Part shown: piece by piece, positions 1-64,000 of the stretch | Layout: each line of letters begins with the position of its first letter | Numbering within the stretch: the stretch's first letter is position 1 | From: Dirinaria sp. TL-2023a | Taxonomy: Eukaryota | Direction of reading: 5' to 3' | Assembly (NCBI GenBank): GCA_051941275.1 | Contig: JAVEBF010000007.1 | Location: 1 to 64,000 of the forward strand | DNA length: 64,000 bases | The notes under the pieces: generated by a model | Databases searched by the model: none | The model's input: only the letters and a program-made list of their open reading frames with translations | Told to the model about the DNA's origin: nothing | Position numbers and translations under genes: made by a program

Positions 1-1300
1 TTGGTGGCATACATGAAGCATGGCATTGTCTAAAGTCTATGAAGTATGTGTGTGTGGGTTCTACATAAGGTAGAACTCACCGAGGCAACCACGCTAGTGG
101 TACAACACCATGGGGCAACACATCTGCTTGAACAAAGGATCGAGTCGTCGAAAAAGCGGAAGCCAATTCCTGAAATTAACTCAAATTCTATTATCAATTT
201 CCATATACTCTAAAAAGCATGTGATAGAAGTTGGTGGCGATTCAAGAATTCCAGATACGAGGTACAAGAAACATGACATGATCGCATATTGGTTGTCGAA
301 TGAAGAGGCGAAGAAGATGAAAATAATTTGACTGAAGAAGGGGGGCAGAGATGAGAATTAAAGATACCCATAAGAGTGGTGATTACTCACAGAAATTTTG
401 GGGTCTACGAACTTTTCGACTCAGATGAGGATTCTGGGATTTGGGTTATCACGCCAGGAGGTGACGAAGTATTATTACCTGCCCAATCCGTCGATAGCTG
501 TAAGCCAAGAAACCTTGAACGCAGCCTCACAGCTTCCGGGGCACGCGTCACCCATTAAATACGTCAATGCATATATTACAACTGACATAGAAGCAACTGA
601 GGACAGATTGATGCTCCATTCTTTTCTTCGAAGACCTCGCTTTGCATCCCTATCCTGTGAGATAGACAACCACGCAATTGGAATTACGGAGCCGTGGCGT
701 TCCTGTTCCTGTTCAATGTGAGAGCGAGTCTACGGAGCTAATTTGCGTGATAGTAGAACATTGAATGGGAGCTCGTAACTGAAAACATCTAGGAACGTAC
801 GATAAGTCGTGGAGTAGCTTCTTTCCACACACGAAAAAGAACCAAAAGCTGAATTTTTCCAGAGCTTAGGTAGAGAATTGGAGCTTTCGGGTGGTAGTAT
901 TAGGTGGTCCGGCGGGCAACTTTTAGTTGACCCCGCCTGTATCATGGACCACGCTAGCCAGGACTGATGGTTTCGACCTCCGTGTCAAGCCTACAATAAT
1001 GAGAAAGAGGAGCGGCTCTATTCTTGAGCACTGACCCTCATCACCGGCGACTCCGTACTCTAGTCGCTGCGTCTTGGCATTTGCCAGCCTATCATGAAGG
1101 GCTTATTGTGGCCTCTCGCTACCCCGCGACCAATTGCAGAAAGCCCCGAACGAATGCGCCCGGACTAGAATATCAATTGCCGACGTTGGCATCAAGCGCG
1201 CAACGGCTCTACACACTCTTCGCCTGGAGAGATGAGGTTCAGTTTTCTTTTCCTTGAAGTCGCGGTACTACAAATCTCTATTCTGACATTCAATAGTGTG

Positions 1301-2724
1301 ATGACTACGCCAATTCCGCAACCGCCGGGCTTACCCTTGCTGGGTAATGTCTTTGATGTAAATCCGAGCAATACCTGGACGTCATTGCAGAAACTATGGG
1401 AAAAGCATGGTATGCGCATCTTCATCCGGTGCATTCGTTTCACCGGCTGATATGGTGTGCAGGCGAGATCTTTAAGATCACTGTCTTAGGCCAGCAGGTC
1501 GTCTTTGTGGGAAGTGTTGCCCTATGCGAAGAACTTTGTGATGAGAAGCGCTTTCGCAAGTTCGTTGGGGGCCCGATAGTAGAAATCCGATATGCAGTAC
1601 ACAATTCCCTTTTCACCGCATTTGAGAACGAAGTAAGCTGGGGCATCCATCATCGCATCTTAGCACCATTGATGGCTCCAGCCGCTGTTGCCGCCTGTTT
1701 CACCGAAGTGCGTAATTGTGTGTTCGAGCTGACTGCCAAATGGCGGACCTTCAGCGGTGACATGACGGTATCAGCCATTGGTGAATTGAATCGGTTAGAC
1801 TTGGAAACGACCACTCTCTGCTTTTATGGTAGGAAGCTCAATGGCCTCAAGGGAACGGAGCCAGAAATGATCAAGGCCATGGACGGTGCGACGTCGGAGG
1901 CGATTAAACGGCCGACCCGACCAAAGTTTCTGAATTGGCTTTTCTACCAGTCTAAATTCCATCGAGATTCCGCGGCTATGCGTCAATATGCTGCCGAATG
2001 TCTTGAATATCGAAAGGCGAATCCAACTTCCAAGAAAGACATGCTGTATACTCTGATGAACGCTAAGGACCCCGAGACCGGCGAATCCCTCAATGATCAG
2101 CAAATTATCGACGAGATTGTGACTATGCCTATTGGATCGAGCACCGCGCCCTGCGTGATCTCCAGCGCGATCTATTACCTGCTCAAGAATCCCGAATGTA
2201 TTAACAAAGCTCGTGAGGAGATTGATACTGTTATCGGCGATGCCGAATTCACACATGATCATCTGGAGAGGTTGTCCTACTGCGCTGGTATCATACGCGA
2301 AACTCTGCGTCTGTCGGCAGCAGCGCCTGGATTCAACATCGAGCCCTTGCCAGGTAGCAAAGGCCCGATTCTGCTCGCGGGAGGCAAATACCAAGTACCG
2401 GCTAAGCAGACGATGATCATCGTGCTGCATGGTGTAAACCGCGATCCGAAAGTCTATGAAGAGCCCGAGGCTTTCAAGCCGGAGAGGATGGTGGGCGAGG
2501 CATTCGAAAGTCTACCTGCAGGGGCGAAAAAGTTCTTTGGCAATGGCAAGCGCGTGTGCTATGGCAAAAATTATGCGTGGATGTGGAATATGATCACCAT
2601 TGCTGTGCTGCTGAAAGAAGTCGATTTTGAGATGGCGGATCCGAGTTATCAGTTCAAACAGGATGGATGGTTTAATTTAAGGCCTGTTGGATTTAACGTT
2701 AAAGTGAAGCCAAGAGTCTTGTAG
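1301..2724 (+). CDS. Cytochrome P450, CYP505/CYP102-like heme domain without fused reductase
   Basis: MTTPIPQPPGLPLLGN start; intron 1410-1462 (GTATGC...CAG) joins EKHG|EIFKI; ExxR (RETLR), FKPERM and heme motif FGNGKRVCYG; stops right after the heme domain. Confidence 0.93.
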
Positions 2725-3381
2725 GCCTGGATGTCTGGAGAGTTTAGAAACATATTTAATCTCGCCACGGTCAAAGGCCTGTCAGCAAGCACTCCTTATG
2801 CTACTAACGAGTTACGATAATATTAATCCCAAGATATGATCGTGTCCTACTGCCTCATTGTGGCGTTCCGCAGTTCACTAAATGGGTTTGTCGAAGGAAA
2901 AACTGGAGTCTGGCCGGGATTTTGCTTGCGGCTGCAAGGTACGATCTTTCTAGGCCCAAGCGATTCCGTAAATATTTTACGTCATTGAGCAGCTGAGCAA
3001 GTGGGTAATGTGCAGCTGCCACTGCAGTGGTTTTCGGGGCTGGCAGGTATTGAAACGTGCTTTGATATGAAGTAATGATGTACAGCATGCAGAATTCTCT
3101 CTCGCTGGACTAATTGCATGACTTCTGCTATCCACAAACCACGCTTCAGATTTGCGCATGAAAAATCTGACGGCGCAAGAGACATGCGGAAAATTCAATG
3201 AGGCTAGTGCCGTCGGGCCAGCTTTGATCCATCATTGAGTGGCTACTTGTAGAAGCAAGCATTATTTCTCTACATACTTCCTTACTCTGTGAACAGCACT
3301 GACGCGTAAGATTCTCTATAAGTTCGATATGCTTTTCAAGGTCGTGTGGGCCGAAATAAAACAAAGTAAGTGGTACGACGT

Positions 3382-6300
3382 CTAGGCTCCTAGCTTGTCT
3401 TTAACAATACCATGAACCATCTCCAAAATTGTCTTCCGCCCGTTCAAGACTTCGGACATGGGTACATTGGCAAGAGCTTCTTTCGCCAGCCAGTTTCTTA
3501 TCTCCACGGCAACGAGACTGTCCACGCCGAAACCAGAGAGGGTGTCATTATGCTGGATGTCCTCCAGGGGAATGTCTAGCAAGCGCGAGAGTTTCTGGCA
3601 GAAGGCCTCGAGAATGACGGTCTGCAAAAGCTCCTCGTCAGATCCAGCAGCGGCTATCTTGTCTGCGAGCGAGACATGCTCCTTGGTGGAGAGCTGCTGC
3701 ATTGGAGATCGTGCCTCGCTTGCTGCTATGTGGGAGAACCGAGCGTCCCATTGTCGTATTCCCCCGATCCCGACGGATACTTGTGGGGCTACGGGGACAC
3801 AATCTGGCCTGTCTTTTGTCGAGTTGAGGACGTTGTGCTCAACCAGTCGCAAGAGATGCTCGGTGGTGATCCTTTTGGCCCACGCAAGCCCGACTCCGAA
3901 AGCAATGCGATCCCAGTTGTCAACAGACCATCCTGTATCTACAACCATCCCCACGTCAATGGTCAAAGCTGGAAGGCCCATTGATAACCTGTGGTATGCT
4001 AATGCATCTTGGTAGGTGTTTCCGGCCGCATAGTTGCACTGAGCCAAGTTGCCGTTAACTCCGGCTAGCGAGGATAGCATGACGAAGAAGTCCAGATGCA
4101 AGGATTTTGAGAGGAAGTAATCATGCAGATTTTTGGTTCCCCTGACCTTCGGATTCAGTGCTGCAAAGTATTTTGAGAGGGTCATGTTCATGAATATAGA
4201 GTCCTGTATGCTGTCAGTGCTGTTACCAGTCTCAGACTGGTGGCGGAGAATAACCTACCTCCAGAACCATGGCTCCTTGGATTACTCCTCGTATTGGCGG
4301 AAGAGACCTGCTACAATCCTGCAAAGCGGCTTCGAGCTGGTTCGGATCGGCAACATCGCAACTTACAGCTTCGATCGTTGCACCTGCTTGCTGTAGGCTT
4401 GAGACGAGATCAGAAGCCCCTTTGGCCCTGATACCAGAACGCGAAAGTAGTATCAAATGTTTGGCGGCCCATTTCGAAATCATCCACCGAGCAAAAGCAG
4501 CGCCGATCCCAGTCAGGCCCCCTACAATTAGGTAGGATGCATCCGAACGGAGTTTCAGCCCGGGAGGAGGTTTTGGAACTGCCTGAATAGATGTTAATCA
4601 TTGAAAAGGTGTTCAAATTCTTTCTTACCAAAACGGAGCAGTCCCGAGACGCAGTGATGACAATCTTCCCCATATGCAGCCCAGATTGCATCAATCGGAA
4701 AGCCTTCTCCACGTCAGACATGGGGTATACAGTGATCGGCTCAAGGGGTGTCAAGGCTCCTCCAGTAAACATGTCCATGACCTGTCGCATGGTTTCCCGC
4801 GCTATGGTACCCTTGTGCGCCGCGATCAATTCGTAACCGACCGCAATATAGCTGGCACTCTTTTCGAACGGAGCCATGCCAATGTATGCATTCTCCATGG
4901 CGTCTTTCTTTCCAAGCTCTATGAAGCGGCCGAACATTGCGATGCACCTCCAGCTCTCGCGAAGGGCATCCCCAGCGAGGGAATTGATGATGACGTCTAC
5001 ACCTTTGTCGGCTGTCAAGGCCATTATTTTCGGCCCGAAGCTAAGATCCCTGGAGTTGAGAATATGGCTCTTGGGTAGGCCGTAGGTCTTCTCCATAAAA
5101 ATCGCCTTTTCAGGCGTTCCCACGGTCACAAAGATTGTTGCGCCAATCAATGAAGCCAACTTGATGCACGCTTGACCAACTCCACCGGCAGCAGAGTGTA
5201 TGAGGATTGTCTCGCCGGGCTGAAGACGAGCTGCGTGGTACAGACTGTAATAGGAAGTACAGAATACTGAAGGTATTGTTGCCGCCACCTCAAAACTCAT
5301 ACTGTCCGGAATGGCGCTTACCACGTTCTTCGACGTACGTGTGTGAGTCCCGATGCAGCCGAAGGCGCATGCACAAACTCTTTGACCTGGGTGGCAGTTG
5401 TCAACTGCGCGCCCGACTTTCGTAACGACGCCAGAGCACTCTTCCCCAAATCCATTAGAGTCAGGAATTTGGCCTGTAGCGACCATGAGACTGCGGAAAT
5501 TCATGGCTGTACATTTGACCTCTATCTCTACTTCCTCATCACCGATGTCGACCTGCATACGCGAGTCGGTAATGAATTGAAACGAGTCAAGTAGACCGAT
5601 GTGCCGCATCTCCAGGCGCAAGGGATTGTCCGCTTGCCACAGTGGCTGCATCTCTGGCATGGGAAGTCCTGATACCCCTTCAACGGCTTCGTTTGCCGAT
5701 TCGTCTGCAACGAGCCTGGGTATCGTAAGTTGCCCGTCTCTCTCCGCGAACTCCAAGTCTGAGAATGTCTCGGTTCCGTAATTGCCTTTGAAGCTCGCTT
5801 CCAAAACGGATGAAATTTTGGAAATGATGTTGTGAGCGGATGCAGACTGTATGTCAAGGGTTATGCATTTGATAGAGCCAAACTCCGACCTCATAGCTCT
5901 GACAAATCCGAGGACCGCTCCCGCTTCCGCGTTTTCGGATCCAAAGGTGACCCACAAGACACCTTTGCCAGTTGCAAACAACTGTTGCAAAGCTTCAAGT
6001 TTCTCTTCGGTCAGATTGGATAGCAATGGACGGTTTCTGTCGTCAATCAGAACATAGCAGGGAACCGAGTGCGGTGAATCCTCAATGCCCGTAACGTTCC
6101 TGTTGGCCTGCCATGATTGGTCCTGCAAAGCTGCACGCAGGTCTTGCGCCAAAGTACCGTCGGATGGTGATGCATGCATTATGGCGATGTCCTGCCACTG
6201 TTCGGGAGGGTCCTCTCGCTTGCTGCTGACCATGGTTGACATGGTATATCTCTCTGGATCTGACGAATCTCGTGCGCAAATATCGAGGCCTGTGAAACCT

Positions 6301-9300
6301 GTCCGTTGCAGGAGATTGTTCCATTGATCTTCACAGAGAAGCGGGCCGTGTTCTCTTCCATCTTTGACGCCTGTAATATTGTTAGTCTTGAGATTTACCC
6401 GGTGCTACCGGGACCTTACCCATCCACCAGCCCGGTAACAGTCCGAAAACCAACGGGCCAGCAACTTGAGATGAATTGGTAACCTCTACGAGCACAAGCA
6501 TCCCCCCGGGCCTGAGCAGTGTGTGCACGTTCTTCATGGTTGTGTCCATCTCCGCTGTGGCATGCAAAACATTTGCCGCGACGATCAGATCGTATCCTTC
6601 ACGCTCAAAACCCTGGCCTTGGATGTCGTTTTCGATGTTCAATGTTTTGAACTCGAGGGAGCCTGTCCACGCCGAGAATTTGGAGCGCGCCTTTTCGAAG
6701 AATCCTGCGGATATGTCCGTGAAATGGTAAGACGAGCATCGAGGTTGAGCGCCGTCTTGACCGCTGAGAGCATTGAGAGTGAAGGCTGTCGCACTACCTG
6801 TCCCAGCTCCAATCTCCAGAATCCGAATGTTGGGCCACTTGTGAGCAGCAAGATCAATATAATGAGCCGCGTAGCCATAGGCGCGGTCTTGGCTTTTTTG
6901 ATCAGAGTAGTATTCATCCAAGAGGTCGTCTTCCATCATCAGAGATAATGGTTCGACCCTCTGGTGGAGGATGTCGAAAATTCGGCATCCAACTTTAACG
7001 GTCATCTTTTCTCGAGCGCCCGACTCACTCGCTTGTCGCAGGGTCGACTGGATTATTTGCTCGTCATTAGTCTGCCAGTCCACGCTTTGGTAGGTAAGAC
7101 TCCCTGCTTCTCCTAGCTCAAGCTGACGATATGCCCACTTGACAAACTTTTGGTGATGGGGTAGCATCTCCTCACAATCTGTCCGCCATAGGCCTTCAAG
7201 GGCCTTTCGGATACAAAAGTATGCTGCTCTTTCAAGAAGAGCATTACGAGCTACTTCTCCAGGATCGATCGCAGATATGTTCCATACCCTTTCCACCGAA
7301 CTTTGATTGAAAAATGTCACGTCAGGCTTCCAGACCGTATTCCAACAACGCTTCGTGTCGCTGACTGCAGCGAGCTCGGACGCGCCTTTCAAGGCCGGAA
7401 CAAAAACAGCTCTGGCGCCTTTGACCCAAATGACCGGCTTCGGGAACGGTCTTGGATCTTCAGATGTTTGATCAACTACAAGAGCCTCTCCTCTAAAGTT
7501 CCGTGGCCCAATAGCGCTTGTTTTTCCATGGGCACGGAATTTGTGACCATCTTCGTTTGGAATATCTTTGGACACAAAGATTTCCTTGATGAAAGTTGGC
7601 AACAACGGGCCGTCAAAAGTGTCGACCAGGTTTGCGATTGCGATTATGGAAACTTGGAGGCTTGCGTCTAGAACAGATGCACCTATCACCTGCGGACTCT
7701 CGTACGCGTACGGCATGCAAGACCTAGTATTGGGAATGCGTATATTGCACGTCGTCTTACTTTCCGCAATCGAACATTCAGAAAGCAGCTGGAAAGTCTC
7801 TCCAAACTTGATTCCGGCGTCTTCGAAACGACTTAACATGTGCTCATAGGTTTTGCCGGCCCCTTGGTCACCAGTGGACAGGCCCGACAGTGCTTGTAGT
7901 TCGTCATCGGATATAGCATGCGCAGTCTCTTGGACTGTTGAAATACGACCACGGCAATGTTCTATTGCTTTTCTATCCGCAGAGTAGGAGAGTATGCGGA
8001 ATGTATCCCAGGACCTGGAAGTTGCCATGGAGCTTTCCTGCAATGGCTCCAGAAGCAGCATTACTTCGGCTCCATTCTGGGTATCAGGTATGATCAGAGC
8101 CGTGGAAAAGCTGACCTCGCGAATGACGAAACTTCTGATAGGGGTATTTGTGATGGTTGCTTTCTGACGAGCAGCTTCGATTGCCATGGCGACATAACCA
8201 GCGCCAGGAAATATGACATCAGACCCTATTGTGTGATCGCGGAGCCAGGGGATTTCCGTCAGGCGAAGCTGGTTGTTCCATCTCATGTCAAGCTCACTGC
8301 AATCGTCTGTTATGGTGCCCAGGAGGTCGTGTTTTGGGAATTCCCTTTGTCGATAATTGCGGGAGACTCTCCCGTCGTGCCAATGCCGTGCAGCATGATT
8401 CCAGGGATACGATGGTAGATCGAGAAGAACCTGATGGTCTCTCTTTCCGGAGGCGAAGTTGACTTCGCCAGCGTCGATTTTGACGCCAAGACCGAAAAGG
8501 TTCGAGACCAATTCAAGCATAGAATCAACGCCTGACCTTCCTCTTTCTATGGAAGAAAGGTATGCTGGCCGAAGATTGGGATTGAGATCGGCGCAGATCT
8601 GCTTCAAAGGACCAGCAAGGGCAGAGTGAGGGCCGACCTCTACCAAGACATCGGTACGAAGGCTATCGTTGGATTGATTCGAGCAGATTCTCTGTACCGC
8701 ATCATTGAAACGTACGGGACTGAGCAAGTTCTGAACCCAGTATTCTGCATTTGTTCCCACCTGTATCCCAGGGAACACTGTGGAGTTGAACTCTACACCA
8801 GGTTCCGCGAATTTTGTTTTGAGATTGGCGAGGGAGTCCGCATACTTTTTGGCAACGGGCCTCATGTAATGAGAATGATAAGCAACTCTGACGCGCAGCA
8901 TCCGACTGAAAACGTTGCGTCCTTCCAGTATCTCATGGAGCTCGTCCAAAGCAGCTGCATCTCCTGAGACTGTCACACTTCTCGGACTATTGATACAAGC
9001 GATGGTCGCTCGGCCATTTTTGAGTGCCGAAAGCTGGGGCTGAACTTCATCTTGAGACTGGCCTATAGCCATCATACGGCCTCGATGTTCGCTTTCCAAC
9101 TCCTCAAGCTCCATCGCAAACTTGCCACGATAGTAAGCTACACGCATCGCTGATTCCAGGGTGAGCATCCCGGTGCAGTATGCCGCAGCGATTTCTCCGC
9201 TCGAATGCCCGACCACGGATACAGCGTTGATACCCCAAGATTTTAAGAGCTCCACCAACGCGATTTGTAGGGCTGTGCATAGTGGCTGACTCACGGACGC

Positions 9301-11659
9301 GGCGTCAACCTTGGAAGTCTTGGCATTTCGAAGCAACTCATCTGTGGTTGAATTTAGCAGCATGGCCTTGAGGTTCGGATCCACGTACCTAACAGGGACC
9401 ATCCAGCCCCTAAATCAGCGATGGCATTGTTCGCGGCTTGGAGTGTAGCTTCGTAGACAGGGTATACGCCTAGCAGCTCACGCCCCATACCAGCCCATTG
9501 GGCACCTTGGCCAGTAAATACAAAGCAAAGACGAGGCGTTTTCGTAACGCGAGTCGCTTTGAAGTTGTCTGTTCCCAGCGCAGCTCCGAGGTCTTGGCTT
9601 CCGCCCGTGGCCAAAGCAAACCTGTATCTCAGTAACGATCTTCGTTGGCCAAGTGTGTAAATTAGGTTGTCAAAGGTTTCCGAATCCTTCCACTTCTCAA
9701 CATAACCTGCAATGTTTTGTGCAAGCCTTTTCAGGCTCTCTTCGTCGTGTGCGCTGAGAAACAATACCTTTCTATGGGATATCGACATTGGCTCGTATCC
9801 ATTGGCCGTTCGTGATTTTTCAGGAGCTTCTTCAATGATAGCGTGAACATTGGTACCACCGTATCCGAAGCTGTTAACAGAGACTCGACGTAGGTGGGTG
9901 GAATTCCAACGTTCCATTTTAGTGGGGACCTAAGCGGGTCAAAAATGAAATGCAAGATTGTTGCAGACTGACCTTTATGTTCCAGTCTCGGAAGTTGATC
10001 TGGTCACTGGGAAACTCGAAGTTGCAGTTTGGCAGAATGCATTGTCTTTTCAAAGCCATTGTTGCATGTATGACTCCCGCTACTCCACTAGCACCCTCAC
10101 AATGACCTATGAGAGACTTGACAGACCCGACATAGAGTGGTTGCTCAGGATCTCTGTCGAATGATCGGAGAGCTTTTGAGAGCGCTTCTGCTTCGATTCT
10201 ATCGCCTGCCTGTGTGCCTGTGCCATGAGCTTCAAAGAAGTCCGTCTCGGCCATGTCAATTCCAGCTTGGCGATAGGTCTCCTCTATGAGCGTCCGTTGA
10301 GCGCTCATGCTTGGGAGCGTTATTCCAGGAGTTTTCCCGTCTTGATTTATGCCCGTGTTTCTGATGACTGCATGGATGGAGTCATTGGATTCCAAGGCGT
10401 CCGATAACGGTTTCAGTACCAGAGTCCCAATACCCTCGCCACGAGCATACCCATTGGCCCGTTGATCGAACATGTAAGTCTTTCCTTCAGGGCTAAGAAA
10501 ACTGCAGACTCGTCAGTTACCGATTTAGAAATTTAGTGTGTCCGTCACCTCAAACTGCTCAGACTCAGCATCGCCTCAGGTTCGAGTATGATGTTTGCGC
10601 CTGAGGCTATTGCAAGCTTCGAAGTGCCCGTGCGAAGGCTTTCACAGGCCATGTGCAGGGCGGCGGTAGATGCCGAGCAAGCAGTATCCATAGTGATACT
10701 TGGGCCTTTTAAATCAAACCAGTGAGATATTCGATTCGCGAGCATGCACATCCCACTGCCTGTTGCCTTGTATACAGGGCCCGTATTCGGATCTCTAGTC
10801 ATTAGTAGCTTATAATCCGCGTTGAACGTGCCAACAAAGACCGAAGTGTCAGATCCAACGAGTCCGGAGATTGGCACTCCCGCTAGAACCCATTAACCAA
10901 GCTACGCGACCTTTGGTTTACATAAATTTACCGTTCTCCAGCGCTTCATACGCGCCTTCTAGATGCATTCGAGATTGCGGGTCCATTGCCTAATGCCATG
11001 AGGGTTGCTTCTAGACGAGGCTATGGAAGCCTACCTTGGCTTCATTGGGGCTGATATTGAAGAAAGAGGCATCAAAATAGCCAAACTGATCCTCTTGCAT
11101 AAAATGCCCTGACTTAACATTCATCTGTAGCGCGTGAGAAAGGCTTTAGCATGTATCGGGAAGAAGATTTTACTGAGTTGGTTCTCTCGGGATCAGGATG
11201 GTAGAACGCGTCAGCATTAAATCTACTTTTTGGTATCTCGGACCAAGCGCTCCTGCCTTCTGAGCAGAGTCGCCACATCTCTTCGAGGTTGTTTGCTCCT
11301 CCGGGGAATCTGCAACTCATGCCCACGATAGCTATTGGCATCACACCGGAATCCTGTTTCGTGGGCGTGCCAGTTCGCTGGCTAGGAGAATGGTATCCGT
11401 TGGTCCTCGGAGAGTCGCGAGTGGTGAGACAACCATTGCAACTCGATTCGATGGTGCCATTCTCAGGCATGGAGATTTCTCCATTGGAATCACTTTGCCT
11501 CATTGGACGATCAAACGTCATCAGCGGTGGATCTTGATAGCCATTCTCAAATTGTTTCAGTAACTCAATCTGTTCGCGATCCACAAGTAAACGGACCGCC
11601 GCTTCGTCTAAGCCTTGCAGCTGGTGCTTCGAGAAACCCGAAAATAACACCTCACTCAT
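3382..11659 (-). CDS. Highly reducing iterative type I polyketide synthase (KS-AT-DH-cMT-ER-KR-ACP), multi-exon
   Basis: KS DTACSAS/EAHGTGT/GHCEGASG; AT GHSSG and VAYHS; DH HTIGSDVIFP; cMT LEIGAGTG and ANVLHAT; ER IHSAAGGVG; KR GGLTGIG and YAAGN; ACP GVDSL. Start codon uncertain. Confidence 0.96.
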
Positions 11660-12893
11660 TACGTTGTTGGTGAGCGTGCGATTGCGTCAAGTGATGTCAA
11701 ATTTTCTGGCCACGAGTAGTAGGAGAAATGACGAAAAGGACTGACGGAGTGGCGGCTCATATCTTCCACTTCCTCGGCAGGCCTAGTATTGCGGCCTACA
11801 GTATGTCGCCGCGGTCTCTCCCAAGCGTTGAGTATGCATTGCCTGGCTTTGCATTGCCTGGCTTTGCGTTGCGTTGGTCGACCGGGGGGGCAGTCTAGAG
11901 CGGTCAATTTGCATACTTCTGTTACGATACTATCTTGCAGTCCATCTCGTGCCGATGCAGGTGTAACATCAGGCTTCTTCTATCTTCCGATCTTCATGTT
12001 GTTATCGGGTAGAACAATGCAGCTCGCTCAAATGAGCGCAGCCAGCACCATGTCTGCTCAAACAGAAACTCCAGCCATGTTGAAGGGTCGGATGGTACAT
12101 GTACGACACGGAACCTGTAACTACCTCTTCCCAGATAATGGAGGCCTGGAATGTTCTTTTCGAAGCGAAGCATCGGTGCTTTTGTGTGATCGTTCCGAAG
12201 AATAGGGTCCATCAGACCCTGACGAGATGCATGCAAGGGCATCATGAGATGTACCGGAGGTCCATGCCACGGGCATACGGTGTACGCCAAGGCCGAGTTG
12301 TTTTAGCATTACTGGCACCTTTCGGCGAGCACGGCTGCGTCTTACATCGAATTTAGTTCGTTGGGTTTGGTAATCTTGGGTGGTCTTCCAGGCCACCTCC
12401 AGCTGGTCAAAAAGTGGCAGTGATCGCGTTGTGAGAAGGCAAGAGCGGCATCGAGGTAATTGCCGTCCTGGCGTTGAAAGGTTGGAAGCCCACCGTTTTA
12501 GCGTGGCTGGTTGCTTTCTTGTTTACCTATTTTCCATAGTCACTTGGTAGCAATTCAAAACCATCATTGCTCCTCAGCGTAGACCTCATTCATCTTTAGC
12601 AAAGCTGGGAGCTAGTTAATATAAGCTTTCTAGGCACCATAAACTTCTTCCTAAGGGTTCTTAGAGACCCGCCTTATAAACTTCATTATAAGCGCTCCCG
12701 AGCCTTGCCAAGAAGCACTCTCAGTTTCACTAGTCTTCCGCTTGTGCTTAATAGTGCTCGGAAAGCATCCGATCCGATACACCTACCAAGATCTTTCAGC
12801 CCCTCGCTACTATGCTAATTGATTAAAGTATTGGACCTATGACCTGCAATTGCATTGCATTGCTATCGCTTTTTCTATGGGAGATTATTAGTG

Positions 12894-12979
12894 TTTACAT
12901 AACAACCTTATGCGACGGAGGTCTATGCCCCGATTGGGCCTAGCGCCCTCTCTGCCGGCTTATGCTGCTCACTTTCCAA
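12894..12979. repeat. Dispersed ~85-bp repeat, copy 1
   Basis: Shares tttacat..caacctt, cggaggtctat, ccccgattgggcctag, gccctctctgccgg and gctcactttc with 58880-58971. Confidence 0.85.
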
Positions 12980-13703
12980 CATAAACTTCCACGAATATAC
13001 ATACATGGAAGTCCAGATTTTTTCACTTTGCGTTCTAATAACAACCCTACAATCACTAATGAGCTTTCCAAGGCTGAGCTGCTAGCCCCAACACCTAACG
13101 TATTATACCATAGCATGCAACTTACGGCAAAGTCTAAGTAAGGAAGCAGCGCAAGACGAGAAAAAGTAAACCTAAAACATGATTGGCCGCAACACTCAGA
13201 CTCCAGAATGATGCAGAGGAATAGGCTCGATCCTGCGCGACGAACTTCAAGTACAACCTCGAAGTATTGAGGCTTCCGATTCAAACTCAGAAAGGTCAGA
13301 CGCATATCATCCAGCCACGTACATACCGTAGATAAGACTATCATTGCGCAGACAAATGGTAAGAAGGTAGACTCACAGATGCGACATTACCTGCAGCTTG
13401 GACCCTACAGAATGCATCGCGTGCTGATAATGCAAACCGTAATTATCTCTGCGACGTGTCCAAGTAAGAACACGAACATCACACCTAGAACATGTGACAA
13501 GAAAATCATGCGTGTCTGAGACCTGACACCAGAATTACTACCCAAAACTTCGCGTTTCTTCTATTTCCTCTATTTCGAATGCTGTGACTCCCCGCGATCT
13601 CTCGCGCTATTTCTTACCATTGACGACATCGCTGTCCCATGCGTAGTATAGAATTTGCTATCATCATCCATTGGCCAAGAATTTGTTTTGACTGATGATC
13701 AGC

Positions 13704-14552
13704 ATGCGGCTTTTATGCCTCCACGGATCTGGATCCAATGCCCAGGTACCTAGATCCAAGCGAGCCCCATTTTTCAAAGGGAATAAGAAAGCAACAGACT
13801 GACTGACGCTAGGTGTGTCGGGCACAAACTGGTAAATTAATGCTTTTCTATCCGCGGACAATAAAAAAGATCGATCGGCAACCTTTTTGTGGTGTAGGAA
13901 TACGTATGTAAACTAACTCGCTTTGTAGCAACGCTTTGCCAACGACTGAGGCGTGTAGGAGAGAAGGTATCTTGCTTGTATATCGAGGGCCAATTGGAAG
14001 CCGAACCCTATCTAGGTGAGGGTTGCAGTATATGTTTCAAACGTGAATCAGCAGTCCTAACCGTGATGTTGCCGATCTACAGGTCTCGGTGAGATATTTT
14101 CTCCTCCGTTCCACAAGTTCTGGCAGGCAAATTCGCCAGAGTCAGTGGTCGCCGCAGTGCAACAAATCAAGGAGACGCTCCTAAACAAGGGCCCCTTTGA
14201 CGGTGCATTTGCGTTCTCCGAAGGTGCTGCAGCATTGTTGTCAGCGTTGATTCAAGATGGAATGCAAGCATCAGTACCGAAGTTCTTAGTGCTCGTGGCG
14301 CCTTTCCCACCTTTCGATATCTCGGGTCGTCAGAGGCTCGATCACAGTATGACTGAGCGGCCCATAGTCGAGATCCCTACTATCCTAATTGAGGGCGCGG
14401 AGGACCCGTTCAGGCCGTTGGTTCATTTAGCAATAGCTTTGCTGCCGCACGACAGAACAACTGTCATCGAATGGGGTGGAGGTCACGCTGTGCCCAATTC
14501 GAGGGAAAATTTGCTTTGGGAGATGGTCGTAAACGCAATACTTTCCAAGTAG
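13704..14552 (+). CDS. FSH1/LovG-like serine hydrolase (putative PKS-releasing esterase), 4 exons
   Basis: MRLLCLHGSGSNAQ at 13704; three GT-AG introns link to GPFDGAFAFSEGAA (nucleophile elbow), EGAEDP (Asp) and GGHAVP (His); divergent from the PKS. Confidence 0.88.
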
Positions 14553-14999
14553 CATGTAGTCTTTCACCTCCACTGAGCGGATTCCAAGCATTCTTTCTCT
14601 GCCAGATAGCGAAGGTCAATTTCGAGGATCCAAAGACGGCCTCAGGTCCAGCAAGACTGGAATTGCAAGTCAATTATGTGACTTCGAACTTGACCATCGC
14701 AAGGCCGTGCAGAAGAGGTTCTGTTATCACTCTGAACGCTAGATACGTTGCGCCAGTATTGACAGTACAAAACCTGACTTGGCAGTAGATCAATCTTTCG
14801 AGTGATTCGGAGTCCTACGCTCTATTTTCTGCTCGTTCCGGTAGAGGACAAAGCTTGGGGGATCAAGAAATTAGCTCTACGTGGCGGATGAGGATGAAAT
14901 GTCAACTTTCCAGCGTGCCGTAGCGCAGACTGAAGTAGGCCTAAGTCTCATTTCAGATCTTCTATGGATATAGACCAGCGGCAGAGCTAATTCACCGCT

Positions 15000-16540
15000 T
15001 TAAGGCTTCTCACCCAGCGCTTTTTCAATTTTCAGCCAGTATTCCTTTCTCATTACGGGTTGAAGCCAATAATTCCCTTCTGCATCTTTGCCAGTGACTG
15101 AGAAGCCATTAATCAGCGAGCACCCTTTTGCAAATGCATGAAACTGAATGTATGACGGCCTTCCCGCTTTCTGTCCAGCCACATGACGCCCCTCCTTCAC
15201 TACCGCAGCGGAGAAGTCGGCCTCGTACAACTGAGCCTTGCTCCAGTTCGAAGACACCACCATGTGCATCCACGGGTCACCATACAGGCCACCATTGCCA
15301 GTTCTGTCTTGAGAGATCCGATCAAGGGACATGCGGGCCTCAATCTGTTCCTTCGTGCCAAGTTCTACAAGCGCTTTGCGAAGAGCGGCGGCCACATAGC
15401 CAAGGGATTTGGTCAAAACATCCCTCGCCATCATAAAGGCAGGCACATTCGTCACGGCGTTCGAAACGTAGGCGCTGCCAGCAGGAAGCACTCCCTCTTG
15501 GGCAAGGAGGCCGCGTAGCCCAAAGGCCATGTTGATGGCAATGGTTTGGTTTGGGTCTTTTGATATGCCGGAGAGAATGTGCCGTGTCCACCACGCACAC
15601 AAGACATCGCCTTCGCTAACGAAAGGTGGCGTATCACTTCTATCGCGTTCTATCGAGGAGATGTCATTCAAAGCAGTGTTGCGGAGTAATTGCATATAAG
15701 CCGCCGGCACGCAGATGATTCGGCTTTCGTGCCTCGGCCGCCAAAATATTTGGTCGAAGGCATATCGCAAGCCGAAAATCATCATTTGCCATGTGCCCAA
15801 CTGCCTACAGGAGTGCCGATACGGTTCGACAGGGCGAGATCCTAGCGTCGCCAGTGGATCGGTCTCGACACCGTACAAAGCGAGCACTTGGTCGTCCCGC
15901 CCCTGAAGCATGAGGGACCATGCGTCAAGCAGAGCCTTACGTCCCATGGCATCGAGCAGCACGTGTATCCAGGATAGTGTGATGAGTGTAGCGTCGGTAA
16001 AAGAGACAACGTGCAGTCCCAGCATTGGATGGTCGGTATAGATGTAATCCTTGAGGCATCGGGGGTCTTCTGGCCGACGCATAAAGGTGAGGAAGTCTTC
16101 GCTACGACCCACAATTTGAGGGCTTGTGGATGGCTTTGGAATGCGCGATGCAAGTGGATGGTCGGCGATGCCCATCTGGTATGACTCGTGATAGTAGGAA
16201 ATTGGGGGGCGTTGCTCGTCGAACTGCGAAGGGACATGGTATTCGAGTTTCCCTTTGTCCTAAACTAAGATTAGCCTTCAACAGCTCTCAGAGACCGTTT
16301 CCCTATAGATCAGTCTACATTGAGTCTCAGTCGAGCGCCCAGTTTGCGCCAATCATCTCGATTCAGAAGTTTCACCAGAGCTGCTTCGAGTTTTTGAGCA
16401 TCGAGTGCGTCATCAATTCGCATTAGGTAGTAGAGAACTACCGAGCGGGAGAAAGGAGTGTCGTCCCAGTAATGGAGAGGAATAACCTTGTCGATGGGTA
16501 CCGTTGGTGGTGCTTTAGGCTTGCTCTTGAATTTGAACAT
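15000..16540 (-). CDS. CoA-dependent acyltransferase (transferase/CAT-like fold, HxxxD)
   Basis: MFKFKSKPKAPPTVPIDKVIPLHYWDD start; intron about 16260-16318; WIHVLLDAMG HxxxD motif; FVSEGDVLCAWW; SNWSKAQLYEADFS (DFGWG-like). Confidence 0.85.
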
Positions 16541-18589
16541 CGTGACGGCTCGTCGATTATGACAATAGTAGTCGCTCAAAGCAAGCCCTGCACGTCTTTC
16601 AAGTCACATGGAACGAAAGTGCCTCCATTTAAGATGTCATGCGTGACAACAAATGATGACGATGCCGAGTAAAGTAGCTGAGCAGTGAGCACAGAGTTGA
16701 AAAGGAGCATGAAGGCAATGTTGCCAAGTGATGTATCCGGTATGTTGATCGATCCGCGCTGCTTCATTACATGGACCCAAGTGAATCTTAGATCGCGAAT
16801 CATCATCTGATTTAGTATGTAAGGTTGCTAGGTTGTCTCGTCAATTGTGATGAATTATTTGAACTGGTGGCCTACGTTCTGCATACGGTCTACTGGATGT
16901 CCCCAAGAGCTTCGTAGCTGTTTATCAGTATGCAGTAAGCCGACCATCTTTCGCTTCTCTGCACATAGCACCTGACTAGGCAGCCTTACGGGCCCCGCCT
17001 ACCCCTCTTCACCATCTGCACCGCTTCTTCAAGCGTCGCTTCTGTATTGTGGACGTTCAAGAACGGAGGACGAAGGGAGACAAATCCATGTGATGAATCG
17101 ACCCGTCGCCATTCACATCACAATTATACGCTCCATTATTCAATATCCTCGGGAGTTGTGAAACAAGAAGGTCTACCGGACAGCCAACTTATTCACTTGG
17201 TTTAGTACTCTGACTCGGCAACTCGAGAATCTTCAAAAGTGTGTAAAACGTATACTTTCCATCGTGAGCAGTTTGGGGATAGCATTCGCTACCATATCGT
17301 TGAATTCTGAAAGCTGGATGAATTGTCCTCTTTGAGCCTGTGCAGAGCCAAATGCAAGGCCCACATTATGTAGTGAGCAGAAGTACTGTGTTACGGATGC
17401 TCAATCGATGGAGAATGTATTTATTAAAGCGAACTCGTGGAAGGCTTGCAAGCCAAGCAAGCTTAGTACTCGATCATCTTTCTTGGCAAACAGAGCCGTC
17501 CTCGCTTTAAGGAGATTAAACATAGGACGACTGCCTAATGTAAAGCTGAAAGGTGGACTGAATCAGCTTCCATAGCGCAGAGCAATTGGGGAGGGTAAGA
17601 TGGAGTAGCAATCCCAAACCTGTCAACAATACGCCTCAATTGGCAGTTTGATGACGTGCGCAGGCACAAATGCCAGCGCTTAACAGAGCGTCAACTCCGG
17701 CGCGTACTGACGTTAGCTGGTTTCTTGTAAAAACCTTGAAAACTTCCAACATCGATCGACCCGCCACACAAGACCTCACTACACGAATGCTCTTCTTGGC
17801 AAGTCTTAGTTCGATCACGACAGCATTGAAAGGTCATGGCTGCGGGAGACCATGCTCATAGGCAACCAGTCAGCAGGACCCAAGAACACAGAAGCTGATA
17901 AAACAATTTAGTCCCCAAAAGCCTTTCCAGGCTTCAACGCCGCCTCCTAAATAGCGCTGAAGCAAAAGCCACTCTTACCATACCATGTCCCAACCCTTTG
18001 GACCAGACGACCGAAAACCCAATTTACCTTTGCGATTGAGGGTTGATAATGTTCGGGAGCTGCGCGAAGCAAATGGCTACAAAGGTGCTCCCACGACGCC
18101 TATAACATTGAAAACCACCGAGTCCACCACCAGGTCCACCACCAACGACCTTTCGGAAGCTGTCGCGCGCCATCGAGGGATCTTGTGCCTCAATGGGTTA
18201 CTTGTGGAAGATCGCAAAGCTGAGTTGGGATATTCGGAGGTCATGAAGGTGGAAAAGTTGTTGCCCGAGAATCCCGAGTCTCGTTAAAGGAATAGCTACG
18301 CAAGTTGGATGATAAGTTGGTAACACCCAAAGAAAGCACGTTTGGTCCAAGAATTTCGGCGTCTTTCGAAGCGTCGATTAGCAGGTCAAAGGTACTCTGC
18401 AGGTCTTGGAAACCTGCGGGACACAAGGATTGGTGTACATCGGTTTTGATGAGAATGACATGGTCGTTCTGCGACGGGTCTGTCCCAAAGGTTGAGCCAA
18501 AAAATGCTAATCAGAAGGCCATCTCGCTGACCTTCCGTGCATCTTGAACCCACAGCTAGAAATTAGTAGTTGGATAAATAGGTAGCCCA

Positions 18590-19580
18590 TTAACTTTGGG
18601 CTCCTTGGCCTTCAAGTGCATGCGCCCGTTGATGAACAGAGGTGAGATGAGGGGTGTGAATCTTGTCGTTTCACTCCTCCGGGGGCTTTGTTTAAGCATA
18701 GCAGCGATCATCGCTATATGGGCAGCATGTGTGATTGTGTAGGAACGACCGATCTTCGTGGCAGCTGACACGAGATCTCCATTTCCCTGTTCGGAAAAGC
18801 TATGGGAAGCTACTCCCGGCCTAGGGTCTGTGTGTCTTTCTATGGCATTCGGGAAAATCAGTTTCGCTGTCGGTCTTCGTCTGTTATCAGTCTAAGCAAT
18901 CCAAGCTACCGCGGTGTACACACGAACTCTTTGAGCTATGGGTAGTTCGCTGTCTCCTCGAACGGCCTTAGCAAAAGCAGAGCCGCTGAGTTCTTCATTC
19001 TCATACAATATCTCAATCCACGGAGGTGCAGGGGGTTTTTTTTTTGACTTTCCTTTCAACCAAGATTTGAGCTTGGTAGGGATAATTTTTGGCTGAGTTT
19101 GTTCGCAAGGTACTTGAAGAAGGAACCCACCACCATTCTACCTCCCACCAGAAGTGAAATGGAAGAAGAAAATGCTGGAGGCTGAATCTGCGTTTGGGAA
19201 ATGGAGATGGAGCATACTCAAGCTTGATTCACCGTTCTGAAACGTGCATTGCTCCCCCATGGCTCCCATCTCTTCTTCTCAGCATTGTGCATCTTCTTTG
19301 CATTTAGCTGTAAGGCATTTGACATGCCCGTTCATGGCTACTTCAGATGTCATCGCTATTTCCAGATGCTCGAAACGGACGCTGAGCCATACTGCTTCGG
19401 TTGCCCTTCTCAAAGCACCAAGATCCGTTTCTGTCGCAATTGAAACGCTTCCACTATTAAAAAAACCTCGGAGACTGACAGGTCTAATCTACCAATGGTT
19501 TTCTCGTGCCAGTGCCTTCCATTACCACACATCCGAGTTCTGTGGAGTTTATTACCACCTATACTTGGTGATATTTATTC
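18590..19580 (-). pseudogene. Decayed Tri3-like O-acetyltransferase
   Basis: Fragments KYRW**...VW*WKALARENHW, AVWLSVRFEHLEIA, PPWIEIL, TITHAAHIAMIAAML and SPLFINGRMHL, interrupted by stops and frameshifts; C-terminus not found. Confidence 0.6.
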
Positions 19581-19828
19581 CAAAAAGCTATGAGCCTTCG
19601 GATGTTCAATGTTAACTGCTTGTGACACGATAATGCATAAAATAGGGTTATCGCTCAGCTACAGTCAGAGAAATGGCAATCTCGTGAGATTGAGCTGGGA
19701 GAGAGAGATAGGCTGAAATGTCTCGGATTCTTAGTCCCTTGCACGCGCTTAACACATTCCTAACCCATAGCTATAGATGTCCATCATACACGCAATATGT
19801 TGTTTTCTCTTTGATTGAAATTTCGATC

Positions 19829-20862
19829 ATGGATGATAGGCATTTTTTTCCGCCACGAGAATCGCACCCTTCGTCTGAGTTCGAGGTTCCATCTCTGAAC
19901 GCATTTGTTTTCCTTTGGATTTTTGCAGTTTTTTTCATTCTCTTCGTCATTTACCGTCTTCTCGTGAGCTACTACCGTAGAAAACGCGATAGAGAATGGG
20001 AACAGCGCCTCCGATTCCTGGCCGATCATGTCGCCCATCGTCTAGCACCCTTACAAACCAAAAGCCAAGTGCCAACCCACCGCGTTCCCGAGCTTGCTGG
20101 TTGGAGAGGTCTTCGCTATGGCACCGGGCTGGGCTTTGGCATCGGCCTTGCGCTCTGGGTCGGCATTGCTAAAAGAAGCGGTGTTGAAACAACATTATTG
20201 GTCCTGACTGTATGGTGGATGATGTGGAACTGGCGGGTACGCCGTCAAGAGCAGGAGATTCTGGTTCAGGAGGAAGAGACACGGGTATTTGAGATACAGG
20301 CAAGTATCTTTGGTGGTGTTTTAGCGCTGGTCTGGCTTTCTCGGTGGGCGCAGGACTTTCTTTCCATTGGCCACTGGAGTGGACGGTCGTGTCATGCTTG
20401 GTTTGGGTCCTATCCTGGGCCACGTGGGGTGCTGGCGCGACGTGGACGTGGCAAGCTCGGCGTATCAGCTTGGAGTGTATTCAAGTCGGAGGCTTCAAAT
20501 GGGACTATGTCTCCGGCAGCGTCGGGCTTGCGACAAGATCCCTAGGTCTGCTCGCACAAGTTATCGCATTCGTAGTCGCGGGGACCGTATGGGCGCTTGC
20601 TCGGCTGTTCGGAAGTCTTTTGTTTGCATATGGTCCAGGAGAACAAGAGAACGGATTCGAATCCAGAGAACCACCGAACGCAGACCAGAACAGTAGGAGA
20701 AATTCCAATCCTAGTCCCAGCCCCGATCCTACAAATCCCGCTCCACCACAGGAAGACCCATCGGCGCAGCTCATTGGTGCGTTATCGGATGATTCGCTCC
20801 CAAGCGTGCCTCTTCAGCAGGGAGAGCAACAATCTCGGAGACGTACCCGCGGCAGGCCTTGA
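19829..20862 (+). CDS. Hypothetical multi-pass membrane protein split over two frames
   Basis: Hydrophobic segments in ORF 19718-20545 continue in the overlapping frame 20344-20862; needs an intron or frameshift near 20300-20355. Confidence 0.4.
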
Positions 20863-21646
20863 CACTTTGCTTCCAAAGACGAGTGGCTCATTGGGGGTTG
20901 GTGGAAGATTTGTCCGTTAACTGTTCGTTCCTCATATAAGAGGAAATCCACTTATTGATACCATAGCAAGATGTAAACGTGCATTGATAGATTGGTTGTT
21001 ACGAAAGGTTGTGTCGTGAGGCATCTGACCAGAATCTAATTTCGATTCGGAAACAACCAGCACTCCTCCAGATACATTTGAGTATTGAGAAAACATCATC
21101 AAGGTTCAACATCTGGATTATCGGAATTCAAAAACAAAGGACATTGTAGTTATAATGACGGTCCGAATTGCAGACGCGCAAAATTAAAAATTACCTAGAA
21201 GCGTCAAAGAAATATGGTGCTTTATCTGCGTCGTAATCTTAAGCCCTTCACATTTTCACAGGCAACCATCACTGCTTTGACTGTATGTTCTCAACGGATG
21301 CACCTAAAGCCACGCTAAGCATTTAAGGGCAAAGTTGGCAGTCGAACACAGAAGTTTGTTAGATGACAGGCGCTTTGTGGAAGCTCGTTCAGCGATCCAA
21401 TTGAGGGTTCGAGCCAGTATAATATTGAATAGCGGACTCGATATTACCTGTGCAATGCTAGCTATAATGCGCATCATGTGGCGCTTCAACATTCCGCCTA
21501 CAAGTTACACCGACAGCCATAAACGTCACTATGTACAGCTTACCCATCTTTGCTTATAGATTCCAGCTTCGTTTCGGATTGGCCGACAAACTCCACCAAG
21601 TCCACGAATTCTTCTTATACCGCGCAGCTCCACATACACAAAGATT

Positions 21647-23418
21647 TCAGAAGTCATTCTTAACCAGCGTCATTGGCGGCACATAGTGTCTTTTCCCGTT
21701 TATATGGTAATACACGGTCGCTATTATGATGACCGCGCCAAACAACAGGATCGCCCAGTTCATGTCCGCTGGATCTGGGTTGGGGCTTATTGGGAAAAAG
21801 CTGAGCACGAAACTAATGATCAAAAATACCAGTGCGGCATCGTTGACAGGGCCGCCGTATTTGCACAGAGACCATCTCCGTGGGAGGAGAGGCTGGCCGC
21901 GAAGACGCTTTAGGCGCACGCAGCCGATCGAGCAAATGTAGGAGAAAAGTAGGGCAGCGTTGCTGACCGAGAGGATGGCGCCGAGGGCAACGTCGGAGCC
22001 AAAGTTTAGGCAGGTTAGGGCGATGCTGATGCCGAAGACGGTGACAATGGCGTTAACGGGGATGTCCCAGCCGGGTTTGACCTGCGCTTTGGATTAGCGA
22101 ATGCCGTCATATGATGGTGCCTGTGGTGTAATGCACATACACGCTCAATATAGCTGGAGAATGGAAATCCCCTGTCACGGGCAAAAGCCCACATTTGACG
22201 CGAAGTCGCCGCAACGCATGTAATAGTGCCAACCAAGGAGAGGAGGAGGAGAACGATGGTCATGACTGCAGTGGCGGCGTAAGAGCCTGTTGAATTGTAA
22301 AGAACCTGAATAATTGGGTAGCCGGTGGGGGAGTCGAGCACAGTCTCGATGTCACCAATGCAGAAGCAAAAAGTGATGATCATCACCAGACCGAAGAAAG
22401 CGTTAACGGCAGTCGACCATACCATCGCTCTTGGCAGCACTGAGCCCGCGTCTCTTAACTCTTCAGCCATGTGGGCACCAGCGTCGGGGCACAGGAAACA
22501 CCAGAGCGGGGTTGTGATGCCAACGAGCGTAGACAGGCCTTTATTTCCCCATCCACCAAGGTCGTTGAAATTTGTGAAGACCGCGCTGGCTGGAGCATGA
22601 TCGCTCATGATCCAGAGAACAAGTAAGAAGGCAAAGAATCCGAAGACGTGCAACATGAGGAAGATGCCCTCTGCCATGGGCAAAGTCCGCGCAAGCCAGA
22701 TATTAAAGGCACAAGCGATAATGAGGAAAGCGAAAATTAAAAGGGTAGTTTGCCACAATGTCGTGATATCGGCGTTCTCGTTCTTGAGTAAGACGAGACC
22801 TTGAATCATGGTCGAAGTGATTTGAGCGGCAGCAGGATTCCCAGTGACCCATCCAAGACAGCAGCACCAACCTATTGCGTGGTTAGTGGAGGAGAAACAA
22901 TTGCAGCAACAAAACATACCAACGATGTAGCTGAGAGGTTTCTGGACCGAGGTTGGTGCAAACTCGGAGACCCAATGATATTGTCCTCCCGCTGTAGGGG
23001 CCATTGAAGCCATCTCAGCCATGGAACAGATCATACACATGACTCCGGTAATGACGAAAACCGTCATCCAAATGGTGCCGGCGGTGCCTCCATTTGTGAG
23101 ACCATAGCTAGCAACGAGTAATGTGCTTTCCCAACTAGACTGTAGAATCATGACAAAACCCGCAATGGACAGAAAGCTGAAATTTCTCTATGCCACAAAT
23201 TAGCATTGCCTTGCGACTGTTGGCAGAGCCGCTCTTCGTACCCTGAGCTCCTGCCTTTTGCCCAACCTCGTCATGTCCGCCGCATCTTCGTGGGTCCCTC
23301 CCTTGATGAGAACCTCATTTGTGGTCGCATCGTCATAGCCGACCTCAATCTCTTTGGTATTGACCTGTGAATTGAGTTTGACGTCCATTGAGCCTTTGTC
23401 CATCAATTCGATGCCCAT
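21647..23418 (-). CDS. APC-superfamily amino acid/GABA/choline permease
   Basis: LGKRQELR; SMAEMASMAPTAGGQYHWVSEFAP; HMAEE; SRQMWAFARDRGFPFS; about 12 TM segments across introns. Confidence 0.93.
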
Positions 23419-24748
23419 TTTTGTCAAAGAAAAACAAGGATAGAGATGACCGAGGGCAAAGTGCCAGCTTAAGAGAGAAAACCCAAAACTAGACCAGCCC
23501 AACAGATAGGCACCGCGCAGGATAATCTGTGAGATCGACACTGCTAAGGAGAGGGAGTGAACATTCGAGAGCCAGAATAGACCGTTGATCACAGAGTCGA
23601 TCGATCCTCGATATCCATGCGTTGTAAAAGTCGCCTAATGGAACCCGGCAGAATCCGCTTGCATAGGCTACCACCAGTATGTCTGGTCCCAATTGCCATT
23701 CATTACTATACTCATTCCGTTCATAGCCTAAATCTTAGACAAGCACCGGGCTCAATTTACAATATAATCAGATGGCGTAGCATAGATTACTATATCTGTC
23801 TTGGCATTAGCTCACGCCTTTAGACGTGGAAGATACGTGCCAAAGGTCCCCACGCAACTCTTGTCTAAACCTTGGCGGCGGCCAAGTCTAGACCCCCTAT
23901 AAGACAAGCTAGTAATTGGTGGAAGCAAGGAGGATTCTGTGTCCAGATGCACCTACCAAGCACCACGTGGACCCCGGTGTCCCGCGCTCCACTATGGAAC
24001 GCCGGCTAAAAGCTAATTGGCTTTTTACGGTCGTGCGGATTACCGAGCAGCTAGTGGAGTCACTAAAGCACGCTCCTACCGTTCATGCAGCGTGATTGTG
24101 GGCTCAACAATGCCGAAGATCGAAACACAAGTATTTCGTTGTGTCAATTTTACGACAGAGTGAGCAATCCTGCCAGTATGCAAGATTACTGTGAGTGTTT
24201 TGAGGAGCTCGAGAGGATTTACTTCGACTGCGAAAACGCTTCAAAGCATTGCGCCTCGGTTCCCCGCGGCCGGGCTAAGAGCCGCCAAGGCGGAAACATT
24301 GGGGGCTCGCGTAGCTTATCTACCCCTAGTACTCCAACCTGTAATTTAATTTCCCAGAATCAGCCTCCGACTCGCGAATAATGCGCTGGCTTGACGAAAT
24401 AGAAAAATATGAAAGAATTTCGGCACTTGTGATAACTATTCGAAGCTTGATTCGTTCATATGCTCTGCCCAGGTGAGTACATTATACCTAGTCCATACTA
24501 TTAACCCCCGCGAAGACTTGACCTATTGAAAAATATCCCCAGTGGTAGCTATCAAATCCTCCTAAGAAAGCCACCAACCTGCATCAGATACAAGTTTATC
24601 CCTGCCATACAGACTTGGCAAGCGAGGGTTCAGTCTGCTCTCCGGTCCTCGACACAAGACATCCTCTTCCCCATGTATCCTTCAATACGACAGAGGTCCC
24701 TAGATCTGGCCAGTTTTGGCAACGTCCTCTCCCCCTTTGACGCTCCAA

Positions 24749-26266
24749 ATGTCTTCTACGGCGGCAGTAGCCTCCAGTGCATCAACCGCACAGCCCACGT
24801 CAACAATCCTACACGATGCCAACACGCGGCGCATTAACGCCTTGCAGGTCACCGTCGCTCTTTCACTGACCTACTCCGTCCTTAATGTGGTGATAAGAGT
24901 ATGGATCAGACGAGGCTTTTATGGTTTGGATGATCTTATAGCAGTTGCCGCAATGGTACGACGAAGGAGAAGAATCTAGGAGGCAAGGAAGGTATATCTT
25001 TGGCTGATCATGTGCATTAGGTGCTGGCTTTCGCCCAATATGCTACCGAGTTCGTCACTATCAATGCAGGTCTAGGAAACTCAGGATCTAGACTGGAGAA
25101 CAAGGACCTCGGGCATTTGAATAACGTGCGTGCCAATATCAAAGGAGTTGCATGGCCATGCTAAGCAAGCTAGTAGACCACGATGGCCAGTCTTGTCCTT
25201 TTCCTTACCGCATTATACATGTCCAAGATATCAGCAATATCCTTCATGTCTCGATTTGCTCAACCTGGTCGGCACTGGAAGGAGGTTTACGCTTGCCTTG
25301 CTATCACAGCGGCTTTAGGAATCGGCTCCATTGTCGCTCTCACGGCTAGCTGTGGCATGATCAACTCAAATTTTTACTGGGATTTTGCCCACTTTGGTGA
25401 TCGATGTGCGAGTCAGGTCTTGCGGTGGAAGCTTCTCACAGCTATGGATGTTGTCAGCGAGCTTCTGATTTTGGCCCTCCCAGTGGACTCGATCTGGAGC
25501 TTGCGGATGCCTACTACAAAGAAGGTTGGGGTGCTGAGTGCCTTTTACATAAGAATTCCGTAAGCCATATATCCTAATCCTCTCGAAAACATCCGTCTGA
25601 TGAATAACATCTCCTTCTAGCGTTCTTGCATTCTCGTTAGCCAGAGTCTATTACACCAATAACCTGCCCTCCTCGCTCGACATTGGCGTCACCGCAAGCG
25701 CTATTCTTGTCTGGCAGGAAGTCGAGCTTACCTACTCCCTCGCTGCAACGACTCTTATGACCCTCCGCCCCTTTACCAAAGACTTCAACACTGGGTTTGG
25801 TATGGGTGGTGATGCGGTTGGCGAATACGGTAACACGGGCGACGGCTCAGGACGAGGCACATCAAGAGGTCGCTATGGTACCAAGCGTTTGAGTAGAGCA
25901 CAGCGAAAACACAGCGAAATACTATCGGAGACCAATTACGAACTCGATCACCGCACACATCGTTGGGGCTATCACAACCACAAGGCTGAGAAATCTAAGG
26001 CTGAAAAACCTAAGCCAGTCATCGTTCAGGAGACTTACATTGGGGAGCAAGACGCATGTCGCTCTCTGCCACAGTCCCCAACCACAGAAGAGCGTGAATT
26101 GAGAGGTAATACGACGACGGTAATCTATGCTTCACCTGCATCGGCACCACCAGCGTGCAATAGAAGACAAATGTCAGGTTCGAGTGGCAGTGCTGGTACG
26201 AATCCGGATGAAATTACAGTGACGCACTCAGTGGAACAGAAAGTTAGACCAAGGAATATGGTGTGA
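24749..26266 (+). CDS. PTH11-like (fungal rhodopsin-domain) integral membrane protein
   Basis: YGLDDLIAVAA; LYMSKIS; DVVSELLILALP...LRMPTTKKVGVLSAFYIR; TLRPFTKDF followed by a hydrophilic tail; introns. Confidence 0.82.
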
Positions 26267-28740
26267 TTGAGCACGGACAACCTAAGGTGTTCTGGATGGA
26301 GTCACAGAATTACGACGATTTGGTCGCAAGATGCAGCGTCGAGGAGCAGCAACTTATTCATCCCGTTCTTGGGCGGGGGATGGGGCTCACTTGAGCTGAG
26401 CTCTAACACCAAAAACAAGAATACAATTGGTGCTGAGTGTCAACTTGGATGGAATGAAATAGACTCAAGAGGCCGCGGCACGATGCAGAAAAGCTATCAC
26501 ACTACTAACGCGGCGTTTTAACTCTCATCCAGTCAGATGTATATAAGAGAATTTTCATCCATGTATATAAACGTAGGGTATTTGAATTATAAAACTCATA
26601 TCTCTTTGCGCCGCCTCCCAGGACGACTTATGCTCTCTAAACTGTGCTCGAGACTATTTCCAAACACACGATGCATCGATACCTTCAGTCCAGGCATCTT
26701 GGGTCTGGTTCGCGTTCCAAATCTTATAATCTAGCACTACCTAGCTCGCTGACTTTCGGTATTGATACTAGCCCAACCAGGTAAGAGTGCCGCAAGCACA
26801 TCCAGCCTCCCAGCTCCCAGCCTCCTGAGGGAGAGCTCACACTCAAGGGTCATTCTAGGGTTGCTACCATATCGAATGGAATGGAAGGGCAAAATGCGAT
26901 TGCTTGCCTGCTCAAGAGGCTTGCAGTCTCACACTGTCGGTTGATGAGATCCTCCTTACCTTTGTGGCGGACTAGGCTCTTAGGGTGTTAGACTTTGAAC
27001 TGACTTGGTTGCAAACAGGCAGACTTCGTATTTGCAGAGCATATTGCCTGTTGCCAAGGACGCAAGTCGCTGAGCGCGATAATGTGACACTCTGACTCTG
27101 TCGCTGTGTGTAGACATAAAGTGTATGCAATCTTCACTCCCCCTCGCCGTCTCTACAATACATGTAGCAAAATCCTGTAAAATTCCCGATGATGTGCAAT
27201 CCCAATATTCCGAGTTAGCGAAAAGGTGGTAGAAAGTCTAGACTCATCTAAATCGAGACTTACAATTTTCAAAACCATTCAATCACAAAAAGCTATGCTA
27301 CTAAATTCTAAAAGTTAGGGGAAAGACTTAAAGAGAAGACTAAAGCTCTTAATATCAAGTTAATCAAGCACTAAAGACATTGCATTTCCAGATTTCTGTA
27401 ATACGACCTTTTTTTGTGATGACTTGATATAAACTCCCAAGGAGATTCTATCAATTAGAATTCTAGCTAATCTCGTCAGCATCAATCCACCCTGCTGGTC
27501 TCAAATCTTGTCCTCAGAGGTCCAGCATCGGCATATGTTCCCCCGACAGTCTTCTTTGACAATGGTCTCGCAATCTGAAAGCCAATGTGATTGTTCATAC
27601 GCTCGGTGTGGTCGTTAGCATCGTTGCTGTGATAGAGAGGCTCTCCCCGCTGATATGTGGCTGGAAGATCCTCTTTCAGATAGAATTTGCGGACTTTTTC
27701 TACGTATGTGGAGAGGTCGTTGGACCCGTCGCGGCCTAAGGACCGCAGTGAGTTTGGCGTATTGTGTTCTGGTTTTTGTCTGTCATTTATCTAGATCTGC
27801 CCCAGTTACGTAGAGTATGGAACGTGTTCAGGAATTCGAGTAAGCTGTGGGTACATGAAAGAAAAAGGGAGTTTCAGATGATGGTGTCCGTTCATGTCTT
27901 CGCTTGCGAGCGTTAGATCATCTTTTGAGAGTCGAAGAGTGTTTCATCAGCGTAGTTTTGACATCGATAGCTTTGCCGATCTCAATGTAAAAAAGGACCG
28001 GCGTGAGATCTATAGTGGAAACCTTGAACCCTGTTGTCGACGTGAAATGAAGCAAATTTCAACAAGGGAGAGTAATGAAGACTTGGCAAATTGTTCAAGG
28101 TTGGGGTAAGCTGAATGGAGATGAGCCAAAAAAGCTGCGACGAGTACTAGCTCATTTTTCTGGAGGTAGGCTTTCTTGGCGGGACGACGAAAGGGTGCTT
28201 TGTAAATCATTTTGTTTCATGGATAGTAGTACGGTGGTACTATTTTCAGCCAAAAAATGCTTCTACCCGATTAGTCCCATGGTTCTACACGAATTTATTA
28301 GGTATTTGAGCAAGCTTTGCGTATCCTGAATTCCGATCCGAGCATTATCACCTCTATTAGCCAACAATTTGGCGGCAGTGAACGATCACGGCGGTACCTT
28401 GTACGCTCGACGGCGCTGTTGTGATGCTGCACGTAGAGGGTAGCTTTTCATCAATGTGCGGTGGCGGTCTTGCTCGAACTGGACTCAATAATAGTTTTGG
28501 AAAAATGATGGTTGATGGCTATAATCTTCATCCGAGGGTGGATGTCCTTTTCGTAAAGCATGATGGGCTCTAGAAGTAAGTGGAAGAACACTAACGATGA
28601 AAAGTGATCGATGCCAAGAAGCAATGAAACCCTTGGTGAAACACTCTCGGGCCAAGTCGGCCGACCTTCCCAATTTGTCATGAGATACCGCGCACATTCG
28701 AAATCATTTCTGGGCGCTCCACGGTACACAATTTTCTCAG

Positions 28741-30504
28741 ATGATGAAAGATCTAAGAACTGAAAGCTGCCTAACAAAGCATGAAAGGCGGAGACGCGAC
28801 GAAACAAGCCTTGATACCAACGCGAGTGTCGACGGCACGAGAGACCGTGTCTCTAGGGACGGGAGAAGCGATGCAAAGAGGGCAAAAAGGCAGGCGAAAT
28901 TGTCGGGTGAGCATCATGGAGGTGTCAGTCCAAAAGAGCGGAACATTGAAGAGCTGGAGAAGACGAATAAATCTGCTATCAAAGCGGCGCGAAAAGCCGA
29001 GAAGGCACGGGTGAAAGCTGCCAGGAAGGGAGAAGAAGCTGGGAGAAAAACCGCCAAACCAGTCCATAAGCCTGCGGAGGGCGTGGTCGATGACGGACAG
29101 GCACAAGGGCCCAAGCCTGCCTATTGCGAAGATCCGTCTCTCACGGCATTGCCTCAGTCCAGCGTGGATTCCTTCCTTTCCGAGAACTTCATCAACATCC
29201 ATGATCCTTCGCATTCACCTATCCTTCGGCCAATCATGAGGTTCTCACAGCTCCCGAGAGCTGCTACTTCCTCGGACTCTTTCTTCGCCACTTTCAAGAA
29301 CCCTACACCCATTCAATCTGCTGCTTGGCCTTTTCTCCTTTCTGGCCGCGATGTAGTCGGTGTCGCAGAGACTGGTTCTGGCAAGACGTTGGCATTCGGT
29401 ATACCTTGCGTGCGCTCAGTCGCCAAGCCGTTTCGCTTTTCGAAAAGTGAGTCTCCCGCAAGAGCAGTCATCGTCTCTCCAACCCGTGAGCTTGCCGTCC
29501 AAATCCACACACAGATCGAACAGCTGTCAAAACCAACCTTTTTATCTACTGCCTGCGTATATGGTGGTGTGCCAAAAGATCAGCAGCGTGAGGCTCTGAA
29601 GACCGCACATATTGTCGTCGCTACACCTGGCCGGCTCAACGATCTCATAAACGAGGGTGCTGCAGATCTCAGCTCCGTCAACTACCTCGTCCTAGACGAG
29701 GCAGATCGCATGCTAGACAAAGGTTTTGAAGAAGAAATCCGTAAGATCATCTCCGCCACAGCGGCACAAGGGAGGCAGACGCTCATGTTCACGGCGACCT
29801 GGCCACCTTCCGTCAGAGAACTAGCCTCTACATTCATGACCCAGCCTGTCCACATCTCCATTGGTGCGGACAACCCGACCGGCGAACTTCGCGCCAACAC
29901 CAAGATTCGGCAAATCGTTGAAGTCGTCGACTTTCGAAGCAAGGAGGAGCGTCTCCTCCAAATCCTCAAGCAGCATCAAGGCGCCGCTCGAACCGAAAAC
30001 GACCGTATCCTCGTATTCTGTCTTTACAAAAAGGAAGCTGCTCGCGTAGAGCGTTTCCTCCGGCAGCGCAGTCTCAACGTAACCGGAATCCACGGTGACA
30101 TGGCGCAATCCGCCCGCCAGCGTAGCCTCGACAGCTTCAGAAGCGGTACTTGCCCTCTACTTGTCGCCACCGATGTCGCCGCTCGCGGTCTGGATATCCC
30201 GTCTGTGAAATTAGTTGTGAACGTCACCTTCCCTTTAACCGTCGAAGACTACGTCCATCGCATTGGACGCACTGGGAGAGCGGGTGCGGAGGGTTTAGCG
30301 ATTACTCTGTTCACAGAGCATGATAAAGCTCAATCGGGTTCGCTGATTAACGTATTGAGAGCGGCGGGCCAGGAGGTGCCAGAGCAGCTGTTGAGGTTTG
30401 GAACGACAGTAAAGAAGAAGGGACATGAAGTTTATGGTGGCTTTTACAGGGATATGGACGCGGGGGAAAAGAAAAAGGGAACAAAGATTAGATTCGATGA
30501 CTAA
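28741..30504 (+). CDS. DBP3: ATP-dependent DEAD-box RNA helicase (rRNA processing)
   Basis: Q motif [31 protein letters not shown]; characteristic C-terminus [14 protein letters not shown]...KIRFDD; Lys-rich N-terminus. Exact start uncertain. Confidence 0.93.
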
Positions 30505-31268
30505 CGAGTTATGTTCACCCTCTATGTAGACAACCTCGGCGAATTCTAGAAAATATTCCAGCCTTACACTTATTGCCCGCTTCGTATGTTAGATACGAGA
30601 GGTCGACAAATTTAACAGAACGGCCATTCGGTTGATGCTTAGGCTATTGACGTATTTGTCTACTTTTCTTACTCAAAGACACAAATCATGACAGTAAAAA
30701 TTGTAACGGCAGTGCATCATCGCCGAGCGACCCATCAATAGAGAGTGAATGTTTGATGTATGCCAGTCCTCTCCGTCTACCTCCATCTCAACGAGATTCA
30801 CGGCTCTTCTCAACATAGCTCCTCTAGCAGCCCAATTGGCGTCCCGGCCAAAATTTCGCAAGCATCGTCCTGTCTTATAGCAGCAGCGATATCCACGTGA
30901 AAATTGGCCGAGCAATGGGCCAATGCTTAATCACTATATAATCAGGGCAACGAAGCAAACAAGCAAGAAGTGCAGTGGCAGAGTTGGAGGAAATGCTTGG
31001 GTAGAAGTATGAAAGATGCGAAGATAATTGTTTGGAAGAGTGCGGAGGTGAAGGCCAGTGAAGCATTGGTTTAATGAGAATCGCTTGTATGTTGTACAGG
31101 TGTACAAGCTATCAGTCTGGAACGGTTCGAAGTTCTTTATGCAACTGCTGCCCATTGAACAACATATTAGACAAGATTTTTATTACCCAAGGACAGATGA
31201 GACTTACCAAAGTTTTCATTCGATCTGTATCACCTCAATACTGTGTGAAAGCCAGTATTTTATCGAGA

Positions 31269-31420
31269 ATGAAGGCAATCGTCATTGATCAGTTCGGACC
31301 ACCCGATGTTCTCGGCTTGAGAGTCACGCCTGGGCTCCAGTGTAAGCCAGATCATGTCAAAGTGCTGTTCAAGGCCTTCGGCTTGGACCCAAAGTTGGAC
31401 TACTGGGGGTTGGGATGAGA
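31269..31420 (+). pseudogene. N-terminal remnant of an MDR/quinone-oxidoreductase-like alcohol dehydrogenase
   Basis: MKAIVIDQFGPPDVL...HVKVLFKAFGLDP resembles the GroES-like MDR N-terminus, then stops with no continuation found. Confidence 0.5.
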
Positions 31421-32807
31421 AGATCGAATCCTGGCGGCTATACAATGTATACCTACGTCCTGACGTTGAATATCATCTCTTTGAAGTCGTCTTTGTCCTA
31501 GCAGCTTCTTATTTTGCCAAAGACCTATGCTACGACATGGACATCCTTATTTGGGATCCTAGAGATTCAACGCGGCCAAAGTCCACTAATCCGCGACCTG
31601 TTTCTGCTCTGTGTTAAGCTGTAATCGGATTTCGCCGTGGATGCCGAAGCAACAGTCACAGCCACGACACGAGTAGAGCGCTTCCAGGAATTTGAAGAGA
31701 TGAGTGCGAGCATAACGGATTCGGAGGGCCTAGAACTGATCTCAAAGCATACCTCTTGAACTAGCCGAGGCATGGATTTCAGCGCAGGCTTGAATCTAGT
31801 TGGGATGAGTGTGCTTCTAAAAACGCTCACAGAGATCCGTCGAGGAGGCCGTCCAGATGGATATCTAGGAGGATTCGAGCCAGTCGTAGCCTCTAATCCA
31901 ATGCTTCATATGGCCATCTGGATTCATTAAGCTTATTCCATGGCAAGATGCCAAGGGTCCCCAGTGATCGGCTTTCCAAAGCACCCTTGAAGGAAAAAGC
32001 GAAATATATCAAAAATGGAGATTGGGAATGAAAGCCTTCATGTATTTCTCGTTTTGGAAATATTTGGGAGGTCTGTAAGCTCCGAGACTTAGGCAAAGCA
32101 AACAGAAAGATTGTTGCTCGAATATAGATTACGAGTCAATGTACCTTATACGTACGGTACCTGGTTGTGGCTCGTGAACTACTATCCTTCATTGAAGAAA
32201 GCACCGCGGCTCGCAGTCAGGTCATCAAAAGCCAGCTGAAACATGAAAACTGGCTGGGATTACTCAGTAATTGGTCATTCGTTTTGAAATGTCAGCTCGT
32301 TCTACACTGATCAAGATTCAGTCTTGCTCGTGTAGACTGAGCCCAGAGTGAGAGTTTAGATGTCATGGTGATATTATTGCAAGCACGAGCGGCTGACAAG
32401 CCCAAAATGAAACGAGAATCTTTGTAACAGTTGCAGATCTGATTCCGAGGAATTGATCGCTGAAGGAAGGTGACATGTTCTAGGTGACCCCAGCATCGAC
32501 GTTTTACCCATCTTTCAGCCAGCGTATTTCCGGGTCTCGATTCTCTCCGTATTTACAATCTTTTCTCAAATCGTTGTACAAGAGTCGGTTACAGGACTTT
32601 CGCGAGTAGGAAGAGGCTCTTCTTTCGCGAATTAATTTGTCGTGATAAACAACAACAGTGGTGTCACATTATATGCTTCAGCGTTATTGGTAGCTTCCGA
32701 AAATCTCTTAGTCCAGATGCGGGATAGCGGTTTTTCCAGACCCGTCCTTCCCCGCAAATGACCCCACACTAGAAAGTGATTGATTTACGCACTGACAACT
32801 CGATTTC

Positions 32808-32828
32808 TTTATCAGATCATCTGATAAA
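32808..32828. promoter_or_regulatory. Paired SreA-type GATA boxes (perfect inverted repeat TTTATCAGAT-C-ATCTGATAAA)
   Basis: Two ATCWGATAA matches back to back, about 270 nt upstream of the Zn2Cys6 gene. Confidence 0.75.
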
Positions 32829-33030
32829 CTCTGCTCTGCTCATTTTTTTACAGCATTATAGCCATCTCAGACGCGATTAGACTCTTTTGCCCCTATTTTG
32901 CTTTATACGATAAGAGCGGACTGATACACCAGTGGGCCGAGGTTGTTGCCGCCAAGTTCGTCCGTGTTGGCTCACTATTCTCGGTGCGGGTCCCACGATC
33001 CGAAACCGGCGTTGGGAGGGGAAATCTAAC

Positions 33031-33040
33031 TTTATCAGAT
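33031..33040 (-). promoter_or_regulatory. SreA-type GATA box
   Basis: TTTATCAGAT (reverse complement ATCTGATAAA) about 55 nt upstream of the TF ATG. Confidence 0.6.
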
Positions 33041-33093
33041 CGTTTGATCAATCTAGCCGCAGGAAATTACGCAGACCATTGCGGACCTGCTGA

Positions 33094-35497
33094 ATGTCCC
33101 CCTCTACAAGCTCGGAGTTCCGGGGAAGGGGGCTATCTCTCCATGGAGGCATTCGAAGAAAACGGATTGTACTTTCATGTTTGGCGTGCAAAAGGCGCAA
33201 AGTGAAGTGCGATCGAAGGGCACCGATCTGCACACGATGCATGGAGGGTGGCTATCCAGATCAATGCAGGTACGACGAGCGGGTGTCCACGGCCGATGAC
33301 GATAGCCGCGAGTCGCACAGTCATTCTCCTATCTCTGTGCACCATAATGCTTCAGATATTTACGCACACCAGCCAACGGGAGATGGCTCGCTCGCAGTGG
33401 CTGATACTGCAAATCCCGGCATGCGTCAGGTAACCCATCCCGAGGCTAGAATGAGATATACCTCCAATGCGCCTGGAAATCTCCCTGTGACGCCGATTTC
33501 GACGAGTAACAGCATATTTGTTACTGATGGCAGTCACAGTACTGCATCGGCAGAAGCTTCCACGAATCGCCCTTTAATCCAAGGAGCAAGCTTCAAGACG
33601 CAGTTCCACGGGGTAAGCCATTCCGTCAATATCATCGGCTACTTTGATGGGTTGCGTGGGTTTTTGAAGAGAACCGCCTCCAATCATCCCGTGCTTGGAG
33701 CACACAGATGGGCCGTGCAGACCCTCTCCAAGCGTCGCCAGCTTCCTGCTGTCCCACCAGAACAGCCTGAGGAGGTGCTGAAACGACTATTGCCATGTGA
33801 GCAGCTGTGTCGCCCGTTGATGATCTCGTATTTCAAACACTTCGAGGGCATGCTTAGGATCATCCACGGTCCTAGTTTTTGGCGCCGGTACGATGCTTAT
33901 TGGGCGGGAGGCGTTGAAAATTCCGCGCCGTTCGTTGCGCTTCTGCTAGCTGCCATATCTTGCAGCAGGTGCTTGTTTGTGGACAATCCAATCTCCTTTG
34001 ACGGAGATAGCTCCACTGCTCGGGCAGAAGCAGTTCAGTGGGTATGTGCTGTGGAGACATGGCACGACCGGCAGAGTTCGAAGCACACGACTGTGGAGAT
34101 ATTCCAGATCAAATGTCTATTGCTGTTGGCGAAAAAGCTCAATGCCATCAAAATCAAGCGTCTTTACACAGTGTCGCAGACTCTGCTCGCGAGTGCGATC
34201 TCTGTAGGCCTTCACCGGAGCCCTACCAGTCTCGGCGTGAGAGCGTCCATTTACGAAAAGGAGATGCGCAGAAGGCTGTGGGCGACAGTAGCCGAGCTTG
34301 ACTTGGCAGAAAGCATCGAGCGAGGAGTACCATCTATGGTAGCTAACCTGCACTCGGACATTGAGCCTCCTGGCAACTTTCGAGATGAGGATTTTGATGA
34401 AAATTCCACCGATGAGCCACAGCACGCCGACAAGCTCACTCTATCATCTATCGCTCGATATGCCCATGGTCTCAGGCCACTGCGGCACAGCATCAACAAT
34501 CTTGTCAACAATCCCGAGAAGCACAAAACCTTGGATTCTACGGAGTTGAACTCTTACCATGAACAGATTTTCGGCAAGTTCTTTCAGGTCAGGTCTTTAC
34601 AAAAAGAAAGCTCGTTCCCACATCACCGTGATTTGAATCATATAGGGAGCACTTATCTCGAATTGCAGTTACATGAACTTCTGATAATGCTGCACCTGCC
34701 TTTTGCTTTGGGTAAATTTTCAGGTACAACCTCTAGCCACTCGCGGTTTATCTGTAGTGGCTCCGCAAAAAGTGTGATCAGCATCTACACGCGCCTGCGA
34801 GATCAAGGCCTAAGTCAAATGTGCCTGCCGAGAACCAACATTATCCGTGCGACGCTGTGTTTATGCGTGGTCGAGTCGACAGCTATCGGCTATGGTGAGG
34901 GTCTGGATTCGTCCCACGGAGCTACGCTTGCTGATGACTTTGCAGATACCATTTACTCGACCAACTGCGGGGCAAATGAGACAATCCAATTGGTTGATCG
35001 AGCTTTGAATCTTGTCGAGGAGCGGATCCTAGTGTTGGGCGACGGCTTTCGGGGCTTTTGGCTTCTATTTGCTGCGAGTTGCTTCATTGAACCCCATAAA
35101 GATCCCGCGGTCTCTGCTGTGTGGCAGGAGAAGATCATCAATCGCATCATCGTTCTCTGTAGCAAAATATGTCTGTGTCAGGTCGACCGAAGTCGAAATG
35201 GCGACACCGCTGATGCGCTCTTTGCTCGTTACATGAAGCATATTCAGCGGACTTCTGTCTACGCCAAGGTGGACACGAGTGTCACTTCTCGAGATGGTGA
35301 AGCAGCTCTCTTGACTACTGATACCGCGGTATGTCCTTCAAGCAGGTTCCGGTGGTTCTGTCTATGCTATTACTAACAGGACTTGATAGGAGCCAGACCT
35401 CAACAACTTCAATCCTCTTATGGACGGTGTTAGCACCGATGATTGGCTGACTTCAGCTTTGAATGATTTTGGATCTTACGATTGGACGGATACGTAA
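33094..35497 (+). CDS. Zn(II)2Cys6 transcription factor with fungal-specific TF domain
   Basis: CLACKRRKVKCDRRAPICTRC...C; GLHRSP...EMRRRLW; last exon after the GTATGT intron at about 35329 ends in an acidic tail DWTDT*. Confidence 0.93.
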
Positions 35498-36448
35498 TGG
35501 CTTGCCCTGTCGATATAGCAGCCCACGGCTCTTCCAATATGAGTTCGCATTGAAGCAATAAACCTGAAGGAGCTCGGTCTATCATGTGCAGTTAGAATTA
35601 TGGTAGAGCGCATGGGTAGGCTTTCGATAAAATTTATAGACGACCCTTGCGTGGTCAAAAGATATGTTATACGATTACTCGTATGCCATGCCATGTCAAG
35701 CATCGGCACAAAGTTGGCAGTGTGCAAATCCCAGGCACGCAAGCGGCCTTTGACAGAAACTTACCAACGAAACGTCGATGGACTAGAACGAGCAGTCATG
35801 ATCAAATCGACAAAACATCGAAGCTGTGTTAAGCAGAGTATGAGTATTTGAAGAACGACCACAAACCTAAATTAATACTCTGATCGGTCAGTCAAGGAAT
35901 ATCAGCATAAATCTGTCAAAGACATGGTATATCAAATTTGGGGTAGGATACTATGGCTTTTCTCAGGAAGATAAAAAGATTTAAAAACCTTTATAAAAAA
36001 GGGTTAAATGATACCAGGAGTTCAACCCCACAACTCAAGTATAGGTTGTATCTTGTAGGGCAGTGTACGAGAAGCAGAAGGCGCTAAAGCGTGCACGCGA
36101 GACGGAACGGTCTGGAAGAGCGTGGTTACGTGATACTAATCGTATATCAGATCGCAGGTATCGAAAAGACCTCTGACTATAACGAAAAGCTGTTATGAAT
36201 GTAATCACAACTCTTCTTAGCCGCTGAATCTCAGTTAATTAGAGCGGGGTTTGTCTTGGATTGTGGTCAAGAAGTTAGTTCTTCGATCAGGTATCGCTTA
36301 TTCTGACCCTCTTCGCTAGTGTTGAGAAGCGTGTGCTGACACATCAGCTTTCCTCGACTCGGCTGCGGAGTATGCAATTTTAAGAACATCGCACCCGGAC
36401 AACAACCTACAATCAACAAGCAAGTAGATTTCGTATTCAAGACGCATC

Positions 36449-37809
36449 ATGAGCAACAAAGCTAGTGTATACATATCTATGGGTATGATGATCCTCGCAG
36501 GAGCCTTTACAACGCTTGTCATCAAATACCAGGTTCGTGGATAACCTAGAAAGATAATTATCAGCAATGTTTGATCCGTTCCCTAATTAAATAAACTTGC
36601 TTTTAGGATATTCAATGTGTTCGAAATTGCGCATCAGAAAATCCGTCTGAACGCGAAACTTTCAAGCAGCCATTTTGGCAGACCGAGCAGATGTTTGCAG
36701 GGGAAACGGGATGTTGGCTTGTTGTTGCTCTCTGGTTGGCCTTTTCGCGTGCTAAAATCTTCTTGGAGATCCGCACTGGGAATGCTGGTTCAACCGGTCA
36801 ACCCCTTACTACCGAAAATCGATACTCCCCGGATAGTGATAGGGAACCCTTTGCCCAAAATTATAGCAATGCCGGAGCCTCGAACGCCGAATCTAACGAA
36901 TTATTTCCGTTGGGACTCGAGCAGACCGCTCCACCTCCAAGCTTGTATATATTGGTATTACCTGCTTTGTGCGATATCCTAAGCACGACACTCCTCAACA
37001 TTGGCCTCCTCTTCGTCGTGCCGAGCCTTTTCCAGATGACGCGGGGTATTGTCGCTCTCTTCTCCTGCCTCTTTTCTGTTTGGTTCTTAAAACGTCGTGT
37101 AGAGATGTACAGATGGTTTGGACTCGGTATTGTTGTTCTGGGCATTGCTCTCGCTGGCTTTGCGGGTACTGCACCGCAAAATCAGGCTCAGCCAGGCGTA
37201 CAGACGCTAGGCTCTGCTGGCAGTATTCATGAAGCTGTCAGCGGTGATGCCGCGCCCGCCAGGAGAGCTTGGTTTGGCATTGCCGTCATCTCGGTCGCGC
37301 AAATTTTCGCAGCTGGCCAATTTGTCATCGAAGAGGCTGTCATGTCACGCTATTCCATCAAGCCTCTTGAGCTTGTCGGCTGGGAGGGCATTGCCGGCTT
37401 GACCGTCATCCTCATCGGCCAGCTGATCGCTCAGGTAATCTACGGATCCACCGACGCGGGGCGTGGTAGCTTTCTCGACCTGCGCCAGGGGTGGTGGGAG
37501 ATATCACATCATAAATCGGTCTGGACAGCCGGCCTAATCATTATGTTCTGTACTGGAGTGTTCAACTATTTTGCTTTGACTGTCACGCGGTCCGTCAGCG
37601 CGACAAGCCGATGTACCACTGACAATTTTCGTACACTTCTTATCTGGATAGTAAGTCTAAGTCTGGGCTGGGAAAGTTTTCACTTGCTACAATTGGTTGG
37701 CTTCATGGGACTCGTCTACGGGAATCTATTGTTCAACGAAGTCGTACGACCACCGACACTGGATGCTCGAAGACTACGCCAAAGGTTTACATTGATTCGA
37801 CGCGGTTGA
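36449..37809 (+). CDS. SLC35F6-like drug/metabolite (DMT) transporter
   Basis: MSNKASVY...IKYQ|DIQCVRNC...FKQPFWQTEQMFAGE; PALCDI; QMTRG; VGWEG; SATSRCTTD...RTL. Confidence 0.85.
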
Positions 37810-38740
37810 GCTCGCGCCTAATAGCGTATGGACACAGCCTCTATTGCTCTGCGGACGCTATAAGGGAAACGGTTTCGATAACAAAATCGCAAATACGCAA
37901 TATATTGAATTGGAAATCACTGAACGTCAGGATAATTCTGGGAAGGCCCCTGGGCCACCTGTATACATTGATCGTCGCCTATAGAGCTATCTGACCACAA
38001 GTCTGACTACTACTCACTTGATAGGGTGACCGGAGCGCAATTTCCAACACATTGACCGGTGAAAATCATCCGTAGATGATCAAAACAACAACTCTCTAGC
38101 TGGATGTAACCTGGGAAGTTACCGGAAAAGGGCACCTGGAAGTTCTAGCTCTCTACAAGATGTACCCAGGTTCCGTAAAGTCCATAGGTACTCGTACTTA
38201 GCAAAATAGCCCGTGTCAGCTCGGCCTTGGCGTTGACCCTGCTGGCTACGCCAGTGAGCCACCCTCTAGGGTAAGTGATGCGACTTGCAGCCGATCCGCA
38301 GCTGCCGGTATTTGACTGTTGACGCTGAGATTTTGGGCGGGGATTGGCCTAGCTTCGGCTATCAATGAATTGGTACTCACCCGACGGCTGAAAGCGAACT
38401 AATCTCCGCGGCACGGGGCTACGGAGTACATCGAAGCGAGTTCCTGGACTGCGGAGAAATCTATCACCGTGTTTTGATTAACCAACCTGCATAGTGACGC
38501 TAGAAACTAAACTTGCATTTCTACGAAGCTTACCGACGATTTGCTGCTTAGCGCAACGATCGCCTTGATTGGATCTGGCTAGAATTTACAGTTGATGCGA
38601 ACCTCAGCTCGATCCTCTGTACAAGATGGAAAGCATGTTCAACATTCAATCTCAATAGTGGCCGTAACAGCTTGTTCGTATAAGGAACTACAGGACATCT
38701 CATATTGGTTCTGTAGAGAGCAGGAAGTTCCCTGCGCCGT

Positions 38741-40232
38741 TCAAGCAAAAATGGCTTTACCAGTCATGTTTGGTTGATCCCAGAAACTGGCCAGGATTTT
38801 ACGGTCTCCCTCCCATGCCCAGCGGGCATGCTGTGCAGCGTAATTCTGTGGCAAAGTGTCAGTGTCACATGAGGTAGACCCTGGTGGAACTTACGTCGAC
38901 GATGAGAATGTCGCCTGCGTCCCACTGAACACTGGACTCAAGAGCGTGTTGCCATTTGTCCATCTTCTCAAGCCATTCTCTGGGAATCACTTCGTCCTTT
39001 TCTAAGCCGGCAAACTGTTTTGATCAGCCTCGTGTCGTAAATATCAAAGGATCAGCAATGCCTACATGTGGCGGAACTGCGACACCCGAAGTACCATCCT
39101 CATTCTTGAATGTATGGGGAGGATCGAACGTGTTATTCACAACTGCGTTGGTGTAGCGAGTGGACATTGCCTGATAATGTGTGAGAAGTCGACCTCAAAC
39201 GACGAGCATGATATCATACGTTGAAGACACTTCCCTTCTTCAGCGTCGGATGTTCGCGGATACCTAGAGATATTCAGCCTCCACGTTGAATTCGGGGAGG
39301 TGACGATGTCTACCAGCAACTCGATGGACCACCTCCAAATTGCCATCTTTGTCCCAAGCCCAAGAGAAGCCCCTACGCTGCCAGACAGGTAGGTTGTCAT
39401 CAGACTTGTCAATTCCAGTATGCCATCCACCCCGCTCGGCTAAATCTATGATACGTGCCTCGACGCCCTTACGTTTCTCCTCCTCGGACGTAGGCAGGCT
39501 GGATCCATCTTTGGGTCCGAACGCTGAAGGCTTGTAAAGCCCATTGCCGCCGACAATGCCGCCCACTTGGCCAAGCGTGTGCGGAATCTGGTAAACTAGA
39601 CCTTTGGACCCGCAACCCTCGATGAAACCAGGCACCTCTTTCTTCAGACGGTCGTACAAGGCTAAAGAACTGACAACGGAAGTCTCCCCACCGGACCCGG
39701 GAGGTGTTTGGCAGAAGAGGATGAGATAGCTAGGATGAGCTGGAGACACAGCATATTCGTTGTGCCACCCGATGAAGTGAGATGGGGGGCCTCTGGAATC
39801 TTGTTAGCGGTCTTTTTTGTAATTGGCGGACTTCTTTGCTGTGTACTCATTCGTGTTGAGCACATTTCTCGCATGAGGACGTCTTAAGACCTCCATGCCA
39901 ATGTGCTCATGGGGCACCCAAGCATGCTTCCCTTGCCCTGCTAAGCTGTCTAAAAATTCCGAAAAATCTTCTGCATTCTTGAGCGCTAAGCCCTTCATGT
40001 GAATGACTCCGCCATGAGAATCGAGCAGCTGGCGAATCACACTCTGGCCGTTGGTGTCGAATGGTTGCGCTGCGAGCTTTTTGGCCTCATCATTGATCTC
40101 TGCTTTGGAGTGCTGTTCTCTAGGTTCAATGACAAGTGGAAAGTCTACAGGAGGCTCCGTGGACCCCTCGTTGATCTGCAGTGTCACTTGATAGTCTTTT
40201 TTGGCGATGGACCAGAAAGGTGATACTGTCAT
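38741..40232 (-). CDS. Fe(II)/2-oxoglutarate dioxygenase, TauD/clavaminate-synthase-like
   Basis: GWHNEYA...FCQTPPGSGGET (HxE); WDAGDILIVD|NYAAQHAR (distal His); RKILAS; intact across 5 introns. Confidence 0.9.
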
Positions 40233-40814
40233 TGTGAATGTGTAGATCAGATAGCTGCCTTAATCGAAACAAGATTGAGAAGTATCGAGATCAGGCGCCG
40301 GCTCATTCAGTCTCCCATGGTTGAGAGCAGTGTCACCGTTATATAAGACTTTGGATAGTCACTGATCGGCGATAATTGTGCCCATTTTTCCTGGCGTAAT
40401 TTCATCGCTCAACTCCGAAGGAACGATACTGGAATCGCTAGAAGCACCCAATCATTTCACGTAACATCTTTCGATCCGTAGAATAGCTGCGAAAAAGCCA
40501 TTTACAATATACAATGGAGCATCCCCACGAGATCCGGCAGCTAGTTCTACCTGCCGTCTCTGAGCACAAATGGGAGTCATGTGCCCCCCACGTCTAACTT
40601 TCACGGCCCAGAGATGATGAAATGCAGGGATTATGCGGGGTTGTTTCTGCTCCCTCGGTGACAATGGCGGATTTGTTTTTACTCGTTGCTCGGGCTCATT
40701 CGCTTCGCAGAAGTTTAGTCCATGCATTTCAAAGTTCTCGGCCGTCAATGGCATTTTCTGTACTTCCAAAGAAAATGCCGAACTGCAATCCACTGAAGAG
40801 ATTTTTGAGCAAAT

Positions 40815-41798
40815 ATGATAGACACGAAGGATTATAATGCGCTGGATTTGGCTCAGCCGACCGACTTTAAGTCGATGTTACGAAAGTCTGGAGAACTACT
40901 CTGGGGAACCGCATGCCGAATCCCACACGGTGAAGCCGCTAGGATTGTGGCTACCCTGCCACATCACTTTTGCTTCATTGATGGCGTAAGCTGTGGAAAA
41001 TTATCAAAGCTGCTTTTGAAACTGACTAGTACGATGAATAGGAGCATTGTCCCCTAAGTCCAGAGCTTCTTGTCAACATTATCAGAGCCATACAATACCA
41101 CTCCAACGGCTCAATGGTCCCTTACGTACGGCTACCCCCGCGCTCGCCAGACTTCGTCAATTATGTTCTCAATGCTGGCGCTGGAGGCATTGTTATGCCC
41201 CACGTCCAGAACGTTGCGCAGGCAGAAGCTTTTGTACGGATGGCAAAATTCCCACCCTTGGGCGACCGAAGCTACCCTCCAATGGCATTATTCGGAAGGC
41301 AAACGAGAACAAAACTTGGAAAAACCGTGTATGACGTATGGAATGAGCATGCTGCACTTTTCTGTCAGATAGAAGACGTTGAGGGCGTCAAAAACGTGGA
41401 AGATATTGCCAAGGTCCCTGGAGGTTGGTGACAAATCTCGAGATCAAAGAGTCGCTTGCCACTAGACTCTAATGCCTTGACTAGTGGATGCTCTGATGGT
41501 CGGCGCTGGGGACCTTCGATGTTCGCTTGGTCTCGAAGTTGGAAGCCAGGATGGCGATGAACCAAGCTTCCAAGCAGCGCTACACAAAATCCAGGCAGCT
41601 GCCACTGCAAATGGACTTGCTGTGCTTGGCTTCGCTATGACGCCAGAGATACTCAGACGACGGGTGGAGTTGGGCTGGAAGGCTTTCATCGTACATTCAG
41701 ATGTGTCCGGAATCTTCAACTCGGGAACGCAGAGCTTTCGCTCAAATGTCGAATTAGCGGAATCTGTAAGAATCTGCCCGCAGGAAGACGAATCGTAG
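40815..41798 (+). CDS. HpcH/HpaI-family class II aldolase/citrate lyase-like protein
   Basis: FCFIDG|EH; YVRLP; LNAGAGGIVMPHV; FPPLGDRS; QIED; VGAGDLRCSLG. Confidence 0.9.
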
Positions 41799-42235
41799 AA
41801 GCGAATTTTACAGGCTAGCTGTACTAAAGCATCTCAAGATCGACTAGAAATGAATTTCATATTGTACTCAGACACGCACTGTGTCTTTTCTGAGACACTG
41901 CAACTTACATCTTCCAACCCCAGAAGTGAGTGTCTTTCCAGCTATAAGACTAAACCACCTGTTAGAGTGGTTAGCTCAATGACCATCGCCGCGCCCGCTT
42001 GCGAACTATGCGACACCCTTCGGCTTTCTACGGTCGCGTTTGGTTGGCCAGACTAAGCACCGGCTAGCTATGCCTAGAAGCCCGCAGGAAAAGTACTTTT
42101 CGCTGCATTGTAGCCAGGAGTCCTGGAAGAATGGCTTTAAGTCCGAGAAAAGCCACATGTTAATTGATTCCTAGCCAAGGTTCTACATCCCTCTGCTATC
42201 ATACTTTAATCTCACCTCCTTCTCGGATTTGAAAG

Positions 42236-43116
42236 ATGATTACTTTATACGGCTATGAGGTCAGTCTCATGTACTGGTTTGCGAGAATCGTAGCTAACGG
42301 CAAAGGGCAATCCCCGTACCCGGATTGTGCGGATAGTGGTTAGCAAGATTCCGACTAAGAAATGTGAAAGCTATTGATAGACGATCAGGCAGCAGCTGAG
42401 GAGATAGAGCTGGAACATGTTGAAGTTATCCCCAGGAACAATGTCGGCAGCGAAAACTATCTATCCAAGTTCCCTCTTAGCAGAGGGAAAATCCCTGGAC
42501 TTGTAGGGCCCAACATCGAGATCACCGAGACGATAGCGATCACTACGGTGAGTCCCCGCAGAGCATCAGCTTCATTCAGGCTGATGTTTTGAGCAAAAAG
42601 TACTTGTCCAAAATTTCAAACAAGAGGAAGCTCCTAGGTGACGATTCTTTGGAGCAAGAAGCTACCGTGCTTTCATGGATGAGTTGGGCAAACCAGGAGC
42701 TCTTGACTACTTTGGCTACTTGGTATCTGAAACCCTCGTTGTGTAAAAACGCGCAAACTTCTCATGCGTCGTTCAGGTTCCTTCCGCTCATACCAAATTG
42801 GTCTCGACCTGCGCTTTACGACCGAGCGGCGGTAGAGGCAGGCAAGGCCAATAGCTTGCAAATGCTGCATTCTCTTGAGGAGGTAGTCAGAGATCGAGAT
42901 TATCTTGTTGGTAACTGGACGACGCTGGCGGACATATTTGTGGCTGTTGTTGTATCTCGCGGATTGGAATGGGTCCTTTGTGAGGACTGGCGACAAAAAC
43001 ATCCAGCTATCATGCGCCACATCAAGGCCACGGCAGATTGGCAACCGTTTAAGACCGTGATTCCCTATTTCCAGCTCATCGAGAAAGAACCTCCAAACCA
43101 AAATCCATATAGTTAA
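42236..43116 (+). CDS. Glutathione S-transferase (EF1B-gamma-like GST)
   Basis: MITLYGYE|GNPRTRIVR...; KFPLSRGKIP; ETIAI; YLVGNWTTLADIF; several introns. Confidence 0.85.
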
Positions 43117-43214
43117 TTAGAGATGTGGTGGTTGAAATTCGCGTAATCGTTCAAAGCTTAATACACTTCGCTAATCGTGGTCTTGTATGAAAAAAGCAGA
43201 GCCTCTTGTATTCA

Positions 43215-44750
43215 TTATAAAACGACATCATTAATACTTCGTGCGACTTTAGTAATATTAGACGCATTGAGCCCACTAGATGTCTGACTTAGTAATAACT
43301 CTACGGAAGTCGAAAGCCCACATACGCGATAGAAAGCCGTCCTGTGTCCTGCAGATAAACATGATGCACTTCCTTGAGATGCTGGATCTCACGATGTGAG
43401 AAACCAGTATAGCTGATCGGTCAGTCATTATCCAAAGGGGTACACACCGGTCACGTACAGGAACATTCCCTTCTGCTGAGTGATGAAGTCCCAGTTTCGA
43501 TGGGATCCGAGGTCTTTGAGTGCTTGCTTTAATGAAACTCTCCTGTCTTGCAATTGACGCGATATCTCTTGTACATCTGCTTGCCAAACCCCCTTAAGCC
43601 AGCTGTTTTCTAAGATTGTCGAAAAAATGAGAGCACCGAACCGAGGTTGAGCTCCTGTTTCTGCCCGAGCCAAGAGCTTCATTTGAGTCTCTATGCGACG
43701 GGATATTGCTACAGTTGGAGCAGTCACATGAAGGCAACCCACACGCTCACCATATAGTCCGAAAGCTTTGCCGTACGTAGCAGCTACTAGGAGCGGAATT
43801 CCTGCTTTGGCAAACTTCCTAATGGGCTCGCAATCTGTTTCTACGTCACCACTCACGAAACCCATGTACGAAACATCGAGGAATGCAAAATGTTGTCGGG
43901 ATAAGAATGTCTTTATCAGTATGTCCCACTGTGAAGACGAAGGATCGCACCCTGTAGGATTGTTGCCGCATACTTGCAGGGCTATGATTGATTTCGAGGG
44001 TATTTTCCTGAGGGCAACATCAAGAGCGGATGCATCAAGATGGTGGATGTCGTTGTTGTAGTATGGTAGCGATGCGGTTTCGAACCCTTCGTGTCGAAAA
44101 ACATTGGGCAAATTCACTTCTCACAATTAGCGTCCAAAAGACACATTACCATTATCCTTACCCCAACTCTCAGCTGGCACGTATACTTTCGCAGACTGGT
44201 CTATTTCCTTAGGTCTATAGTGTCGTTTGAGAAATGCAGCACCCATGTGGCATGCGCCGCTGCCGCCCAGCGTCTGCATCGACGCCACACTTCCGCCAGG
44301 TATCAAAACTTGTTCTGAAAGTAAGAAGTTGAGGATCTTGAGTACTGACCAATCATCCTGCACTACAACTGCGTCATTCCCGAAGAGCAGTGTAGCGCTC
44401 AAGTCCCGAAACTTCTTCTCGCCTAAATGAGAAGAAGGATATTCGTGGTTCCAATTTGGATTGTCAAAGATTTTCTTCTTGGCCTATTAGTAGTCAGCCC
44501 CTTCTTTGCCTACGTGTATCGGAAACGGATATACAAGTCTAACGGATGGCAGGACAAACGGCTGCCCTTCTTCATTTTGGTATACGCCACACATCAGATC
44601 GACTTTGTCAGGGCTGATATCGTTCGTGAACTGAGACTGGAGGATATTGAGACTTTCTGTTAGACGCGATTAGACTAGTAAAGGAAGAAAGGAGAAAAAT
44701 GACCACATACCTAATCTTCCGGTTGGAATATCCTCAAAAGGGTTCAGCAT
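43215..44750 (-). CDS. Divergent aspartate/aromatic aminotransferase (PLP class I)
   Basis: DKVDLMCGVYQNEEGQPFVLPSV; QTLGGSGA; NPTGCD; YGKAFGLYGERVG (PLP Lys); QKGMF; GRLSI|AGLN. Confidence 0.9.
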
Positions 44751-45142
44751 CTTAGGAATTTCCTACACGTAAAATGCTCGACGGAAAACCCAATGAACTG
44801 CTCGAACTTGATCGACACGAGACACCCTCCATTTTAAAAGGCTCTGTGGGGGTCAATCATCAGCCTCGGACAATGGCACGGGGCTAGCGTACGAAGCGGC
44901 GGGGTAGGAAAGTGATTGTTTGCCCTAGGCTTCGGAGGACGATGCTCCAGTGCCTACGCCGGCGAGATGCAGCGATCCCGCTTTTCACGCCAAACATCCT
45001 GTGATTGTCCAATAATGGTATAAAAGCTATAAGATAACGGCTCCGGCGAATACTTGACTGTTGTTCATTCTTATCGACACAGTTGAATCAGCCCAAAACT
45101 GTTTATACGAGACTGAAATTTCTAGCAGATAGAACCTTGATA

Positions 45143-46788
45143 ATGTACCTCTTCAGCACGCGCATTTGAAGCTGTTACTCATGCTTTTTAGGGCCGACGA
45201 AAAAGCTGCTGTGTTAGCTCGACTTACAGCGCTTGAACCCACTATAAAGCACATTTGTGCCGTTGCAGGGACCCCGGGCATTTCCATTGGAGTGTCATTC
45301 AAGGGCGAAGCTATCTATCGTGCGAGCTATGGTGTTAAAGACGTTGAAGCCTCGTTACCTACAGATTCCGACACCGTATTCCCCATTGGAACCTTGGCCA
45401 AAACCTTTACTGCATCTGCAATAGGCATGCTTGTCCATGAGGGTTTGTTAAAATGGGACACACCAATACGCGATATACTTCCCAATTTCAAAAGTAAGAA
45501 TTCAACTGTGGAGGAGAATCTGACCATTGTGGATCTGCTGTCTCATAGAAGTGGTCTTGCGAGATCCAATTACTGGTGGCAGGGTGCGGAAAGGGCCCTG
45601 CTTCTAGAAAAACAGGAACTGCTGCCGTTCTACAGCAAGCTTGAAAAAACAGGCTCCTTTCGTGGCGACTGGGCATACAGCAATTGGGGTTACGCGGTGG
45701 CCGGCGAAGTCATAGAAAGGCTCAGCGGCATGAGCTTTGGGGCGTATGTCTCCAAAAACGTACTCGAGCCGTTGCAACTCAAGAATACTACCATGCAGGC
45801 TGTAAATGCGAACTCGAACTGGGCAAAACCCTATGCTGCGCTTGACGATGCATCGCCTTTTCTTCTTCCTCGTTACTCGTTCAGCGACGAGAATATCATG
45901 AATCCGGCTATGGGTGGTGCGAGCAGCGCCAACGATCTTTTGAAATACTCCATGGCATTGCTCGAATCACATCGTTTCGAAAGTGGGAAATGTTCGGCGG
46001 TAGCAGCCCTCAAGAATGGGCTCATGCACCTCTCTGGCCATATTTTCACAGCCAAAGCGACGTTGGAGAAATCGTACGCATTCGGCTTCTACCGCAGTCA
46101 GCTCCCAAGCAATGTTCTAGGCATGGGTTGGAACTCCATCTATGTCAAAAGCATGCCAAAATTGGTGCCTCGTGGTCACTGTGGCCCTGTTATTGCCCAC
46201 GGGGGCAGTCTTCCCGGGTATCATAGCTCCATTGCCATTCTACCTGAGATCGATGCCAGCGTCATTGTATGCACGAATTCAATAGCTTTGGGCGACACTT
46301 CCGGCTGGACTAGCCTTGCGCTCATTGAGGCTCTGATAGACACACCCACGCCGTCGGATTTTCGTAGCTTGGCCTCGGAGGCAGCTGAAAATAATGTGCG
46401 CAACGTTTCGAAGCTTCTGAAGAGCCTTGAAGAGGCAAAAAAGCCGGGCACGACTCACAAGCCGCTCGATGAATACGTTGGACGTTACACTGACTCGCTA
46501 CATGACTGGATTATCGATGTCCACAAGAAAGAGAACAACGGCCTGGAGGTTGCGTTCCAGGGGCTCGAGAGTCAAACTTGGGCATTGAGTCATTACGAAT
46601 GCGACACATTCCTGTGGCTGGCCTCCCGTGAGGAGCAAGCAAAGCGGTGCAGAATGACGACGTATCCGCTGATCGGCAATCATTTCAAGATTATTTTCCA
46701 ACAAAATGCAGCAGGTGCCATCGATCGACTCTGCTGGCCTCACGAAGCTGCTGTTCCAGTAAACGAGCAATACTTTACCAAATTGTAA
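45143..46788 (+). CDS. Beta-lactamase/transpeptidase-fold (peptidase S12-like) protein
   Basis: FPIGTLAK at the SxxK position; DLLSHRSG; YSNWGY; HGGSLPG; C-terminal extension LDEYVGRY. Confidence 0.88.
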
Positions 46789-46858
46789 CCATCTTTTACG
46801 TAGGGATACTAAGTTCATGTATGCAGTCGTTGTATATGTACGTATTGCAGAGTAAGCA

Positions 46859-48715
46859 TCATTCTATGGTCACGTGCCACTCCTTGCGAATCTCTTCCGC
46901 CTTCTTAAGAAGATCTTTCCTGCCTTTCCTCGTGTTGACCACCACTGTTGCCATGTATGTCATATCCACTGCGTCTGGAGGGGTTACATACTGTCCGCGG
47001 GCAAATATATTATTATAGAGAGGAATACATTCCATCAAGTCCGGACGGGACCGCCTCAGTTCCTCGGTAGGATCGGGTGACGTTAGAATACCACCTTTCT
47101 CGGGCATGATGAGCACTAGAGCACTCGAGTGCTGTGGACCGTGCACAAAGGGAGCCGCGAATGCCTTGAAACGTTGCTCGTCTCCTATGCAGCGAAGGAC
47201 ATGCATGGCATAGAGATCGACGCCATATGTCCAAGTCAAGGCCTGAAGGCCATAGTAACCGGCGGGGCGTGGGTTCACTTCAAGCATGAAAATACCAGGT
47301 TTCGTGCTAGGGGGTGATGCTTTGAACTCCAGATCGACGGTACCACTCCTATCAGTATAGGCCATTGAAGAGTTTTGGATCCGAGCCTCAATATGGAACA
47401 AACCTGTACGGAAACCCATGCGTAAGACACTGTCCCGAAGACACGAGACTGCCAATTCCTGCTCTGATTGCGGCAATACAGAAGGATAGACGAACATGGT
47501 CTCTTGAAAGTCATTACGTCCATGTCCCACCTTGTCGTTCTTGGAGACATCGGCAGCGCAGGGAAAGTTATCTGACACATCGGCAAAGAGGACTTCTCCG
47601 TCCCACAAAGCCATGTCGACGTCAATTTCAGGGCCGTCTATGTACGGTTCTACCATTATCTTCGATTGGATTGGCTTGCCTGCTTCGTATCCGATGACAC
47701 GTGAGCGCGCTTTCGTGACGGCGGCCAACATCTCGGCCTCTGTATTGACTTTGACTACACCCCAGCTTGTCCGACCAGTACAGGGTTTGACGACAATGGG
47801 ATAATCAACCTTTAGCGAGCGCAGCCGTTGCTGCAGCTCTTCTTCGTCTGTAACGCACAAGGCAGAGTTATGATCATGCTCTAGCATCCGAGCTCCATAT
47901 TTGTCCGTGGCAATCGCAAATGCAGAGGGCGGAGATGCCGGTAGTCCCAGTAGGTTGGCGGCTAGAGCGACCTTTGTGTGGAAAATATCAAAACGGGTAT
48001 GCAGGCCATCTACCTTCTGCCCTTGCAAAGCATCGACGATGCGTTGAGGAAGCGCTGCGTCGGGATTCAGATCAATAGGGCAAAAAGCCTCCCGTAAATG
48101 GGCCAATGGGCCGTTGGGATCCTCGAGATAGTGGCCTGGCTGGTCCAGCACAACAAGTCCTAACCCCATAGCCTTGATTGTCTCGTATGAGAGATTTTCA
48201 GGCAAACAGCCTACGATTGCAACCCTTTTATATCGTATAGGTTCAGGCAGTAACCATTGGATGGAGAGACGATTCGTGATCTCTAGTTCTAACTTCTCCA
48301 AACTATCCTCAATGCGTCCGCATTCCACCGATTGGACGGAGATCGCTCCTATTGCAGAGTCTAGGATGGTTTGCAGTTGGTTGGCAGCGCTCTGCTCTTT
48401 CTCAGGTTTAAAAGCTAGAACATGCTGTCGAGGGGCGACAAATCTAGAAGCCAACTTGACAAGTTCACAACCAAAAAAGCGAAACTCTACCATGTCTGAG
48501 CGTGCGACGTATCCCTCACGAGCAGCGAGAATGACCTTGATTCCCAGGCGCTTCGCATCGGTCGCAACATCGTGCGCGCGTTGAATGAAGCTTGAGATGG
48601 CTGATTGACTCTTGGAGAGTGAAGTCGTGCAGTCATGGTCGTACCCGACCGCCGGGTGCGCATTCGAACACTCGTCTTCGATAAGGAGGTCAACCGTTCG
48701 GACGTCGAGAGACAT
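46859..48715 (-). CDS. ATP-grasp amino-acid ligase (FsqD/AnkG-like fungal type)
   Basis: AFAIATDKY; YPIVVKPCTGRTSWGV; VEPYIDGPEID; FHIEAR; LEVNPRPAG. A short upstream exon (about 48750-48950) is possible. Confidence 0.9.
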   Translation of the reverse strand: MSLDVRTVDLLIEDECSNAHPAVGYDHDCTTSLSKSQSAISSFIQRAHDVATDAKRLGIKVILAAREGYVARSDMVEFRFFGCELVKLASRFVAPRQHVLAFKPEKEQSAANQLQTILDSAIGAISVQSVECGRIEDSLEKLELEITNRLSIQWLLPEPIRYKRVAIVGCLPENLSYETIKAMGLGLVVLDQPGHYLEDPNGPLAHLREAFCPIDLNPDAALPQRIVDALQGQKVDGLHTRFDIFHTKVALAANLLGLPASPPSAFAIATDKYGARMLEHDHNSALCVTDEEELQQRLRSLKVDYPIVVKPCTGRTSWGVVKVNTEAEMLAAVTKARSRVIGYEAGKPIQSKIMVEPYIDGPEIDVDMALWDGEVLFADVSDNFPCAADVSKNDKVGHGRNDFQETMFVYPSVLPQSEQELAVSCLRDSVLRMGFRTGLFHIEARIQNSSMAYTDRSGTVDLEFKASPPSTKPGIFMLEVNPRPAGYYGLQALTWTYGVDLYAMHVLRCIGDEQRFKAFAAPFVHGPQHSSALVLIMPEKGGILTSPDPTEELRRSRPDLMECIPLYNNIFARGQYVTPPDAVDMTYMATVVVNTRKGRKDLLKKAEEIRKEWHVTIE

Positions 48716-49128
48716 CCTCCAGCCATTGTTGCGCCATTGGAAGTGGCTTCGCTTCGCTGGATGAAGAGGTTGTCATTAAAATGTTGTCCCAGGAACGAAT
48801 TTTGGAGGTGCATGAGGATACGTACCAGAGGATCCAGCGTATTCGTTCATATTTCAGGGGGGCCTGCTATTTCGAGGGTCGCACTGGCGTCATGAAGCGT
48901 CTCGGACACCGGAACGCTCTCCCAAAATGGAAAGCAACGACAATACATTTTCACTGGCTCGCGAATTGGGAGTGAGAGCACAGTACTCAGTGGTCATCGG
49001 AATTAGCTACAAAAGAAAGTTCTTGCTGATGTCCGACTCGGCCGTCGTGCAAATAAGAATGTCCGCTAAGCTCGCTCAACACTAGCGGCGTTAGTGTATG
49101 GCCACCTGCCAAGATTGGGTGCCAGATA

Positions 49129-49335
49129 ATCTGATAAAAAGCGGATCTCTCTCGGCCGAGTCGGAGATCATCAGATTAGACAACACATCTCACATGAAAT
49201 CATGTCCGAAACGCATTCGACTTTCGACAATCTTTGATTTTCACGAAAGCCCGACTTCGGAAGATGTCGGACACTAGTTGCTTACTGACTGTGGCATGGG
49301 AAGGGAAGCGTATTATCTGATAAGATCATCTTATC
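49129..49335. promoter_or_regulatory. Cluster of SreA-type GATA boxes in the ATP-grasp/POT divergent promoter
   Basis: ATCTGATAA at 49129; TTATCTGATAA at 49313-49323 matches ATCWGATAA on both strands; GATAAGAT-C-ATCTTATC inverted repeat at 49319-49335. Confidence 0.7.
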
Positions 49336-49478
49336 TCATCGCATCAATTGTAAGTCATCGTAATTGCTCCCCCTTATTTAGAAAAAGGCCTTTCTTTCGA
49401 GGTTTTACAGCAACACGTGCCGAGTCTCTATTTTAAAAGTTTTTTGAGCCGTTCTCAAGTCTTTCGAAAATCGATAGA

Positions 49479-51410
49479 ATGGTGACCACCGGAATTAATG
49501 AGACAAAAAGTGAAAATGAAAAGGACGTGGATGTCGAACAAAGTCACCCTGACCCAAAACCTACCCACACATCAGCCGAAGGCGAGCCTGCGACTGAGGA
49601 GGAATTGCAAAATCTATTCCATGTCGTCGATGACATACCCATCGGGGTATGGCTTGCGGCCTTCGTGGCCTCCGCAGAACGGTTCACTTGGTTCGGCGCG
49701 ACGGGTCCTCTACGTTAGGCTTGTTTTCCCAGATGTATTCAAATTACTAATATAGTGCAGAAAACTACCTTCAACATGATCGCCATAGCGGAATCCCAGG
49801 AGCCTTAGGGCTGCAACAAGCAACAGCTACGCTGGTCATGACCAGTTTCATGGCTTTCTCTTATTTTACCCCTCTGCTCGGAGCAATAGTTGCAGACGCG
49901 TGCCTCGGCCGCTATAGGACGACTTTCGTGTCCGCACTGTAGGTTTCCCGTAATGAGGTTGTTCAGGACTGACATCCTTGCTAGTATTGTCTCCCTTGGG
50001 GCTCTGATTCTGAACTTGACGTCCATCCCGGCTGCAATACAGCACGAGGGTGTTGCGGCTGCCGGACTGGCCGTGGCAATGCTTTTGTTTTCATTTGGGT
50101 CTGGTGGGGTCAGAGCCGCCGTCACGCCCTTCATAGGTACGTCGGTCTCCTGCTACTTGTCAACAATCCAGCTGACTGATCTACCAGCCGACCAATACAC
50201 CGAGACAGTTCCAAGGATTAAGATCTTGAAAAATGGAGAGAAAGTCGTCGCTGATCGCGAGCTTACCATCTCCTACATCTACAACGCTTATTATTGGTAT
50301 GCAACGTCCATAAATACGAACGTGGTCTGATTGCTGCTATAGGATGGTCAATATTGCGGGCCTGGCAGCCCTTGGCACAACGTTCTTGGAAAAGTATGTT
50401 GGCTTTTGGGCAGCATTTCTGCCTCCTGTTGGCGCCATGGCCCTTGGTGTACTCCCGCTCCTGCTGTTCAGAAGAAAATTTGGTAAGTCACTATACAGCC
50501 TTCGTATCAAGATGTTGACGGTAAAATTCCAGTTAGGCATGCTCCTTCCGGCGCAGTCTTGGTCAAAGCTTGCCGAGCCATATGGCTTGCCATTAGAGGC
50601 GGATTTTGCATGAATGCAGCCAAACCAGAAAATCAGGTGGAGAAATGCTATAGGGAAGTTCCCTGGGATGACCGGTTCATTGACGAACTCAAGCTTGCAC
50701 TTTTTGCCTGCCGGATTCTGTAAGTGATCCATCTTTGAATATGCAGCGCTGACAATGGTAGACTAGTCTTTCCATTCCATTGGCTCTGCCTTAATCAGAC
50801 CTTCAACAATCTGATATCCCAAGCAGGCCAGATGGTCAATTCTGGCGTACCAAATGATGCTATCAAATCAACAAACCCTTTGACAGGCATCTTATTCTAT
50901 CCGTTCGTCCAGAAACTCGTGTATCCATGGTTACGGCGACGCCACATCAAGTTTCGCTCTTGCGCCCGCATCACATTTGGTTTCTTCCTTCTAGCCGCCG
51001 CAATGGGCTATGCAGCAGGTCTACAGCAAATGATTTACAATAGCGGACCCTGCTACAACGAGCCGCTCAAATGCCCTTCATCAAATGGTGGCCGGGTTCC
51101 CAACCAGATTTCAATGTTCTTGCAGGTGCCGATTTATTCGGTTGGGGGGATGGCAGAGTTGTTTTGCCTCCCTACCGGCACGGAGCACGCATACAACCAA
51201 GCACCGAAAAGTATGCGGTCCATTATACAGTCTGTCTCGATCGCTATGGCCGGAGTTGGTGCGTGTCTCGCAATGGCTTTTACTCCACTTGCAAAGGATC
51301 CGCACCTTGTCATTCTGTACACATGCTTGACGGGCATTCTGGTTGCTGCTACGGCCACTTTCTACTTTTGTTTCAGGAGCATTGATAAGGAAAAAATTGA
51401 GATGCTTTGA
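49479..51410 (+). CDS. POT/PTR2-family oligopeptide transporter (MFS)
   Basis: AERFTWFG; GALGLQQATA; GAIVADACLGRYRT; GSGGVRAAVTPFI|ADQY; YNQAPKSMRS; several introns. Confidence 0.9.
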
Positions 51411-51935
51411 ATTACAGCGGTTTAGATAAAAATCCCAATTCCCTTAGCAACGAGGAGATGATACAGATCAAAAGAGAATAGAGCTTGCCAACACAATTAG
51501 AGATAGATAGAGCATCAATAGAGACTAACATGCTAGATGTGTCGAAGTTTGACGAAGCTAAGACAAATTTGCATTCAGCAATTGAGTTCAGCTTCTGCTA
51601 TCTGAGGAGCAAGATCGGTCAGAGTCTAGGTCTAAGTACCTCGTGCGTTCGGGGATTTCAAAAGTCAATAATGTAGGCTAAGGAAAGAACAGAGCTCCAG
51701 CAAAATAAAGTTTTCACGAAGTGACGATGGACCAATTCGCCATGAAAGTGCCACTGTCAAATCGACAAATCGTTAAGTGCCAAAAAAAAAAAACGCTAGA
51801 AAAAGATGGCTTTTGCAATTTTAATTCTGAAACATCGAATTGAGAAGAAATACATTGATAGACGATAGTAAGTACTTTAGTGATCAATGCAACATGTAGG
51901 GAGAGAAAGAATTCTGGATGTCAGCACACCCCAAA

Positions 51936-52787
51936 TCAGCTTGCTACGTCATACGCATATCGTTCTGCATTCTGATTGCTTTCAGCCACCCAGCCATTGA
52001 TGTACGTCGGGACTCCTTTGGTCGAATTTGTCGGCGCTGGAACAGGTTCCCCTAACTGCAGAAAAGCAGGTATGACCCCTGCCCACACCTTTTCCCTCAT
52101 TCTCTCATCCTTCAGGTCCTTCCTATCCTCTCCTGTCGTTCCAACGCGGATTTTGGCGCTCGCACTTTCAATCTCTACGCGCAAAATGCCCGTGCTGTTT
52201 AGCTCCGTGGCGTTTGGGTATCGGGTGTTCTCCCATCGCTGAGGAACGAGATTGTTAGTGATGAGCTCCATAGCGTAAATTCTCTCAGCTTCGTCTTTCA
52301 CAAAGTACGCATGGCCAAATACCACGGCAGAGCGGTAGTTGCAGCTGTGGTGGTTAGGTGTCAGAGCGAGGACGATGCCGTCAAGCTGAGTCGCGGCGAC
52401 GCAGACCGGAATGCTGCCCGTCGGCTCTGCTCCATCTTTGGCGTCATGCGCTAGTCGCAGAAAACGCGAGGACACATAGCCGTGGAGATAGATCACGCGG
52501 CACTGATCTCGGTCTTCTGTGTCCGAATTCGGATAATTGCTGCTACATCCTAGCATGGGGAGTATGACAGGGAAGGTGGGTTTCCTTTCTTCTGCTTCTG
52601 TTTCAAAGGACACGTGTAGAATAGGAGTTTCGTCCACGATTGTATTGACCGTATGGTAGTCATATTTACCTCCATTCGCGGCGCCTGTCAGTTTCTCGCT
52701 TATTAAATAGCGGAGAAGTCCCAAACCTCTGTTTCTATATCTGTTAACGGTGTTCAATTTGGTTTTCTCCCATCCTTGATACTCCAT
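51936..52787 (-). CDS. Pyridoxamine-5'-phosphate-oxidase-like split-barrel flavin-nucleotide-binding protein (NimA/FDOR-like)
   Basis: NTVNRYRNR|GKYDY; ILHVSF; IYLHGYVSSR; LDGIVLALTPNHHSCNYRSAVVFG; SASAKIR; VWAGVIP; one in-frame 57-nt intron. Confidence 0.85.
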   Translation of the reverse strand: MEYQGWEKTKLNTVNRYRNRGLGLLRYLISEKLTGAANGGKYDYHTVNTIVDETPILHVSFETEAEERKPTFPVILPMLGCSSNYPNSDTEDRDQCRVIYLHGYVSSRFLRLAHDAKDGAEPTGSIPVCVAATQLDGIVLALTPNHHSCNYRSAVVFGHAYFVKDEAERIYAMELITNNLVPQRWENTRYPNATELNSTGILRVEIESASAKIRVGTTGEDRKDLKDERMREKVWAGVIPAFLQLGEPVPAPTNSTKGVPTYINGWVAESNQNAERYAYDVAS

Positions 52788-53303
52788 ATCCGCTGTGACT
52801 GATTTTGGGTATAATGAGCAGATTCGCAATAGAGCAATCGGATATTATACTTACATGACTGAGAAATACCGTTGACTGTCCTGTCTAGAGTTGAAGAGTT
52901 CCCGAATATTGACAAAAGCAAGTACGGCTTAGCAAATTTCGGCCGAGACCTTTAGACAATCATAGCGCGTGTCCACTCGAGCATACTACATGGTAAGCCT
53001 TGCGGCGCGGCTCATCATTTAATTAATTTGCATATGCATATGCCATTACGTCCCACGCATTGACCTGTAACGGCGCCAAGCCACCATTAAACGGTCGACA
53101 GAGTGGGGTGTTTTGGCATACGGTGTGGTGGTCGTCTGACGATCGTATTGGACTCTCGGACAGGCGATCGACCTTTCCATACACCGTGGCCCCTGTAGGT
53201 GCTCATAAGTCCGACTAGTCAGGCTTGGAAGAGCATTATTATAGCCGTAAGTAAAGGGAGCCCTTGCCCAAATCGTCCTTCGCACCACCTGAGGCTGCCA
53301 GCC

Positions 53304-55103
53304 ATGGCGCCCGTACTGATGCTCCCCCAGCCTCCTCCAACAGGGTATCCTATTCCCAAAACACACCATGCTATCTCGGTACAAATGACAACATGGCTGG
53401 ACATGCAAGGATTGATGTTGGGTGACCCTCGCGTCAAGAAGGTCCAGCAGATTGGCTACCCTCGCTCATTCCTCCACCAGGATGTTGTAAAAGTATACCC
53501 CCCACAGACTCAACATCGCGACTGCTAATGATCACTTGCTAGCTTCACAATTCATGTCTCCTACTGCGCGGAAAGCCGAATGAATCGTGTCATTTGTATC
53601 CATCAAAAAGACATGCCGCCAGCTCCAAAGCCTTTATCCTCGAAACAGCCACCGATGTCGAAGACAGTGTCGAGGTTTGCGCCATTAACTTCCCAGCGGA
53701 TGCAGAGTCAGCCATTACTGGCCTCTTTCAAGGTTCTATCATCCGACTCTACGCGGTTTTCTTCCCCAAGCAGATGATGAACATCGCCATGTCATTCTGG
53801 CGCCTCACAGGAACCGGCATCTCCTCCAGGCTTGCCGAGAGTCTCCATGAACACATGGAATATCAGCGCCAAGTCGCGTCAAGCTCTGATCTTGATCAAG
53901 ATTTTATTCTCTCGGACGCTGCTGTTTCCAATACTATCTGCGAGCGTATTACCTATCTTCTTAAGCGCGCCTCTCTACAGCCAGCCGTCAGCGAGAAGTT
54001 ATCACCATCTGACGTTTTCCTTTATCCCACTGGCATGTCAGCTATTTATCATTGCAATTTCCTCCTCCAAAGCTGGAAGCCTGCTGAAAGTATCGTATTC
54101 GGCTTTCCTTACGAGCTCACACTGAAACTGCTACAAACGTACGGGATATCCTGCCGGTTCTATGGCCTTGGGACTCCAGGGGAGTTGGATGAAATGGAAA
54201 CATATCTTCAATTGGAGGCTAGTCGTGGAAGGCGAGTGCAATCGGTCTGGTGCGAATGTGCTTCCAATCCCCTTCTTCGCAGTGTTGACCTCAAACGTAT
54301 ACGGTCGCTGGCCGATAAATATGGGTTCCAGGTGGTTGTTGATGATACGATTGGCAGCTTTGCGAACGTGGATCTGTTGGGAACTGCTGATATAATCATC
54401 ACATCTTTGACGAAAAGCTTCAGTGGCTGCGCCGACGTAATGGCCGGCAGGTAATCTCTCATCCCAGAACCTGTTTGCTCAAACGATAACTTTTTCCAGC
54501 ATCGTCTTGAACCCGGCATCGCCTTTCTACACTACGATGAAAAGAACGCTTTCTCTAACCTACCGCAATGAGCTCTACGCTGCCGACGCTGTAAAGCTTG
54601 AAAGCAATAGCAGAAAGTTCCTTCAGCGGGCTTCAAAAATGAACCAAAACGCTTCTTACTTGGTTTCCCTGCTCCAAAAACAGGCTCTAAGCCCGTCAAG
54701 TGTCCTGAAGCATGTCTACTATCCTTTGACATGCTGGTCATTGCCAAACTATCGTGAGATGATGAGGCCGGTCAGTCCCGAGTTCACTCCAGGGTATGGA
54801 GGGCTGTTTACGCTTGAGTTTGAAAGTGAAAAATCAGCCTCAACGTTCTTCAACGCGCTAGACTTACACAAGGGTCCATCGCTGGGAGCCAATATCACGT
54901 TGGCTCAGCCGTACGTGCAGACCGTATTCGCAAGAGATAAAGCATGGGCCGCAAGTTACGGCTTAGATGAGACGATTATTAGGATATCTGCTGGCTTGGA
55001 GGATGAGAAGGTTCTAGGAAAAGCATTTCAGAAAGCCTTACGACTCGCGGACTGTACCAAGATTGGTGCCTTGAGACACGGGAATTACGATGGCTGTATT
55101 TAA
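53304..55103 (+). CDS. Cystathionine gamma-synthase-like PLP enzyme (Cys/Met metabolism family)
   Basis: HAISVQM; GYPRSFLH; FWRLTGTGISSRLA; YPTGMSAI; ECASNPLL; VVDDTIG; TSLTKSFSG (PLP Lys); KGPSLGAN; IRISAGLE. Confidence 0.92.
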
Positions 55104-55387
55104 TTAACCCTCGAGGGAAAAACCTGACGTGCCTGAAAAGGCACACTTGAGCATATCGCACTCATAGAAGAGATCTACACCTACGACCCTGCCTAGAGAG
55201 TTGCCAGGATTCAAAGGATTGAAGACGAAGAGTAAAGCCGAGGGAAGACTGCGTAAACGCCGAGCAAGCGTGTAAACCCCACGTTCGGAATTTGCCCTAC
55301 TTTTGTAGCTTTCATGAGATCATTATTGAATGGTAGACTGATTTAGTCGGTCTTGGCTTCGGTACTCTAAGCGAACCATTTGTAATT

Positions 55388-55406
55388 TTTATCAGATCAT
55401 CTAATC
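55388..55406. promoter_or_regulatory. SreA-type GATA box upstream of ferric reductase
   Basis: TTTATCAGATCATCT is identical over 15 nt to 32808-32822, with an imperfect second half. Confidence 0.7.
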
Positions 55407-55866
55407 ACAAATTGTGATAGCCGACGGCACTCTTGCGGAGATTGCTGCAACTGACCGAACTTGTCAAGCCGTTGCATGTTCCCTTAGCGTTTAAGAAAGC
55501 CATACGAATGATAGTATTGACGCTCACCCGAAGAGCAAATTCTTCGAATGCATGGTATATGGAGTTGGAAACGTGCTGCATGTAGGTATAACTTCTCTAT
55601 TGTCCAGATAAAAGAGCGCTTTAATATATACCTTGATCTTAGCAGACAGCAGAATCCTCTGCAGATTACCAATTGCGCTCGAAGGTAGCTAGGACGATGG
55701 AGATTTGGCCACGCCAATGAAACGATGCCGGCAAGTTGCTCGATGATCCCTGCAGTTGCTTTACCGTGCCCGTGCTCCATGCAGCTTATATTGCCCGACC
55801 GATCCTAAGTTTTGCATCCCATCTCCAGGACTTTGTACATCTATTATCCAGGCAGACTCTTCCATT

Positions 55867-58314
55867 ATGAAATTCTTCGTCGGCCTAGCCCTAACGCTTT
55901 GTGTGCCGCTCGTTTCAACAGAGTCCAGGAGTGATCCTTCGCCGAATCAGTATTGCTTTGCGGCGTGTCAAACTACCTTTAGTGGACAGAATTTCAGCGG
56001 CTCTCCATCGACCGCTGACGGAGATACTGCTGGAAACTGTGCAAATGCTCTCTTTGTGCGGTCAACTTTTCTCTGCGCCAAAGCCTACTGTCCGGATGAC
56101 CAAGCTCGCGCGGGGTACGCCTACGCGAACGAACAATGCGAGTCGAGTGGATACAGTCTTCCTAGTCTATCCATTGTGGACAATGTGACCATGGAAAATA
56201 TCCAAACCATGCAAACTCTTCAATATGGAGACATTCCACCTGTGATCAATAGTACAATCATTCCATCTGCAGACCTCTTCCAACTTGGATTACGTACTAT
56301 GGTAATCATTTCTTTTTCCGTGACTTACATCTCTGACTTAGCTTCAGGTGTGGTGGTACGGAGGCTTTGCAAATCATCTTTGGTATTCGTATGTAAGCCT
56401 TGCCATAACACGGATGAAAGCTGAAGTGGATTAGAAAGGCGATATTCATCTTCTGGGGTATCATTATCGGGCTCGGTACCGGAGGCAACCTCCTTTCTAT
56501 CCTCAAAAGTAGGATACAGGCTCCAAACAACAAAGATCTTGAACGCCGAGCAATTTCTCAATCGGTGCCACCAGCTAGGCGCTTGTGGGACCAAATTCGT
56601 GCCCATTTCCTTCTACCAGCCTTGTACGGGAAGCGCTGTAACGAAGTAAAATGGCAGGCGACTGTCCCACCTCGATCGGAATCCGTGGTCATCATCATGC
56701 ACATTATTTTGAATGTAATCTTATGTGCCGTGTCATACTCCGCATTCTCTGGCAACCTTTACTGGGACAGCAGATCAATTCAGATCTGGCGCTTGTTCTC
56801 AGATCGTACTGGGTACATGGCGTACGCCAATTTTACTGTCTTCTTCGCGTTTGCTATCCGAAACAATATTCTGATATGGCTGACTGGATGGGAATTCCCG
56901 ACTTTCAATCGGTTTCATCGCTGGGTTGCTCGCGTGGCTACTTTAGAGGCTCTGCTGCACTCGATTGGATACACTGTTTATGACCTCCTAGATAGTTTGG
57001 AGGCGTACCAGGCGGATTTTGCAAGCCGATACTGGTGAGTAGCAGAAATCTCGACCGATGAGTGGAACAAAACCCCGATTGATGAATTTGAGTTAATGAG
57101 TTTTAGGTGGACGGGCGTTATCGCCACAATTTGTATGTGTCTAGTGCTCGCGTTCTCGATTAAATGGCTGCGAGCCAGATCTTACGACGTCTTCTTGCTA
57201 TTACACATCGCACTATCACTTACAACGCTCGTTTGCCTCTTTTACCACACCAAGATCTTCTATGGAAAGTATGACGGCTTTTTGTGGCCTTGCGTCGCCT
57301 TTTGGGGCTTCGACAGGCTTTGCCGTCTGGCACGTATCCTATATTTCACTCGCGGAGCCGATGTGGTGAGAACCATGGTGGATTTTGACGATGGAAGTGG
57401 AATAGTCCGCATTGATGCAACCAACACATTCCTACCGAGGAAAACCCCAGGAGGCGTTCATTTCTTTTTGTAAGGCCTGGCATCTTATGTGGATCACTTT
57501 CGCTGATACAAGGATAGATATTCCCCCTTCGCGCTGCTGGGATGGCAGAGTCACCCATTCACACTAGTGCGCTGGCTCGAGTCAGGCCAGTCTAGCACAG
57601 GTTCGGCGTCCCCAGCTTTGAGTACAAGTTTAGAGGAAAAGGGGCCGAGCGTGGAGAGTCCAGCTCAAGCACAACACACATCAATGCCGGAAGGCTCGCC
57701 AAGATATAGCTTCCTGGTGCGCCCGATGAACGGATACACTGCTCGGCTTCGTCGCAAGGTGATCGCAAACTCGGGGCCCGCGTCAATGAAGCTTCTTTAC
57801 GAGGGGCCTTATGGAAAGGTCCCCAGGGTTGATCGCTTCGCCAACATCTCTCTGCTGATCGGTGGCAGCGGAATATCTGTTGGTATTTCGTATATCTACA
57901 AAGCTCTCGCCGGAAACCCTGAAACTGTGGTAAACCTTGTGTGGACCTGTAGAAAGTCGCCACTGTATATGGATTCCATCATGAACAAGGAGCTCAGGTC
58001 TGCGCTCGACACAGGTCGGCTGACGGTTGATGCGTAAGCAAGGCATCCTTTTTGTTTGCACGGACTGACGAGGACGTAGATTCTTCACCGGTGGCCCTTG
58101 GAAAATTAAAGAAATACCATGCAGAACCGTCTCAGAAGGTCGACCCGACATAGCTACCGCGGTACACCACGCGATTACGCGACGGCGGGGATCATTGGCG
58201 GTGGTGGTTTGTGGACCAGCGTCGTTGATGGATGATGCGCGAGCTGCGTTTGTTTCTGAACTAAAGCATGGGGAGACTGATATCGAGCTTTTCTTGGAAT
58301 CGTTCAACTGGTGA
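55867..58314 (+). CDS. Ferric/cupric-chelate reductase (FRE family)
   Basis: Signal peptide and Cys-rich N-terminus; RNNILIWLTGW...FHRWVAR...H; FLLLHI...FYH heme His residues; ESHPFT (FAD); EGPYG; GGSGIS; VCGP; ESFNW*. Confidence 0.92.
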
Positions 58315-58879
58315 GAAGTTGCTCGAAACGGTCACCCTCGGATTACCGACTGGCAGATCAAGTTCGCAAGTCTTTCCTTGGGTGATCATGAGTGGATTCA
58401 CATATTCTGAGCTGAGCGTTGCCTTGCAATGGCTTGACAAGTATTCCGTATCATGATTTCCTTTTGGAACGTTATGCAGAAAATTACTTTTTGGATGATG
58501 ATGCATCGTCTAGAAAGATTCTCGCAGATAAACACCGTGGAATCGGGGGCCGAGGTGTCACATTGATCTTTCACTCGTTCTGTTATTAGAGTGCCATAGC
58601 AGCATTAGGGATCCAAGGATCCAGTTCTGCGAGACTATCTTTCATACCATCATAAGGTTTCTTGTTTTGCCATGTCATACAACTTGACATATCACATAGC
58701 TTTTGATACTGATTGAACCTTATTCAGTTTTCACTTTTTAGTATTTGGTTCAGTCTTGACCTCTTGCTTCTCGCAACACGTTTCCGTCTATCAATATATT
58801 AGAAATTATTGAACTGGGTGACCTTATGGAGGTCGCATAACGTTCTATTCTTCATACTTCTATGTGTGTAAGTTGGTTA

Positions 58880-58971
58880 TTTACATGGCAACCTTTATGT
58901 GCGGAGGTCTATACCCCGATTGGGCCTAGTGCCCTCTCTGCCGGGTATGCCCTATGCCGCTCACTTTCTAA
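58880..58971. repeat. Dispersed ~90-bp repeat, copy 2
   Basis: Same orientation as 12894-12979; differs mostly by transitions and small indels. Confidence 0.85.
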
Positions 58972-59574
58972 TAGAAATAACATTGACTATTAAAATCTGT
59001 CTAGAGGCATTCTAGGTGCCCGCATAGACATTAGGTATTTCCCTAATTGATTGCCACAAAGGCGAAAATTATGAAAGACATCAAAGAAAAATATCTAGCA
59101 CCCATGATACAACATAGTAAACATCATGTGTTGGTTAACCCTGGGCCTCTCGGGCAATCCTCGTTTCAGCCCTATTATAAGGCTAATATCCAACACTGGC
59201 TCTCATATTCTCTTCTGACGTCTTGGATCTTTAACGACTTGTCTATTTGACAGTGGTACTATGGTGGCGAACCAGTCCATAGTTTTTTCGTCAAATCGTC
59301 TTTGCTTGAAACCCGCATTCTGTCAGGACGGAACAACGACTGACTATACTTGATTTCGAGGTATCAAAAGGGTGGAATGTACTAGATGAAAATGAGAAGT
59401 TGGGAGATATTGGAAATTGACATTTTCGATGAAGTCGAGGGGAGAAATATCAGTAGATTCTGGCACCTTAACTACAAATATCCATGCGAAATCCCAACTG
59501 TAGAGCGATGATCTGGTGGCAGTGGAATTTTGCAACAAATTTCTTCTCCTCGCCATCGCTCGGCCCAACAGCCA

Positions 59575-60200
59575 TCAGCCGCGAGTCTCGCTAACATTAT
59601 GTTTTCCCGCATTCAGACCAAAGCCCAACATGTGCGCCTTCTTCTGACTAAGCTCAGTCATATTCGCATAGAGCTGCCCATTGTGAGATTCTCTTGCTAG
59701 CTGATACTCCGTTCCATTGATGACGTGGAAGTGCTTGTCGAACACGACTGTTCCACCGCCGGGCGGGCTCCGCTTGCTGTTCCGGAAGGGATACCACTTA
59801 CTCCCCGCAAAGCCTACGGTGCCGTCCTGATTGTGGCATCCTGTTGCCAACTGACCGAGAGGGTTCCTACACTCGAAGCCGACCGGGCCAGTAAACGGCT
59901 GAACCTGGACGCCCACGCCAGGCCACGCTTGGGTAGACTCGTACTCGGTGCCCGGCACACCTGCGCAGCAGGTATCGAGGTTGATGTTGGTGCATTTGAC
60001 GCCATTGCTAGGGTCAATAGTGCCCTCAACGGGATCAAAGGGTTGGCAACCCGTGTTGACATAGAGGTAGAGATCGTTCTGAGCTTTGACTAGGAGACCG
60101 CCGAAGAGTGTGAATACTGCAAGTCAGAATACCGTTAGTATGTGGTGGTCATAGAAATGGCCACAGTAGAAGGTTACTACGAACCGAGTCCAGTCTTCAT
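59575..60200 (-). CDS. Small secreted Cys-containing protein (effector-like)
   Basis: MKTGL|VFTLFGGLLVKA signal across an intron; six Cys in the N-terminal half (C..C..CC..C..C); SKR dibasic site before the C-terminal half. Confidence 0.7.
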
Positions 60201-61649
60201 GGTGGAGAGATAAAACCGTCTAAGTATCGTGGATTGAAGTGGTTGAAATGAAGAGATGTTGGGATTTTGATTGTGAGTTGTGAGTAGGATGTCTGGAAAA
60301 TGGGTTATGTGCGATGCAGGGCTTGAGTTGGAGTTCTGGGGGTTCGGCTGCTCATTATATAGATTTTTCTTGCCATAGCTGTCGAAGTAATCGTTTTCCA
60401 AGTTATGATATCAACTCTCCAACATACTTCCACACGTCGATCTCGGAAGATCAGCTGTGCTGAGTCTTCTGACGTATATTTTGGGCAGACGTATATTGTT
60501 GGGTATCCAGGAAGTTACCAATAGTGGTACGAAACACGAAGGCCATGATATCAATATCCAGAGTGGAGGCTGATGGGAATTCGAACAGTGATGGTGAAAC
60601 ACCGCGTGATGATCATGTTGGCTGTGCCATAGATCGTACAGCCTTAGATGCTCGAAGAACAAGTTTTCAGCGTGCTGTTCTCGATAATTTAGAAGTCCCG
60701 CAGAAGGCTGAGCAGGCCTTGACAGCGATCATGTGCCAAAGAGGTAAGAAACGCTTTTTCCACTCGATAACTGAAAATTGGACTGCTGTAGTTGATCTAC
60801 GTAGCATCATCCTTAAATCTGCGAGAAATTTATGTGCACCTACTGATGACAGAGGAACAGGTAAAAGTAGCGCTCGGGCCGAGCGCTAAGTTCGTGAATT
60901 TTCCCGAAAATGTTGGCCTTGATCGATCTAGTGTTTCGAACCTTCTACTTAGACGCGCGAGAGCGAAACGGGGCTCAACTAAGTCGTCGATCTACGTTGA
61001 TTTCCAAGGTTTACTGTTTAAGCTTTGTACATCCACAGGCTGTGCTGAGACTACGTCTTCGCGATTTTTCCCTTCTCTGATAATAACCTGCTCGATCGGT
61101 TCATATAGCTTCGCGCATTCGCAGACACAGCCCTTCTTGTCGTCGGGCCTTCGAGAATGACGCCGCTGGTTTTCGAAAACCATACCATTAAGTATGGCTA
61201 GAGAGTGTGAATCCCTGTTAGCGATTCCAGATTTGTCCTTGGTCGTGGAGTCTTAAATAGCATGGTGGAATCTGTGAGGTAACGGGCATGCCTGGTAAGG
61301 CTTCTGAACTTTCGACTCGGCAGTAACAAGACGGCTTTCGTTGGCTGAAGCGCCATGCAAGACATCACCATTCCAACATTCTGCCCTGATTAGTATGACT
61401 GATGGCTGTGTCGGTTTAATCCATGACGTAGTTTAGGGATAGCTATTCTCCCATCGTCATCAGCACTCAGCTTGAATATAAGAAGGGGCCGTCGTCCGCG
61501 ATTTCAACGTTGGGATCACAAGCAGCAATTTCCATTACCAGCAGCAACTTCCATTATCAGCGTCAAGCAACTCATTCAATCACGAACCGCAACACTCTAT
61601 AATCGCCATCTTCTTTGACTCTGCGAACCGACCTTCGATATCGTTCAGA

Positions 61650-61952
61650 ATGCATTCATCCACCATCTTAACCTTCCTCTCTGCCGTCGCACTTCTCTCC
61701 ACTGGCGCAATGGCAACAGTCAAGGAGAATAGCAAATGCCAATCCCAAGAGAATGGCGTTCGAACTTGCTCCGACAACCTTTACGATATTGTAAGCCCGT
61801 TCAAAAACTGCCTTCCGTTGACAACGCATCAGCAAAGCCACCTACTGACACCCATGCAGGTCGAATGCGACGGAAATAACTGGGCTTACCAATGCCACTG
61901 TGGCCAGCCGAGCTGTATCAACGGTGCATGTTCGGACTGCAACGGAAATTAA
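61650..61952 (+). CDS. Small secreted cysteine-rich protein (77 aa after splicing, 8 Cys)
   Basis: Signal MHSSTILTFLSAVALLSTGAMA; in-frame intron 61791-61859 (GTAAGC...CTGAC...CAG); mature part C-x9-C-x9-C-x8-CxC-x4-C-x4-CxxC. Confidence 0.8.
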   Translation: MHSSTILTFLSAVALLSTGAMATVKENSKCQSQENGVRTCSDNLYDIVSPFKNCLPLTTHQQSHLLTPMQVECDGNNWAYQCHCGQPSCINGACSDCNGN

Positions 61953-63064
61953 GTCGGCGAGATCTCGGATCAAGGGCGGGCCAGAGGGAAATGTGACTTG
62001 ATGAAAGAGGCTTGTGGCGCGAGGTGGAGAAAACTGTATCTTGTAATTACCTCGGTCCCTCTTTTGAATATCTATCCTCGTTCCATCTTGTAGACTGTCA
62101 ATGTTCTACGTTGAATCGGCATTCCCTTACTTATTTCCCTGGCGAGCGCGCAGTCTTCTCTAGGGACCTTGGATGTGGGAAGACATAAACTGGCAGACGC
62201 AATTAATGACAATATCGAAGCACAACACACCCCCACGCAGTGACACTTTCTTTCCAGCAAAAATAAAGCGAGCGGAGATGACGTTCTTGGACACTATTTA
62301 TAGATCTGGCTAGTGTTTTGGCCAATCATAATACTACTTCATCTTTGAACGTCGGTCGTTACTACTTTCGGTTAGTTTCGCGAAATTACGTTTGATCGCA
62401 ACAGGGAAAATTCTCGCTGAACTCTGGACAAACGAACAATAAAACACAGCAATGCATCTTTCTGTCGTCATAAACATACTTTGAACTTACAATCTCGACT
62501 AGTCGCAGTTTGGGCCAGGCTACTATTTCTTAAGCGCTGTTTCGACATTAAGAAGTTAAGGTAGTACCTGGATTCTTTAGTCAACTTAGGATTTTCGCAT
62601 GGTCGATGATGAATGGAGTGATAACAAGTCGCATGACGTCAAACTTCCCACTACAAGGAGAAGCGACTCGCGATTCCAGATTGATTTTGTTAGAGCCAGG
62701 GCACGCTGGCTTATTAAAGTTGACAGGTAAACTCTCAATCCCATGAGCTCATTTGAGGCCCCTGGACAAGGTTAGGATTGGGACATCCTCGGAAATTTGT
62801 TACAGAACGATGTGGCCAATACTTTGACAAGCATCAATATGGCTCTAACTTTAAGAGCCCTTTCAGAGGCATTTTGGAGCCATTATATCTAGCTGTTTGA
62901 TTTGTACCCGATAAATCCGCACATTTTCCTTTCCGCCAACTGTTGTTTGTTAGAGATCGAAGAGAAGTAATAACATCGTGCAGAAGAAAAGGTAAGCTTA
63001 GCGTCCATACCGCATCTAGTGTGTGTACAAAGCGAGCAATCATTGCAGAGATTGTAATCATGCC

Positions 63065-63997
63065 TCACAATAAAAGCACCGTCGGAATCAGCATTGCCAA
63101 GCCTAGAGCGCTTCCTGTCACGACGGTCGCTACTCCTGACGGGGCACCACCCGTAAAAGGCGATGGCGATGGGCTACTTGGCGCTGTAGTGTTTCCAGAC
63201 GCATTCAGCGGATTAGTATGGTTCTCGAAGATGCCTCCAACGGGTTGACAAAGTTTCTGCGCCAAAGCGGATTCCCCTATGATTAACAGATCAGCTTTCC
63301 AGATCACAAACGGACGTAGAGCTAAAGACATCTCACTGATTAGGTCGTCTAGGCTGCAAGTAGCATGCTCGCATGTATCGATTGCCGTCACTGCAGGGTT
63401 GCCAAGACAGATGCATGCTCTGCTTGAGAGGGTGCCGCAACCGCCGAAGCCGTACTGTTGCTGACATTGTTGCTGCAGACAAATAAGAGTCCTGACTTAT
63501 GGATACGGGATTGCACAACTCACCGCGCATCGGGGATAATTAGAGACCTCCGTCGGGTCTCTGCCAGCAGTGGCATCAATCGCAAGCGGCGTCGCCGACG
63601 CTATCGCGGCCGAGACCGCCGAGCTGAGAGTCGCATTGCTACTGTACAAAGGACCGCAGGCTTCTTGAGACAGTGCGTTCGTCTCTGGGCGACTTTCGTC
63701 AGAACCATCTTCTGCATTGAATAAGCATTTACATACTTTGTCTGTCTTGCGTGTTGCAGAGTACAGCTTGACACGCCGATGTCGAGGCTCGGAACGATGA
63801 AGAGCATAGTTGGTTTAGGTCGCTCGCATTTGATAATCCAATTTGCAGCTGATATTGACAGGATTGCTGGATTCGTCAACAAAGTATTTAATATAGTGTA
63901 TTCTGGAACTTACGGCGCAGATGGGAAAATCAGTAAGACTCTGCGCGGATGAAGTCGCGATCAGGCTTATTGCCACGATTGCTGAGCGAAGTCCCAT
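63065..63997 (-). CDS. GPI-anchored protein with two CFEM-like domains
   Basis: Signal peptide; LTDFPICA|QSC... and NYPRCA|QQC...GCGTLSSRACIC...CEHATC...LC; Ser/Pro-rich stalk; hydrophobic C-terminus. Confidence 0.75.
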
Positions 63998-64000
63998 ACT

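Follow-up and report, generated by a model that had tools for sequence, protein, structure and literature searches.

A candidate iron-regulated, NRPS-independent metallophore gene cluster in the lichen fungus Dirinaria sp. TL-2023a

What a fungal gene cluster with none of the usual assembly enzymes produces, and whether its product handles iron, is the question raised by a locus of Dirinaria sp. TL-2023a. We analyzed a window of 64 kb (contig JAVEBF010000007.1, positions 1 to 64,000; the whole stretch of DNA studied), in which all 12 gene families proposed by the first-pass annotation were present at 32800..58314 (Table 1). Gene content was determined by Pfam search of the 39 stop-to-stop ORFs of at least 100 aa located at 28.7–60.1 kb. 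AMP-binding/Condensation, IucA_IucC, PKS, and K_oxygenase families were matched by none of these 39 ORFs; as had been claimed, no NRPS, NIS, PKS, or SidA-type ORF is found among them. The SLC35-like transporter gave weak Pfam matches (36607-37806; Nuc_sug_transp, 23.9 bits; EamA, 23.8 bits), both below the curated cut-offs, and its assignment was backed by an ESM Atlas features search (EamA/Nuc_sug_transp/SLC35F clusters, scores 0.95-0.97); this protein is a candidate exporter. Past the ferric reductase (FRE) gene, at 58.3-64 kb, no recognizable gene was found: 1 of 22 ORFs of at least 70 aa had any Pfam match (CARM1, 19.2 bits, below the cut-off of 22). A highly reducing (HR) PKS is encoded elsewhere in the window (~3.4-11.7 kb), more than 21 kb outside the cluster; the interval holds genes for an amino-acid permease and a DEAD-box helicase (28684-30504).

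Table 1. Genes and promoter motifs of the cluster (positions in the window).
Feature	Position	Strand	Basis
Zn2Cys6 transcription factor (TF; Zn_clus + Fungal_trans)	33094..35497; exons 33094-35328, 35390-35497	+	Pfam match 33094-35373; last exon, our gene finder alone
DMT-superfamily (EamA/nucleotide-sugar-transporter/SLC35-like) membrane protein	36479..37984; main exon 36607-37743	+	Pfam, ESM Atlas; outer exons, our gene finder alone
TauD/TfdA-family Fe(II)/2OG dioxygenase, 412 aa	38741..40232; exons 40232-39847, 39792-39314, 39263-39220, 39170-39066, 39014-38895, 38845-38741	-	TauD match 39267-39803
HpcH/HpaI-fold class II aldolase-type enzyme, 288 aa	40815..41798; exons 40815-40985, 41042-41423, 41485-41798	+	HpcH_HpaI match 41042-41795
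GST-like protein	42236..43116; three exons	+	GST_C match 42481-43113; exons, our gene finder alone
Class I aminotransferase (AT), aspartate/aromatic type, 414 aa	43301..44750; exons 44750-44711, 44656-44544, 44483-44162, 44116-43459, 43412-43301	-	Aminotran_1_2, 43431-44120
Beta-lactamase-fold serine hydrolase (S12 peptidase-like) with DUF3471, 535 aa	45181..46788; single exon	+	Beta-lactamase + DUF3471, 45133-46785
ATP-grasp ligase, L-amino-acid-ligase type	46859..48772	-	ATP-grasp_4 + ATPgrasp_N, 46862-48772
POT/PTR2-family peptide transporter, 549 aa	49479..51410; exons 49479-49713, 49761-49938, 49985-50136, 50188-50296, 50343-50482, 50533-50719, 50762-51410	+	PTR2 match 49890-51407
Pyridox_ox_2 split-barrel flavoprotein-like protein, 283 aa	51936..52787; single exon	-	Pyridox_ox_2 match 51939-52844
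CndF-like PLP enzyme (Cys_Met_Meta_PP + N-terminal extension), 566 aa	53304..55103; exons 53304-53492, 53543-54450, 54500-55103	+	Pfam match 53543-55100
Ferric-reductase-family (FRE/NOX-type) membrane protein, 743 aa	55867..58314; five exons	+	Ferric_reduct + FAD_binding_8, 56418-58034; five-exon structure, our own model
Three exact ATCTGATAA boxes, TF promoter	32809-32817, 32819-32827, 33032-33040	-, +, -	Motif scan
Three exact SreA-type boxes, divergent ATP-grasp/POT promoter	49129-49137, 49313-49321, 49315-49323	+, -, +	Motif scan
One exact SreA-type box, FRE promoter	55389-55397	-	~470 bp upstream of FRE start codon
Exact 9-mer TCTCGGCCG	40736, 49150, 52940 (span 40736..52948)		Three divergent enzyme promoters: TauD/HpcH, ATP-grasp/POT, Pyridox_ox_2/CndF-like

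The cluster genes are real, and at least five of them are spliced and transcribed in a lichen thallus. Lichen metatranscriptome contigs (one sample of one study, from a relative; 95-99% identity to the window) covered 8 of the 10 genes compared, with GT-AG introns removed in the TauD, HpcH, AT, POT, and CndF-like genes. All five TauD introns and both HpcH introns were confirmed, as were introns 44117-44161 of the AT gene and 53493-53542 of the CndF-like gene, the latter also covered by a contig at 53930-54340. In the POT gene, RNA joints 50134/50186 and 50719/50769 and a contig at 51132-51310 were found; the S12 hydrolase gene was covered at 45763-46499, and the FRE gene showed little RNA depth (bin 56428-57091). 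The ATP-grasp and Pyridox_ox_2 genes had no RNA cover, which is no evidence either way. These contigs show transcription and splicing only and carry no information on iron.

Iron control is suggested by the promoters. The motif ATCWGATAA was defined on the SreA regulon of A. fumigatus and agrees with proven binding sites of SreA orthologues (PMC2610380). Seven exact boxes were found in the window (1.23 expected; largest count among 100 shuffles, 5; none reached 7), a signal far above chance, and all seven lie inside three cluster promoters (TF, ATP-grasp/POT, and FRE), the first-pass annotation having also noted such boxes in three promoters; those of the TF promoter are 54-285 bp upstream of the TF ATG (33094). 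The loose HGATAR motif was not enriched in the window (191 vs. 178 expected; 12 of 100 shuffles reached the observed count). Judging by these motifs, the GATA repressor SreA would bind the boxes before the regulator, ATP-grasp/POT, and FRE genes when iron is replete; when iron is scarce, the box-bearing genes would be released, and the Zn2Cys6 regulator would turn on the remaining enzyme genes. A candidate site for this regulator, chosen post hoc, is TCTCGGCCG, with four exact copies in the window (0.35 expected; 0 of 100 shuffles reached 4), the fourth at 63607, outside the cluster; the longer palindrome was not significant.

The exact box is absent from five of the eight cluster promoters, as it might be if an ordinary cluster for a secondary metabolite derived from amino acids (TF to ATP-grasp) had come by chance to neighbor POT and FRE genes of the iron regulon, its product having no metal-handling role. 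We consider such a chance neighborhood quite improbable: three boxes stand directly upstream of the cluster's own regulator, three more occupy the common ATP-grasp/POT promoter, and the ATP-grasp/POT and CndF-like/FRE partnerships recur elsewhere. ATP-grasp and CndF-like genes shared a contig, as assigned from contigs of equal size and locus tags and not from contig sequence, in 6 of the 12 named species found in both match lists (Dirinaria, Fulgogasparrea, Dothidotthia, A. affinis, A. leporis, and Xylaria flabelliformis), 3-6 genes apart where tags were given. Fused gene models place homologs of the AT (51-61% identical; A. affinis), GST (48%; Aspergillus melleus), and S12 hydrolase (59%; Xylaria) directly beside the CndF-like gene. 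The enzymatic core is thus syntenic in other ascomycete classes. For the FRE, co-localization was seen in part: in Wetmoreana, a second lichen genus, the FRE gene is the next one after the CndF-like gene (Q9179_004091/004092), but a weak, word-based search found none for the Aspergillus, Xylaria, and Fulgogasparrea clusters among 43 FRE relatives. This could mean that the FRE was added in the lichen lineage; the lack of an FRE match for the Aspergillus and Xylaria versions would also suit a chance neighborhood.

The ATP-grasp/POT pairing, in turn, recurs in five further taxa (six loci; POTs 36-48% identical). Three of these loci, from two taxa, also carry an FRE gene, and the 22-27% identity of these FREs to each other and to that of the window suggests repeated recruitment. 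At the POT/FRE sister loci L002, L003, L004, and L011, no exact SreA box was found, nor anything convincing at one mismatch in the promoters.

The predicted ATP-grasp enzyme has 618 aa from the ATG at 48715 (640 aa in database model P0002), including an extra N-terminal domain of ~170 aa. Its AF2 model (pLDDT 90.8) and sequence comparison suggest that it is closest to dipeptide-forming L-amino-acid ligases: BL00235 (3vot; TM 0.84 on target), BacD/YwfE of bacilysin, and RizA matched its catalytic part (~residues 186-640) best, in sequence as well as in fold. These bacterial enzymes are only 13-18% identical, lack the fungal N-terminal domain, and form antibiotics or simple dipeptides. To our knowledge, every biochemically characterized L-amino-acid ligase of secondary metabolism yields an antibiotic dipeptide and none a chelator, which counts against a metallophore.

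In a FastTree of 96 ATP-grasps, the enzyme fell into a 42-row clade (support 100) together with CndF-co-located ATP-grasps and the Uncinocarpus reesii 'ATP-grasp enzyme uncJ' (P0020, UniProt name; 49% identity over 99%), of a presumed 'unc' cluster. U. reesii proteins were found neither among the best 120 of 961 CndF-like relatives nor among the 43 FRE relatives. Our literature search found no paper behind the name uncJ, so a related cluster may already be characterized; with this named relative, absence of a match to a characterized cluster cannot be affirmed. All six POT-adjacent loci, which are metagenomic, belong to one 19-row clade (support 99) adjoining the 42-row clade, the fork joining the two being unresolved. 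The family also occurs in ordinary secondary-metabolite settings: beside an NRPS-like A-T-R protein and Aminotran_5 (L013, which presumably resembles the fumisoquin cluster, such loci probably being the FsqD context), P450, DMATS, and ABC genes (L018, L032), or NRPS and sulfotransferase genes (L027). In a further clade, the ATP-grasp gene is divergently paired with a nicotianamine synthase (NAS) gene (PF03059, E 1e-58) in all four loci with an upstream flank (L020, L022, L023, L026), and each common promoter carries a ATCTGATAA box, the only exact one in L020, L022, and L023; L026 has a second at 6048. The window itself lacks NAS (tblastn).

The gene first described as CGS-like encodes a protein (561 aa in database model P0070) that can be aligned over its full length with CndF (PDB 8zif), a PLP-dependent enzyme carrying out gamma-substitution in the biosynthesis of citrinadin. 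The alignment (residues 4-542 vs. 20-551; E 2.6e-65) takes in the N-terminal extension and the SLTK lysine motif; BesB (E 4e-31) and ordinary CGS (1e-14) followed. CndF makes a pipecolate building block as part of an NRPS pathway, whereas the CndF-like enzyme here is accompanied by an ATP-grasp, an aldolase, an aminotransferase, and TauD. We infer that the O-acyl-homoserine gamma-substitution expected of the CndF-like enzyme amounts chemically to 3-amino-3-carboxypropyl transfer. Together with the NAS pairing, this lends unexpected strength to an analogy with plant mugineic acids drawn in the first-pass annotation.

An iron-starvation-induced antimetabolite is another reading of the ligase. 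A toxic non-proteinogenic amino acid would be masked as a dipeptide by the ATP-grasp and taken up by competitors through their own peptide permeases ('Trojan horse'), the S12 peptidase and POT serving maturation or self-protection and the FRE merely being a neighboring member of the iron regulon. The closest ATP-grasp folds, with 3vot first, agree with this, as does the aldolase, aminotransferase, and ATP-grasp logic, which resembles that of rhizocticin-type pathways; among the relatives of the S12 hydrolase are the prodrug peptidase ClbP, D-peptidases, and PBP-related esterases, and resistant copies of the targets could be encoded by the AspAT-like and CGS-like genes. We nevertheless find it rather unlikely, since FRE paralogs were recruited more than once beside related ATP-grasp/POT pairs, NAS is the partner gene, with an SreA box, in a further clade of these ATP-grasps, the PLP enzyme is, among solved structures, far nearer biosynthetic CndF than housekeeping CGS, and the pathway regulator itself carries SreA boxes.

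Regarding the remaining enzymes, TauD carries the H-x-E motif (WHNE) and the distal H/R (QHAR), and the aminotransferase matches AspAT/TyrAT (E about 1e-41). The closest solved relative of the HpcH exon is macrophomate synthase, followed by 4tv5 and 4tv6 (E about 1e-13), deposited as '2-dehydro-3-deoxyglucarate aldolase' and which we take to be SbnG of staphyloferrin B; if so, the proposed SbnG analogy holds at the sequence level, though not as the best match. HpcH aldolases, TauD, aminotransferases, Cys/Met gamma-lyases, and beta-lactamase-fold hydrolases are also typical catabolic families, POTs are importers, and the host is a lichen symbiont living among partner microbes. The cluster could then serve piracy of a foreign peptide-like metallophore or peptide, the FRE stripping iron, the POT importing the ligand, and the hydrolase, gamma-lyase-type PLP enzyme, aminotransferase, aldolase, and TauD degrading it to central metabolites. 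There is little probability of this in our view: the conserved anchor of all related loci is an ATP-consuming ligase, a DMT-type candidate exporter is present, the PLP enzyme best matches a synthase, and a Zn2Cys6 regulator of its own is in keeping with, though not exclusive to, a biosynthetic cluster.

The best reading, to which we give an even chance, is an iron-starvation-induced, NRPS-independent pathway to a pseudo-dipeptide metallophore. The metallophore interpretation already put forward is favored by synteny, transcription, iron boxes, and the POT/FRE and NAS neighbors, and weakened by the sister POT/FRE loci without an exact box. As the enzyme families suggest, the HpcH-fold enzyme would couple the enolate of pyruvate or oxaloacetate with a carbonyl partner to a hydroxy-oxo-acid, which the AspAT-type aminotransferase would convert to a hydroxylated dicarboxylic amino acid; TauD may add a further hydroxyl. 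The CndF-like enzyme would move a 3-amino-3-carboxypropyl unit from O-acyl-homoserine to a nucleophile, a net transfer equal to that of nicotianamine synthase, whose donor is SAM, and the ATP-grasp would close the amide bond. The S12 hydrolase, GST, and split-barrel flavoprotein may tailor, mature, or recycle the product. Export by the DMT protein, reduction of the ferric complex at the cell surface by the FRE, and re-import of ligand or complex by the POT would complete the cycle. We think that the product is a small chelator derived from amino acids, namely a pseudo-dipeptide of the aminopolycarboxylate or hydroxycarboxylate kind.

The plant nicotianamine/mugineic-acid pathway comprises NAS, the aminotransferase NAAT, a reductase, and the IDS 2OG dioxygenases; bacterial opine metallophores include staphylopine and pseudopaline, the latter with a DMT/EamA-type exporter. 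The cluster would share with these systems the 3-amino-3-carboxypropyl transfer, an aminotransferase, a 2OG dioxygenase, and iron-deficiency control, and other fungi pair NAS with a homologous ATP-grasp gene. It differs in that NAS is absent and the donor would be O-acyl-homoserine, not SAM; its amide-forming ATP-grasp, POT, and FRE have no counterpart there. With fungal siderophores of the SreA regulon (NRPS hydroxamates; NIS rhizoferrin), it has in common the ATCWGATAA boxes and a clustered transporter, reductase, and hydrolase, but SidA, NRPS, and IucA/IucC are missing, and POT and DMT proteins stand in place of SIT-type MFS transporters. A 2025 paper names FsqD (fumisoquin), AnkG (NK13650), and Cp1B/Cp2B (E-64) as 'limited examples' of natural-product ATP-grasps in fungi (PMC12568646). 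They too serve fungal pathways in which amide or C-C bonds are assembled in non-canonical ways, but Cp1B and AnkG are of the glutathione-synthetase-like type as opposed to ATPgrasp_N/ATP-grasp_4, and none of the four is linked to iron. Product, metal binding, and iron response are all predicted here from genes and motifs; on this best reading, evenly poised as it is, the cluster probably represents a biosynthetic route so far undescribed in fungal iron uptake, leading to a small amino-acid-based metal chelator.

The window is of fungal origin, and its ATP-grasp protein was 100% identical to one attributed to a metagenome-assembled genome of Dirinaria, a lichen mycobiont. All twelve gene families named in the first-pass annotation, from the Zn2Cys6 regulator to the ferric reductase (FRE), were recovered at their positions by a Pfam search of the 28.7–60.1 kb stretch of the window, covering every stop-to-stop ORF with a minimum length of 100 aa. 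The claimed lack of a core enzyme was also borne out: no NRPS, NIS, PKS or SidA-type domain was encoded among the 39 ORFs of this region, so that neither the SidA-type N-monooxygenase nor the NRPS or IucA/IucC synthetase of a canonical NRPS/NIS siderophore cluster was present. For the transporter described as SLC35F6-like, Pfam gave only sub-threshold matches (Nuc_sug_transp/EamA), and the assignment stood on a language-model look-up, which placed the protein firmly in EamA/nucleotide-sugar/SLC35 clusters; the ESM Atlas output consisted of generic family names only. Neither the ORFs to the right of the FRE gene nor the small ORFs between the cluster genes had significant Pfam matches. A separate highly reducing PKS (HR-PKS) cluster was found in the same window. 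Its synthase (3.4–11.7 kb) was considered as a cluster member and rejected, because a gap of over 21 kb, in which the DEAD-box helicase and the amino-acid permease are located, separates it from the cluster.

Coordinates of features in the window and in metagenome loci carrying ATP-grasp relatives
Feature	Sequence	Position	Strand	Remark
HR-PKS cluster	window	1357-16259		
P450 of HR-PKS cluster	window	1357-2721		
HR-PKS	window	~3385-11686	minus	KS, AT, DH, C-MT, ER, KR, ACP domains
FSH1 serine hydrolase of HR-PKS cluster	window	14067-14549		
Transferase-family acyltransferase of HR-PKS cluster	window	15003-16259		
Amino-acid permease	window	21650-23187		between HR-PKS cluster and 12-gene cluster
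Fungal-rhodopsin-domain protein	window	25177-25560		between HR-PKS cluster and 12-gene cluster
DEAD-box helicase	window	28684-30504		left border of 12-gene cluster
SreA boxes (3)	window	at most 285 bp upstream of Zn2Cys6 regulator		
SreA boxes (3)	window	divergent ATP-grasp/POT promoter		
SreA box (1)	window	470 bp upstream of FRE		
TauD micro-exon	window	39220-39263		44 nt
POT intron	window	50137-50187		51 nt, in frame
9-mer TCTCGGCCG, exact	window	40736, 49150, 52940, 63607		
FRE	window	55867-58314		
ATP-grasp/POT/FRE cluster	L003	4461-20964		
ATP-grasp/POT/FRE cluster	L011	7074-19369		
NAS/ATP-grasp pair	L020	7208-11818		
NAS/ATP-grasp pair	L022	734-5031		
NAS/ATP-grasp pair	L023	471-4990		
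NAS/ATP-grasp pair	L026	7202-11791		
ATP-grasp with NRPS-like protein	L013	4170-11677		
ATP-grasp in P450/DMATS cluster	L018 and L032	1-11815		

Intron-aware gene models were built with a small script and then corrected with RNA junctions from three runs of one natural lichen thallus metatranscriptome sample, the contigs of which were 95–99% identical to the window. RNA contigs covered eight of the ten genes in the stretch 38500–58400; ATP-grasp and Pyridox_ox_2 were uncovered, which is uninformative for contigs. GT-AG introns were spliced out in TauD (5/5), HpcH (2/2), the aminotransferase, POT and the CndF-like gene. The introns flanking a TauD micro-exon were removed in the RNA, and a POT intron was exposed by the contigs; both features are missing from the ab initio models. 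The corrected proteins were 412 aa (TauD), 414 aa (aminotransferase), 549 aa (POT) and 566 aa (CndF-like) in size, the last agreeing at 99.5% with its database model P0070. The cluster genes are thus genuine, and a close relative transcribes them under natural conditions.

The window ATP-grasp protein carries ATP-grasp_4 and ATPgrasp_N domains in Pfam, and its sole solved relative by sequence was the L-amino-acid ligase 3vot (E 1.4e-10). The AlphaFold model (pLDDT 90.8) had its best Foldseek matches in 3vot, BacD/YwfE and RizA, so the fold is nearest to dipeptide-forming ligases and the enzyme is predicted to be of L-amino-acid-ligase type. An additional N-terminal domain, some 170 residues long, had no match. 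An iron-induced Trojan-horse dipeptide, a reading to be weighed beside these dipeptide-forming relatives, appears unlikely as the product.

The PLP enzyme annotated as CGS-like does belong to the Cys/Met-PLP family; its closest solved relative is CndF, the gamma-substitution enzyme of citrinadin biosynthesis, far above bacterial CGS. P0070 aligned to CndF (8zif) over residues 4–542 versus 20–551 (E 2.6e-65), with the long architecture retained and the SLTK motif of the PLP lysine in register, which makes it a CndF-type protein; the runners-up among solved structures were BesB (E 4e-31) and bacterial CGS (E 1e-14). CndF may be alone among the long fungal CGS proteins in having a solved structure, and separation from housekeeping CGS therefore rests on the patchy list of taxa. 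The aminotransferase was of the aspartate/aromatic type (E ~1e-41). As regards the analogy drawn earlier between the HpcH enzyme and SbnG, macrophomate synthase was the nearest match of the HpcH exon, followed by two entries deposited as 2-dehydro-3-deoxyglucarate aldolase (4tv5/4tv6), which are probably SbnG. TauD had distant solved relatives only, with the H-x-E...H motif kept, and the Pyridox_ox_2 protein matched uncharacterised flavin-binding split barrels. The beta-lactamase-fold protein fell among S12 peptidases and esterases, its relatives there including ClbP and D-peptidases. A cluster for uptake and degradation was also considered, and we regard it as quite improbable.

The earlier report of SreA-type boxes in three promoters was confirmed. 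The extended site of the GATA iron repressor SreA, ATCWGATAA, had seven exact occurrences in 64 kb, each in one of three intergenic stretches within the cluster, versus 1.23 occurrences expected; none of 100 dinucleotide-preserving shuffles reached seven. The extended motif and its match to proven binding sites of SreA orthologues are given in a study on SreA of Aspergillus fumigatus (PMC2610380). No exact box was present in the other five promoters of the cluster, a distribution that fits a cascade in which iron control would pass through the cluster regulator. There was no enrichment in the window of the looser HGATAR motif or of ATCWGATAA at one mismatch (38 vs 31). Regarding the regulator's own sites, no CGG-Nx-CCG spacing was common to the promoters, and the palindrome CTCGGCCGAG was not significant (3 vs 1.71, reached by 25 of 100 shuffles). 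The 9-mer TCTCGGCCG, picked post hoc from the three divergent enzyme promoters, was found four times in the window versus 0.35 expected: once in each of these promoters and once outside the cluster near the window end. It may be a binding site of the Zn2Cys6 regulator, and is treated as a lead because of its post hoc choice and because the longer palindrome was not significant.

Conservation was analyzed by comparing the named matches of the ATP-grasp (68 relatives) and CndF-like (120 listed of 961) proteins; calls of a shared contig were made from source contigs of equal size, with locus tags 3 to 6 apart where given. At least 12 species occurred among the matches listed for both. In six of the 12 (Dirinaria, Fulgogasparrea, Dothidotthia, Aspergillus affinis, A. 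leporis and Xylaria flabelliformis) both genes were on one contig; this was not seen in A. flavus, A. bertholletiae, A. melleus, Cudoniella, Trapelia and Apiospora, some assemblies of which are fragmented. Mis-fused database models joined the CndF-like protein to an aminotransferase 51–61% identical to that of the window in A. affinis, to a GST (48%) in A. melleus and to a beta-lactamase/DUF3471 protein (59%) in Xylaria. The shared contigs and fused models indicate a core common to Lecanoromycetes, Dothideomycetes, Sordariomycetes and Eurotiomycetes. The synteny expected of a biosynthetic cluster was thus found for its enzymatic part (ATP-grasp, CndF-like enzyme, aminotransferase, GST and S12 hydrolase), which is co-located in distant taxa. 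The view that an ordinary secondary-metabolite cluster and the iron-regulon genes POT and FRE are neighbours by chance has little probability in our judgement.

Among 43 relatives of the FRE, that of the lichen Wetmoreana adjoins its CndF-like gene (tags 004092 and 004091), and in Dothidotthia FRE, ATP-grasp and CndF-like genes lie on one 1.0-Mb scaffold. Aspergillus, Xylaria and Fulgogasparrea contributed no FRE match, which counts for little because the search requires shared words. Unlike the ATP-grasp and CndF-like proteins, the FRE had no 100% self match among database proteins of 362–2000 aa, and its gene may be missing from the deposited annotation or split there.

A scan of metagenome contigs with the single ATP-grasp protein returned no relatives, versus 80 loci with an alignment-based scan; the 33 loci of fungal type (L001–L033) were searched with all 12 cluster proteins. 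A POT gene (36–48% identical) was beside ATP-grasp in six of them (L002/L003, representing one taxon, L004, L008, L011 and L016), and FRE was additionally present in L002/L003 and L011; the other nine cluster proteins were found in none of the 33. Accessory enzymes vary among the POT/FRE loci. L003 encoded a heme-oxygenase-like HODM_asu-like protein, a beta-eliminating lyase and a 2OG oxygenase, and L011 a PALP-rhodanese fusion and two methyltransferases; the best solved match of the fusion was 8h4q/8h4h ("Rhodanese domain-containing protein", E 4e-47). The three FREs were just 22–27% identical to each other, suggesting that FRE paralogs were probably recruited more than once beside this ATP-grasp family. 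Exact SreA boxes were not found in the POT/FRE loci.

In a FastTree phylogeny of 96 ATP-grasp proteins, the deep forks of which lack resolution, one 19-row clade (support 99) held all POT-linked loci, and a 42-row clade (support 100) united the window enzyme, its lichen relatives, UncJ and all six enzymes co-located with CndF-like genes. A third clade grouped with proteins of Madurella, Chaetomium, Cladorrhinum and Lasiosphaeria. In all four loci of this clade having an upstream flank, representing at least three distinct sequences, ATP-grasp formed a divergent pair with a gene for nicotianamine synthase (NAS; PF03059, E 1e-58), and an exact ATCTGATAA box lay inside the shared promoter (4/4; background of 8 boxes per 371 kb of loci). 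The pair looks like an undescribed two-gene module of Sordariales-like fungi; no open-access paper joining nicotianamine synthase, ATP-grasp and fungi was found, nor one joining CndF and ATP-grasp. Other relatives occurred with an NRPS-like A-T-R protein and Aminotran_5 (L013, presumably a fumisoquin-like context), in a P450, DMATS and ABC-transporter cluster (L018 and L032), and with an NRPS, a sulfotransferase and TauD. Such ordinary secondary-metabolite settings indicate that the family as a whole is not confined to metal biology.

The protein of Uncinocarpus reesii named "ATP-grasp enzyme uncJ" in UniProt was 49% identical to the window enzyme. Because UncJ is nested in the clade of the latter, a related cluster may have been described before, which is a risk to novelty. 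No published source of the name was found in the open literature, and U. reesii had no match among the 120 listed of 961 CndF-like relatives or among the 43 FRE relatives. Among the metagenome relatives, L001 is the one closest to UncJ; its upstream flank contained no sizeable ORF. In a 2025 paper (PMC12568646), the ATP-grasp enzymes listed for fungal natural products are FsqD, AnkG and Cp1B/Cp2B only; none of these is linked to iron.

Taken together, gene families, promoter boxes and genomic context give, in our estimate, about an even chance that the cluster is a chelator pathway induced by iron starvation and operating without NRPS or NIS. Under sufficient iron, SreA would repress the regulator, the ATP-grasp/POT pair and FRE. 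When iron is short, a hydroxylated dicarboxylic amino acid would arise through the HpcH enzyme together with the AspAT-type transaminase; the alpha-hydroxy-carboxylate end of such a compound is a classical Fe(III) ligand. TauD would add a further hydroxyl. The CndF-like enzyme would move a 3-amino-3-carboxypropyl unit off O-acyl-homoserine, the net reaction being that of nicotianamine synthase, and ATP-grasp would form the amide bond. The DMT protein would export the product, FRE would reduce the ferric complex, and POT would recover the ligand or the complex. The scheme gives no particular step to the S12 hydrolase, the GST and the flavoprotein. In working logic, the nicotianamine/mugineic-acid and opine-metallophore pathways are closest to the cluster, which differs in using other enzymes for the key transfer and in adding an amide ligase. 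The window had no tblastn match of a fungal NAS.

A broader reading, tentative and somewhat doubtful in its entirety, is that one ATP-grasp family of L-amino-acid-ligase type underlies a third fungal chelator route beyond NRPS and NIS, with at least three architectures: the NAS pair under an SreA box, a dedicated POT with independently recruited FREs, and the CndF-like type found here, in which the CndF-like enzyme would supply the nicotianamine-like 3-amino-3-carboxypropyl unit out of O-acyl-homoserine and an aldolase, an aminotransferase and a 2OG oxygenase would give a mugineic-acid-like arrangement. On the same joint reading, lichen mycobionts would have a means of iron acquisition invisible to genome mining based on core enzymes.

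Fungal iron chelators are NRPS hydroxamates and the NIS product rhizoferrin. An ATP-grasp/PLP route to aminocarboxylate chelators, if it exists, would be a new class of fungal metallophores. It would offer a mining rule for clusters devoid of core enzymes, namely an ATP-grasp of this family with POT, FRE, NAS or CndF-like genes and SreA boxes, and culturable carriers (Aspergillus section Flavi relatives, Xylaria and Dothidotthia) make the idea directly testable. If true, it would also account for the ATP-grasp gene beside nicotianamine synthase genes in Sordariales and would provide a candidate metal-acquisition system for lichen and plant-associated fungi.
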